Notes: a model not told the origin generated them from the letters alone. Shown: positions 1 through 64,000, counted from the first letter of the stretch. The stretch: 64,000 nucleotides of DNA from Chiloscyllium plagiosum (GCF_004010195.1 NC_057713.1:43734349-43798348), one strand, 5' to 3'. Numbers and translations: made by a program.

Positions 1-151
1 CGCTTGGCACACCAGCCTCATTCCTGAAGAAGGGCTTATGCCCGAAATGTCGATTCTCCTGCTCTCGGATGCTGCCTGGCCTGTTGTGTTTTTCTAGCAT
101 CACATTTTTCAACTCTGGTCTCCAGCATCTGCAATCCTCACTTTCTCCTAG
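1..151 (+). mobile_element. 3' end of Penelope-like pseudo-LTR (family A) with hammerhead core and tail
   Basis: ctgaagaagggcttatgcccgaaatgtc at 24-51, then the family body and the tail ending ...cactttctcct; closely related to the 3' end of the PLE at 3221-4171. Confidence 0.8.
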
Positions 152-331
152 GAACCAAAGAATTGTCCATTTCATATCTGGTAATGAGTAATGAGGCTAA
201 GTTTATTCTTGATTTCATAGTAAAGGATCCTTTTAGTAAGAATGATCAAAACAAATTCATGAGCAGATTATCTCAACAAGAGCTCTGTTCAATTGCTGTT
301 GACTTTGCTTGATTGACGTCTTTAAGTTATT

Positions 332-563
332 AGAAGAAAGTGAGGACTGAAGATGCTGGAGATCTGAGTCAAGAGAGTGTTGCTGGGAAAGCACAGCAGG
401 TCAGGCAGCATCTGAGGAGCAGGAGCATTAATGTTTCAGGCATAAGCCCTTAATCAGGAATGTGTTCATCCATTCCTGATGAAGGGCCTATGCCCAAAAC
501 GTTGATTCTCCTGCTCCTTGGATGCTGTCTGACCTGCTGTGCTTTCCCAGCAACACACTCTCA
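332..563. mobile_element. Inverted PLE pLTR pair (family A), 13-bp TSD
   Basis: Minus arm with tail, then plus arm without tail; TSD tctttaagttatt at 319-331 and 564-576. Confidence 0.85.
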
Positions 564-975
564 TCTTTAAGTTATTGTAATAAAGTATTCCTATGGTGCT
601 GCAATACTGCTCTGATTCTGTAAATCTGTTCGCACCAATTTGGATTTTTTTTTTCATTTGATTACCAATTCCATGAGAATATTTGTAGACCTTACCTCGG
701 TGCAGCATCTATTGATCCATGTCTCAGCTTCCATTTCAGCATTGGCAGAGACCGATCAAATATCTGAGTGGAGGTTCAGACTAGGTCTGCAAAATTGGTG
801 CATATTGCCACACAAGCCCAGATTGGTGGAATTCAGTTTCAGATGCTACCATCATGGATGTGAATAGAAGGTCTCAAGGGGCTCTCATGTGTTCTAAGAT
901 TTGTCTTCCAGCAGATTATTAGGATTGTTGAAGTGCTACACCATGGAAGAAGAATTGACTGCCATCTCTCAGGAT

Positions 976-1091
976 TAAAAGTCACACAACACTGGGTTAT
1001 AGGCCAACAGGTTTATTTGGAAGCACTAGCTTTCGGAGCTCTGCTCCTTCAGCAGGTGGTTCACCCCAGTCCAACACCAGCACCTCCAAAT
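976..1091. mobile_element. Inverted PLE pLTR derivative (family B), 13-bp TSD
   Basis: Minus-strand body with a hammerhead-like core (~1027-1055), joined to a plus-strand tail (caccccagtccaacacc...aaatc); TSD catctctcaggat at 963-975 and 1092-1104. Confidence 0.8.
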
Positions 1092-1304
1092 CATCTCTCA
1101 GGATGACTGCATTTGGGCTCTAACCATTGCCATTCCTTCGGTACCCTCGCTGATCAGCCAGCCATTTTACTGCAAATATGTCATGGCGGTACTGTCTTGA
1201 GTTTGCAAATTCCACTGGATCAAGGGCACCCTGCAGCGCCACCTATAGTTTCTCCAACCATCAGCAGCCTCCCTCTGACCATCTTGCAGCAATGGAATAA
1301 CACT

Positions 1305-1440
1305 AAATAAAAACCGACAGAACTGCAAATTCTATAAATCAGAAACAAAACTAGAAATTACTGAAAAAGCTCTGGCAGCATCTGTGGAGAGAAATCTGAT
1401 TTAACGTTTTTGGCCGAGTGACCCTTCCTCAGTTCTGACC
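1305..1440 (-). mobile_element. PLE pLTR-derived short repeat (family C)
   Basis: Reverse strand reads ctgaggaagggtcactcggccaaaaacgtt...cagatgctgccagagc...; similar copies near 8675, 11080, 15150, 30178, 41690, 42850 and 51100. Confidence 0.7.
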
Positions 1441-2227
1441 CATAACCTCCAGGAATATTACAGAAATATTGACGGTATTTTCTTGAGCCTGGATTAAAAA
1501 CTCGAAATGTGGAAGCCAACTTTAAATCTAGGCAGATTCTGCAATTTGCAAACTGCAGAGTGGAACAGACGGTGTTTTTGCAGCCAGGTCTTGAATAATC
1601 AAAACCAGACAGGACTGAGACTACCTGGCCAGTGCTAATGGCCACATTGTTTCAGAACAAACTGTTGTTTACATCTCCAGTGAACCTCTTATGTTCGAAA
1701 AATGTTAAACAGATTTGTGGCATTAGGTCAGGGGGAGTCCAAAGGCTTGATAAGGACAGCTCTTGACAGTTGAAGGTTCAAAACCATGTTTCGTGACCTC
1801 TAAATATGGAAAATATTCACCTCAATGGATCTTCCAGTCCCCACTCAATGGCTACAGGATCTTTGAGAAAGGTGTGAAGAGAGGGATAAAAGGGATAACC
1901 TGCAGCCCCAGCTCACTCTGCTTTTTCCACTTTCTTCAACAGTGTCTCCAGAGAGCACCTTCAACTGGCAGCTGAGCCGCACAGGATCTCCACCTCCTGA
2001 CCAGGCCCAGAAGAGCACCTCAGTGAGATCACCTTGGTGAGATCACCTGAAGACCAGGACCAGCCCTAGACCAGAGAGGAAGCACAAATCAACAACTGGA
2101 TATCCTGAAAATTCACCATCAAAGACCAAGGAGCAGCCTATCCTTATCTAATGATTATTACTAATATTTTCAGATGAACAATTCAGACACAGTGGTAGGA
2201 ACCTGTAGATAGAATATAGCAAATCCA

Positions 2228-2600
2228 CAGAACCACATAACAGACCTTTCAGTCCAACTTGTCCATGTCGACCGGATATCCCAACCCAATCTAGTCCCAC
2301 CTGCCAGCAATTGGCCCATATCCCTCCAAACCCTTCCTATTCATATACCCATCCAAATGCCCCTTAAATGTTGCAATTGTACTAGCCTCCACCACTTCCT
2401 CTGGCAGTTCATTCTAAATACATACCACCAACTGCATGAAAACATTGCCCCTTAGGTCTCTGTTATATCTTTCCCCCCTCATCCTAAACATATGCCTTTA
2501 GTTCTGGACTCCCCCACCCCACAGAAGAGACATGGTCTATTTATCCTATCCATGCCCCTCATGATTTTATAAACCTCTATAGGTCACCTCTCAGCCTCTG
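2228..2600 (-). mobile_element. CR1-clade (HER1-like) LINE 3' fragment
   Basis: Reverse complement of the shark CR1 3' end also seen on the plus strand at 55221-55885. Confidence 0.75.
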
Positions 2601-3220
2601 ATAGCTAGTATAGATTTGAAACTGTTTACTTTGAGATTTAAAATGGTTTACTGAAAAATCCTGTGAAGAAATTCATTGAGCTTAATTAAAGTACAATAGT
2701 ACAGACTGACAGATATTGTTTTTCATTGATAAAGTGTTTAATAAAGTTGTGTTGGACCTTCCCCTGACTCCTGTCCCCTTCGTCTACCTCACTGTGTAAA
2801 CAGTTGCTCCTGAGAAAGAGAGAAGGCAGCTTAGAGATGTTCAATGAGGATTACCTCAGAATAAGGAGTTTAGTAGTAGTTTCAGAATAGAAGCATTTGA
2901 GCATAGGGGTTATTTAAAGCTGGGAAATTGTTAATGTCAATTTTAATGAAGACTCCAGGAAAGAGGCTATCAGATTCTCAAGACTGGGGTTTAAGCCACA
3001 GCTAAATTAAACTCCACTGATACAGCCTGTTACCACTATTAGTCTGTAGTCTTCCCTAAACTGTTTCCAACACATTTGCATCCTTCCTTAAATATGGTGA
3101 CTAGAACTCCAGATGTGGCTCTGTATAACCAACGTAGAGCTTCTCTACCATTGTATCCAATTGCCCTCATAACAAGTTATAATATTCTGTTAATTGTCCT
3201 AATTACTTGCATTACCTGCA

Positions 3221-4171
3221 ATTCCTCCGCCTCCGCCGTATCTGCTCCCAGGAGGACCAGTTCCACCACAAAACACACCAGATGGCCTTCTTCTTTAGAG
3301 ACCGCAATTTCCCTTCCCACGTGGTTAAAGATGCCCTCCAACGCATCTCGTCCACATCCCGCACCTCCGCCCTCAGACCCAACCCCTCCAACCGCAACAA
3401 GGACAGAACGCCCCTGGTGCACACCTTCCACCCTACCAACCTTCGCATAAACCAAACCATCCGCCGACATTTCCGCCACCTCCAAACAGACACCACCACC
3501 AGGGATATATTTCCCTCCCCACACCTTTCCGCCTTCCGCAAAGACCGTTCCCTCCGTGACTACCTGGTCAGGTCCACGCCCCCCTACGACCCACCCTCCC
3601 ATCCTGGCACCTCCCCCTGCCACCGCAGGAACTGTAAAACCTGCGCCCACACCTCCTCCCTCACCTCCATCCAAGGCCCCAAAGGAGCTTTCCACATCCA
3701 TCAAAGTTTTACCTACACATCCACTCATATCATTTATTGTATCCGTCCTCATCTTCCGCCTCGGAACACTTCAACCCCAGGGCATCAATGTGGACTTCAA
3801 CAGTTTCCTCATTTCCCCTTCCCCCACCTCACCCTAGTTCTAAACTTCCAGCTCAGCACTGTCCCCATGACTTGTCCGGACTTGTCCTACCTGCCTATCT
3901 CCTTTTCCACCTATCCACTCCACCCTCTCCTCCCTGACCTATCACCTTCATCCCCTCCCCCACTCACCCATTGTACTCTATGCTTCTTTCTCCCCACCCC
4001 CCCCCTCCTCTAGCTTATCTCTCCACGTTTCAGGCTCACTGCCTTTATTCTTGATGAAGGGCTTTTGCCCGAAACGTCAATTTCGCTGCTCCTTGGATGC
4101 TGCCTGAACTGCTGTGCTCTTCCAGCACCACTAATCCAGAATCTGGTTTCCAGCATCTGCAGTCATTGTTT
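3221..4171 (+). mobile_element. Young 5'-truncated Penelope-like retroelement (RT C-terminus/linker, deleted GIY-YIG, pLTR with hammerhead)
   Basis: ORF QFLRLRRICS...PCHRRNCKTC...IIYCIR, then LIFRLGTLQPQGINVDF in another frame; C-rich 3' region; ttgatgaagggcttttgcccgaaacgtc at 4051-4078. Possible TSD ttacctgca (3212-3220 / 4172-4180); inserted in a minus-strand CR1 fragment. Confidence 0.9.
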
Positions 4172-4479
4172 TTACCTGCATACTAACCTTCTGCAACTTA
4201 TCACTATGACATCAAACAAAGCTCAGCACAGGCTGGGAGAACAACACCTCATTTCCCACTTGTGGGACCCTGCAACCTTCTGGGCTCAATATTGAGTTCA
4301 ACAATTTTAGGGCCTGAACATCCTCTTCCGTGTCCTTATCCCAAGCCCCACACACCACACCTTTACATCACATGGGTTGCTACCATAAACAACCCATTAT
4401 TAGCTAGTTATGGTCCCCATTAGCAACTATACATTCTCCCAGGCTGATCTTTATCCATTCTTTTGTCTTCCCAGAGACA

Positions 4480-4860
4480 GAACAAAACTGCAGATGCTGG
4501 AATTCAAAATAGACAAACAGAAAGTTGGAAGAACACAGCAAACCAGGCAGCAGCACAAGGTGGAGAAGTCAGTGTCTCGGGTATTAACCCTTCTTCAGGA
4601 CTAGATGTGGGGTAGGGGGAGTTACAATAAAGGGGGGGAATTGGGGTGGGGAGAGTAGTGGGATGGTAAGATAGTGATAGGTGGACACAGGTAGTGGGCA
4701 CAACCTGGTTGGTCGATGGGAGGGATGAATCCAGTTGGTGGCTAGAAGGAAGGGTTGTTCAGAGGAATAGAAGGGAGGTGAGTCTGGAAAGGGTGATAGG
4801 GGATGGGTGAGAAGGTTATTTGAAATTAGAGAACTCAACGTTAAGCCCTCCAGGCTGAGG
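4480..4860 (-). mobile_element. 3' end of another Penelope-like family (family D)
   Basis: Reverse strand: end of endonuclease region, C-rich tract, ctgaagaagggttaatacccgagacac core, then ...tttccagcatctgcag-like tail. Confidence 0.7.
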
Positions 4861-6341
4861 CCTACAGCAATTTCTGAGATTATATATACTTTTTATTTAT
4901 GTGTGGGTAACCAGGAGATTGCACATTTGTCACCTGTGGAGGTCTGGAATGACCTGATGATGCGGCAGCTCAATGCTGAAGGATGTGTTAAGGTCACTGG
5001 AATAGATTCCAGTTCCATGTGGGGATGTGGCTTTTCCTGTCATTGCATCCTGAGTCATCTTTGTTTTTACCATTCTAACATTTACAGATGGTTATACTGC
5101 CTGTAGTATTTCCAATGAAACACCATTGTTTGGTGTCACACTGGCCTCAGTTGGTAGCATCCTCAGTTGCATCCTCTGCCCCGTTATTACATTGGAACAT
5201 TGACGTTAAGGACAGGGATAGGCCACTTGATTTTTCAAACCTGCTGCACCATTCGATAAAATCATGGTTGATTTGATTATGAATTTAACTTCACTTTCCC
5301 ACCTGCCCCCTAACCCTTAATCCCCTCGTTTATCAAGAAGCTACCTAATTAAGCCTTGAATAAATTCAAAGTCCCAGCCTCTCTCAAGGGAAGAGAATTC
5401 TACACACTGTGTCCCTGAGTTTTAGACTGGTCCTTCAGAGGAAACATCCACACTCTCAAGTCCCCTCAGGGCCTTATACACTTCAATATGTTCATCCATC
5501 ATTCTTCTAAATCCTAATGGTTATAGGCTCAGCCTATACAAACATTTGTCTGAAGCTCAGCTCTTCATCTGGCCTAGATTATCCTTGATGCTCCCAACCC
5601 CCATCATTAAACTGCCATCAGCACTCATGATCTCCCCTTTATTATGCTTGATCTGCTTTTGGTAGGATCTAATCTTCCACGTTGTTCAGCTCCCCCTTTC
5701 TATCTCCCATGACTCCTTCTTAGCACTCTCATGAACTGACCTCCCTCCCTCGGTCATGCATTCTCCAACCTCACAAGCAGCAGATACCCTCACTCCAAGA
5801 TGTCTCAAACTCCCTGGACATCCCTGTCAAACCAGCTCAGCATCCTCATCATTGGTCCAAAAATAAATGCCCTTAAAACAAAGCCAACTTCTACTCAGTC
5901 CAGGAAGACTACCTCACCTATTGCACACTACTTTTAACCAGCCAGGAACCTGAAAATTTACATTTTTCATGTGCTGCTGATTTGATAGCAAAGCAATCAT
6001 TTAATGTGGTGACCATGTGTTTTAATGAGTGCGCATTACATGTTAATGTCTTAAAACTAGGTTCCTAGTGACTGCAATTAAGAACCATGATTTCCTATTA
6101 ATATGTTGCCAACTCATTCCCAACTTTCATCCTGCCATTGGAAAACTGATATTTTGCTTTTCACAAAATTAAGTGCCCCTACCCACTTTTGTTTCCTGCT
6201 CCCAGATTTAGCATTGCATTTAGCCTATTTTGAAATAATTAACTAAATGGAGGCGAATACCAACCTTTAGCCATTATTCCACATGAAATAAGTACACTTT
6301 AAGAGTTCACATTCAGTTGAGCATGCAGAAAACCTTTGTTA

Positions 6342-6381
6342 CTGAACCACATAGAGGCTGAACCCCATAGAGGCTGAACCC
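6342..6381. repeat. 16-bp tandem repeat (~2.5 copies)
   Basis: ctgaacc(a/c)catagagg repeated. Confidence 0.85.
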
Positions 6382-8779
6382 TACGCCTGCAGAATAGTAT
6401 TTAGAAAGTAAAATTACTGTATTTGTTCAAATTGCTTTTGATATATGATGAAAGGTGTGGTTTCTGGGATTCACAAAAGGATATTGCTTGTTCATTTTCA
6501 TTTCTTTTTATGATAATAAAATTTCAAAAGTTTATTCTAAAATCTGGAAATTCCAAAATGTGTATCCCTTATCAAAGAAGAGATAGCATGATATCTTTTT
6601 CTTGAGACAGGTCAACGATCCAAAGGCAAATAGCAGATATTTTCAGGAAAAGTTTCTGTGCATCCTAGCTGTGAGTGTGAACAATGTGCTGCTCATTTTC
6701 ATCTGAAAAATGCTTGGCAGCTGAAAATCGATGTATTTTAATTCTACATTGAAATATTGAGAACGTTAAACAGATACATACGTAAACAAAGGTTATTTTA
6801 TGGAACATTGGTGGAGTGTAATTTTTATTTCTCTGAGTTCAGGTCAATTTCCCAAACAAATAAAAGTCATAATTCACTTTCCCTTTTTGGCATGTGATCC
6901 TCTGAGTGATATGTTACAATGAATGCTTTCTAAAAGAGATAGTTTCCAAGCTGTTCTAATGTGAAGAAATTCTGACTGGACCTTAATATTTACTGAGTGA
7001 GCCTTTGTGAAGTTATGCTTGTGAACAGTGCAATCTATGATATGACTGAATTTTCCATCTGAAAAGTAATTAAGGACAATTAGTAAAGATAATCCCTTAA
7101 TCTACTAAAAAACAGATCACGATGCATTAACCCCTCAAAATTAACATCTTGCCATATTTTTTGTAATTGGCCTCTTTTATTCCATTCTGTTTTCATTTCT
7201 TTTTAAATTTCTGGTTTTAACACAGATCTGATTTCCATTTTCCAAGTTTTTTTTTCATATGGGCTGGTTCTCAGTTTGAACATGAATAGGGAAGGCTTCT
7301 ACAGACTCGTTAATGATGCGGGAGAGAAATTATCCCTGATTATTATATTTACCAATAAAAATGCTTCCAGATGAGATATATCAAATGTAAAAATTCAGTT
7401 TGCCATTACAATTTTACTGAACTGTCCATTAATTATAGTGATTACCAGTGATTTCATTTACTTTAAAAAGATATAAAATTACTTAAAATACTGTGAAAAG
7501 TTATGAAGAAAATTGCAGGCAACTTGCCTTGCTGTCTTCCTAGTACCATATTACCAGCCAAATCTCTTTGTAACACAGCAGCATATGGCTCAGAACAATG
7601 AGACTTCACCCAGCTAATAGGGTTAAATTTAATTTTAAGATTTTTTTTATTCTAATGCATTCTTAATAAGGATGATTACAAGTGTAGAGGGCACTTTACT
7701 ACTCGCCATATATAACACCCAAATTTATTCACTTTCCTGTGTAGATAACAAAGACATGCTGTCTCACTGAAAGACCCAGTAATCACCATCTCCCTCCTGA
7801 TTTCAATTCCCACAGTATTCTGTGTAACCACTGAGCCTGCTCAAACTCATTTGTGAAACCAACAGGACCATTGTATAATTAAGGCCCATAAATGGAACAT
7901 GGACAAGACTATTAGATCTTTTTTTAAGGGGGTCAAAAAGGAAAGCTGGATAATCAACTAAAGGAGTTGAACACTGCCATCTTGTGGGCAAACTTTAATT
8001 TCTATGATGCTGAGTAGTTTTTTGCATTAAGGAGTTTTCAAGGTTCATATTTAATACAGAAATATCCTCTCAATTTTTAAATGTATACAGACATTATAAA
8101 TCTTCTCAGTTTCTTCTTGTCACATTATTCAATTTAATAAGCATATTTTTGCATTTTTTGTCATTACACTGAATGTCTTACTAAATTCTAAATTGAATAC
8201 ATTTAATCCCTTTGCCCATTTTATTCTAATATTCTAAAATGTCTGCATCCTTCTACCTCTTAGGTACGCTAAGTTTAATCCAATTCCCCAATTCAGCAGG
8301 CATGTCCTTATTTTACAGCGGAGTAAATTGCTGTGCTCAACTTACTTGCTCTTAGGTAAGGATATGATCGTATAAACAAATGAATTAAGAGCTTGAGTAG
8401 GCCACTTGGCCCCTTGAGCCTGCTGTGCTATCCAGTAAGATCATGATTGATCTGATTATTCCATGTTCCTACTGCCCTTCACTCCCTTGCTTATTGAGAA
8501 TCTGCATACCTTGTTCAAAGATTCTGCACCTTCAATGCCTTTTAAGGAAGTGCAAGAAACTATATGAAAAAAATTCTCCCCATTTCTATCTTAAATGGGT
8601 GATCTATTATTTTCAAATAGTGACTGCTAATTCCAGATTCTCTCACAACAGGAAGTAGTTTTCTATTCTTCCACAAAAATGCTGGAAAAACTCAGCAAGT
8701 CTGGCAGCATCTATAGTGTGAGAAATAGAGGTAACATTTTAAGTCCAATTGTCTTACTTTCACCTAGTCCATCCTTGAC

Positions 8780-9830
8780 TCTTTCCTTCCTTTCATTTCC
8801 TTCTCTGGTTTCATTTTTGGGAATGAGCTAACTCCACAGTTGCCTAAACTACATTTCTTCACACTCTGCTTCCTGCAAGGTCTCCATTCCATTCTCCCAG
8901 TTTCTCCATCTCCGTCGCATCTGTCCAGACGATGCAGTCTCCCACAGGGTTATTTCCAATATACCTTTGATTTTTTTCTCAACTGAGGATTGCTCCCAGT
9001 ATGGCTGACTGGGCCCTCAGCTATATCCAATCTATTTCCCAGTTTTAATCCTCACCCCTTTCCCTCCCCACAAAGAATCAAAAGAGTTCCTTTTTTTTCA
9101 CTTTCCACCCAGCCCCCAGAGGAAAAACACAATTAAGAAAAAGGTCATATTATTGTACTTGTTAGTTTTACGGCATATGAGTCAGATCAGTACATGTCAT
9201 TCGCAGATTTTCCTCTGTTTTCCCACCTGGGCAACATCTGCCTTCAAAGGAACATTCTCCACCATTGCAGCCACCTCCAGCAGTGTACCAGCACCAAATG
9301 CACCCCCTCCCCTCCCCTCCCCACCCCCACTCCCCTGACAGCATTTCACAAGGACTGCTCCCTTCATGATACCCTTGTTTACTGCTCATGACTTCCAGCA
9401 CTTTTTCACCCATCCATGGTACTTTCTTATCAATCAAAAGGTATAAAACATCCTCCATCGTACTTTATATCTTCCATTCTCATTCTCAAGGCCCCAAATA
9501 TAACTCTTGGTGAAGGGCATTTTACTACTTTTAATCTAGTCTACTATATTAGCTGTTCACAATGCAGTCTACACATTGGTAAGATCAAATGCAGACTGGG
9601 TAAATGCTTTGCAGAATACCTCTGCTCTGTCTGCAAGAATGATACTGACCATCCAGTTGCTTGCCATTTCAATACACCATTTTGCTGTCATGGTAACATT
9701 TCTATCCAGGCCTGCCATAGCGTTCCAATAAAGCCCAAAATGCAACCTGGAGAAACAGCACCTTTCCTTCTGCTTAGGCACTTTACACCCTTTGGGACTT
9801 AGTATTGAGTTCGACAACTTCATACTATTG
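8780..9830 (+). mobile_element. Old degraded Penelope-like element with GIY-YIG remnant
   Basis: SIPFSQFLHLRRIC-like segment near 8880-8925; NLVYYISCSQCSLHIG...RLG..FAE.L...HPVACHFN in ORF 9416-9802; many frameshifts. Confidence 0.8.
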
Positions 9831-9849
9831 AACTATGACATGATTTTGA

Positions 9850-10840
9850 CAAATATGGGGGCAAATACATGGCAGGACTTCAGTGTAATTGGGACAAGTT
9901 AAATAAGGGGGCAAATACATGCCAGAAGCAGTAATAATGTGGATAAATGTGAGGTTATCTACTTCAGCAGCAGAAATAGGCAGGCAGATTATAACTTAAA
10001 GGCAATAGATTGTGAACGAGGGAGGTGCAATGAGACCTGGCTATCCTGAAAGTAAGGAGAAAGTGAGGACTATAGATGCTGGAGATCCTGATAAAGGGCT
10101 TATGCCCAAAACATCAATTCTCCTGCTCCTTGGATGCTGCATGACCTGCTGTGCTCTTCCAGCACCACATTCTCTATCCTGAAAGTAAGCATGCCAATGC
10201 AGCCGGAGGTGAAGAAGGAAAATTATATGTTAGCCTTCATAGTGAAAGGATTTGACTACAGGAGCAAGGATGTCTTGCTGCAACTGTAGGGCACTGATAA
10301 GACCACACCTGAAATGTTCTGTGCAGTTTTAGTCTCCTTATCTGAAGGAGGATGTTCTGGCTATTGAGGGAGTGCAAAGAAGGTTAACCAGAGTGATGCC
10401 TGGGATGGTGGGATTGACATATGAAGAGAGGCTGAATCAGTTATAACTATATTCACGAGGGAAGATCACATAAAATAAAATACAAATCTGACAGGTTTAG
10501 ACAGGAAAGGTGCAGGAAGGATATTGTCAATGACCGGGGAGTCCAGAACCAGGGGTTAAGGATAAATGGTAGGCCTTCTGTGACTGAGATGAGAAGGAAT
10601 TTCTTCACCCAGACAGTGCTGAGCCTGTGGAATTCTGAACCACAGGAAATTGTTGAGGCCAAAACATTGAAACCCTTCAGGAAAGGTGTAGATAAAGTTC
10701 TTAGGACTAAAGGGACCAAAAGGATATTGGGAGAAAGTGAAATAGGGTACTGAGTTGGATGACCAGCCATGATTATATTGAATGGCAGAGCAAGCTCAGG
10801 GGGCTGAATGGCCTCCTCCTATTTTTTATATTTCCATGAG
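9850..10840 (+). mobile_element. CR1-clade LINE 3' fragment
   Basis: Degenerate NVDKCEV, RPHLE.CVQFWSP and NFFTQ.V..LWN motifs, plus the 3' UTR gggctgaatggcct. Confidence 0.8.
10057..10173. mobile_element. Inverted PLE pLTR derivative (family A), 16-bp TSD, nested in CR1
   Basis: Minus-strand tail only, then a plus arm starting at ctgataaagggc; TSD ctatcctgaaagtaag at 10041-10056 and 10174-10189. Confidence 0.85.
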
Positions 10841-11944
10841 GTCTGTCCTCTGTTTTGATTAACCACTTCCCCCAACCCTGCACCTTGCTTACATGAATTT
10901 ACTTTCAACAGAGCTGATCCATTTTCTATTAATACCAGTCATATATATCGACTCTTGGTTCTCATCTTTCTCTACTAACATAAGCATTCACTGTTTTTTT
11001 TTGCTCTGACGTGCCTTTACCATCTGTTCCAATTGCCTCTCCTCCTCGATTCCACAGAATAGAAACCAAAACTTTATTTTTGAAGAAAAGTTATATTAGC
11101 CTCAAAACATTAACTCTGCTGTCTCTGCACAGATGCTGCACAGTCTCTCCAGAACTTCCAGTTTTAAAACGTTTAGTAATCACTTTCTAAACTGCTTCCA
11201 GTGCATTTACATTCTTCTTTAAGGAGATTAATCCAGATATGGCCACACCAATGTCCTGTGTAACTTAAGCTAAATCTCTCTTCTTTCATTTTTTTTAGGT
11301 TTTCTAATTGTTTACTGTACCTTCATGCTGAAGTTTTGTGATTCGTGTACTAACACACCTAGATCTCAGACTTCAGAGCTCTGCAATCTTTCATTATTTA
11401 GATAATATACTTATTTTTTATTCTTCCTTCTGAAATGGACACATTTCACATTTTCCTACATTATGTTCCACTTTTCAGGCTTTGGTTCTGTCCATTCACT
11501 CAACCTATCTATATCCCTTTATAGCTTCCTTCTGTCCTCTCCACAACATACTTTCCAGATTATTTTTGTATCATCAGCAACACCAATTTAAATTCAATTC
11601 AATTAGGGAAGGGAATTCTTGGGTTCATTTTTTAAGGCAATGTCTTGGCCAATTAGAGTTAACTCTCCTGATTTAAAATTTAACCAAAGCTTGGCAGTTA
11701 ACTGTCAGTCATCATTAACTAGTGAATTACCAATGGCAAAATCTTCCGTAGAATCCACTTGTCAACCAGTCAGACCATTCCTCCTGTGCAGTACAAATGC
11801 TGCTTTCCATTTACTTAGTAATTCTTATGAATTGCCCTGATGAGTACAAATTGAAAAGTATCAACAAAGTGGGTTTATTTTTCAGCAACATTCCAATTTG
11901 GTACTGCCCAACAACTATTTGCAATTAATATTAGTATTCAACGC

Positions 11945-12830
11945 ATATGCAGAAAACTAGCTTGCAGGTAAAACAGGTAGTAAGGAGGGCAATTGAAAAT
12001 TATTGCTAAAGGAATGCAATCTAAGAGCAAGGGAGTATTGTTGCAATTGTGCAAGGCATTAGTGAGACTGCATCTGGAGTACTAAGTAGTTTTGGTCCCC
12101 TTACTTGAGGAAGGATGTAGTTGTATTGGAGGCAGCTTAGAGGAGGCCCATCAGAATAATTCCAGAGATGAAAGGCTTATTTGATTAGGAGAGATTAAGC
12201 AGTTGAGGCCTATACTTGCTAAAGTTTAGAAGACGAGGAGAAATTTACTTGAAGTATGCTAAAGGGGATTGAAAATGTCGATGTAAAGTGGATGTTTCCT
12301 ATGGTGGAGAGTGTGGTGCTTGGAAAAGCACAACAGATCAGGCAGCATCCGAGGATCAGGAAAATCAACAGTTCAGGCAGAAGCCCTTCTTCAGAAATTA
12401 CTCCTGATGAAGGGCTTTTGCCCAAAAGTTTGATTCTCCTGCTCCTCAGATGCTGCCTGACCTGCTGTACTTTTCCAGCACCACAGTCTTGACTCTAATC
12501 TGCAGCATCTGCAGTCCTCACTTTCGCCTAGTTTCCTATGGTGAGGCAATTTAGAATGAGAGATCATAGTTTTAGGATAAGGGGTGACAGATGTAAAACA
12601 GAGATGAGGAGGAATTACTTCTGTCAAAGGGTTGTGAATCTGTGGGATTTAGTACTCCAGAGCATGCTGGACACCAGCATGCTGCAAAAATTTAAGGAGG
12701 ACATAAACAGATTTTTATTACTAATGAGTTAAAGGGTGGTAGTGAGTGGGCAGGAAAGTGAACTGAGATGAGATAGCTCTGAGAGTATTAAATGGCAGAG
12801 CAGGCTCGAATTTTGCTTCTAGTTGTTATG
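11945..12830 (+). mobile_element. CR1-clade LINE 3' fragment
   Basis: Degenerate LVRLHLEY...FWSPYLRKD and RNYFCQRVVNLW motifs. Confidence 0.75.
12307..12530. mobile_element. Inverted PLE pLTR pair (family A), 13-bp TSD, nested in CR1
   Basis: Minus arm without tail, plus arm with tail; TSD gtttcctatggtg at 12294-12306 and 12531-12543. Confidence 0.85.
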
Positions 12831-12839
12831 TTAATATTC

Positions 12840-13830
12840 CTTAGTAGCCTCATTATTTCCTCCTCACAACTTGCTTTCATAGCTATCTTTGTGTTATCGA
12901 CAAATTTAGCTACCACTCATCTAAGTTATTTACATAATGTGTAAAACATTGGAGCCCCAGCAGTGACTGCTGCAGCATATTATTTTTTGCATCCTGCCAG
13001 AAAATAATATATTTATGCCAGTTCTCTGTTTCCCGTTAATTAGACAATCTCTATCCATGCAATTGTGTCACCTCCTTAACTATGATCATTTACTTGCCAC
13101 AATAAAATTTGATGTGGCACCTTATCCAATTATTTCTGAAAGTCTAGGTACAATATCCCCTGCTTTCCTGTTTAAAGCATGCTACTTCCTCAAAGAACTC
13201 AAACAGATTATTGAAACATGATTTCCCTTTTACAAAGTCACATTGACTCTGCCTGATTACTTAGAAGTTTTGAATTTTCCCGATGACAATTTAAATAATA
13301 GTATCTGGTATCTCTCTTTTGATAGACATTAAGCAGATTGGCCTGTGCCTATCTCCCCTTTTGAATAAAGGAGTTATATCCACCATCTACCAATCTGCTG
13401 AAACTTCCCCAAAACTAGGGAATTTTGGAAAACTAAAACATTGATTATTTCCCTAGCCACCTCTTGTAAGACTCCAGGTGAGTTCTATCAGGGCTTGAGG
13501 ACTTGTCAGTCTGCAGTTCCAACAATTTACGCAGTATCACCTGCCTGTTGGTTGTACTTATCTTGAGTTCTTCCCTCCCATCCATTTCCTGAGTTATAGT
13601 TATTTCTGTAATGTTGCTAATACACCCTATAGAGAAAACCATTGCAAAATAGTATTCAATTCATCTACTATATCTCCTTACCTTCCATTATCAGTTCCCC
13701 ACACTCACTTTCTGTAGAATCAATGCTCACTTTGTTAACACTGTTTTTTAAAAATATTTATGGAAACTTATTATTTGTTATTATATTTCCTGCTGGCTTT
13801 CTCTCATAATCAATGTTTTGCTTACATTTT
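12840..13830 (-). mobile_element. Degraded CR1-clade LINE (RT region)
   Basis: ORF 13445-13642 (...LRKLLELQTDKSSSPD..H...) resembles CR1 ORF2. Confidence 0.65.
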
Positions 13831-14064
13831 AATCTTTTAGTTTTTTAATATATTTTATCCATAATACATTGTGATCATATTCTTTACTGTAATAACACAA
13901 AATGGTTGTGACTTTATAAAACCTTTTGATTATGTTCCTACACTGATCTTTATTGTGCTGATAAACTGATCCACTGTTATAAATGAATTTCTCCTATTAG
14001 GTACAAACTCTTGCTATACATAACAATTCCAATATAATTATACCAGACTTTAGTACTTCAACAG

Positions 14065-14296
14065 TAGTCATGATTTGGAGATGCCAGTGTTGGACTGGGG
14101 TGTACAAAGTTAAAAATCACACAACACCAGTTTATAGTCCAACAGGTTTAACAGGAAGCACCAGCTTTCGAAGTGCTGCTCCTTCATCCACCTGATGAAT
14201 CACTATCACCTGATGAAGGAGCGTCGCTCCGAAAGCTAGTGCTTCCAATTAAACCTGTTGGACTATAACCTGGTGTTGTGTGATTTTTAACTTTGA
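14065..14296. mobile_element. Inverted PLE pLTR pair (family B), 10-bp TSD
   Basis: Minus arm with tail, plus arm without tail; TSD acttcaacag at 14055-14064 and 14297-14306. Confidence 0.85.
14207..14241 (+). ncRNA. Minimal type I hammerhead ribozyme motif (PLE-associated)
   Basis: cac-CTGATGA-a-GGAGC gtc GCTCC-GAAAG CTA^gtg: complete core, 5-bp stem II, palindromic AGCT stem III, cac/gtg stem I. Confidence 0.7.
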
Positions 14297-16319
14297 ACTT
14301 CAACAGAGCATTAAATTTCGATGGTGCATTTTGAAACCACAACCTTTTAATATCTGGAATGGCAAGAATCTGAGATACTTTCCTACAGTATTTAAGCAAT
14401 AATGTTCTCTCTGATAGCTCCTGTGTTCATAAATTAAACAAGTTTGGGAAATCTAAACCTCGTTTCAATTGGATGTAAGCTTGCAGCACAAAATGCAATG
14501 TAACCTATCTCTGTCATTTGTTAGGCTCTCGTTTAGGACAGCAGACATGAATGGCAGTTGGGAAATAATAAGGCAATCTGGTTGTGGAATCATAAACCTA
14601 GTGCATTATACTTGCATGTTGTGGATCTGAATTAGATTGTTCAATTATCATTGCAATAGCCCCATTATTGAAGCAACACTAAACTTTGCTAGATTGAGAT
14701 ACAGATATTACGTTATGTGGCTATAAAAGTGGCAGCTTTTTGAGATAAGAATTAGACTGAGAAATCTTGATTAAAACGTGGTAGTTGGATGCAGTCCAAT
14801 TTAACAGAAATTTCCAAAAATTGATAATCCCATATCAAAATATGTAGTATGGACATAAATGGAGTAAGAGAACTTTCCTGATGCACAAATATGATGCACT
14901 GTTGAGATAAAGTAGAGGCAATGTTTTTGCACTTCCGGCTTACATTGTGTTCCTAAACTCAGACTACCTCTCCCACTAATATTGTACCTTCCAAATTTCC
15001 TGGCCCACCACATCTCATTTATAGTGACTCACAACATAACACAAAACCTTCTGAATGTTCAAACAGAATATCAGAACAGTGCAGCTCAGAGATGAGTCTA
15101 GTCATCATAGATCCTCCCCAGTATTACAATTATATTATATAGAACACAAAAATGAACACAGAAAAAGCTGGAGAAACATAGCAGGTCTAGAAGTATCTAC
15201 AAAGAGAGAGAAACAGAATAAACATTTCAAATCTCCAGAACTTTTTTTTTAAGTAATACTGCACAATTTATGACACAGATATGCCTGTTTAAGGTGTATT
15301 CTCATATCATATTTTGTTTCAGCTCAGTTTGTAAATTAGGGAAATTCCCTGAATAACACATTTTTTTTCTTTTAGTGTGTAACTGAACATGCCCATTCCT
15401 TTTTAAAACAAATCATCACTGTGTTCACCATCGCTCCCAATCTGCTTGCTCTATCACGTTCACTAGTTTCCTCTCAAAAACCTTCACTGCTTCCAGTTCA
15501 TTGCTTTTGTCTGCTGAGCCCTTACTACTCATGAGTGCTGGGTAGTGGGTTGGAGAAATTGGTTTGGTTAGAAGAAGGTAGCAGGAAGCTGGATGGTCAG
15601 GCCATGGAAGCAATAAGTGAGAGGATTAAGAAAGGAAAGTGATGTGTTCGGAGAGGGAGGCAGTGAGGAGAAGGGATGGGCAAGATGGTGAGTTCAGTGA
15701 GAAGGTCAATGAGCGGGAGGGAAGAAACAGCAAGCAGGAGGTAAGTTATTAAGAATTAATGAGAAGACTTTTGAGCCTGTTAAGTTCCAGGCAACTAATA
15801 TTATTTTAATGTAAAAGTTGAAGTCTGGAACATAACCCATCTTTATTACATGTTTTATCATGGGAAAATGATTTTTATTTTAGCAAGATATTATTTAGCG
15901 CATTTTTTTTAACGAACACATTGGGAATGTTTAACAAAGGATATCTGTAATTCAAGGATATTTATACTGTTTAGACTCTGTTAGTTCATGAATAATGAGG
16001 TGTTCCACTGACCCATTTAAATGAACAATTAACAGTTCAGCAGCATCTGCAAAGGTAACAATTACAGCTATTAATCTCTATCTGAAATCAAAATAAACAC
16101 TCTCTGGCAAAGAAAATCTTCACCTGTACATGTGTGAATTGATTTGAATGGACACTTACAGGGCCTGGGAGCTAAAGCAGAAGCTATTTTCAAGGCCTTT
16201 TACAAATGCATATCACTGACCAGAAACACTTACAGTATGATAACTGACTAACTACTGGTACTTCCGTGAAGTTGCTTACATTAAGTGAGATGAGTTGTTG
16301 TGTTGGGCACCTAAAAAGT

Positions 16320-17150
16320 AAGAACATAATTAGACCATTTGGCCTTTCGATCATGCTTTGTCATTGAATATGACCTTGGCTCATCCTCTCAGTTCACAAT
16401 TCCACCTGCCTCCAATAACCTTTGATTCTCTTCCCAACAAGAACTTATTTGCCTTCAACATATTTAATGACCCCTCCTTCCACTGCCTTCTGAAGCAGAC
16501 AGTTGCAAAGTCGCACAATGCTATGAGAGAAAAACACTATCTTCATCTCTGGCCTTAAAGAATGAGCTCTAATTTTAAAAACTTGCCTCCTAGCTCTGAC
16601 TTCACTCACAAGAAGAAATATTCACCTTGTTGAGAGCGTTCAAGATCTTACACACGTCAGTCAGGTCACTAGTGTTCCCTGTAATATTTTTTCCACTGAG
16701 GTCCATGCACAGGAAAGGTTTCTACAAATGGAAGCTAATTGTTCAGCACATGAACGAGCATGTGCAGAACCTCTCAGCAGCTGAGCAGCCTTAACGGGTA
16801 CATTTCCCCTCACTCTTAGAAACAGCTGGGAAAACAAACCCAGTCTGTCTAACCTATCCCCAAAAGACAACCCTTTCATTCCAGATATCAATTTATTAAA
16901 CCTTCCCTAAATCACCTATAATGTATTTGGATTATTCCATAAATACTGCACACCGTGTTTGAGATGTACTCTCACCAATATCCTATATAACTGAAGCAAT
17001 ACATCTTTACTTTTATGTTCAACTCATCTTGTAATACATTGCAACACCACACTAGCCTTCTTGATTAAGTACTGGACCTACATACTAACATATTGTGACT
17101 CATGCACTAAAACACCTCAGTCCCTCTGCAGCCTGGAAGTCCACAGTCAT
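16320..17150 (-). mobile_element. CR1-clade LINE 3' fragment
   Basis: ORF 16661-16891 begins MISGMKGLSFGDRLDRLGLF; typical 3' UTR near 16320. Confidence 0.75.
16670..16805. mobile_element. Possible hAT-type MITE nested in CR1
   Basis: Interrupts the CR1 sequence; imperfect inverted ends tagtgttccctgtaa / ttaacgggtacatt; no clear TSD. Confidence 0.4.
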
Positions 17151-18065
17151 TTTGTAAAGTCAGCAGCATGTTTAAAGATCAAAAAACTCATTTTGTATTT
17201 TTTCACTAAGAAAAAATGTCATCAAATTTTATTTTGAAGTTCCAGTAGAAATCTCTGAATCCCAGGCAAAGGATAGAAATTTACCTTACTCAGTTCAAAA
17301 GTCCCAAAATCCTTGGAACAGTAAACTCTTTGCGTATCATATGTAAGGCTATCAGTTTTCCATATTCACAGAAAAAGAGATTAAATGCTGACATATGATT
17401 CCCAAACACCAGTGATGTTTTTAAAAATCCCTGCAGCACAACAGAAAGCTGATTATTCAGTCAAAATGGAACAATATGGAAAATGTGAGGTTTTTCACTT
17501 TGGTTGGAAAAATATTTGTGTAGGGTACTTCTTAACTAGGAAGAGGTTGTAAAGTATACACAAAGAGGGATACCAGGAGTCTTTGTCAATAAATAACCAA
17601 AAACTAACATTCAAGTGTAGCAAGGTATTAGGAAGTTGAAAGAAATGTTGATTTTGGTCATAAGAGATTTGAGTACAGGAGCAGTGAAGACCTGCTTCAA
17701 TTGTATGAACCATGCTGGAATACTCTAAAAGTTTTGGTTCCTTATCTTAGAAGGATGTTATTCCCACTGAGGGAGTGTAACAAAGGTTCAGCAAAATTGG
17801 CCCCGGAATAGTGGGACTTTCTATGAAGAGAGATTGTGCAAACTGGATATGTGTTCTCTAAAGTTTAATTTCATTGAAACCAACAAAATACTTTAATGGA
17901 GAGAGTAAATGCAGTTAAGATAAGTCCCATTGGTCAGGGAGTATAGAACCAGGATGCATAATTCAATAATGAGGGGATGCCATTCCAGTCCAAAATAAGT
18001 AGGGAGTTTTTCACTCAGAGCGCTGTGAACCTTTTGGAATTCTCTATTACAGAGAATAGCGGGAG

Positions 18066-18301
18066 GATGCTGTTTTATTTTACATGCATGCACACCTTCA
18101 CCAGGTCAGTGTGGGAGTGGGAGGATGGGGGTTGTGCAAGAATGGGGTGGCAGGGTCAGGGTGGGCTGGACGGGGAGAAAGTGATGGGTGGGGGTAATGT
18201 GGAGGAATGCATAAAATTCTCCTCACAATCACAAAAGTTCAGCAATTCCAATTTGCTTTGTATTGAGGCATGTTTCAGCAATTCTCTGTTGGGTCACTAG
18301 A
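18066..18301 (+). repeat. 236-bp direct duplicate of 19373-19608
   Basis: About 6 substitutions and no indels by manual comparison. Confidence 0.92.
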
Positions 18302-18337
18302 GAGCAGTGGAGACTCAATCCTGAGTATGTTTAATGT

Positions 18338-18417
18338 CTTTTGCCCGAAACGTCGATTTTGCCTGTCCTCGGATGCTGCCTGAATTGCTGTGCTCTTCCA
18401 GCACCACTAATCCAGAA
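18338..18417 (+). mobile_element. 80-bp PLE pLTR fragment, 12-bp TSD
   Basis: Starts inside hammerhead stem II (cttttgcccgaaacgtc) and has no tail; TSD tatgtttaatgt at 18326-18337 and 18418-18429. Confidence 0.85.
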
Positions 18418-19372
18418 TATGTTTAATGTGGAGATTGAGTGTTTTCTGATTATCAGTGATGTGTCGGGTTATGGGAGGCTGGATGGGTAAAAGGCATAGA
18501 AGTGTTTGATCAGCCATGTTAATACTGAATGAGCGGGCAGCAGGCTCGATGGGCTGAATGTCCTAATCCTGTTCCCGTGTTCCAGTCACTGCAAACATGG
18601 AGCTGACTTTTAGAAGAGGCAAGGGTGGATGCAGTGTTTACCCTCCCCTTTGCCATTCAAGAAGTCAGCCAACAGCTCACTGGCTTTAGAAAGGGCAGCC
18701 CTGTGCTGATGGATCACAGCCATTACAGGGTGACAGTGGGACTTCTGTCTGCGCCACAGGCACAGGAAATCTGACCCTCGAAAATCAATCTGGTTGGCTG
18801 ACAGCTGAAGGAAGGTTACATCTGAAACATTGTCTTCTCCACCTCTTGATGCTACCAGGCTTGCTGGATTCCAGCATCTGCAGTATTTTTTGTCTCCAGC
18901 TGCATAATCCTAACAGCTCCACAATTGGGTGATGATCACTGCTGGGATTGCAAAAAAGTCCCAAGAAGATGATTGTGGACACTGAACCGAGGCAAGCTTG
19001 GGGGTTTTGGTTGGTGCTGAGAGAGGGGGTGGAGGATGGGGGAGTGGAGAAGGGTTGGGATTAGGAGAAACAAACACAGTTACAGTCTCAGAGGGTGTAC
19101 CCAAATGAATGCAAGGAGTTTATCCAAAGGAGGGAGCCCTCATCCTTCCTACCTTTCGTATCAAGTTGGGAAAATTAGTAGGCTGGCCACTTTCTTTCAG
19201 CCTTCTTCAATCTGTCCCCCCCACACCACCTAATGTTACAGCAGAAATAAGTTTTTAAAACAGAGCTTAATTGGCAGCCTAAGGCTGTCAACAGGTCAAA
19301 GAGCAGACAGCCAGCTGACACCTTATCCACCCACCATCAAATCGTGGACACTTCATGGTTGAGCAGCAGGAT

Positions 19373-19608
19373 GATGCTGTTTTATTTTACATGCATGCAC
19401 ACCTTCACCAGGTCAGTGTGGGAGTGGGAGGATGAGGGTTGTGCAAGGATAGGGTGACAGGGTCAGGGTGGGCTGGACGGGGAGAAAGTGATGGGTGGGG
19501 GTAATGTGGAGGAATGCATAAAATGCTCCTCACAATCACAAAAGTTCAGCAATTCCAACTTGCTTTGTATTGAGGCATGTTTCAGCAATTCTCTGTTGGG
19601 TCACTAGA
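19373..19608 (+). repeat. Probable source copy of the 236-bp duplication
   Basis: Continuous with non-CR1 flanks, whereas the other copy interrupts a CR1. Confidence 0.88.
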
Positions 19609-19617
19609 TGGCGCAGT
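19599..19617 (+). promoter_or_regulatory. Candidate CTCF binding motif
   Basis: ggtcactagatggcgcagt closely matches the CCAS(C/T)AG(A/G)(G/T)GGC(A/G)S consensus and retains its CpG. Confidence 0.45.
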
Positions 19618-20034
19618 ACACTGTGACTAATGTTACCTCTAAATGTTACTTCCTTACTCTGTTTGAAGATTGTTTCTGTTTCTTTTGGGATACAGGTGAG
19701 CAGAAAATAAATTAAATAGATCCTTGAATGACAGGATCTAACAAGTAGTGTCCCATAAGGCATCTTGAATCAGTGACCTGACTGGGATTGGGGATGAGTG
19801 GGTTGGTTTGCTCAATGTGGCTGAATAATAGCCATAATAGCACAGGTTCAATTCCTGCACCAACTGAGGCTACTGTGAAAGTCCTGGCTTCTCAACCTCA
19901 GTCTATGCCCAAGGCTTAATGAGCCCCAGATTAGGCTCGTTACTCACTCAACCCAGTTGTCTCTCTCTGTCAAATTAGAGAGTGGTTTTCTGGATAAGGG
20001 GAGTAAAGGCATTAAATCTCTCTAGGAGACAAAG

Positions 20035-20750
20035 AACATGGAAAATATGTTGTGAAAAAGGCACAAGAAGTTTGTGGATGAATACAGCTATGTTGAGTGG
20101 GCAAAAATTGAGCAGACATTTTGGCAAGAGAAACAAAAAAGCAGAGTATTATTTAACAGAGAACAACTGAGGAATTCCAAGTTGCGGAGAGATCATGATT
20201 TTCTCACAAATGAGTCCTAAAAGGCTAGCTTGCAGGAGCAGTACATAACCAAGATTAATGGGATGCTAACCTTTATTATGAGAGGAATTGAACACCAAGG
20301 TGAAAATGTTATGCTTCAGTTTGCAGGGTGTTGATGAGATCACATCTCATGTACTATGTGCAGTGTTTCTGCCTCCCTATTTAAGGAAGGATGCAGCTAC
20401 ACTGGAGGTGCTTCAGAGGATGTTCACCAGATTGATGCCTGGAATGAATGGGTTGTCTTATGGGAAAAGGTTGGACAAACTGGGGTTGTTTCCAGTGGAG
20501 TTTAGAAGAGTCATGGATGACTTAATTGAAGTGTATAAGATCCTGAATGGTTTTGACAAGGTGGAGCATGGGAAGAATGTTTCCTCTTGACTCCACAACC
20601 ATGGGGTACTGTTTTGAAATTAGGGATGACCCTTTAAGGATGGAGACAAGAGAATTTTTTTGCACTTAGTGAGTTATGTGGCTTTAGAACTGCCTGCCAG
20701 GTAGAGGTAGATGAATTCTTGTTGGGCAGGGGAATCAATAGTTACGTTGT
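20035..20750 (+). mobile_element. CR1-clade LINE 3' fragment
   Basis: ORF 20288-20590 contains PYLRKD...LE.LQRMFTRLMPGMNGLSY..RL.KLGLF...DLIEVYKILNG. Confidence 0.85.
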
Positions 20751-20949
20751 GTTCCAAACTAAAAGTTTCCAGATTTCTCTAATCTACCTCCAGAGGTTTG
20801 AGTACCAGTACTAGAGAAGATAGCAGCTCTCAAGGGAGTCCATTGTCCATGTGCGTGCAATATTTAAGGTGACTTGTGGCTCATGGAATTGTGTTAATAT
20901 CCAATGACATTGGCACTGATCACTATAGTATTGGCTTTCTATATATCCA

Positions 20950-21069
20950 GGGCGAAAGTGAGTACTGTAGATGTTGAAGATCAGAGTCAAGATTAGAATG
21001 GTGCTGGAAAAGCACAGCAGGTCAGGCAGCATCCGAGGAGCAGGAAAAATGACGTTTCGGGCAAAAGCC
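20950..21069 (-). mobile_element. PLE pLTR fragment with tail, 15-bp TSD
   Basis: TSD ctttctatatatcca at 20935-20949 and 21070-21084. Confidence 0.85.
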
Positions 21070-21494
21070 CTTTCTATATATCCAATTCTTTTCAGGAATC
21101 CAGTTGAGACATCTATAGGATATTTCAGGCAGTTGGTCACTGCTACCTTCAGGACGTTACCAAGGCCTAGTTCAAAGGGCTAGAAATTTCTTGTAGCTGA
21201 TAGCTCGGCAGAGAGGCCTGTTAGCCTCAGGGCTATTGCCAACTTCCAACAGGAGTAATCATTTATGCTCATGTACTCAAAGCTCTCTTGGAGCAGCCTG
21301 TAGCCTTTGTAACCAGTAAAGGTACTACTCAACCATTGTCCACGTGGTCATCAAATCTCCACACAGTCATCCTAGAGATTTGGGAGGAAAAGACTTCCCC
21401 ACTCCCCTGACAAGAGGAATGCTATCATCTTCAAGAATGGAGAAAAATCATGTTGTGGGTGAATATAAACTTTGCCATTTCTGACAGAAAAAAA

Positions 21495-22197
21495 AGCTGC
21501 ATTTTATTTAAATAGAGAGTGTTGGTATACCTTGAGGGATCTGGGTGTCCTTGTACATGAATAACAAGACTTTAGAGTGCAGGCACAACCAGTGATTATG
21601 ACAGCAAATGCAATTTTATTGTTTATTGCAAGGGGATTGAAAATATAGGAGTGGGGAAGCTTTACAGCAGATGTACAGGGTGTTGTTGATAACACATATG
21701 GAGTACTATGTATCATTTTTGTCTCCTTATTTGAATAATGCTTTCGAAGCAGTTTGGGAAAGTTCATTTTAGGAATTCTTGGAATGAAAGACTTATATTC
21801 TGAAGAAAGGTTGATTGGGGTAGGGGTATCCATTGGAGTTGAGAAAAATGAGAGATGATTTAACTGAAACATACAATAACTTAAGGGGGCTGATGGATAC
21901 CCAGAGGATTTTTCCTCATGTGAGGGTACTTGAAATTAGAGCACATAGTGTAAGAGGAAGGGAGTTCCCTTTAAGGTATAGATTAGGAGAGTTTTGGTTT
22001 CTCTGAGAAGATAGGTAGAATGTGAAATTATCTTCCCAGAAGATAGGGAGACAGAAACTTTAGATTATTGATAAGACAATGGGGTCAAGGTTTATGAAAC
22101 TGAGAGCACCAGCCAGATCAGCCATGGTTTTCTTGAATGGTGGAGCAAGCTGAAGGTGCTAAATGGTCTACTTCTGCTCCAACGTACTTTGTTCTAA
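21495..22197 (+). mobile_element. Degraded CR1-clade LINE 3' fragment
   Basis: agggatctgggtgtccttgtaca ... agatcagccatg ... 3' UTR. Confidence 0.7.
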
Positions 22198-22199
22198 TG

Positions 22200-22505
22200 G
22201 AAACTATTGAGGTTTTTCCCTCATGTCCATAGTAGGGAAAATCCTGACATACATTTGCTTGATCAGCCTACTTCCTCTGTCTGAGGAAATCCTCCTAGAG
22301 AGACAATGTGGTTTTTGACCTTCCAGAGGTTTTGTGGATTGTGCTGTAACAATATGGATGTCCAAGAACTTCATCCTGCGAATGCTTCATGATGGTATAC
22401 CTGCAAATGTTTCGAGTAAGAGATCTGAAAAAGATGCCTTCTAATTCAGGCTCAGGGTCAAGCAGAGCTGCATGAAAGCTCCCACACTACTTACAATCTA
22501 CATGA
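22200..22505 (+). mobile_element. RTE-clade LINE RT remnant (probably continuing 21340-21490)
   Basis: ILRMLHDG.PANV...GVKQSC..APTLL.IY, a degenerate GVKQGCVLAPTLF-type motif. Confidence 0.5.
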
Positions 22506-22559
22506 CAAAGGCTATTCGCCCAATCAAAGATTGTTCTCAAAACTGTTCTCTGGAGTGAG

Positions 22560-23000
22560 AACTTTTGATTAGCTGAAAATAATACTCATGGAAGAAACAG
22601 TGCTTGTCACTCCTGACTTCACTAAATCTTTCAAAATGACGATTGATGCTCGTTCTTGGGTTTGGATACAGTCTTACTACAGAATGAATTGCGAAGCAAG
22701 AAACCAGTATGGGATCTTCCTAAGAAATTAAACTCGTATTAGAAAGTGTAAACTACTGTGGAAAAGGAGAAATTATGAGTATTATTGGCTCTTCAACATT
22801 TTAAAATCTATGTTTGTCCGTTGCCAAGAACCACCAATTGACACTGACTATAACCCATTAGATTTGTTAAAAAATGTGAAACTTGCATACATGATTGGTT
22901 TGATGGAGCTTATTAATGAATGGATTTCATATAAAAACAATTCACATTGTGGGAAAAGATAATATGTAATTATCAAGATTGTAGTTGTGCTGGGATATCT
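22560..23000 (+). mobile_element. Gypsy RNase H remnant
   Basis: VLVTPDFTKSFKMTIDA, TTVEKE, ALQHFKIYV and TDYNPL, similar to the RNase H at 56850-57200. Confidence 0.65.
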
Positions 23001-24240
23001 TAAGAATTTGAAAGGAAAGCTCAGAGGTAATTGTATAAATCCTGCATAAGGAATGACTGAGGATGACAATAAATGCAATTGTCTTGTGTCTTTTTGTCTT
23101 TATTCACTCATGGGATATGGGTGTCACAGGCTGGGCCAGCATTTATTATCTATCTCTAGTTGCTCCTCGTGGTGAGCAGCCTTCTTGAACTTTTGCAATC
23201 TATTTGAATTAAGTACCCCCACACTGCAGTTAGTAATGGTATTTCAAGATTTGATCCACTGACACTGAAGGAGCGGTGATAAATTTATAAGTCAAGATGG
23301 TGAGTAGCTTGGGGTGGAAGTTTGTAGATGATTGTATTCCCATATGTCTGCTGCCATCATGTCCTGCTCATCTGACAAATGTCACTGGACTTTACCTCAA
23401 GTTTCCCTTTGGGTCCCTCTCTTGGACCAGTCCCTTTTTTTTTTGTAAAAGACCAGACAGCGCCTCCTGCAAGGGTTAAGAACTTGGCTTTACTGCATTC
23501 AGGTAAAGCTGCAAGATTCTGCTATTCCATCTGTGCGCTGCTAAAACTCATGTATTTATACTCGTTGAAATTCCAATCTTCTGAGTAAGCTACTGCTGGC
23601 TGAGGAACCAATTTTAACTGTCACTACCTATCAGCGGGTAGGTTGTATCACTGACTAAAAGTGAAATGAACTACAATTTAATGTTTCAGTTAAATGTTAA
23701 ATGCAAATGTGTCTAAATTCTGGAAAAACCAAACCCGACAATTTCCTCACTTACCAAAGTTGCAGAGTTAACAACTCTGCCTCATTGCACTCAAAGTTGA
23801 CGAATGCTCATTGGCAAGGTCTACACACTTGACATGGCTGCTGATGCCAGTGAGGAACTCTCACCCTGCAGCTGAAGAAAACTGCAATGTCTGCCACACA
23901 TCAATCTGAGTCACAATAGAACAGACAACCAGCCTTCTAAAAACTAAATTCTATAGTCCAGACCACACTGCCAGAGCTTGATAATAAGGACAGGATGCCC
24001 CAATAAGGGCTTCCAAGTCATTCATTGTTTTCTGCCCAAGCTAACACAGTAAAGATGGGAGGTCTTGCAGCCTTGCATGTCAGGGAGGAACATCACTTCT
24101 CATCCGACAAGTTGTTATATGTGCAATCACATTTAGATTTTATTGCCTAATCTGCAGAGGAACCATAAGATACAGGAGCAGAATTAGGCCATTTAGCCCA
24201 ACAAGTCTGCGGAACCAACAACTGCCCAACAACTGCCCAA

Positions 24241-24561
24241 GTGGGCAGCACGGTGGCACAGTGGTTAGCACTGCTGCCTCACAGCGCCTGAGACCCGGGT
24301 TCAATTCCCGCCTCAGGCGACTGACTGTGTGGAGTTTGCACGTTCTCCCCGTGTCTGCGTGGGTTTCCTCCGGGTGCTCCGGTTTCCTCCCACAGTCCAA
24401 AAGATGTGCAGGGTCAGGTGAATTGGCCATGCTAAATTGCCCGTAGTGTTAGGTAAGGGGTAAATGTAGGGGTATGGGTGGGTTTCGCTTCGGCGGGTCG
24501 GTGTGGACTTGTTGGGCCGAAGGGCCTGTTTCCACACTGTAATGTAATCTAATCTAATCTA
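24241..24561 (+). mobile_element. Young full-length HE1-type tRNA-derived SINE
   Basis: A box (tggcacagtgg), B box (ggttcaattcc), V-SINE-type core, CR1-like 3' part and (aatct)n tail; CpGs retained; inserted into a minus-strand CR1 end. Confidence 0.9.
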
Positions 24562-24754
24562 AACTCGTGGCTGATATGTTTTTCAACCCCATTCTCCTCT
24601 GTTCTGCTCATAACCCTTGATTCCCTTAGTCCACGCCTCTATTCTTCCTACTAAAATGCATATGCTCACACTTGCTTACATATATTCCATACCACTTCTT
24701 TGCCCACTGTCATAGGCCTGGCCCAGATACCTACATGGAGTCAAGACTTAAGAG

Positions 24755-25080
24755 TCAATCATAGAATCCCTACAGTGTGGAAGCAGGCCATTTAGTCCAT
24801 CGAGTCTACACTGACCCTCTGAAAAGCGTCCCTCTCTGGCCCACCCTATCCCTGTAACCCTGCATTTTCCATGGCTAACTCAATTAATCCACACATCCCT
24901 GGTCACTATGGGCAATTTGGCATGGTCTGCACATTTTTGGACTCTATGAGGAAACTGGAGTGCCTGGAGGAAACTCATGCAGACAATATGCAAACACCAC
25001 ACAGACAGAAGTTGGAATCAAACGCGGGTTCCTACCGTTGTGAGGCAGCAGTACTAACCACTGAGCCACCGTGTCATCCC
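24755..25080 (-). mobile_element. Older HE1-like SINE
   Basis: Reverse complement of the HE1 head (cacggtggctcagtggttagtactgctgcctcac) and core. Confidence 0.8.
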
Positions 25081-26040
25081 ATTTAGTCCCATTTGCCAGC
25101 ATTTGGCATAATTTCCTCTAAATTCATGTAATCATTCATGTACCCATCCAGATGCCTTGTAAATGTTATAATTGTAGTAGCCTCCACAACCTACCTCCGG
25201 CAGCTCATTCCAAACATGCACCACCCTCAGTGTGAAAAAGTTGCTGTTTGGTCCTTTTTAAATCTTTTCCCTTTCATCTTAAACCTATGCCCTCGAGTTT
25301 TGGACTTCCTCACCCTGAGGAGAAGACCTTGGCTATTTGACCTATCCAACTCCCTCATGGTTTTATAAACTGCTATAAGGTCACCCCTCAGCCTTTGACA
25401 TTCCAGGGAAATTAGCCTCAGCTCAAATCCTCCATCTCTGGCAATATCCTTGTAAATCTTTTCTGAAACCTTTCAGTATTCACAATATCCTTCCTATAGC
25501 GGAGAGACCAGAATTGAATGCAGTATTCCAAAAACAGCCTAACCAATGCCCTGCACAGCTGCAACATGACCTCCCAACTCTTTTATTCAATACACTAACC
25601 ATTAAAGGAAAGCATACCACACACTTTCTCTACTATCCTGACTACCTACCAACTTTCAAGGAACTGTGATCCTGCACTCCAAGGTCTCTTTGTTCAGCAA
25701 CACTCCCCAGGACCTTATTATTAAGTGAATAAGTCCTACCCTGGTTTCCAAAATGCAGCACCTCACATTTATCTAAGTTAAACTCCATCTGTCAATTCCT
25801 TGGCCCATCTGATCAAGGTCCTGTTGTACTCTGAGGTAACTTTCTTCACTGTCCACTTCACCATCCATTTTGGTGTCATCTGCAAACTTACTAACTATAC
25901 CTCCTACGCTCACATTCAAATCACTTATGAGAATGACAAAAAGCAGTGAACCCAGCACTAATTCTTGTGGCAAACTGCTGGTCACAAGCCTCCAGTCTGT
26001 AAAGCAACACTCCACCATCACCCTCTGTTTCCTATCTTTG
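25080..26040 (-). mobile_element. CR1-clade (HER1-like) LINE 3' portion
   Basis: ORF 25773-26063: RKQRVMVE...PQELVLGSLLFVI...SKFADDTK...QQDLDQ. Confidence 0.88.
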
Positions 26041-26069
26041 AGTGTGTTGTTCTTAGCTGTCAAATCTCA

Positions 26070-27450
26070 GTTTCCCCATTAGTAAAACATTGTGTAGTTG
26101 CAGAACACCTTTCCTTTAGTAAACATTTTGATTTCAATTTTCAGGAAAGAGCTTCTGGTTTGTGTGAGCAGGCTGATGTTACTCTATGATTCAGTAACAA
26201 TCTTCAGTTCAGATTTATGAGTGTGGGCTCATTTCTCGCCCTCTTCTTGATCCGATTCAGTGAGTCAATTTATTTGTTTTGGGTACTGCCATTTCATGTA
26301 GGTTTAAGTTTTTTATGTCTATGTGTTCTCAAATTGATCGACATGTTCCAGGATATGGATATTTTGCTTTCTTTCCCTTCTCATCTCTATGCCTGATAAC
26401 TCATTTATTATCCTCATTCATTGTTGGGTACATCCTTCATCCACAAGCTCTGAAGTTTGATTCATTAAAAGGATATTTCTATCTGACTGTGGACTTTTTC
26501 TCTGTTTGTTGTGCATTTGTTTGTTGTTCTTCATCAATCCTGCTACCTTTATTTTGCCTTAGTTGGATACCCACTGAGGCAGCCAGACTTTTCAGCTGTC
26601 TACTCATAGCTTCATGTGTTCTGGCAGTGTCTACAGCCTGCTATATTGTGAACTTGTCCTTTCCAATCAAATTTTTTTATACTTCAGAATGTGTAGAACC
26701 CCAAATGAGCTGATCAATCAGCCTTTCGTCTGTTTCCAAAAATTAACATTTTCATGCTACATATTTCAATGTGGCTCCTGCCTTCGGCTCTGAAATTTAT
26801 ATTGTAGGATCCATTGATTTGACTTTGGCTGGTGATGCATGCTGAATTTTTTAAACATTTTGTCTCAGTTCTCACTGTAATCTTCACTCAGTTCACAACT
26901 ATTAAAAGAAATTTAACTCTTTCTATCCTGCCCACATAAAGATGCAGTTGACACTTTCTTCTTCACTGGCAAATGGGATTAGGTTAATTTAGGACATCTG
27001 GTCGGCATGGACGAGTTGGACTGAAGGGTCTGTTTCCGTGCTGTAAATCTCCATGGTTCTATGACTCTATGATGACTTTTAAAAATTTCTCAAATGCCTC
27101 TTTAATATCGTCAGCTTCCCAATTCTTCATGACCTGGATTTGTGTGTTCATTACTGCAAAGACAAATGTTGATTTCATACAGTCCATTATGTTTTTTTTC
27201 CTCTCTGGCACTAATATGGGTTAATCATTTGTATAATCATGTTATTATTACTAAATCCATCTGAATTCTTGCTTTTATTCACAAACATCCAACATCACCA
27301 TTACCATCTTCTGGTTCTCTGAAGTTCAAATTAATCAGAGTTTTACTTCAAAATGGTGGAACTTCATCATTACCTGTCTTTTAGCTCTTTATGTGGCTGG
27401 TGAACTGATAAACTGTTGCTCAACTCCTGACTGCAGTGCAGTAGTAAACA
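26070..27450 (-). mobile_element. Degraded LTR-retrotransposon gag-like remnant
   Basis: Minus-strand KNLIGKDKFT..AVDTARTHEAMSRQLKSL followed by a decayed Cys-rich knuckle-like stretch; interrupted by a tiny CR1 3' end at ~26975-27073. Confidence 0.4.
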
Positions 27451-29763
27451 TGACATCACAAATGTATATTCAGTGATGAAATCTGTAGTTTCAAAGGCAA
27501 ACTGAAATATAGAACAGAGAAAAGAAACTAAGCCTCCAGCTTCAAAGTTTGGAAATGGTGGAAACCATGTAGCAGGAGAGCTTCTATAATAGAGTTTAGA
27601 TGGCGATCCAAGTGGTTCAATGCAGGCAGGCTGAAGAAGCAAAAGGTGTGAACAAGTGGCTGAGAACAGGAAAACATTCAGATTCTGCTGCTGTTCTTGT
27701 TAACTGAAGATAAAGTTGGTGACTATACCATCCAGACCATCACAAGCAATATTAAGTACATTCTGCAGAGATATGTATTTCTGGTGAAAACCCTGCCTGT
27801 GGAACTTGAGTTGTTGTGCATTGCTCTTGCCTCGGGATTGGAAGAAGAAGTACTGAATTATTTGTGAGTAAGAGAGAATTTTGAAAGACTTTGGCTGAGA
27901 TTGCTAACATATATGCTGAGCAGATTGCCGGGTCTGATCTTAGTAAGATCTATCTTAATTGCATCTGCTACTTAATGTAAAATTTATAATTTATAATTGA
28001 CCACAATTTGCCTGTTAATATGTGTTTAACTCACATGAACTCTGGGTTTTAAGATACGGGTGGTTACCCATGATAGTATTTAATGCTTATTTTGTTTGAC
28101 TCTTGCACTATAAAAGATCTTTGTTTTAAACTATGGAATCTTGTGGCTTCATCATTTCAGTAACTAACTGGGATTTCAGATTGCCTATTTTTAAAAAAAG
28201 TTACCAATCTTTACCAAGATTATAACAATTTGTATAACAATTAGTTTCTTGCTCTTTATGAATTATATAACAGTATAATACTATTTCATATTGATAGCCT
28301 CTAGTTTTCCTGTTTCCCTCAGGTGGAAATTGTTTCTCTAGGTACTCTATCAAAACATTTTATAATTCTGAAGACGTATCCTAAGTTACCCCTCAGCTTT
28401 TTATTTCCAAATGAAAACAGACCTCTCCTGTTAATCGATTCCTTAAAACTTTACAGTCGATTCTATTCTCATAAATCTTTATTTGCATTCTCTCTAGTGT
28501 CCCTACATCCCTTTTATAGAATGAAAGCCAGACTGCAGACAGTACACCAAGTGCAAGATAGTTAATTAAATAAGCCTGAATTAATGTTTTTATTTTGACT
28601 ATATACTACACATTAATGTCAAGGCCACAATGAACATTGCTTAAAAGCACAAACATTCTCTGAAAGCATACCCGGTTATAAAGAACACACTGAGACATGT
28701 AGAAATATTACATGAAAACTTGTTCGTGCATTTGAAACCCATTGAGATTAAAGGGGCAACAGTAACATGGATACAAAATTGCATAAGGGACAGAAAGTAA
28801 AAAATGATGCTGAATATTTGTTTTTCAGACTGGAGAAAATTACACAGTAGTTTGCTCAGCATCAGTACCACTGCTGTATAAAATATATGTTAATGATCTG
28901 GAGTTGGGTATACAAGGCACAATTGCCAATATTCAAAACTTGCAGATGGTAAGATGACAACATATTCTGGGAGTGGATATGCACAAATCTTTGAAGGTGG
29001 CAGGCCAAATTCTTTTTTTAAAAAAAGTGCTTTGAATCCTAGGTAAATAGTACTTAAAAACTATTACAACACAGGAGATGGCAATTAGGCAACTCCATGA
29101 GTACCACTACCTGCAGCCCTGTGAATATTCTCTCTTCCAATTCCTTTTTCAAAGCTAGGATTGAATCTGCCTCCACCATAGTTTCAGACAGTGCATTCCA
29201 GATCCTAGCCATTTGCTATATGAAACAGCTTTTCCTCAGTTTACTTTGATAACCATATCAAAACAATATCCTGTGGTTCTTGATACTTGTACCAACAAAA
29301 ATAGTTTCTCTCTATTAACTCTGTTCGGTTCTATTGTTTTGGAAACAGAGGCATGAACAAGGAAATCATGTACTAAATAAATCACTGATTAGGCCTTAAT
29401 TGGAGTATTGTATACATTTTTGACCAACACAATTTAGGAAAGAAAATAATATTTTTTTAAAAATCAGAAGGATACTGAATAAAATGGGGTGAGAAAGGTG
29501 GCAGTTGTAGGTGAAACAAGAGAATCTGGTGCAACCTCCTGAGAACTGTGAGGTTGATGACAGAATTAATAAAGGTGTTCAATGTTTTGAAAGGGGTTGA
29601 CAAAATAAAGAAGAAACTGTTTGCAGTGACAGAAGGCTCCGTAATCACAACACATATATTTAAAGTAGCATCTTTTTGTCTAGTTTTACACAATGAATTG
29701 CCAAATTCTGGAAATCACTGCTTGAAAGTGTGGTAGAAGTAGATTTGACATTACCTTGCAAAG

Positions 29764-30001
29764 GGTAAAAACAGGGACTGCAGATGCTGGAAACCAGAGC
29801 CTAGATTAGAGTGGTACTGGAAAAGCACAGCAGGTCGGGCAGCATCCGAGCAGCAGGAAAATCGATGTTTTGGGCAAAAGCCCTTCATCAGGAATAGAGC
29901 TCTATTCCTGATGAAGGGCTTTTGCCCGAAATGTCGATTTTCCTGATCCTCAGATGCTGCCTGACCTGCTGTGCTTTTCCAGTACCACTCTAATCTAGAC
30001 C
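29764..30001. mobile_element. Near-perfect inverted PLE pLTR pair, 15-bp TSD, nested in CR1
   Basis: Arms meet at the palindrome gaatagagctctattc; TSD cattaccttgcaaag at 29749-29763 and 30002-30016. Confidence 0.9.
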
Positions 30002-31324
30002 CATTACCTTGCAAAGTTGAATTGTAAAATTTTTGGAGGGAGAAAATATGCAGGACTAGAGAAAGTGCAGACTGGGACTAACACAAAACGAGAATATTGC
30101 AGGTTGAGGAAAGGAGTACCAAAAAGGCTAGAAATGGAGTTCGTGCCTCAGGTTAATATGAATCCTTGAGTCCAGTTCTGATGAAAGGTCATCATTGACA
30201 CAAAGCATTAACTTCTTTTCTCTCCACAGAAGCTGCCTAACCTGCTGAGTATTTCCAGCATTTTCTGTTGTTATATTGTTGAATGGATCTTTCAAAGTAC
30301 TAGCACAGGCATGGTTTCTTTTGAGCTAAACCATTCTATAGCTTGTCTAGTTTGTGATCATTCTTTTATCTGATAAAATACAAACATGAAGAAGGTACTC
30401 AGGTAGTCTAATTAATGCATCACATCCAGCCCATTTCGATATGGCTTAATCAAAAATGCCATTTTCCTTACCCACTAATCTTGTGATTTCCCAGAAAGAT
30501 ATCTGCAAGATATGTATTGATTTTCTCCTTTTTTTAGATTCACATAAAATTGAACTCTTACAAAAGGTGGTATGCCACAGCTAGAGTTCTCTTGGGCAAC
30601 TTTAATATCATTCCACAATTTCTCTTGTCTCTGATGTAGCTGAAAAATGTGAGAAACACCAGAGTCTGATGCTCCAACTCAGTCTTCCATTTCCTGAGGA
30701 GTTAGTAAGTTGGAAATCAAAGGAGGGAAGGAAGAATAGATGGTCAGATTAAAGTTTTTTTCTGAAGGAGGAATATATTACTTTCTTTTCATCAAAACTG
30801 CCCATGTATTCTTGGAGTGCAACACTGGAGTACAAAGAAGGCTGGCCTTCGTTGTAGTAAGCACTTTAGACGAGAACAAATATATTCTAGGTAGCTCTAG
30901 CCAATTTATCTAGAAAACAATTTTTAGTAAAAATATAAGGATAACTGCAAAGATATCTGTAAACAGAATGTTCTTTGATTTGTTTTTGAGGTTATAACAC
31001 CACAAAAAGCACTACAAATCACCTCATCGGTGTCTGTAGACAAGTCCAACATGACACAAATCACGATTAAAATGGAATAAATGTAACACATCTTAGCATG
31101 TGCATCTTGAATTCTGTGCTCTACTTCCTATTCATCAAGAGGCAGACACAAAAGAAAAATTCTATTGTAGGTAAAACATGACAGATACTCGAAGCAGGAA
31201 CTTGCACATTTTCATTCTCCCAAAAAGTGAATCACTAATGAGTTAACATTAAAACTGAACAAAAATGGCATTTTTGAAACAAGAATCATATAAAATGAAT
31301 GTTGTACTCAATGGATTGAGAATA

Positions 31325-31543
31325 TAGCTAGTTCTGCTATGACGCATTTTTCATTAACGCAAATTGGCTGTAATGCGATTAGATGAATGCGAAATGCTTG
31401 TATTAAAACGCGAACTTTTAAAGCGTGAGTTGGCTATAAGGTGATTACATCACCAAGACTTTAAGTGTATTTGTATTGTGCAATTTTTGTATAGCATAGG
31501 GTTGCACAAGAATGCAACTACCGCGTAATAGCAGAACCACCTG
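31325..31543. mobile_element. Tigger/pogo-like MITE
   Basis: Terminal inverted repeats tagctagttctgctatgacgca / cgcgtaatagcagaaccacctg (17 of 22 match); TA on the left flank. Confidence 0.65.
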
Positions 31544-31687
31544 TTTTGGAAATATGTTATCTGTAAATCTGCAAATAGTCTATTCTTTATCATTGTGAGT
31601 TCCTCAAAACACAACCCAAAACATATGTTATCTGCAGTTCATGAAGTTGGTCTTCATTTCTTCATGTTGTTTTGTTATACTACTCAT

Positions 31688-31759
31688 GGAATTGCTATCC
31701 CATAAAAACTGATGACCTGATTTACGGAATTGCTATCCCATAGAACTGATGACCTGATT
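31688..31759. repeat. Tandem duplication (~37-bp unit) spanning the LRRC69 stop codon
   Basis: ggaattgctatcccata(aa/g)aactgatgacctgatt occurs twice. Confidence 0.9.
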
Positions 31760-31832
31760 CATTAAAACATTTGTACGAACAAAGCAACGCTCGGATGGGA
31801 ACAACGTGAACAGGACTAGTTATGCTAATTTT
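31722..31832 (-). CDS. LRRC69: Terminal coding exon of LRRC69-like gene (KISITSPVHVVPIRALLCSYKCFNESGHQFYGIAIP*)
   Basis: Pyrimidine-rich acceptor tttttatctttcag|; 111 bp in frame with the previous exon; ends in TAA. VP..LLCSYKCF...GIA matches the recalled LRRC69 end (VPLQVLICSYKCF...FGIA). Not in the ORF track. Confidence 0.87.
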   Translation of the reverse strand, partial: KISITSPVHVVPIRALLCSYKCFNESGHQFYGIAIP

Positions 31833-31852
31833 CTGAAAGATAAAAATGGAAT

Positions 31853-31889
31853 ATAAATCACAAAACAATAAATCACAAAACAATAAATC
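31853..31889. repeat. 15-bp tandem repeat (~2.5 copies) at the 3' end of the last intron
   Basis: ataaatcacaaaaca x2 plus ataaatc. Confidence 0.85.
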
Positions 31890-33164
31890 TCCAGAGAAAA
31901 GAAACTTCTTATATTAAATCCAAAGTATATATTACAGGAAATTTTCCCTTGAATTATTAAAACACTTGTTATGAAGTAGTCAAACATTATGTAGTGAGAA
32001 AGACTCACATTATGTTGGCAATGATGAATAGAGTTGTTAAAATTTGCACGTTTTGCTACATTCTCATTCGGTTTCCATTTCTCACATCCAGGCATATATC
32101 TACAAACAATGTTGTCATTATGTAAAAATCTAAAAAAGATGTAAATTGACTAATGGCCGAGAAACACATTGACTCTGAATTTCTCCAGACCAATCATTCA
32201 GTCCTAAGTTCCAAATGTAGCTGTTGGTTACCTACGGTGCTAAACCATGTAAAGTATGTCAAATGAGTGGCATATTACCGAAAGATAATAGTTTAATACC
32301 TGAAGTAATACTGGCAAATAATGAATGCTCATGTTACTATTCTGTATGTATTTCCTTGAAATTCCCAGCAAATGATCCCAAATCAGAAACACTGTTTAAA
32401 TAGCTTATCAGCGCTTATTAATAGGGCAAGAAATTATGTTAATAGCTTATTATATTAATATTAAATCTGAGAGATTTAAATCTATCAACTTCATGACTGA
32501 GGCCAGTACTCCAAGGTGGACTCAACATCAACTCGGCACCAAATTTATCTTCATTCAGAGTCTGTGCTGCCTTTGATATGAAATTCATGTTAAGGTAGGA
32601 GGCCATTTTATCAAAAGAAAAGTGTAAATGGAAATTTATGGAGGAAGTCAAGACTCACAGGAAGTTTGTTAGTCCCAAAAAGTGCAAAGATTGGCTGGTT
32701 TGAGTGTTAGCTACGTGGCAGCCAGAATTTGGGATGGACAGAAGACAATCAGAAGAGATGTAAGCAATGAATGGTATTGGCTCCAAGTTAATTCAAAGCT
32801 TGAAGAAGTATTACTACTCATTCCAACTCCTCAATAATATAAGCAAAAAAAACCACTTATCTTTAGAGGGGAACCTCGAGCAGTAACTTAAAAATACTGA
32901 ATTTACTACCACACATCTAAGAATACTGACACATGCTGCAGTCAGTGAATAATAAATGTTTAGTTGAGGTTTCACCAAATCCCCTATTTTCACGTTTAAA
33001 GATCTAATATCTATTTCATAGATGACCCCTGAATGCTTATTCAGAGAAGTATTTGCAGTACAGAAAGTGGTGCACTTCCAGGACGTATCACATACAAACA
33101 TAAGATCTGCCATATTGAATGCATAGTTAATGTCTCTTGGAATTTTTGTAAGCTTCTACTCTGT

Positions 33165-33360
33165 ATTCAGTTGGCTGAATGGCTGATTTGTGATGCAGAG
33201 TAATGCAACAACTTAGGTTCAGCTTCCCATGGTAGCTGAGGTTACCATGAAGGACCTCTCCCCTTTCCTAATGTGTGGTGACTTTCTGGTTAAAACCATC
33301 ACCAGTTGTCTTTCTCTAATGAGAGAAGAGCCCTATTGTCTGGTAGGACTATAACAACTT
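33165..33360 (+). mobile_element. Old tRNA-derived SINE-like repeat
   Basis: Degenerate A/B boxes; related copies at ~19790-19990 and ~48985-49110 (gctcagtt...ggttcaattcc...gctgagg). Confidence 0.5.
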
Positions 33361-33460
33361 TATCTTAATTGTAGTTTTTTAATCCTTGCATTCATCCAAA
33401 TACTGTTCATTTAATTCTATATACATATACATTATGTATTAATTTCAACAAAATATTTAC

Positions 33461-33634
33461 CTTTGCTAGATCAACAAAGCTCACACATTCAAGCCAGGTG
33501 TTCAGAAAGCTACGTTTACATACAGCGCACAAACTTGCATGAGCCAATATTTTTCTTGCTTCTGGATAATGTTCAAGAGCTTCAGAGAGTGAATTACCAC
33601 TCAGTCCATTCAAGATATAGCGTGCTGTAATTTC
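33461..33634 (-). CDS. LRRC69: Penultimate coding exon of a leucine-rich repeat-containing protein 69-like gene (EITARYILNG...LCAVCKRSFLNTWLECVSFVDLAK)
   Basis: 174 bp (58 codons), open, phase 0/0, bounded by ...ttgaag| acceptor and AAG|gtaaat donor. The CxxC...WLECV motif matches my recollection of the vertebrate LRRC69 C-terminus (EITSRF...CAICGQYFITVWLECVRFV). Confidence 0.85.
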
Positions 33635-34024
33635 CTTCAATTTCAAAAGAGAATACAGTTAGATAAGCAACTAGGAATGACATACTGATACTTTGCTATA
33701 AAGACCAACATCAGAACCCAAGTCAAATTCCGTAAGTGCTAGTTTTAATTCATGGTTTAAGCTCATAACTGTGAGAAATGGAAATTTAACATTAAGAATA
33801 AAGCTCTCTGGTGATTTCATCAAGTAGCAAATGAGGTAAAATAGATTGGATAGATGAGACAGTATGAAGCATTTCCTCTAGGTTAGGTACGGGAGTAAAA
33901 TCAACCAGAGTATATATTCTCAATTGTTACCTAATGATTTTTAGTCTGAATTCTTAGTGTTGATGTTGGAGTGAAAGGACCAGGCTTTATATGATGCCTA
34001 TCAGGTAACCCATCAATTATGTTT

Positions 34025-34178
34025 AACTAGGTAAAAGTGAGTACTGCAGATACTGGAAACCAGAGTCTAGATTAGAGTGGTGCTTCATCAGGAAGGGCTT
34101 TTGCCTGAAACATTGATTTTCCTGCTCCTCAAATGCTGCCTGACCTGCTGTGCTTTTCCAGCACCACTCTAACCTAGA
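34025..34178. mobile_element. Rearranged inverted PLE pLTR pair, 14-bp TSD
   Basis: TSD catcaattatgttt at 34011-34024 and 34179-34192; the minus arm is internally deleted. Confidence 0.85.
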
Positions 34179-35299
34179 CATCAATTATGTTTGCCAACTT
34201 TCTTCATATATATTCTTTGAAACAGTCAAACATCTTGCTAGTCAAATACCATTTTATCCATGAGCTCAATTCTTTTTAACAAACAGCCAAAAATATTTTG
34301 AAAAATAATAAAACAGTTATCCACTTGAGTTACATTTCAGTAGTGTCTTGACTTTCTGGAGATGAGGCGCTGACTACATTAACTCAAAAAAACCCCACTT
34401 TACAGAGGTACAGTAGTCAACACTGGTGGCAGTATACTTGCACCTCAGTCAGGCTGCCACAATGGCAAGGGCACAAAATATGGTCTGGGTGAGGGGCTCC
34501 AGTGTCCATCACCAAGAGTAGCTTGATAGCACCACCATACAGAGCTAATCTAATCCGAAAGGACATAGATACTAAACCTGATTTGAGCAGGTGGAAAATC
34601 ATGCTTGACCTTGTTCTCCCAAAATCTGCAGCAGATGTACCCAATAGTATCATTAGGATTGATTGCTGCCAATTATTGTGGAGACTTAAAAATGAGATGT
34701 AAGTTAGATCACAAGACTATCTGTAGGTCAAACAGAATAAGTAGCGTGTGAAAGACGGAGGTAAAAGATCTCACAGCCAACAGATCAGATCTTCTATCGC
34801 CAATTAGTTATATAAATAGTAAAGGTCAATTAGGGATGGGAAACAAATATTAGATGAGCCAGCCATGCTCATATCATGTGAATGAATAAATACAAATGAG
34901 TCTAGTTGTCAAGGTGAGCAGGGAAGTGAGCCCTGTGTGTCAGTGCAGACCACAAATTTGTTTGAATCTAAATTTCACAAATTCTTGATCAAACAATCAG
35001 AATGCAAATAAAAACATATCTTCATGTTAACAGAGTTAGCTTTTTAAGTCCAGTATGATTCTTTTGCAAGATTAGGCATATTGGACTTGAAATGATAATT
35101 CTATTGTTTGTTTTACAGATGCTGGTAGACTGGACAAATTTATCCTTTTTTTTTTGTTCACCTTCAAAGCCTTGGACTGAAACTTACAATATTATAGTTG
35201 TGTCATTTTCACCAAGTTTCATTGAATGTTTCTCTATTGATAAGATCGAGTGACTTGTGTCACATTATTTTTGCAAACTGTCCTCATTTACTTCCTACC

Positions 35300-36580
35300 A
35301 TGCCATTGGCATCTACCAGACAATGTAGAAAATTGCCCAGGTATGTCCTGTACATAAAAAGCAAGACAACTCCAACCCAGCCAATTACGACTCTATCAGT
35401 CTACTCTCGGTCATCAATAAAGTGATGGAAGGTGTCATCAATAGTGCTATCCAACAGCACCTGCTCAGCAATAACCTGGTCAGTGATGCCCAGTGTGGGT
35501 TGCACCAGGGCCACTTAGCTCCTGACCTCATTACAGCCCAATGTTTTCACACAGAGGGTAGTGCATGTATGGAATGAGCTGCCAGAGGAAGCTTCATCAA
35601 AGCTTTATCAAGTACCTTACCTCCATCCTAAGGTTAGAAATGGGAATGTTCACAGATGATTGCACAATGTTCAACACCATACTCAACTCCTGAAATACTG
35701 AAGCAGTCCATGTTCAAATGCAACAAGATCTAGACAATATCCAGACTTGGGCTGAGAAGTGGAAGTAACATTTGGGACGCACAAATGCCAAGTAACAACC
35801 ATCTCCAATAAGAGATGATCTAACAACCATCTCTTGATATTTAATGGGATACCATCAATGAGTCCCTTACTATCAACATCTTGGGGGTAACCATTGGTCA
35901 GAAACTCAACTAGACCCACCATAAAAAAAAAGTGTCTACAACAGCAGGTCAGAGAATAGGAATTATGCAGCAAGTAGCTCACCTGACTTCCCAAAGCCAT
36001 CTACCATCTACAAGGCACAAGTCAGGAGTGTAGGGGGCCATGATTTGAAGGCTGACACTCTTTTGTATGAATCAAGGCTATAATGCGATCAGGAGGTGAG
36101 TGGCCCTAGTGAACCCAAACTGGGCAGAAGTCTCTGGAATACTCCCCATTTGCTTTGATGATGCAGCTTCAACATCACTCAAGAAGGTTGACACTACTCA
36201 GGCCAAAGCAGTCTACTTGACTGGCACCACACTCATAAGCATCCTTTCCCTCCACCACTAACATTCAGTAGCAGCAGCGTATAGTGACTACAAGATGCAC
36301 TGCAGAAATTCACCAAAGATCCTTCGCCATCATCTTTCAAACCCACAATCACTTCCACCAAAATAGACAAAGGCAGAAGAAACATGGGAACACCACCAGC
36401 TGCGACAGCATTCCTTCACTGTCAATGGGTAAAATTCCTGGAATTCCCTTCCTAAGGACATTGTGGGTCAAACTACAGTACATGGAGTTCAGCAATTGAA
36501 GAATGCAGCTCCTCACCACCATCTCAATGGTAAATAGGGACAAGCAATAAATGCTGGCCAGCCAGCATCCCACACTGAAT
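35300..36580 (+). mobile_element. CR1/L2-clade LINE (second family), RT to 3' end, internally deleted
   Basis: NPANY..ISL, MFTDDCT and IYKAQVRS motifs; 3' end ataaatgctggcc...catccc; family also at 62640-63380 (+) and 23090-23380 (-). Confidence 0.75.
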
Positions 36581-37052
36581 AAACAAAAACTGCATTACTT
36601 TCATCTCACTGCCTCCTTCTTTTCCTCTCAGTCCAGAAAAAAACAATCTACAATAGGGTAGAAAGAGCCAAGATGAGTAATAGGATGCCCAGCATTCAGC
36701 ACTTCCACCCTTAGGAGAACAGGATACTGACTGCCCGGAGTGACCATTTGGCAGTGACCAAGTAGCCGGACTGATTGTGGAGACTTTCCCGTGATTTGTT
36801 ATGTTGGGACCCTCTGAGTGATAGATGTCTCCATGGACTTCACTGAGATTCTCTTCCCTTAGACTTTGAGATATGACTGTCTGCTTGCTCCATATGCATG
36901 TTTACTACACATTAGCTTCTGGGACATGGTGACATTGTGGGATTAAGGCAGAAATGTAGCACATAGCAAGATGTCCACCCTCTTGACTGATGACTGCCGA
37001 CCGACATGACAAGCTGTGTGGTTTTGTGTCTAGAATAAAATGTATAGAATAT

Positions 37053-38581
37053 TGTTACAATGCTGGGTTGGAACCCCAAAAACTGCAGTGAGCTTTGCCC
37101 TTAGTTCCAAAATGTGTCTTTTGAAAAGAGGAGTGTATTAGACACAAAATTACTGTAGGTGTAAATTCAGTGGCTAACCACTCAGCCAATTCTAGATTCA
37201 ATTAGCCAAATTTCCTTGGATGTCATGGACTCACTATCAGTTTCCCAAGTGGGACTTTATCAAAAGCCTTGTTGAAGTCATAATCATATAGTTATACAGC
37301 ATGGAAACAGACCCTTTGGTCCAACCAGTCCACGCTGAACATAATCTCAAAGTAAACTAGTCCCACTTGCCTCCTCCTGGCCCATATTCTTCCAAACCTT
37401 TCCTTACTAATGCAAAAGTCTTTTAGAAGTTGTAATTGTACCCACATCCACCACTTCCTCAGGAAGTTCATTCCACATGTGAGCCACTCTCTGTGTAAAA
37501 CATTTGCCTCTCATGTCTTTTTTAAATCTCTCTCCTCTCTATGTCAAATATATTGCCCTCATTTACACACCTAGTCACCTCTTCGAGAAATTCAATCAAG
37601 TTGGTCACACAAGATCACTCTTACCAAAACAATGCCGTTTTTGATAAATCCTGCTATTTTCTCTTTGCCTCACTCAATGTGTCAAGAAAACTTCAATTAG
37701 AAGTGAGTGACTTGAGAGACCTAAGGTCTAACAATCCCCTACTCAGCAGCAAAACCACCCTTTGTGGATTTTGACTTAAATTTCAGACATAGTTTCTGGT
37801 TTCTCTCTAAAGAATACATAAGGATAGGGGTTAAAAAGTCAGTTTAAACTTGACTGGAGTGTGCTGTTACGATTAAATGTTCTCCTGGGTACCATTTGGA
37901 TTTGAGTGTTAGTGAGCTATGAAGGCCAAATTTAAAGAACTATCTCCTATTCACTGCATGTTGCAGGAATCGAAGACCTCTCTCACTTTAAGTGCTGCAA
38001 ATCAGAAAAAAAGAAACAAAGCAACAAGAGGACGCTCAGCCTGAATGCTGATATTCAATTACATATTAAGAGAATAAGAACTACAGAATCTCACCAAACT
38101 GCAAAATAAAGGTAATGAAACTGACTGTTTAACTACAGATGTCAAAGCTATTGGTGGCCTCCACTGCAATGGCCACAGCATTCAATTATCAGCTCTTCAC
38201 AAACAACTCAGACAGAGTTCCGTGTAAACTTCTATTTACTTTTACCATTTTGATCCACCTCTTATTTTTAATCTCCATGTATGTGTGTTACATTAATAGT
38301 TATTCTTGTATATGGTAATTAATTAGTGTAACTCACTTGTTTTATTCATTCAAGCAAGACTATCTACATTAGCTCATTTTTAAGTTTCATTTGGTCTGAG
38401 AGAAAGGCATACACAAGGGAAGGGATCCAGTTTTAAATTAACCTTGTTCCAACAACCAAGGGGGTTAATGACCAAGAAGCAGTGCCAGTTCATCCCTATT
38501 CACCCAAGAGCTTAATAGTTTGTGATGTCCTATCTAGAGCTGTAATGAATTGGGGAATCTCGCCCTGAGATAATCATAACA
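37053..38581. mobile_element. Probable solo LTR with CR1 fragments nested at ~37210-37690
   Basis: Ends tgtta...taaca; flanks atat / ttat (3 of 4 match); no coding potential. Confidence 0.45.
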
Positions 38582-38586
38582 TTATA

Positions 38587-40713
38587 CAGAGGAACCTCAA
38601 TTACCTGAACATCAATTATCCGAAAATTGGATTATCTGAATAAGATCTGAAGGTCCCATAAAACTGTTACAGCAAAGAGGTATTACCGACAATGGTACAA
38701 CAATTGCATCTTTTGTTTAAATGAGTAGTGAATTCGGATGACCTGCACATCAAAGAGGTGTTAATGACACTGGTGCAACAATCTCAGTCGGTCAATTGTA
38801 GCATAATTTTAACACATTAAAATGACTGACATGCTGAAGGATTCAAATGCATGACAAAATCAGTGCTGTCTTCATTCCCTCTACGACTTTGCTCTGAGTG
38901 CATATCTGTTATAAGTGATTGAGTTTGTTGCACTGACCATGTCTGTGAAGATAAAGCAGACAGCAGTGACAATTGAAGAGAAATGCGAGATTTTACACCG
39001 TCTGGATTGTGGTGAAAAGGCATCAAAGATTGCACAGGAGTACAGCATCAGGACATCAGGAAAGCAAGACTGGCGATTGAGAAATTTATCAGCCAAAGCG
39101 ACAGTTCTAATGCTTTAAAAAGAAAATCCATGAAGCCAGCGAAAAATGACCAACTCGATCAAAATGTATTTTTGTGGTTTTCACAGCAGCGTGAAAAGGG
39201 GATTCCCGTATCTGGCCCGATGATACTAGAAAAAGCTGCCAGTTTCCATAAGCGGTCACAGCGTATCATTGAGCTGGTTACAGCGTTTCAAACATTGTCA
39301 TGGCATTAGGCAACTCAGAATTCTTGGACAGCAGAAGTCAGTGGTTGACAGCACCGTGGAAGCCTACAGACAGAAACTACAATCCATCATCCGTGAAGGA
39401 AATTACGAACATGAGCAATTTACAATGCTGATGAAAGTAGGTTGTCTTGGCGTCACTGCCAGACAAAACACTTGCATCCAGCGCAGAAAAACTGGTGTCA
39501 GGACATAAAGTGCAGAAGGATTGCATTACAATTTTCCCTTGTGTCAATGCCACCGGCACTTATAAATTACTGCTTGTCTGCATCAGGCGTTATTCTAATT
39601 CACGTTGCTTCAAGAACTGTGACAAGAAGTCATTTCCCGTGAAGTACAAATCACAAAACATATCCAATTTTTTCATCCTGGTTTCAAGAAGAATTTGTAC
39701 CTGCCATTACTTAGCAAGCGCTGGGTTCCAGCAACATGTCCTTCTGTTGACAATGCGAGTTCATACACTGTGAAAGGCAGCCAATTAGAATCACCAGACG
39801 AAGCTGTCAAGTGTTTGTTTTTACCACCAAACACCACTTCAAAGTTACAGCCGCTCGATCAGAGAATCATCGCAATAATAAAAACAATTATCACCATAAC
39901 ATGTTATGTGCCGTCCTTGGAGAAGACAATGCAGACAAAGGAGTGCAGGAAATTATGAAGGCATTCACAGTCAAGGAAACATTGTTTATGATTGCTGAAT
40001 CTTGGGACTCCATCAAGCCATCGACAGTTGCGGAGTGTTGGTACAATGGCTTGCGTGTTGGTAGCCGTGACAGTGAAGAGGACACCCATCCAGATCAAAG
40101 GCAAACCACTGACATCACCAAGAACTGCAGACAGCTGGGATTATGAGTCTTCGTAGGGGTTGAGATCAATGCTTGGGTTAACTGTGACAATGACATTGGC
40201 ACAGAGACACTCAGCAGTGATCAGATTATCAATGTAGTTACTGAAGAACAACGAGAAAGTATGGACGCAGTGGATGGTAAGGAAAATCAGAAACTGATAT
40301 CGTCAGCAGTGCCCATTAACGAAGCTATTGACAGTTTGCAACTTTTCACAGAGTGGTATGAAGCATAAGACAAAGTCGATGCCGTTAAGTTGATGCATCT
40401 TCGTCAAATGCTATTGTTCGCAAAAAAAGAGACAGCAGCACCTCAAGCAACAGCGGCTGGATATTTTCTTCGAAAAGTAATAACCGACCTCCACCTCAAC
40501 GAATTTTATTTACACAAAAAGTGCTTTGATTTGTGAAATAACATGAATTTTTAAGCGATATCCAGTGTTTGTACAAATTTTAGCGATTGAATGAAATAAA
40601 AACTCAGTAAACATGCTTTTTAACGCAATTATGCTCAGTATGGCTTCCTTTTATTATTGGAATAATCAATTATCCGAACAAAACACTGCCTGCCCATCGC
40701 CTTCGGATAATCG
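38587..40713 (+). mobile_element. Tigger/pogo DNA transposon, nearly full length
   Basis: TA then cagaggaacctcaattacctgaa on the left; ttcggataatcg then TA on the right; subterminal attatccgaa repeats at both ends; contains a transposase remnant. Confidence 0.9.
38939..40480 (+). pseudogene. Frameshifted Tigger/TIGD-like (CENP-B-type) DDE transposase
   Basis: MSVKIKQTAVTIEEKCEIL (HTH), WFSQQREKGIPVSGPMILEKA, SWLQRFKHCHGI, YNADE, VDNASS, FLPPNTTSKLQPLDQ, ending KQQRLDIFFEK*; several frameshifts and stops. Confidence 0.9.
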
Positions 40714-40886
40714 TATATTGGAAAGAAATATTTCTTGAATTTTGAGGCTTGAATTTACATGAACCACCTGCCTTGTGCCTTTCTTCACATAATGGGCTCT
40801 ATTTTTGTGCTAGCAAATTAGATTTTAATGACAATGACTCAAATATGCTCTTGACAACCTAAAGGAAGAATGTGTGGGGCTATGGT

Positions 40887-41230
40887 AGCCATGATGTGGA
40901 AGAGCCGGTATTGGACTGGGCTGGACAAAGTTAAAAATCACACCACACCAGATTATAGTCCAACTGGTTTATTTGGAGCACTGGTCATTCAGCAGGTAGC
41001 TGTGGAACAGGATCATAAGACAGAATTTATAGCAAAATATTACAGTGTCATGCAAGTGAAATGATATATTGAACAAACTTTCAGTTGCATGACACTGTAA
41101 TCTTTGGCTATAAATTCTGTGTCTTATGATCCTGTTCCACAGCTATCTGATGAAACAGCAGCGCTCTGAAAGCTAGTGGTTCCAAATAAACCTGTTGGAT
41201 TGTAACCTGGTGTTGTGTGATTTTTAACCT
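40887..41230. mobile_element. Long-armed inverted PLE pLTR pair (family B)
   Basis: ~150-bp inverted arms around a ~16-nt spacer (~41062-41078); imperfect TSD ggg(g/t)ctatggt at 40876-40886 and 41231-41241. Confidence 0.85.
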
Positions 41231-44229
41231 GGGTCTATGGTGACAGGCTTTATAGAACCAACAAACCAAGTAGTCAGATATGCAGAATAATTACAGCACA
41301 AATTCAGCTTATGGTGTCTGTGCTGTCCCTCCAAAGGAACTAAGTGCCACTCCAACCCATGTCATCATGGCCCCACACATTCTTCCTTTTTAGATAATAA
41401 TTTAATTCCCTCCTGCATCCACCATTCTTTCAGGAAGTTCATTCCACATCCTATCCACTCATTGCATGAAAACATTCACATGTTGCAATTGTTCCTTTCA
41501 CTAAGGACCTTAAACCTGTGGTCTCTCATTTTCAATCATTCCACCAGTGGGAGTGGAACCAGTTTTTCCCTATTTACTCTGTCCAGACCACTCTTGATGT
41601 TGAATGAGTCTATCAGGTCTCCTCTCAACACTCCCTTCTCCAAAAAATAACAGTGCCAATTTCTCCAATCTATCTACATGACTGAAGCCTAAAACAAAAT
41701 ACTGCAGATCCTGGAAATCACATTACCACTTTTAGATCAATGATCTTTCTGAAGAATTGATACTGACATACAGTTCTGGTGCAAGGTCACCAATTGGAAA
41801 CAGGAATTCATTTTCTGCCACAGATGTTTCCTAATTTCCAGTATTTTGGTTTTAAATGAAAGTATCTGTTGAACAGATTTGTGCACCATTGTCCTTTTTC
41901 TCAGTGGCAACTTAAGATGAAAATTTGAAAGCAAATTGAACAGATGAAAAGTATCTAATTTAACAACTGCAATACAAAAAAAAGGTACAATTAAAGCAGA
42001 ATGACAACATTGCAACTGTCGACTAACACACACAACTTATTTTAAAATTTGGCAGCTCATTAATAACTTTAAGTGGAACAAAATAAGAAACAGAAGCACT
42101 AAGGGTGAATCAATACATTAGGCAGGAAAATCATTTTGAATTCATGGTACATCTGTGAAAGGCAATAATAAAATAACAGATGTTGCAGCAAATTTCACTG
42201 CCAGCTGCCCACAATTCCTAACATATACTCTTGCCAGCTCACCAGTTGTAAAGGAATTTTGCATTTAGGATGTCAGAAATGAGACCAGCTGATATAATGT
42301 TCTTTCGCTCTGTGGGGCAATAATATTATGGCATGTCTGCATTTACTCAAAACACGTGCACTCAATTTAAAACAGCTGATAACACAAATATTATTGCCAG
42401 CTATTCGGCTACGTACAAATCCACGTTTCATTTATTCAAGATCTGCTTTTGTTGGCTGAATTCAAATCTATAATAGAAGAGCTGTAAGGCCTTTGGCTTT
42501 ATTACAAGTTCCTACATTCAAAATGCTGCAATTTGTATCCAGTTTAGGCAAACATCAAAGGAGGATAGCCATAAGACAGACACCTGTATTGACTCATGCT
42601 GATATCTGTATGTACAAACAAAATAGTGAGACATGATGAGTAACCATTTTATAAAGACATGAGGCCTTAGAAAAATCAAAGATATTACATGTATTTGAAT
42701 GCTGTGAAGCATCAAATATGCAACTTCTGTACATACATTTTGCGTGGTAATGCAGCTCTCATCATATTGCTTAGCACTATATTTTGCATGCTTCTGCTGC
42801 TTGCCGTGCAAGCATTTCTGTATTTTAGTTTTGCCAGGTGTACAGGAAGGAAGGGTTTCTGGACCTGAAATATTAACTCTGATTTTTCTTCACAGATGCT
42901 ACCAGACCTGCTGAGCTTTCAAGCAATTTCTGTTTTTGTTTCATATTTCCAGCATCTGCAGTTATTTCGGTTTTCATTTCTAGGAGTGTCTGGTGCTGCT
43001 CTTGGCATGTCCACCTGCATTCCTCACCAAACTAAAATCAATCTCCTGGTTTAATTATATTAGTAGAGTGAGAGATAACCTAGTTGTGAGGTTACAGATT
43101 GTGGTTGAATATAATGCCGTGTTGGTGGACTATAGTGCCTCATTGATATCCAGTTTTGAATTCAAAATCTGTCTGAAAATCAGAATCTGCCTGATTTAGC
43201 AAGCTGATAATATCACACAACATGATGGAGGGCATCCTCAATATGAAGCTGGGGCTTCTTCTTCACAAATACTTTGTGGTCCTTACTCTCACTGATAAAG
43301 TCAAGGACAGACACATCTGATGGACAGATTAATATGGAAAGCATACTTGGCATTTCCTTAAGACCAACAGGATATATGAGCAGATTCAAGCCATTCAGCC
43401 CATCCAGTTTGCTCTGCCATTCGATCACGATCCTTATGTGCCTTAACCTTATCCTCCTACTTTCTCCCTGTAATGCTTTATCTTCTTACTAAGCAACAAG
43501 CTATCTGTCTCTGTCTTAAATACTTGTTGTTCCTTCACCACCTGCCCCAGACCCAGAAGATGAGGAACGTCCTTTCTAACATAGCCTGCTCAATCAGTAG
43601 TCGTACTAGTGAGCTACTCTTGACACTGACATGCCCCACATGGAGTACATTCCTCACTCAGTGCTTCCTGAAAGTGGTGTCTGACATTGAGGATTGCTGA
43701 GGGGGAGCAAGAGGTTATAGCCAATAAAATGTTTACTTATCCACAGCATCTGGAGTTGTGCACTTCCTGGGCAACTGTACGCCACTGTATCACCAACACT
43801 GGTGGGACTGTCCAACAGGTAGCATGGTCATTGAATGGTCAACAAGGCTGTGTTTGCTGTTGCCATTCAATCCATTCAGTTTTATTCCATTGTTTAGGAT
43901 TCACTGTGGCTGTGTGGCTGGTTATACTGTCGCAGAGGGCAGTTAAGAGTCAACCATATTGCTGTGACTCTTCAGTCACATATATGTCTGGCCAAGTAAG
44001 GCTGGCAGAATTCCTTCAGGGGAATTAGTGAACTCGATAAGTTTTATGATAATCATCTGTGGTCTTATTTTTGTCATTAGACGGGCATTTAATGGAGGAT
44101 TGATTAAACTCATATCTCACCATTTGCTATGGTGGGATTTGAACCACAACATTAGTCTGTGGTTCTGGATTAATACTCCAGTGACATTACCACTATGCCC
44201 ATCGCCTCCCTCAATGGGTTGAGATGGTG

Positions 44230-45130
44230 TGAGTGGGGGGAGGGCACATTGGCATGGATAAAACTAAATTGTCTAACTAATAGGAGATAGAGGCAAAATA
44301 GGCATTTTTCTTCTGGTTTACAAGATGTAATGAGTGGTCTGCCACCAAGATTAGTGTTGGGCTCACCTTTCAACAATACATATAAATGATTTGGATGAAT
44401 GAACAAAGGTATGGCTACTAACTTTTCTGAAGAAACAAAGATAGGTTGAAAAGTAAATTGTGAAGGAGACCAGAAAGTGATAGAGGTTGGTTAAGTGAGT
44501 GAGTAAAATTTGGAAAATGGAGCATAATATGTGAAATTGTGAAATTGTCCACTTTAGGTGGATGAATAAAAGTGCTTTCTACTTAAATGGTAAGAGATTG
44601 CAGAGCTCTGAGATGAACAGGGTCCTGGATTTATGATTCAGTTATACATGACATTGAAAAGACAACATCTGAAATACTGTGTGTGTTATGTTGGCCTTCT
44701 TATTTAAAGAAGGATGTAACTACACTGGAAGCAGTTCAAAGATGGCATACTATACCAATACCTGGAATGGGCAGGTTGTCTTATTTAGAAAGGTTGGACA
44801 ATCTGGGCTTAAATCTGCAGGAGTTTAGAAGAGTAAGAGGCAACTAGAGAGCTCTTGACAGGGTAAATGTGGAGAGAATGCTTCCTCTTGTGACAGAATC
44901 TAGAACTGGGGTCATTGTCTAAAAGTCAAACATTGCTCATTTAAGAAAAAGATGTGACTTTTTTTTCTCTCATAAGGTCATAAGTCTGTAGAACTTTCTT
45001 CCAAACGTTTGGTGGAAACAGATTTGTTAAATATTTTTCACACGGGGCAGATAAATTCTTGGTAAGCAAAGGGGCAAAAGATTATCAGTGGAAAGTGGGG
45101 AATGTGGAATTGAATTTACAACTGATCAGG
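44230..45130 (+). mobile_element. Degraded CR1-clade LINE 3' fragment
   Basis: Degenerate SGLPPRLVLG, IYINDLDE, CEIVHF and PSYLKKD motifs. Confidence 0.75.
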
Positions 45131-46251
45131 CATCAGGCCCTCGTAACCAGGTGAGATTGGCATCAAAAAGAATAAATAAAATATTAAATCAATTACTGCA
45201 ATATTTTAATGACTTTGATCTCCTGTAATAAACATAATTCTAAAATGCATTTTTGGTAAGTAAGCAGTAGCTAGCTCATATATGACCAGCAAAGAAACAA
45301 AATTCCATTTCAATATTGGGCAAAATTTTGTATTTTGGGCTGCAATTTGTCAGGAACAGGTTTCTGACATCACTTTTGCCTTGATTGGCCAAATGGTGAC
45401 CAGGGGTCCACTCACCACCTAAATCAGTATGGCAGTTGAACTCTCAAAGCTGGAAGGTCAATAGAAGGCCCTCCAGCACACAGGGGGTTGCAGGTTGAGG
45501 CATTGTCCCAGCAGTTGAAACATATGTGAACTATAGAAGTGGCCATTTGTGCCAGACCACAATTGTACCTGCTACAATGTCAACCACTACCAGTTTTTGG
45601 TTGGGGTAGATGGCTGCCACTATCATCTTTCTTTAATGGGTCTATCATTGATAGAAGAAAACTACAAATGAGACTTAATGAAATTAGGCTCTCTCATAAC
45701 CAAGATGTAGTTTATTGCATAATCGCAATCAAGAACAAGGTACATTACAAAGTTAGATATTTATACTAAGACTATTGGGAGATGTGTGGATGTAGTTTAT
45801 GTAGTTTATTTATCCTACAAGATCCTTAGATATTCTGCCTTTCTCCACCAAGTCTTCATGACATCTTCTGATTGGGTAAAGTCTCCAACATTTATCCTTT
45901 CAGAACTGTTACTTTATACAACTTCGCCCTTTATCCATTTCTGTATATAATTACATTTACTATTATCCTATCTTCCCCAAGTCTGACTTGACAAATTCAG
46001 GCAATCTGGAAGTTTCACAATTCTTCCAGAACATAATCTCTTTGGATTAAGAAAATTCTGTGGCTTGATTGTTGACCTTGACTCTGTTCTTGACTTAGTC
46101 TATGAAGTCATGTTACACAAATTTTCTTTTGTAGGTCCTTCACTGAGGATGCCATTCCTGCTAAACCACATAGTCCATTACCTTCTTTAGATATTTCTTA
46201 AAATCCTGAATTTATTTTGCATAGGAATTCTTCATTACTGAATCAGGTAGC

Positions 46252-46323
46252 TAGGAGAAAGTGAGGACTGTAGATACTGGAAATCAGCATTGTGAGTGTG
46301 GTGCTGGAAAAGCACCACACTCT
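46252..46323. mobile_element. Minimal fold-back PLE pLTR derivative (family A)
   Basis: Minus-strand tail, then gagtgtggtgc-tggaaaa-gcaccacactc (11-bp stem, 7-nt loop). Confidence 0.7.
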
Positions 46324-46329
46324 TAGATC

Positions 46330-47090
46330 TTCAAAAGGTGCAAGGAGTAAAGACCATGAAACAAAATTTTTAAAAATTATAAAAAATATTAATTGGGCCA
46401 GAGGTGAAGTATTGCATATAGTTCTGATACCCTACAGCAGGAAAAATATTACAGCCAATGGAAAGTTAGGATGAAGATTTATCTGGAATAATATCAGAAA
46501 AAAATGTTAAAGCTCTGAAGAAAGACTCAAAAAATTGAGCTTTTCTCCATTAGAAGCCAGATTAAGAGGATATTTAAAAGATGCACTTAAGATTCTCAAA
46601 TGTTTTGAGAAGGTAAGTATTGAAGCATTGTTTTTATTAGTTGAGGAACTAGCAACTCGGGGCATACAAGTGAGATAAAATTAGAAATATAAACATTATC
46701 TCAGGATGATCACCAGGAAAGAGGGGGCATTGTTTTCGCATAAAATTAGAACATAAAATGTTTCATCACAATTTACTATTGAGGCAAAAAATTGTAACTT
46801 AATAAGAATTTGGATAAGCATTTGTAAAGAGAAAATATAAAAGGATAGGATTGAAAGTGAGGAAATAGGGTTAGGATTTAGAACGCCAGTTGAAGAATTA
46901 TTAAAGCTATTACAACTTAATCAATTAAAAAGTTTTAATCATAATTAGGTGGATTTTTATTTGGTAAAGATAGTAAAGCTTACAGAACTAATACATGGAA
47001 AATGGAATTAAGATATAGATCAACCAGGACCTAATTGAAAGGCGGTCAGGTTCAGTGGTTTGAATGTTGACCTCTTGCTCCTATGCTTCA
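46330..47090 (+). mobile_element. Highly degraded CR1-clade LINE 3' fragments
   Basis: Degenerate LFSIR..RLRG.L motif and 3' UTR agatcaacca...cctcttgctcctatg. Confidence 0.55.
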
Positions 47091-48534
47091 GTACATTATA
47101 AGCACAACAGATCAAATGAATACCATACGTGCCAATGTTCTAGCATTGGGTCTCGGAAGCAGCAGAAGCAAAAGTTAGCAGATGGATTTTGGGCCATCTC
47201 CCATCAGTATTTGCATGCAGCAAAGCAAGAGTAGAGCATACTACTTCCCTTTCCTTTGCGGTCCAATCAATTTTAGGTGGAGTAATAGAAGAAAATTCAT
47301 CTCTTAAAATCTTCTGTTCAATTTTATTTGTGCTTATTTTTTATACTTAAAATGATCTGACGAAGGAGAAGTCCATTGTAATATAAATTGGACATAATCT
47401 ATTAGGATGAGGTTCACTATAACAAATGACCATTTCTAATTTGCTGACAGACATTTTTCTTACTTTGTGCTAGGAATGTAATCATGCCTCTGATAAATTA
47501 ATTGTTACTTTTCTATAACTAATGAAATCCTGTCAATAATTTGCACCAAGGTGAATAAATCACTGAAACTGAACATAAGTTCTGTAGTCATTTTCAGATT
47601 CCATTTTATTTAACACATTCAGTGGTACACATTTACAATTCATCTATAAACGTTTCAACAGAATTATTTCAGAAATCTTAATGTTGATGGTCTTAGTCAT
47701 TAAAGAATAAGCACTCACTAAAGAAAGGCAATGATTATATAAATCTGAAAATAGTTAAGGCTATTGTCAACTATACTGCTGCTTTTGTATCAGTGAATGG
47801 TGACTTTTGGTTCATGGTAATACAAAGCTGGTTTTGTACTCAGATGCCAGGTCCTAAAAAGGTTCCCAGGGAGACGACTGCAAAACAATGTAAAACCCTT
47901 GCCAAGAAACAATTTCACATTGCTTCAGCTTTACAGCCTAGAACTAAAAAATGTTCTGCTTAATCCATTAGTTCTTTTCAGCCCTTTTTATGCAGTTTTG
48001 AGCCATTTAAGATGATGAGAGAGCAGTTTCTTTCATGATGGCTTAATCAGAAAAGCAGCCAATGAAGAATCAGTCCTTCCTTTCGCTCTAATACCCTGTC
48101 TCTAGCCTGTATTCCATGGCATAAACCTGAGCTCTAACCCTAATTCTAACCACCTTCTTTGGCCTCAATGGAAGTTTCTTACCTTCTATGAGTAAAATGA
48201 TGATTTCCTGCTTTCTCACAGAGAAAACAAATGATTTCCTGCTTTTCGCATCCCGGTTAACAATGCCTGTCCATTTCCATGGCTTTCTCAAATAAAGACT
48301 GGTGTATGCAGCCTTAAGTAAGTTATTCCAACCTGAACTGCAGTTTAAGTTATGGATCTGCCATCATCCTCTTTCCTTGACTGTGACCATGGGCATATTG
48401 TACTTGATTTATAGTAGTAGAAGAAAATCAGCAGTAAGTCATAAGAAGACGATGTTGTTCTCTTTAATAAGCTTTCAATTCAATTCTTTTATGCATATCT
48501 GAGAGGGCATAAAACATGACCTCACTTGTAAAGG

Positions 48535-48661
48535 TGAAATATTCATTCAGTACTGTACTTAACAATAAGGCTCAAGTTTTATGCTCAAGTCCTGGAGTAG
48601 GGTTGAATCCACAAACCTCTGACCCAAGAACGAGTATTAGTAATTGGTCCATAACTGACAC
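48535..48661 (-). mobile_element. SacSINE1/DeuSINE-like ancient SINE fragment
   Basis: Reverse strand gtcagaggtttgtggattcaaccctactccaggacttgagcataaaa...cagtactga resembles the recalled SacSINE1 head; a possible related piece lies at ~32490-32800. Confidence 0.55.
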
Positions 48662-49724
48662 AACATGCTTGAATATTTATTAACATCCTTTGGTACATTG
48701 CTTTACATAACAGGTAACAAAAGAAGTCTTGTGGCACCCTGTTTCTGAGCCAGAGGCTCTAGTTGAAGTCCCACTCCATCACTTGATGGCCAAGGAAGTT
48801 GCTTTTAGAACTTAGCCAAATTGACTGAGCATCAACTGGCAACATTGGCAGCCAGTAGGAGTGGGAGAAATTCTTGGTCAGCCATGCAATGGAAAGAAAT
48901 TAAAGATTCTACCATTACTAGCCATAGCTCCAGGCTACAACATACATGTGAAAGTATATATTGCCAGAGCAACTTGGCTTCCTTGGAGGGGTGGAGTTTG
49001 CTCAGTTAGTTGGGCAGCTGCAGTGGATCAAATTGTTCCCAACAGCATGGGATTGATTCTGGTTCTGGCTGGAATGGATTTGGAATCTGTCTCCTTGCAC
49101 TACTTTGTGGCACTTTTTAAAAGTGTTAATTGGACCTAACTTGTGCAGATATTTGAATACGAACACACACCAGTCTCAATTACTCTGCATATCTCAAAAA
49201 TTTTCATTTCTTATAACACTAATATTTAAAAAAATGCAATTTCATTTTCAATCAATAATTGATGCAACTACTTGACTATTATTATACTCAATAAAAGTTT
49301 GATTTTGTAAAATATTTAAGTGGCATATCTATAACTTCTGAGTCGTAGTCAATGACGTAGTATACCTATTCTGTTCTATCCACTAGCCACCCAAAATCAT
49401 ATAGTTGTGAAGTTAAATTTACCACTGAATGACCAGCTGTAATCGGGATGATATGAAATCATGTGAAATACTGACCACTCAACATTATTCTTTAGTTAAG
49501 CTGCATCAACATTTGGAGTCATACAACAGCAATGCTGGTTAAATGCAGTTTATATTTACATCACATTTGAAATGAAAAATGATGACATGGTAAATCACAC
49601 TTACAAATACATACATTCTGTGCAACACAATGCTCAGCCTCCTTTCAAGAACATATTTTGAAATTACAAGTTGAAAATGTCCACAATAATTTGAGGCTCT
49701 GAACCATGGTCATGACAGGGTCAG

Positions 49725-49812
49725 AGTCGAGAGTGTGGTGCTGGAAAAGCACAGCAGGTCAGGCAGCATCCGAGGAGCAGGAGAATCGATATTTTGGGCA
49801 TAAGTTCTTCAT
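49725..49812 (-). mobile_element. PLE pLTR fragment without tail, 9-bp TSD
   Basis: TSD cagggtcag at 49716-49724 and 49813-49821, partly overlapping element-homologous bases. Confidence 0.8.
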
Positions 49813-50412
49813 CAGGGTCAGGGGTCTGAACTCAAAGGATAACAAAAAGGGACATTTCTCATGACCCAATCAATTTCCCGTCATTGAAATTACAGCAGCC
49901 GTGCAATATATGGGACATATTTACATCAGATCACAGTTTAAACGAGAGGGGATTAGAAATAATAGGTCAGCATTCAGAGTTTATGAGAGAGATTAATATA
50001 CTGATATCTGGAACTTTCTGTAGTTCCCACAGTTATGCCTCTAAGAGGTCTAGGCAGCTTGGTCTGCTGTGGTGTTTCTTATTTTCTAGAGAAAGAGATA
50101 TCTTTATTTTTACTGACAGCTTCTTGGAGATGTGTTCCTTCAACAAAGTGTGTGCTGAAGCAGCAACTTTACTTCTGAGGGTGTTGCTAGGCAAGCTTCA
50201 GGACAATTGTTGACCTTAAATCCATCATTTCTCTCTATCAAAAGATTTACTTTGCTTTCTTTGCACAAAGTAAATTGACTTTTTATGAACAGTAGCCAAA
50301 CCACAGCACATCTCCAATTTTGACTGTTTAGTAAGTATGGGTAATCACCACTTCTAGAAGTCACTTGTCCCATCAAAACACTTTCAGTTCCCAAAACAGT
50401 TCCATATCACAG

Positions 50413-50545
50413 GCATTCCTGATGAAGCGCTTATGCTCGAAACGTCAACTCTCCTGCTCCTTGGATGCTGCCTGACCGGCTGTGCTTCTCCAGTACCACA
50501 TCTTTTGACTCTGATCTCCAACGTTTGCAGTCCTGACTTTCTCCT
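50413..50545 (+). mobile_element. PLE pLTR fragment with hammerhead core and tail, 15-bp TSD
   Basis: ctgatgaagcgcttatgctcgaaacgtc at 50419-50446; TSD agttccatat(c/t)acag at 50398-50412 and 50546-50560. Confidence 0.85.
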
Positions 50546-50938
50546 AGTTCCATATTACAGTTCTTTATAGTCCTTAAATATAAATTTCTAACAAAAGGCA
50601 ACAAGTAAGTTTTTCCTTCTGCTATTAAATTACATTGGATATGCATATGCCGTGTTAAAACTAGGAACTTTGTAAAAGCATTCACTAGTTAAAGAAAATT
50701 AACTTCAATCCTATCAACCATCTTAAAAATAGATATTTAAAATCAGAATGTTAGGTATTCCACCTCACTGCGATAGCACAGTGGAAATCACGTTCCACTA
50801 TTCCCAGTGTCATCATAAAGTTAAAGATTTTATACAAGTATGCAAAATCCCTTAATCCATGTGTCTTTTAGTCCAAGTTGACATAAGGTATGGACCAAGT
50901 TTCTGTATTTAAGTATGATTATTGTTTATTACAAATAA

Positions 50939-50960
50939 ACACACACACACACACACACAC
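50939..50960. repeat. (AC)n microsatellite
   Basis: About 11 AC units. Confidence 0.95.
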
Positions 50961-51679
50961 GATGGCAGAGGGAGATTCAATAGTCCTTGTCCACAGGATT
51001 CACTGAAATGAACAAAATCAAAAATGGATAAAAAAAATAGAAAACAGAAAACAGAGCTAACTCTTTGGATCCAATGACCTATTCAGAATTTCAGAACTTG
51101 TCTGAAAAAGGGTCACTGACCCAAAACACCAACCCTGTTTCTCTACACAGATGCTGCCAGACCTGCTGAGTTTTTACAGTCATTTCTGACTTTGTTTTTG
51201 ATTTCCAGCATCTACAGTTCTTTGGTTTTTTTTGTCTACTGAAATTAACTTTCTGGCTTGTTAGAACCTGATGCTTCTAAATCTTCCTACTCCAGGTACT
51301 TTCACATGTTAGCAGGAAGCACTGGGTGAGTGGTTCACTCTTATGACATTCCTAACTTATTGCTTAAGAGCCACTGCTTATACCAACTGAGGTGGGAACA
51401 TAAACTGGCTTTCTTCAGACTTCAGGAGCTTTTTACTATAGAGAGAAGATTAATTCCTTCCTTTCTAAAGGTCCAATGGTTTCTGAACAAATATTCAAAC
51501 CCTCAAGCTGTTCAGCTACCTGGAAGCCATCACACAAGTTGTTGGCAAGCAAAAAACCTTTGTCATCTACGACTGGTCACCATTCCTCAGACAAATCAGA
51601 TACCTATTCCGGGCAGAATCTCTATTCATATACAATCCTTGGATCCAGCTCATCTGCAACTAACTTTCTCCCCCACTTC

Positions 51680-51742
51680 GTGGGTGGCACGGTGGTTTGT
51701 TGGGCCGAAGCGCCTGTTTCCACACTGTAATCTAATCTAATC
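51680..51742 (+). mobile_element. Internally deleted HE1 SINE (head fused to tail)
   Basis: gtgggtggcacggtgg joined directly to ttgttgggccgaag...cacactgtaatctaatctaatc. Confidence 0.8.
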
Positions 51743-51914
51743 TTCTCAAACAAACAGTATTGTAAGGTAACTTGCTTTCCACAATCCTTGGTTTTTGAAA
51801 CTGTCCCTTTCCCTTTTCAGTCTAGAAGGTTTCTTCATTACAGAATAAAAAGATATTGTCATTACACAAGTTCCAGTAAACTGACACCAATATCTTATAC
51901 CATTGTCCGAATAA

Positions 51915-52237
51915 TGGATACCTTGAGTGTGGAAAGAGGCCATTTGGCCCATTGAGTCTACACTGACACTCCAAAGTGCATTTCACCCAGACACAGCTTA
52001 TCAGCGTAACCCCACATTTATCGTGGCTAATCCACCTAGCCTACATATCCCTGGACACTACGGACACTTAACCTTCCACACCTTGTGGGAGGAAACTGGA
52101 GCACCTGAAGGAAATCAATGCACATGGGGAGAATATGCAAACTTTATACAGAGAGAGACACCTAAGGCTGGATTTGAACTCGATTCCCTGGTGCTATGAG
52201 GCAGCAATGCTAACCACTGAGCTACTACGCTGCCCAC
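51915..52237 (-). mobile_element. Older HE1-like SINE
   Basis: Reverse-strand head gtgggcagcgtagtagctcagtggttagcattgctgcctc, plus core. Confidence 0.8.
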
Positions 52238-52730
52238 TGCTGTCTGGTTCAGCTGGTCTCACATGATAACTAAAATATGATGCACTATAAATTGATAATT
52301 AAATTTCAACATATTCAACGTTCCAACATTAATGCTGTACTAATTGAAAGTTGGACCACAACAGAATTCTCCATAATATAATCTCAGTGATTAAAAAGGT
52401 AATGAGTTATGATAGACATGTGAGGTTTGTAAATAGCACTAACCATTTAATAACTAAATACTATCAAAGGCATATTAATCATTAGCCTCTTACTATTGTT
52501 GAATAGAAATTTATTTCTTTCACATTATTAATCATTATCACATTAAAAGGCTTATGTTTAAACATATGTTAAAGGTGTTAAATCAGGAATTGCTGGTAAA
52601 TTGTTGAGTGCAGGATATCCAAACCTCAGTCACTATGACTTACACCAACATAAATCATAGAGCTTACAGTCTCTGATTTCTCTCTCTCTTTTTGTCCTCA
52701 TAGGAGAAACAAATGTAAGAGGTTCTAAGT

Positions 52731-53497
52731 TCAGATTAGAGTGGTACTGGAAAAGCACAGCAGGTCATGCAGCATCTGAGGAGCAGGAAAATCGACGTTA
52801 CGGGCAAAAAATTCTTCATCAGGAATGTAGGCAGGGAGTCTCCGGGGTGGGGAGATAAATGGGAGGGGGATGGGGCTGGGGAGAAAGTAGCCAAGAGTAC
52901 AATAGGTGGATGGAGGTGGGGATTCCTCAGCAGAGTGGGAGAGGGAGTTGAAATGTTGGTCCATGGGGTTGATTGGTGTGAGTGCCCCCGTGATGTTCCC
53001 TAAAGCGCTCTGCGAGAAGACGTCCAGTCTCCCCAATGGAAAGGGGCCTTGGATGGAGGTGAGGGGGAAGGTGTGGGCGCAGGTTTTGCAATTCCTGCAG
53101 TAGCAGGGGAAGGTGCCAGGAGGGCAGGGTGGGTTATTGGGAGGCATGGACCTGACCAGGTAGTCACGGAGGGAACGGTCTTTGCAGAAAGCGGAAAGGG
53201 GTGGGGAGGGAAATATATCCCTGGTGGTGGGGTCCGTTTGGAGGTGACCAAAATGTCGGCGGATGATGTGATTTATGCAAAGATTGGTATGGTGGAAGGT
53301 GAGGACCAGGGGGTTCTGTCCTTGTTGCGGTTGGAGGGGTCGGTTTTGAGGGCAGAGGTATGGGATGTGGATGAGATGCTTTGGAGGGCATCTTCAACCA
53401 CGTGGGAAGGGAAACTGCAGTCTTTGAAGAAGGAGGCCATCTGGTGTGTTTTGTGGTGGAACTGGTCCTCCTGGGAGCAGATATGGCAGAGGCAGAG
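52731..53497 (-). mobile_element. Penelope-like element fragment (same family as 3221-4171) with several internal deletions
   Basis: ICSQEDQFHHKTHQMA..., PCYCRNCKTC and QHFNSLSHSAE; hammerhead-like core at ~52794-52822. Confidence 0.88.
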
Positions 53498-53655
53498 GTA
53501 AGAGGTCCTAAGACCATTAAGACCCATGGAAGAGGTAGCTAATATGTTAGTCACATGAGAGGCAGTTGACAATTACAAGACTGTCATTTCAGCTGCACAT
53601 CGTAACTAAACAGTCAATACATACTTTGTGGAGGTGAGCATACCTCATCCAAAAG

Positions 53656-53712
53656 GTCCTACTCATCGAATGCTACCTGACCTACTGAGCTTTTCCAGCA
53701 CCACACTCTCGA
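53656..53712 (+). mobile_element. 57-bp PLE pLTR fragment, 12-bp TSD
   Basis: TSD ctcatccaaaag at 53644-53655 and 53713-53724. Confidence 0.75.
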
Positions 53713-55220
53713 CTCATCCAAAAGCATGTCAAACATTCGGTGGCATATTAGACCTCAGCTCTTTGGAGGCTTCAAATGTCCCAGGCTACCTCTCAGTAGT
53801 TATTTTTGTCTCTCCCAAGGCATGAGTATAAATTTCCTTCTCCACTGGCATCCCTAGGACAGGGGGACAAATCATGGCCAAAGTGTCACACCATATTTGC
53901 ACACCATTCACCAGCACAGAGACAGAAATCTCAGTAGATTAATGCACATGTTTGGATAGAATGGGACTGGATGAAGAGAACAGCACTAATGTGCAGGAAG
54001 TCGTGTCAGAAACGCTGGCTCGCGAAGATACTAGCTGCATCTCAGTAAAAGCCCTTTATATGCCATCAGAATGTAATCAAAGACGATGAGGATGTCACAT
54101 CATTTACAGCACCACCATCATCCCTGGTCTCCTCAAACCATCTGACAGAAGGACCTTGTGTACATCAGAACATGATGAAGGCCATCTTTTCAGTTTTGCA
54201 AGTACAACAGTCCTATTAAAGCGGTCCAGCTACATCCAGGATGGCAATACTTTGAGACAGCATTGCAGTATGGATGCATGAATTTTATGGCCTCCTTCTG
54301 GGCTTCCATTACAGCACTCAAGACATTGGTTAGCTTTCACTTGTGCTGTAGTGGTAATTGAGACAGAGGCAATCAGACACTCCATTACATCTGAGTCTAC
54401 AAAAACCATCATGGAATTCACTCTGGATTGCACGATAGAAAGGATGCTCCAAGCTCTGCTTAATACCTTTATGTTATGTTGGAGCCAGACTCGTTCATAT
54501 TCCTTTCTAGTAATAAAAGGTGGTCTGTTAGGCCAGCTGATGCACCAAGGCATCTTGTTATGCATGCTCATCAATTTTCTGCGTATGTTGTCCCATAAAG
54601 TCCTCATCTGAGTTCCCTGCTGCAGAATTCATCTGAGATCTTGTGTTCTGGTGAGCTGGTACATGGGCCACTCTTTCCCTTGTGTTTGCCTGCAGCTCAT
54701 ACATATATGATGATTTACCACATGCAGATTATAATTCTATAATAACCTCTAATGTACATGCAGTGCCAATATACTTGCCAATGGCTGCAAATATTATATC
54801 AAATGACTGATCTTCCTCTTCATAAGTGCAGGGTTTTTCTTTCTCTTTCTTGTTGGGGTGCATCAGTTGTCCAACTGACAATGTTAAAATCATACAATCA
54901 TAATGGGAGTGTTCAAGGGAGGGATGGGTGCAGGATCCATGGTTGCACAATATACAGCTTTTACTGTATCTTAGGATAAGAGATTTGAGATGATACATTA
55001 GGCAGTAATTTTTTTGTAATCCTCAAAGGCATTGGCAAAATCAAATGCTTTGAGATAATTTGCAATCAGTACACACTCTCCAATATGTGAACTTTCTCAC
55101 AGATTTAAATTAGAAACAGGAGGTGTGTGGCTTTCTACATCTCCTGGGGTTGGGAGTTTTGAGGTGAAAGATGGCAAGTTCCTTTTGATAAAACATCAGT
55201 TAAAGCTCAGTTGACTGTTA

Positions 55221-55885
55221 ACTAAGGTCTGTTCCCTGAGGTGGGGGAGTCCAGAACTAGACAGTGTAGATTTAGGGTGAGAGGGCAGAAATTTAAAAGG
55301 GACCTAAGGAGCAACTTTTTCTCGCAGAAGGTAGTGAGTGTATGGCATGAGCTGGGAGAGGGAATGGTGGAAGCTGGTACAATTAGTGGGCGGCACGGTG
55401 GCACAGTAGTTAGCACTGCTGCCTCACAGCGCCAAAGACCCGGTTTCAATTCCCGCCTCAGGCGACTGACTGTGTGGAGTTTGCACGTTCTCCCCGTGTC
55501 TGCGTGGGTTTCCTCCGGGTGCTCCGGTTTCCTCCCACAGTCCAAAGATGTGCAGGGTCAGGTGATTGGCCATACTAAATTGCCCGTTGTATTAGGTAAG
55601 GGGTAAATGTAGGGGTATGGGTGGGTTTCGCTTCGGCGGGTCGGTGTGGACTTGTTGGGCTGAAGGGCCTGTTTCCACACTGTAATCTAATCTAATCTAA
55701 TCTAATCTAATCTAATTACAACATTTAAAAGGTATCTGGATAGGTATATGAATAGGAAGGGTTTAGATGGATATGGACCAAGGGCTGGCAAATAGGACTA
55801 GATTAGATTAGGATATCTGGTCAGCATGGACAAGTTAGACGGAAGGGTCTGTTTCCATGCTGTACATCCCCATGACTCTATGACT
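55221..55885 (+). mobile_element. HER1/CR1 LINE 3' end
   Basis: ESRTR...FRVRG.KFKRDLRSNFFSQKVV..W; tail catgactctatgact. Confidence 0.88.
55386..55716 (+). mobile_element. Young full-length HE1-type SINE nested in the LINE 3' end
   Basis: Nearly identical to 24241-24561; (aatct)n tail; short aatta duplication at the flanks. Confidence 0.92.
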
Positions 55886-56019
55886 AATCCATTTGTGGTC
55901 AGGTGATGCTTGTGATCATTTTAAGTCAAGTGTTTTTCATTACGGTTATGACCATTTCAGTCCGTGGAAGTCCCAGGTACGAAATTGGTCAGTGTGATTT
56001 AAAAATTATTAGTCCATAT

Positions 56020-56619
56020 TGTTATGAACCAGTCAAAACATTTCAAGAAGACAACTCAGACCCTAATTTTTCTAGCTGTTTTAAGCAAGTGTATAGTGGA
56101 TTTTCCAGGTGTGATGCAGCTAGTCAATCCTCCTCAATTTTCAACAAAACACAATGTATTTACAGAATACCGAATGAAACACAAACAAAAGAGAATACAG
56201 AATAACTTAACTTATCCGAAAACCCAATAGACTACCCCAACTTAATGATGCTGTTCCAAGTTCCTTCAACAATTCCCATAAACAACCCTTGGCAAAAAAA
56301 AGGGAAAATGAAACACAGGGTCTTACAGGAGAGAGATGGCAGAGAGATTCAGTATGGAAAACCTTCTTCCATGTAGCTGATTCTTTGACAAGCTGCCTCA
56401 AAGAACTGACTGCTTGCTAAAACCAAACCAAACCAAATCAAAGAAAAACTGAGCTAGGAGAACTGGCCACTCTCCTTTCATTGTACAAGTGCTTGTTTAA
56501 AAACTTAAAGAGCTTCTTCAAGTAGATAAATACAAACAAAATGAAACCTCTGTCTTTACAATCCCTCTGAAAAAAATCCAAGGACAACCTAACCTTGTTA
56601 AAGGAGCAGCATCATCACA
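56020..56619 (-). mobile_element. 3' LTR (600 bp) of the Gmr1-like gypsy element
   Basis: Ends tgttatga...tcatcaca; polypurine tract ggggggggaag on the minus strand immediately adjacent (56620-56630). Confidence 0.85.
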
Positions 56620-59600
56620 CTTCCCCCCCCATAAAAAAACTGAACCGTCAATATTCAAAGATGGCTTCATTTTAAAACCCCCTTAATCTTACACTGCTGG
56701 TACACACAACATATGTACACATTACATTGACGATAATCATACAAACATGCACACTAAATTCTATTACAATCTGTATTACTCCTGCCACTGAACTCTTCCG
56801 TTTCTCATTCAAGTCTCGACAATGCATCAGCAATCATGTTTCCTCATCCTGCCCCATGTACAGTTTTCAAATTGAATGGCTGTAACAACAAGCTCCATCT
56901 AAACAGTCTGGAATTTTTGTCATTAAATTTCTCTACAACCTTCAATGGATTATGATCAGTGTATGTAATTGTCTCAGATACATTACTGGTAACATAAACA
57001 TTGAAATGTTGTAACGCCAACATCAAGCTCAAAGTCTCCTTCTCAACTGTTGAATATTTCTGCTAATTAATGTTCAATTTCCTGGAGAAATACCTGATGG
57101 GTCTTCCTATTTCCTCGTTACGCACAGCACCAACATCCACATCACTTGCATGATAGCCAACTAGAATGGCTTTGCGTAATTAACTGTGGCTAACATTGGG
57201 GCAGTGATTAACACGGCTTTCAGGCGTCAAATGCCTTCCGACAGTCCACTTCCAGTGAAACTCCTTGCCTTTCTTTAGCAATTCAGTAAGTGGAGCAGCC
57301 ACACTGCTAAAAGTTGGTATAAATTTAAGATAAAATCCACTCAATCCCAGGAATTATAGTACTGCTTGTTTTATCGATGATCTGGGAAACTCCCCAGTTA
57401 CTTTTGTTTTTGCATCCCGTGGGGTTATTTGTCCATGTCTAATAACATGGCCCGGGAAGGTGACTTGCGCTTTGGCAAATGCACTTTTAGCTAGGTTTAT
57501 CACCAAGTCTGCCTTCAGAAGTCGATTGAACAATTCCGATAAATGTTGCAAATGTTCCTTCCATGTGTGATTAAAAATCACCAGGTCATCTACCTATACG
57601 ACACAACTGGGTAATCCAGAAATGACCTATTTGTTTGGTCTTTGAAATGTGGTTGGTGCATTAACTGATACAGTCCAATCAGCCTTACAAAAGCTGAAAT
57701 TGTCTTCACTGCCAGGATCCTCTGAGCAAATCCAACTTAGAAGTAAAAGTTATTTGCCCCACCTTTTCAATATAGTCTTCCAAACATGGAAACATAATAT
57801 GCATCAGTCTTTGTAACTGCATTGACTTTGCGATAGTCTACACATAACCGTTGGGTACCATCTGGTTTTGGCACCATTACCATGGGTGAGCTCCAGCCAC
57901 TATAACTCATTCAAATTATGTCATCTTGGAGCATGCATTCAATCTCCTTTTGAACCTGTGCCAACTTTGGAGGGTTATGCCTACAAGGATGTTGCTTAAT
58001 TGGAACAGCATCTCCTGTATCTACATTTTGCATAATTAGGTTAGTACTTCCCAGCTTATTTCCACATATCTCCCCATGCAATCGCAATAACTCTTTCAGG
58101 TCATTTTGATTTTTCTCTGAAAGGTAACTCCTCAATAAGTTATCCCAATTTTTGACAACTTCCTCATTGTCGAATTTAATTTAAGGAATGTCCGATTCAG
58201 AATCCTCTGAACTTAGTTCGTCATTCTGTGTTGTAACCAATAACACAGTCTCCCTTTGTTTTCCTTCCCTGTCAAAATACCTTTTAAGCATATCCCACAA
58301 CACACCCTGAGAGATTTCTTTCTGTCTGGAGTTCTTGCCAAATTATTCAATCGCCTTTCAACTTGATAAGGTCCACTAAACCTTGCTTTTAAAGGTTCAC
58401 CGACTGCTGGAAGTAACACAACACCTTATCTCCAATAGTAAATTGCAAGTTTTTGATTTCTTGTCTGCTTCCTGTTTCACTGTATGCTGTGATACTTTTA
58501 AATGCTGTCTAGCCAACTTCCTCACTCTAATTAATCATTCCCTGAAATCTGATACATAGTCCAAAAATGTGGTCTCTGAATTCTGACTTACCAATTTCTC
58601 CTTAATCAGTTTTAGTGGTCCTCTCACTTCCTGCCCACAAACTAATTCAAATGGCTTGAATTTGGTCGATCCATTTGGTGAATATCTGATCGCAAAAAGT
58701 ACAAACAGAATTCCCTTATCCCAATCATCTGGATAGTCCTGACTATAAGCCCTCAACATGATCTTTAATGTCTGATGCCACCTTTCTAGCGCTCCCTGCG
58801 ATTCTGGATGGTAAGTAGTAGATTTGAGTTGTTTTATTCATAAGCTGCCCATAACTTACTTGAATAATTTCGATGTGAAGTTTGACCCTTGATCTGATTG
58901 TATCTCTGTGGGTAGTCCATATCTAGTGATAATTTTGAGTAACTCCTCTACATCCTTTTAGCTGTGATATTGCGTAATGGAATGGCGTCTGGAAATCTAC
59001 TAGGCACATATTATTGTTAACAAATACTGATTGCCACTTTTTGTTTTAGGTAGGGGTTCTACGCAATCAATTAAGACTTTTGTAAAAGGTTCCTCAAATG
59101 CAGGAATAGGTATCTAAGATGCAGGTTTTATTACTGCCTGTGCTTTTCCAATTATCTGACATATGTGACATATCTGGCAAAATTCAACTACACCTTTGTG
59201 CAGTCCAGGCCAAAAAAACTGTTTTTGTATTTCAGCTTGGGTTTTTCTTACCTCTAAATGATCCCATTTTGGTAGTTTGTGTGCTACCCGCAACACCTCC
59301 TTTCTGTAGCCCACTGGCAATACGACTTGATGAACTTCTGCCCATTTCTCATCTGGAGACCTGTGATGGTCTCCATTTCCTCACCAACACATCATTCTTA
59401 AGATAGCAGCATTCAGGGATATATCTAGATTCTTCTTCCAAGTATGCTTTTTGATACAATTGGTTTAGTTTCTCATCTTTCTGCTGTAATTTAGTTAATT
59501 TCTCTGAATTAAAGATGTCTGCTTTGACATCTATTTGCTCCTGGTTTGTCTCAACCATTTGATCAAACAGGGTCTCTGCTAATTCCATTTCAACTTTCTT

Positions 59601-59850
59601 ATCTGTACTCTTTGATCTCTCCTGGTTCAACTGGTGACATTGTGACCTCATTACCACACAGTCAGGAAAAATCCCAGGATATGCGTCTTTTAATAGTTCA
59701 GTTGCCTGAGTTTCCAATGGCTTTCCAAACACAGTAGGCAGCACACCTACCTGTTAAGCAGCTAAATCATTAGCAAGGACAAATTGTATTCCCGGAGCTG
59801 AGAGTTTGCCCCGTACTCCTACCACAACTTCTCCACTCTTCACCTCACTC
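56620..59850 (-). mobile_element. Gmr1-like Ty3/gypsy internal region, decayed pol in the order IN-RT-RNase H, 5' truncated
   Basis: H2C2 zinc finger (59114-59320), IDCV, QSDQGSNF and YHPESQGALER (~58760-59080), then [16 protein letters not shown] and VDDL RT motifs (~57350-58000), then ALQHF and TDHNPL RNase H (~56850-57200). Confidence 0.9.
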
Positions 59851-60339
59851 TACATAATTCAGCACTTCTTGATAATAATATTTATTATTGTTGTGACAAT
59901 TGACCTTGTGTGTGTTAAACAACCTTTGGCACTGCTACCAAGTTCACAGAGTTAAACTCCTCACATTATTTGCTCTTGGCATCTACTCCCACCTACACCT
60001 CTTAGATGTCTGACATGTCTCCCTCCAAAGAAACTCCAAAGAAAAATAGCCTTCCTCATTCCTCATTCAGACCACCTGTACACTACTACCTCCAAAACAG
60101 TATGATGATCTTACTGGAGTCCACTCTCTGCCTGGTATACCATGCTCCTTTGACTGTATCAATATCAGTTATTTGCAGCTTTCACATACCAACTGAAGCC
60201 TCCTCTTCAAGGGGAAAGACTTTCTTAAAGAACTAGAGTCTACTTTAAACACCTATTAACCTTATATAGACTTTAAGTTATGGCAACAACAGGGTTGTGA
60301 ATGCAAAAATAGAGATTATTTGATGCATTAAATTCATGC

Positions 60340-61560
60340 TGGCATTGGAACAATCCATTGAGATTTATTACCCCACGGCTTATTTCCCTCAAATGTTCAT
60401 TGAATTTATTTTAAAGTTATCAATCAAACTCCTTCCAGCACTTTTGTAGGTAGCAAGATCTAGGTCAATACACATCACTGCATAAAAAAAAAATTCTATC
60501 ACATAATCCCCATTGCATTGCATGAAGAAAACCTTAAATCTATATTCCAAAGTTCTTCATCAGTTAATGGGAACAGCTTTCCTTTACCTACCTTAACTAA
60601 ACTTGCTATAATGTTGTGTATGTTTATCAAATATCTCCTTAATCACTTTGCTCCAAAGAGAATACTATCAGCTTTTCCAACTTCACCTTGTTACCAAAAT
60701 TTCTAAGATTTGGGACCAATCTGGTAAATTTCGTCTACACTCATTCAAGGACGCTCACATCATTCCTAAGTCTATAGACTTCTTGCGGTGCATGCAGCCA
60801 TCAGCAATGTGGATCATATAGAGCTACATGCAATGATTATTTAAATGAAGCAGCACAAAATTTAACTGGTGATGAGGGGTCTCAATCTTAGACATTATAC
60901 ACCACTAGTCAGAATCTGCTAACAATGACCTATTTATTCTGACTCGCTGCTTTCTGTCTGTTAGCAATCTTTCATCCATGCCAGCATATCACCTCTAATA
61001 CCACATGCATTAATTTTGCTAACTAACGTACTGTGGGGAACCTTACCAAAATGCTTCTGAAAATCCAAATATATTACATCCATCAACTCATTTTATCTAT
61101 CTTGCAATTTTGATACTAACATTCTCAAAGAACACAAGAAAGTTTGTCCAATATGTTTTTCCATTCAAATTCATGCTGCCAATGCCCAATCAGATAATTT
61201 TTTAAATCCAAGTATCCATTTATCATGTCTTTCATGACAGATTCTAGCATTTCCCCTACTACTTACTGTAGTTCCCTGCATTTGCCCTTGCTCTCTTCTT
61301 AAATAATGGAGTGATATTTCCATGCTTCCAATCTGCAAGAATCAATCCAGAATGTATGGAATTTTCAAAGACTGTCTCCATTATAACAGCCCTCAACACT
61401 CTGGATTGTAGATTACTAGGTGCTGAGGACTTAAATACTTCCAACCTTGTTGATTTCTCTAGAATATCCTTCTTACTAATATTAATTTCCTTCAACTCGT
61501 CATTATCCCTCATCACTTGAATCCATAAGTCTGGGAGGTTTTTCCAATTTTTCTTAGCAG
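60340..61560 (-). mobile_element. Degraded CR1-clade LINE fragments
   Basis: ORF 61259-61567 has DWKHGNITPLFKK...AGNY; D..YLDFQKHF.KVPH near 61040-61080. Confidence 0.8.
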
Positions 61561-62279
61561 TAACCATTTAACTTCTTTGCCAGTAAAGTTCATTTTTTGA
61601 ATGTAGACCAAGAAACACAATTCCAGATTCCAGGAAATTTATTTAATTATAACAGGGTTGAATAGAGTCCCCTCCAATAAACACAGCAAAAGCTATTCAG
61701 AATAACTATACTTATCATTCACTTATGAAAAAGAAAATGCAAGGTTCTACACTCACTGCTTAGATGAAAATTTATTGTTTAAGGAATTTATCTGCACAAC
61801 ATATTGATTTCTGTAGCCACAAAACTCTAATTTTACTTTAAAAATTAAACTTCAGGCTGGCTTTTATTTATCTTTTCATATTTAACAGAAACCAGATGAG
61901 CATTAAAGAGGTGAATAAGAAAGACATTCACCAACATTAAATCAAATGCATTTTGAATCACAATATGTTCAAAATTCAGAGGTCAATCAGCATCTGTCCA
62001 CAAAAAGGATGGGTTATAAAGTTTCAGATTTAAGACCTTCATCACACCAAGAACACAACCTGACTGTTCTGCTTACAGCTTTTATTTTATTAATTCAAAG
62101 AAAGACAGCTTTCATCATTGGGTTGTTTTCAATATAATAATGCTCCAGAACTCCTTCAGAATCAGCTTCAAAGCAAGCAGACTGTACTAACTTATTTAAA
62201 TCTCGATCTGTTTCATGTGCCACAGATTTCTTTTGAACAGTTCTCATCATTAAATTGCATTTGGCTCTCTTAACATATG

Positions 62280-62640
62280 CTTGAAGTATTAAAGTGACCT
62301 TTCATTATGGACTTTGTTCAGCCATTGCTCTGGTCAGTACAAATGATGGAAAAATACCCAGAACCTGTTCATGCAATTTTTCCACCTCTTTAGCCTCCCT
62401 CTGACTTTCTGTGATTATAGGCGAAATTATAACTTCAGCTCCAACTAAAACATTCTCCAGGAGTAAAGCAACTCTGTCCACACGCAAACTCTTAAACCCA
62501 ATTACTAATAATTTACACAATGGAACCCAGATATTTTCCCCACTTATTACATTTATGAACATATTGGCCTTCTTTGATCTCTCTGAAGGATAACTTTAAT
62601 CCCGGCTTGGGCTTATAACAGGCAAATAGAATTCATCCAC
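62280..62640 (-). mobile_element. Gypsy (Gmr1-like) protease-linker remnant
   Basis: LGIFPSFVLTRAMA resembles YPGIFPDCVVMRSQ in the element at ~59650-59690. Confidence 0.55.
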
Positions 62641-63380
62641 AAGTACCAAACAATAACCATTTTGAACAATAAAAAGTCAATTAATGACATCACCATCATT
62701 GAATTCCCCACTGTCCTGTGGGGATCCTTTTGCTAGAAACTGAATTAGACTAGTTATATAAGTATTTTTGGCTACAAGAGCAGGTCAGAGGTGAGGAATC
62801 CTACAGCAAGTAACCCACGTCCTGACTCTCCAAAGCCCATCCACTATCTCCAAAGCACAGGTCAGGAGTATATTGGAATAGTGCTCACTTGCCTGGAAAA
62901 GTGTAGCTCCAACAACATTCTTGAAGCTTGATGCCATCTCAGACAAAGCAGCCTGTTTGATTGGCACAAACTTACAAATATTCAGTCCCTCCACCACCAA
63001 CACTCAGCAACAATAGTTTGCACCATCTATAAGACAAACTACAGAAATTCACCAATGCTCCCTCGACAGCACCTTCTACTACTAATATCTAAGACAAGGG
63101 CAGCAGATACATGGAAACCCCACCACCTGCACGTTCCCCTCCAAGCCTCTGTCAATCATGACTTGAAAATATACTGCTTGACACTGTATCAAAATCCTAG
63201 AACTCTCTCCTTAATGGCATTGTGGGTGTACCTACATCAAATGGACTGCAGCGGTTCAAGGAAGCAACTCACCACCACGAGGCAACTCACCATCACCAAC
63301 TCACTATCACCAACTCACTTGGATGGGCAATAAATGCAGTCACAGCCAGCGACCCCTACATCCCATGAATGAATGGAAAA
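62640..63380 (+). mobile_element. CR1/L2-clade LINE 3' end (second family)
   Basis: Collinear with 35800-36580 (KAQVRSILE...; end cccctacatcccatgaatgaat). Confidence 0.78.
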
Positions 63381-64000
63381 TATGTTGCCATTAGCCATAA
63401 CATTGAATTACAATTGGCAAAACCCACACTGCTGGCACATCTATGTTATGGTGTGACTAAATCATCTTGGTTCCCTTGTGTAGATTTGCCGCAACCAATC
63501 CTTCTTAATGGTGTTAGCCTAATCTGCTGACACCAAGTGGAGAATATCACATAAAGTCATTGGCAGAAGATAGGCTCAATCTTGATCAACAGCAAAGGAA
63601 TTTTTCCATAGTTTTTATTATATACGGTGGTATTTCTTATGAGGCATCGGGTTCAGTTAAAGAGAAAGCACACATTACTGTTTCTACATTTACTGAGCAT
63701 TAGAATAATTTGGACCAAACACTGCTACTTCTCACTGGACAGATATGTTGATGTTAGAAATATAGCTAGTTTTATATACCTTGTGATTTTGAGAAGTGGA
63801 ATTTCAAGGGCACAGGGTCACTGTACTAACAAGTTTATTTTTTGACTCGGGTCAATATCATGCAGGCTTATTTGATACAATCTTGTGTGTTGAACTGAAG
63901 TGCATTATTTGAATTTGAACTGTTAATTTATATGTCACTTTATCATTTGAATTGCATAATCTCAGAATCAACTAAATTTTGTTCATTCAAAAAATTCTGA

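Follow-up and report, generated by a model that had tools for sequence, protein, structure and literature searches.

The nine inverted pairs that we describe here, in a window of 64,000 nt from Chiloscyllium plagiosum, are probably (we would put it at about two chances in three) short insertion products of endonuclease-bearing Penelope-like elements (PLEs), each of them a one-tailed single event in which two nicks primed reverse transcription (RT) at two sites on the RNA. Speaking for this mechanism are target site duplications (TSDs) beyond chance, the presence of one tail per pair and the priming of both end windows in copies that have a single arm. The pair architecture is already published as a PLE insertion unit and the mechanism has largely been shown in vitro. 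Thus, priming from both strands at two RNA positions, which a first-pass annotation of this DNA had suggested, is the best mechanism for these copies but is not new.

Structure of the inverted pairs

The arms of all nine pairs have their outer 3' ends facing outward, and the pairs are 72–343 nt long and without an ORF (Table 1). As the first-pass annotation had it, they fall into two dissimilar pseudo-LTR (pLTR) families, A with six pairs and B with three; profile matches in the window number 26 for family A and 6 for family B. The seven insertions for which exact TSDs of 10–16 bp had been reported were all confirmed where they had been placed, and among 2000 random boundary pairs, given the same tolerance of +/-4 nt as the real sites, none had an exact repeat of at least 10 bp (0/2000; longest 9). 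The two exceptions were also borne out. The imperfect TSD of the pair at 40887 is 12 bp with one mismatch, the maximum in 700 null pairs with one mismatch allowed being 11, and the pair at 46252 had no TSD, with a best exact repeat of 3 nt and a longest shared word of 7 nt when 55 nt on the left were compared with 400 nt on the right. A single TSD of 10–16 bp therefore encloses both arms in 8/9 pairs, in agreement with the earlier claim that each pair is one event. The TSDs are 62% AT against 60% AT in the window, so that AT enrichment of targets is not clear.

Table 1. Copies of families A and B in the window, with the related empty site
Coordinates	Strand	Family	Type	TSD	Structure
332..563		A	pair	13 bp, exact (319-331/564-576)	tail arm antisense, on left, 332-462; spacer of 8 nt; right sense, tail-less, 471-563
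976..1091		B	inversion	13 bp, exact (963-975/1092-1104)	left antisense, pre-tail end to just short of hammerhead; right sense, tail only
10057..10173		A	inversion	16 bp, exact (10041-10056/10174-10189)	left antisense, tail only (~31 nt); right sense, -2 to pre-tail end
12307..12530		A	inverted pair	13 bp, exact (12294-12306/12531-12543)	tail on right arm; left arm tail-less
14065..14296		B	inverted pair	10 bp, exact (14055-14064/14297-14306)	tail on left arm; right tail-less; short tandem duplication at junction
29764..30001		A	perfect palindrome	15 bp, exact (29749-29763/30002-30016)	no spacer at 29899/29900; both arms end -8; tail on left arm
34025..34178		A	pair	14 bp, exact (34011-34024/34179-34192)	left 60-nt tail arm; short antisense hammerhead-core piece; sense arm, tail-less
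40887..41229		B	inverted pair	12 bp, one mismatch	arms reach ~70-77 nt upstream of hammerhead; 17-nt spacer; tail on left
46252..46330		A	pair	none found	~60-nt tail arm and 13-20 nt tail-less arm
3219..4177	+	A	single copy, tail	9 bp (3212-3220/4172-4180)	3' part of ORF, 3' UTR, pLTR
52730..53497	-	A	single copy, tail-less	15 bp, one mismatch	broken 3' part of ORF
18338..18417	+	A	single arm, tail-less	12 bp
20950..21069	-	A	single arm, tail	15 bp
49725..49812	-	A	single arm, tail-less	9 bp
50413..50545	+	A	single arm, tail	15 bp, one mismatch
53656..53712	+	A	short single arm, tail-less	12 bp
1..150	+	A	arm, tail		any partner and TSD cut off by window edge
41355..41389	-		paralogous empty site	one TSD-like 12-mer copy	inverted paralog of 40887 target site

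In every pair the tail, ~35–40 nt long in both families, is on exactly one arm (9/9; p<=0.002 at any tail frequency), and the exact-TSD pairs alone are all discordant for it (7/7; p=0.008). Tail placement, which the first-pass annotation had made decisive for its reading, is thus non-random. The two defined end positions that it described were both seen, ~35–40 nt apart and both used by single-arm copies, but each is a window of 6–10 nt and not a fixed point. In family A the tail ends scatter over ~6 nt and the pre-tail ends lie at +89 to +99 from hammerhead C3, some single-arm ends as drawn holding a few TSD bases; the corresponding positions in family B are +121 to +126 (tail) and +80 to +87 (pre-tail). 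At the family A tail end (position 149), 8851 reads of run X19 exit the element into unlike flanks (agreement 0.34), as do 654 contigs at the family B tail end at 14070 (agreement 0.36), while three runs gave 555, 510 and 612 exiting contigs in the family A pre-tail window, ~12 nt past 12485. These exits indicate that the ends are fixed genome-wide. Contigs from organisms B and C that cover the flanks of the pair at 14065 extend 21–27 nt into both of its outer ends. Target ends and template overlap by 1–5 nt at many priming points: by at least 1 nt in 14/22 arms (null mean 6.7, P=0.002) and by at least 2 nt in 7/22 (null 1.6, P=0.0002).

The extent to which the arms overlap on the template varies. 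Overlaps of ~20 to >100 nt occur in 7/9 pairs and are absent from the other two (976 and 10057), in which the tail arm is almost the tail alone; these two are inversions and not fold-back hairpins, and the arms of 10057 are separated by a 7-nt template gap. Hence the shared architecture that had been claimed holds for the outward 3' ends and the single tail (9/9) but not for the hairpin. Overlap is only ~20 nt in 46252, whose arms are joined via a 5-nt overlap at a template hairpin, and in 34025, in which the antisense hammerhead-core piece probably remains from a left arm that lost internal sequence. In the remaining five pairs the arms overlap along most of their length, with ends a few nt apart and spacers of 0–23 nt; both arms of 332 stop at -5 relative to hammerhead C3. 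The pair at 40887, which is one of these symmetric five, ends far from the usual stop. The inner junctions vary, as had been noted: all 36/36 comparisons among the nine pairs are at background, with 9–14 of 24 nt identical, and every junction is unique. Within the long pairs the arms are 84–91% identical, that is, they are decaying.

The paralog of the 40887 target site provides an empty site. There, 24/26 bases fit the left flank of 40887, and the 12-mer is followed directly by the four bases that come after the second TSD of 40887, which agree with the right flank but differ from the element. An orthologous empty site, which the first-pass annotation had suggested looking for, was not found among 15 joints listed of 14043, and the paralogous one is the only one found.

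Single-arm copies and element identity

Seven single-arm family A copies with their own TSDs of 9–15 bp, absent from the first-pass annotation, end at the tail in three cases and at the pre-tail site in four. Because these four stop there against their own TSD, the pre-tail site is a genuine priming site by itself. The ORF part of 3219..4177 includes the RT thumb, a CX4CxxC linker and the start of the GIY-YIG domain, with an internal deletion. Since single-arm and ORF-bearing copies have ends and TSD sizes in common with the pairs, 2/9 pairs form no hairpin and the arms decay, the earlier proposal of a separate, 'programmed' route for making non-coding hairpins is not supported; the hairpins would be by-products under neutral decay and not a functional class.

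Family A is an EN+ PLE, its pLTR (4043-4177) being joined to an upstream ORF part (3210-3746) with RT, CX4CxxC and GIY-YIG. This ORF part is 88% identical to Chiloscyllium punctatum protein P0001, the relatives of which match RVT_1 and GIY-YIG in Pfam; P0002 scores 23.2 bits for GIY-YIG (cut-off 22.6), and P0003 and P0006 are above the cut-off for RVT_1. The broken ORF fragments of the window itself gave no Pfam match. The CX4CxxC motif is present in the window ORF, P0001 and P0002, and the passage of Craig et al. that treats this linker gives CX2-5CxxC between RT and EN as a mark of Neptune and Nematis that Penelope and Poseidon are without (PMC8557442). Family A thus appears to be Neptune-type, an assignment drawn from the linker and from Neptune and Poseidon as the widespread vertebrate clades, not from an RT tree. 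No family B copy in the window extends to an ORF, and a frame of 34 residues that begins upstream of its hammerhead motif and reads through it matched only one unrelated IPT/TIG repeat protein. Full-length pLTR-ORF-pLTR partial tandems were absent from the window and had 0 matches when viral and metagenome contigs were scanned by pattern.

The ends had been annotated as hammerhead-bearing, and a minimal type I hammerhead motif is indeed predicted in the pLTR of both families. However, a strict pattern (core plus helix II of at least 4 bp) survives at only three places in the window, 24 and 29908 in family A and 14210 in family B, where the 14065 pair holds an intact minimal hammerhead; in the remaining arms the motif is decayed or truncated, and an Rfam search returned no hammerhead, the only matches being sub-threshold miRNA hairpins. 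The sequence of helix II varies between the families and older subfamilies with its pairing kept. A helix predicted in the tail is 93% paired over 11 family A copies, with 0 compensatory changes, and only 2/13 copies fold better than z=-2.

Mechanism and alternatives

In the mechanism that we favour, the element protein would nick both target strands 10–16 nt apart, the staggered nicks probably leaving 3' overhangs that give rise to the TSD, and the two target 3' ends would each prime RT at a separate internal position on the RNA. The two starting points, the tail end for one active site and the pre-tail site for its counterpart, may flank the 3' strand of the predicted RNA helix. Host repair would then link the cDNA ends to each other, either bluntly, through microhomology or with a small number of added nucleotides, and extension of one primer alone would yield a single-arm copy. 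Most arms stop 2–8 nt before the hammerhead core, where the template RNA might perhaps start or RT might stall. The arms of 976 and 10057, nearly contiguous and non-overlapping, show the pattern that twin priming from a single RNA leaves behind, as in L1 (PMC2912911). As classical twin priming gives non-overlapping arms, the five largely overlapping pairs need two RNAs, two pLTRs per transcript or strand displacement. We count against the mechanism that 46252 is without a TSD, that numbers are small and come from one window, that no family B link to an ORF was seen, that the tail helix has no compensatory changes and folds well in few copies, that in vitro the two strands were seen to start alike and without homology between cut DNA and RNA (PMC11167929), and that no orthologous empty site was found among the joints listed.

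The largely overlapping pairs are explained equally well if priming occurred once, at the tail end, and the cDNA then snapped back and copied itself, stopping ~35–40 nt short of the protein-bound nick before being joined to the second strand; self-priming has already been proposed for palindromic PLE junctions (PMC3846280). Such copying fits the near-symmetric centres (spacers 0–23 nt) of 332, 12307, 29764, 14065 and 40887, the perfect palindrome at 29764, the 46252 junction at a template hairpin, and the fact that in most pairs the 5' reach of the tail arm matches that of its partner. Furthermore, the arms of 332 have in common two rare bases found in only 2 of 17–19 aligned copies. However, the tail-less arms of 976 and 10057 hold 80–90 nt that are missing from the tail arm, and so are not copies of it unless both insertions later underwent a deletion whose edge fell close to the pre-tail site; a TSD directly borders the pre-tail end of four single-arm copies, and both strands are extended in vitro (PMC11167929). 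Within-pair identity barely exceeds that between copies (88 against a mean of 83, 84 against 84 and 91 against 86), so a common template is weakly supported either way. We consider this self-copying route rather unlikely.

Copy number is very high, with read depths of 22,300 and 25,920 on the arms against ~0.1–3 on unique sequence and the two families occupying 4.9% of the window, and two separate insertions at the same or adjacent sites, or a later inverted duplication or gene conversion, with the TSD derived from one of them, might on that account be envisaged. Nevertheless, one TSD surrounds both arms in 8/9 pairs, 9/9 are head-to-head, of the same family and one-tailed, both arms are missing from the paralogous empty site of 40887, and truly independent opposite neighbours (49725/50413 and 52730/53656) each have their own TSD, all of which makes such histories very improbable. 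Their small size, terminal inverted arms and hammerhead motifs also give the pairs the look of a fixed non-autonomous unit, MITE-like or retrozyme-like, and hammerhead non-autonomous elements derived from PLE pLTRs have been described (bioRxiv 10.64898/2026.07.22.740005). A fixed MITE is contradicted in the window by the unique junctions (at background in 36/36), the variable length (72–343 nt) and the variable TSD (10–16 bp), and the termini are not mutual inverted repeats because the tail is on one side; a non-LTR retrozyme was rejected in that no adjacent same-strand copies occur among the 26 family A and 6 family B profile matches. The odds of a fixed unit of either kind seem to us extremely slim.

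Two-site priming could be taken further. It is possible, and we put it forward tentatively, that PLEs integrate through an obligately asymmetric dimer, in which each of the two RT sites has a fixed start of its own, one on each side of one strand of an RNA helix, hence exactly one tail per two-sided event; in the short arms, RT would then have run to completion at the 5' end of an RNA that begins a few bases upstream of the hammerhead.

Comparison with known systems

The descriptions of the EN+ PLE insertion unit in Arkhipova et al. (2013; PMC3846280) and Craig et al. (2021; PMC8557442) give an inverted, 5'-truncated pLTR, a one-sided tail of 30–40 bp and a TSD. The shark pairs are similar in their head-to-head pLTRs with 3' ends out, one tail and a TSD around the whole unit, as well as in their palindromic junctions, pLTR hammerhead and, in longer copies, RT-GIY-YIG ORF, but they are only 72–343 nt long and lack an ORF. 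Their TSDs are 10–16 bp, compared with 8–10 bp in the rotifer examples given there, and the one-sided tail, present in 9/9 shark pairs, is 'often' or 'optionally' found according to the relevant passages of those papers.

For PAc, a Poseidon element of Anolis carolinensis, both strands are cut and extended in vitro by a protein predicted to be a dimer, and RT starts at two internal sites bounding the tail (Frangieh et al., 2024; PMC11167929). No difference in start site was seen between the strands, the cut DNA had no homology to the RNA start, and whether the two strands of a single target are coupled to different sites lay outside those assays (PMC11167929). The genomic ends of PAc coincide with its two start sites, and the shark ends likewise lie at two apparent internal starts, the hammerhead being ~80–130 nt upstream and its cut site unused as an end. 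However, family A is Neptune-type by the linker and not Poseidon, the shark targets are not clearly AT-enriched, and the 1–5 nt target/template overlaps are enriched in the shark copies whereas no homology is reported for PAc (PMC11167929).

The predicted hammerheads resemble the published Schistosoma-consensus type in having the core, helix II and palindromic pre-cut bases, with helix I very short and a true helix III lacking. Their helices are shorter (helix II 4–5 bp, helix I 2–3 bp). The same hammerhead paper described opposite-strand motif pairs 100–700 bp apart as well as numerous solitary motifs left by truncated PLEs.

The original twin-priming model for L1 is reportedly that of Ostertag and Kazazian. 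In L1, as in the mechanism favoured here, both target ends prime on RNA, one arm is inverted and microhomology occurs at priming points and junction (Kojima, 2010; PMC2912911). TSD length is also close (L1 peak 14–16 bp; PMC2912911). However, L1 combines a poly(A) start with a variable internal start and non-overlapping arms, whereas the shark pairs use two fixed internal windows and 7/9 overlap. Non-LTR retrozymes are likewise short, non-coding and pLTR-derived with a type I hammerhead (bioRxiv 10.64898/2026.07.22.740005), but they form head-to-tail tandem repeats, and the shark copies occur singly as stubs or in inverted pairs, with no junction shared.

Significance

The steps of PLE integration that follow first-strand priming are presented as an open question in passages of two of these papers (PMC11167929; PMC8557442), and units as tiny, abundant and TSD-flanked as these are clean records of single events. 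A genome-wide count would be a cheap test of strand-specific RT starts and of where the template RNA begins, and would refine the published mechanism rather than overturn it. For annotation, palindromes of this kind are neither MITEs nor microRNA genes. Finally, if the asymmetric dimer is true, the shark stubs, of which there are many thousands, would show where the transcript starts and how the integration complex is arranged in two unrelated families.

Architecture of the inverted pairs

BLAST and profile searches of the window placed the arms of the nine inverted pairs, which we name by their start positions, in two dissimilar pLTR families of Penelope-like elements (PLEs). Families A (26 profile hits) and B (6 hits) together make up 4.9% of the window, and six pairs belong to A and three to B. 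As the first-pass annotation proposed, all nine lie head to head with outward-facing 3′ ends, and a 3′ tail of 35-40 nt is present on one arm of each and only one. Because the pair list was drawn from the full profile catalogue of the window, two-tailed or tailless pairs would have shown up. The exact TSDs claimed for seven insertions were also borne out, with exact repeats of at least 10 bp in 0 of 2000 random position pairs under the same boundary tolerance; the eighth kept its imperfect TSD, and a search at the boundaries of the ninth gave none. However, the fold-back layout ascribed to all pairs holds for seven only, since in 976 and 10057 the tail arm is nearly tail alone and the two arms are adjacent, non-overlapping parts of the template, not hairpins. 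The two outer ends, at the tail end and at the pre-tail site just before it, are both used, but as windows about 6-10 nt wide with no single fixed base.

Features of the window (window numbering; pairs by start position where no end is listed)
Feature	Position	Strand	TSD	Remarks
Inverted pair	332		13 bp, exact
Inverted pair	976		13 bp, exact
Inverted pair	10057		16 bp, exact
Inverted pair	12307		13 bp, exact
Inverted pair	14065-14296		10 bp, exact
Inverted pair	29764		15 bp, exact
Inverted pair	34025		14 bp, exact
Inverted pair	40887-41229		12 bp, one mismatch
Inverted pair	46252		none
Older family-A-like arm	1318-1432
Older family-A-like arm	4487-4602
Older family-A-like arm	8680-8713
Older family-A-like arm	18807-18878
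Older family-A-like arm	30175-30260
Older family-A-like arm	42848-42964
Older family-A-like arm	51102-51221
Decayed frame	9392-9802	+		comparison by eye with P0001 (a Chiloscyllium punctatum protein) suggests the GIY-YIG region from an older Neptune-type element; no Pfam match
134-aa open frame	59349-59753	-		only two weak, unrelated Pfam matches; we take it to resemble an LTR-retrotransposon pol fragment
Inverted repeats, 22-53 nt	24181-24985, 51701-51951			look like two opposite copies of another repeat, also near 55226-55606; presumably SINE-like

Single-arm copies and tail statistics

Seven single-arm family-A copies with their own 9-15 bp TSDs, absent from the first-pass annotation, end at the tail end (three) or at the pre-tail site (four); a further one, at 1-150, is truncated where the window begins. 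Since single arms use either end freely, tail discordance in nine of nine pairs has a probability of at most 0.002, so that within the window tail presence on the two arms is not random. The seven older, more diverged family-A-like arms have no inverted partner and no clear TSD, against six pairs among the 14 younger family-A insertions. Without a detected TSD they do not enter the tail counts; by eye, five have a tail and two do not. Several of them also start at the hammerhead edge, with a different helix II sequence in which pairing is kept. A reading of the copies at 49725/50413 and 52730/53656, which face opposite ways, as long inverted units was rejected, each copy having its own TSD. 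An 83-bp stretch directly left of the 18338 insertion (18219-18301) is repeated 1.3 kb downstream (19526-19608) at 98.8% identity.

Proposed priming at two RNA positions

At the left end (top strand) and the right end (bottom strand) alike, the TSD copy runs into antisense element sequence whose start corresponds to a 3′ position of the RNA, an arrangement that places both target 3′ ends as primers. The two target 3′ ends would prime reverse transcription, with 3′ overhangs that become the TSD; overhangs equal to the TSD are established TPRT logic. The first-pass annotation's proposal that both strands are primed at two RNA positions is probably right, but most of it is already covered by Frangieh et al. 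(2024; PMC11167929). With their anole Poseidon element (PAc), both strands are cut and extended in vitro, reverse transcription initiates at two internal sites, one on either side of the tail, to which genomic ends also map, and hammerhead cleavage is unnecessary (PMC11167929).

Three details go slightly beyond the PAc work. One is that tails strictly number one per pair. The TSD base beside the arm continues the template by at least 1 nt in 14 of 22 arms (null mean 6.7) and by at least 2 nt in seven of 22 (null mean 1.6), one arm with no reference extending further being unscored; this enrichment suggests brief primer-template pairing, whereas PMC11167929 reports no homology. Finally, among the 20 family-A arms, nine end 2-8 nt short of the hammerhead C3 and none starts within 3 nt of the ribozyme cut site, which we rejected as the 5′ end. 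A candidate explanation for these stops is transcription beginning within the pLTR, as it does in D. virilis Penelope (PMC2377424). For each family an 8-11 bp helix is predicted with the tail as its 3′ strand; pairing in this helix is 93% across 11 family-A copies, with no compensatory changes or covariation among them, and folding was clearly better than shuffles in only 2 of 13 copies. No preference for AT-rich targets was seen.

Origin of the pairs

Amplification of a fixed MITE or retrozyme is contradicted by the inner junctions, all of which (36 of 36 comparisons) are at background level, and by the variety of the centres: a blunt palindrome in 29764, spacers of 8-17 nt in 332, 12307 and 40887, a short duplication in 14065, in 46252 an overlap of 5 nt where the template has a hairpin, and a likely internal deletion in 34025. 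Independent double insertion as the origin of the pairs is also contradicted. Snap-back of the first cDNA is a closer rival for the second arm; self-priming has been put forward for PLE palindromes (PMC3846280), and it accounts for the symmetric centres. However, for 976 and 10057 snap-back would have to be followed by deletions, and it leaves unexplained why single arms end at the pre-tail site. As within-pair arm identity is barely above background, template sharing does not decide between snap-back and two-strand priming, and both routes may operate.

The stretch at 41355-41389, an inverted paralog of the 40887 target, matches its left flank at 24 of 26 bases and has the TSD-like word once, and then continues with the same four bases as lie beyond the second TSD and not with the element; on this short match, it appears to be a paralogous empty site. 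An inverted repeat older than the 40887 insertion (about 30 bp, at 40861-40886 and 41355-41389, with a pre-insertion spacing of about 125 bp) holds that insertion in one arm and may be a small host element of the MITE type. Of the joints listed, 15 out of 14043 in four runs (1-19000, repeat reads dominant), none skips an insertion to leave an empty site. Flank contigs of organisms B and C, related genomes about 2-3% diverged, enter both outer ends of 14065-14296 by 21-27 nt, below the bridging threshold of 31 letters; this is consistent with, but only suggestive of, an old insertion with both arms shared. A 55-425 joint on ‘opposite strands’ was rejected as a fold-back, its alignment being split between two copies.

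Identity, copy number and age of the families

In the copy at 3219-4177, part of an ORF upstream of the family-A end is 88% identical to a Chiloscyllium punctatum protein, its relatives match RVT_1 and GIY-YIG in Pfam, and it has the CX4CxxC linker of the type that separates Neptune/Nematis from Penelope/Poseidon (PMC8557442). Together these features place family A among the Neptune/Nematis-type PLEs, probably Neptune, in a shark-like genome. This copy lacks most of the GIY-YIG domain through an internal deletion at 3746/3747, where 8124 reads show other copies continuing differently; five window fragments gave nothing relevant against Pfam. No ORF was found for family B, its sole protein match, an IPT/TIG repeat protein, being rejected as chance, and its Penelope-like membership is argued from motif and architecture. 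Both families have a minimal hammerhead, the strict pattern being retained at 24, 29908 and 14210; Rfam gave no hammerhead family match on the window, and six sub-threshold miRNA matches were rejected as hairpin matches. In both full family-B tails (14065-14075 and 40887-40897, minus strand) the tail ends a few bases past an ATG, which may be the ORF start.

The element ends are fixed genome-wide, with exits into unlike flanks in 8851 reads at the family-A tail end, in 654 contigs at the family-B tail end and, for each of three runs, in 510-612 contigs at the family-A pre-tail window. Read depth on the arms (22,300-25,920, against about 0.1-3 on unique DNA) gives a rough estimate of some ten thousand copies or more for each family; pattern scans of viral and metagenome contigs gave 0 further copies. 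Related-genome contigs join family-A tail ends (148, 4177, 12529) tail to tail to a family-B tail end (14070), the 4177-14070 joint occurring in 22, 2 and 6 contigs of sequencing runs X5, X7 and X8, respectively. Such joints could reflect nested insertions that arise by chance when copies are so numerous, or a tendency of the elements to insert at tail ends. Between the two arms of a long pair divergence is 9-16%, and C>T and G>A changes are numerous; this would fit neutral decay and an age above the split from organisms B and C, although CpG decay inflates the figure.

Relation to known systems

Much of this layout has precedents: an inverted 5′-truncated copy beside the pLTR with a tail of 30-40 bp that is often confined to one end (Craig et al., 2021; PMC8557442); inverted pLTRs with an optional 31-bp tail, palindromes at the junctions, TSDs of 8-10 bp and an allele without the insertion (Arkhipova et al., 2013; PMC3846280); and hammerhead pairs on opposite strands 100-700 bp apart, with many solo motifs (Cervera and De la Pena, 2014). 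In a curation guide (PMC8969392), 3′ extensions are listed along with inverted pLTRs as routine features, twin priming has been described for L1 (PMC2912911), and L1 chromosomal foldbacks are the subject of a preprint (bioRxiv 10.1101/2024.12.14.628481). The accessible main text of a retrozyme preprint (bioRxiv 10.64898/2026.07.22.740005) does not mention sharks, and searches of the open literature yielded nothing on these shark stubs or on start-site coupling of one tail per event. The pairs are real, ordinary Penelope-like insertion stubs, and what remains is a testable refinement of the published mechanism, namely a possible obligate asymmetry of the tails and the start of the RNA.
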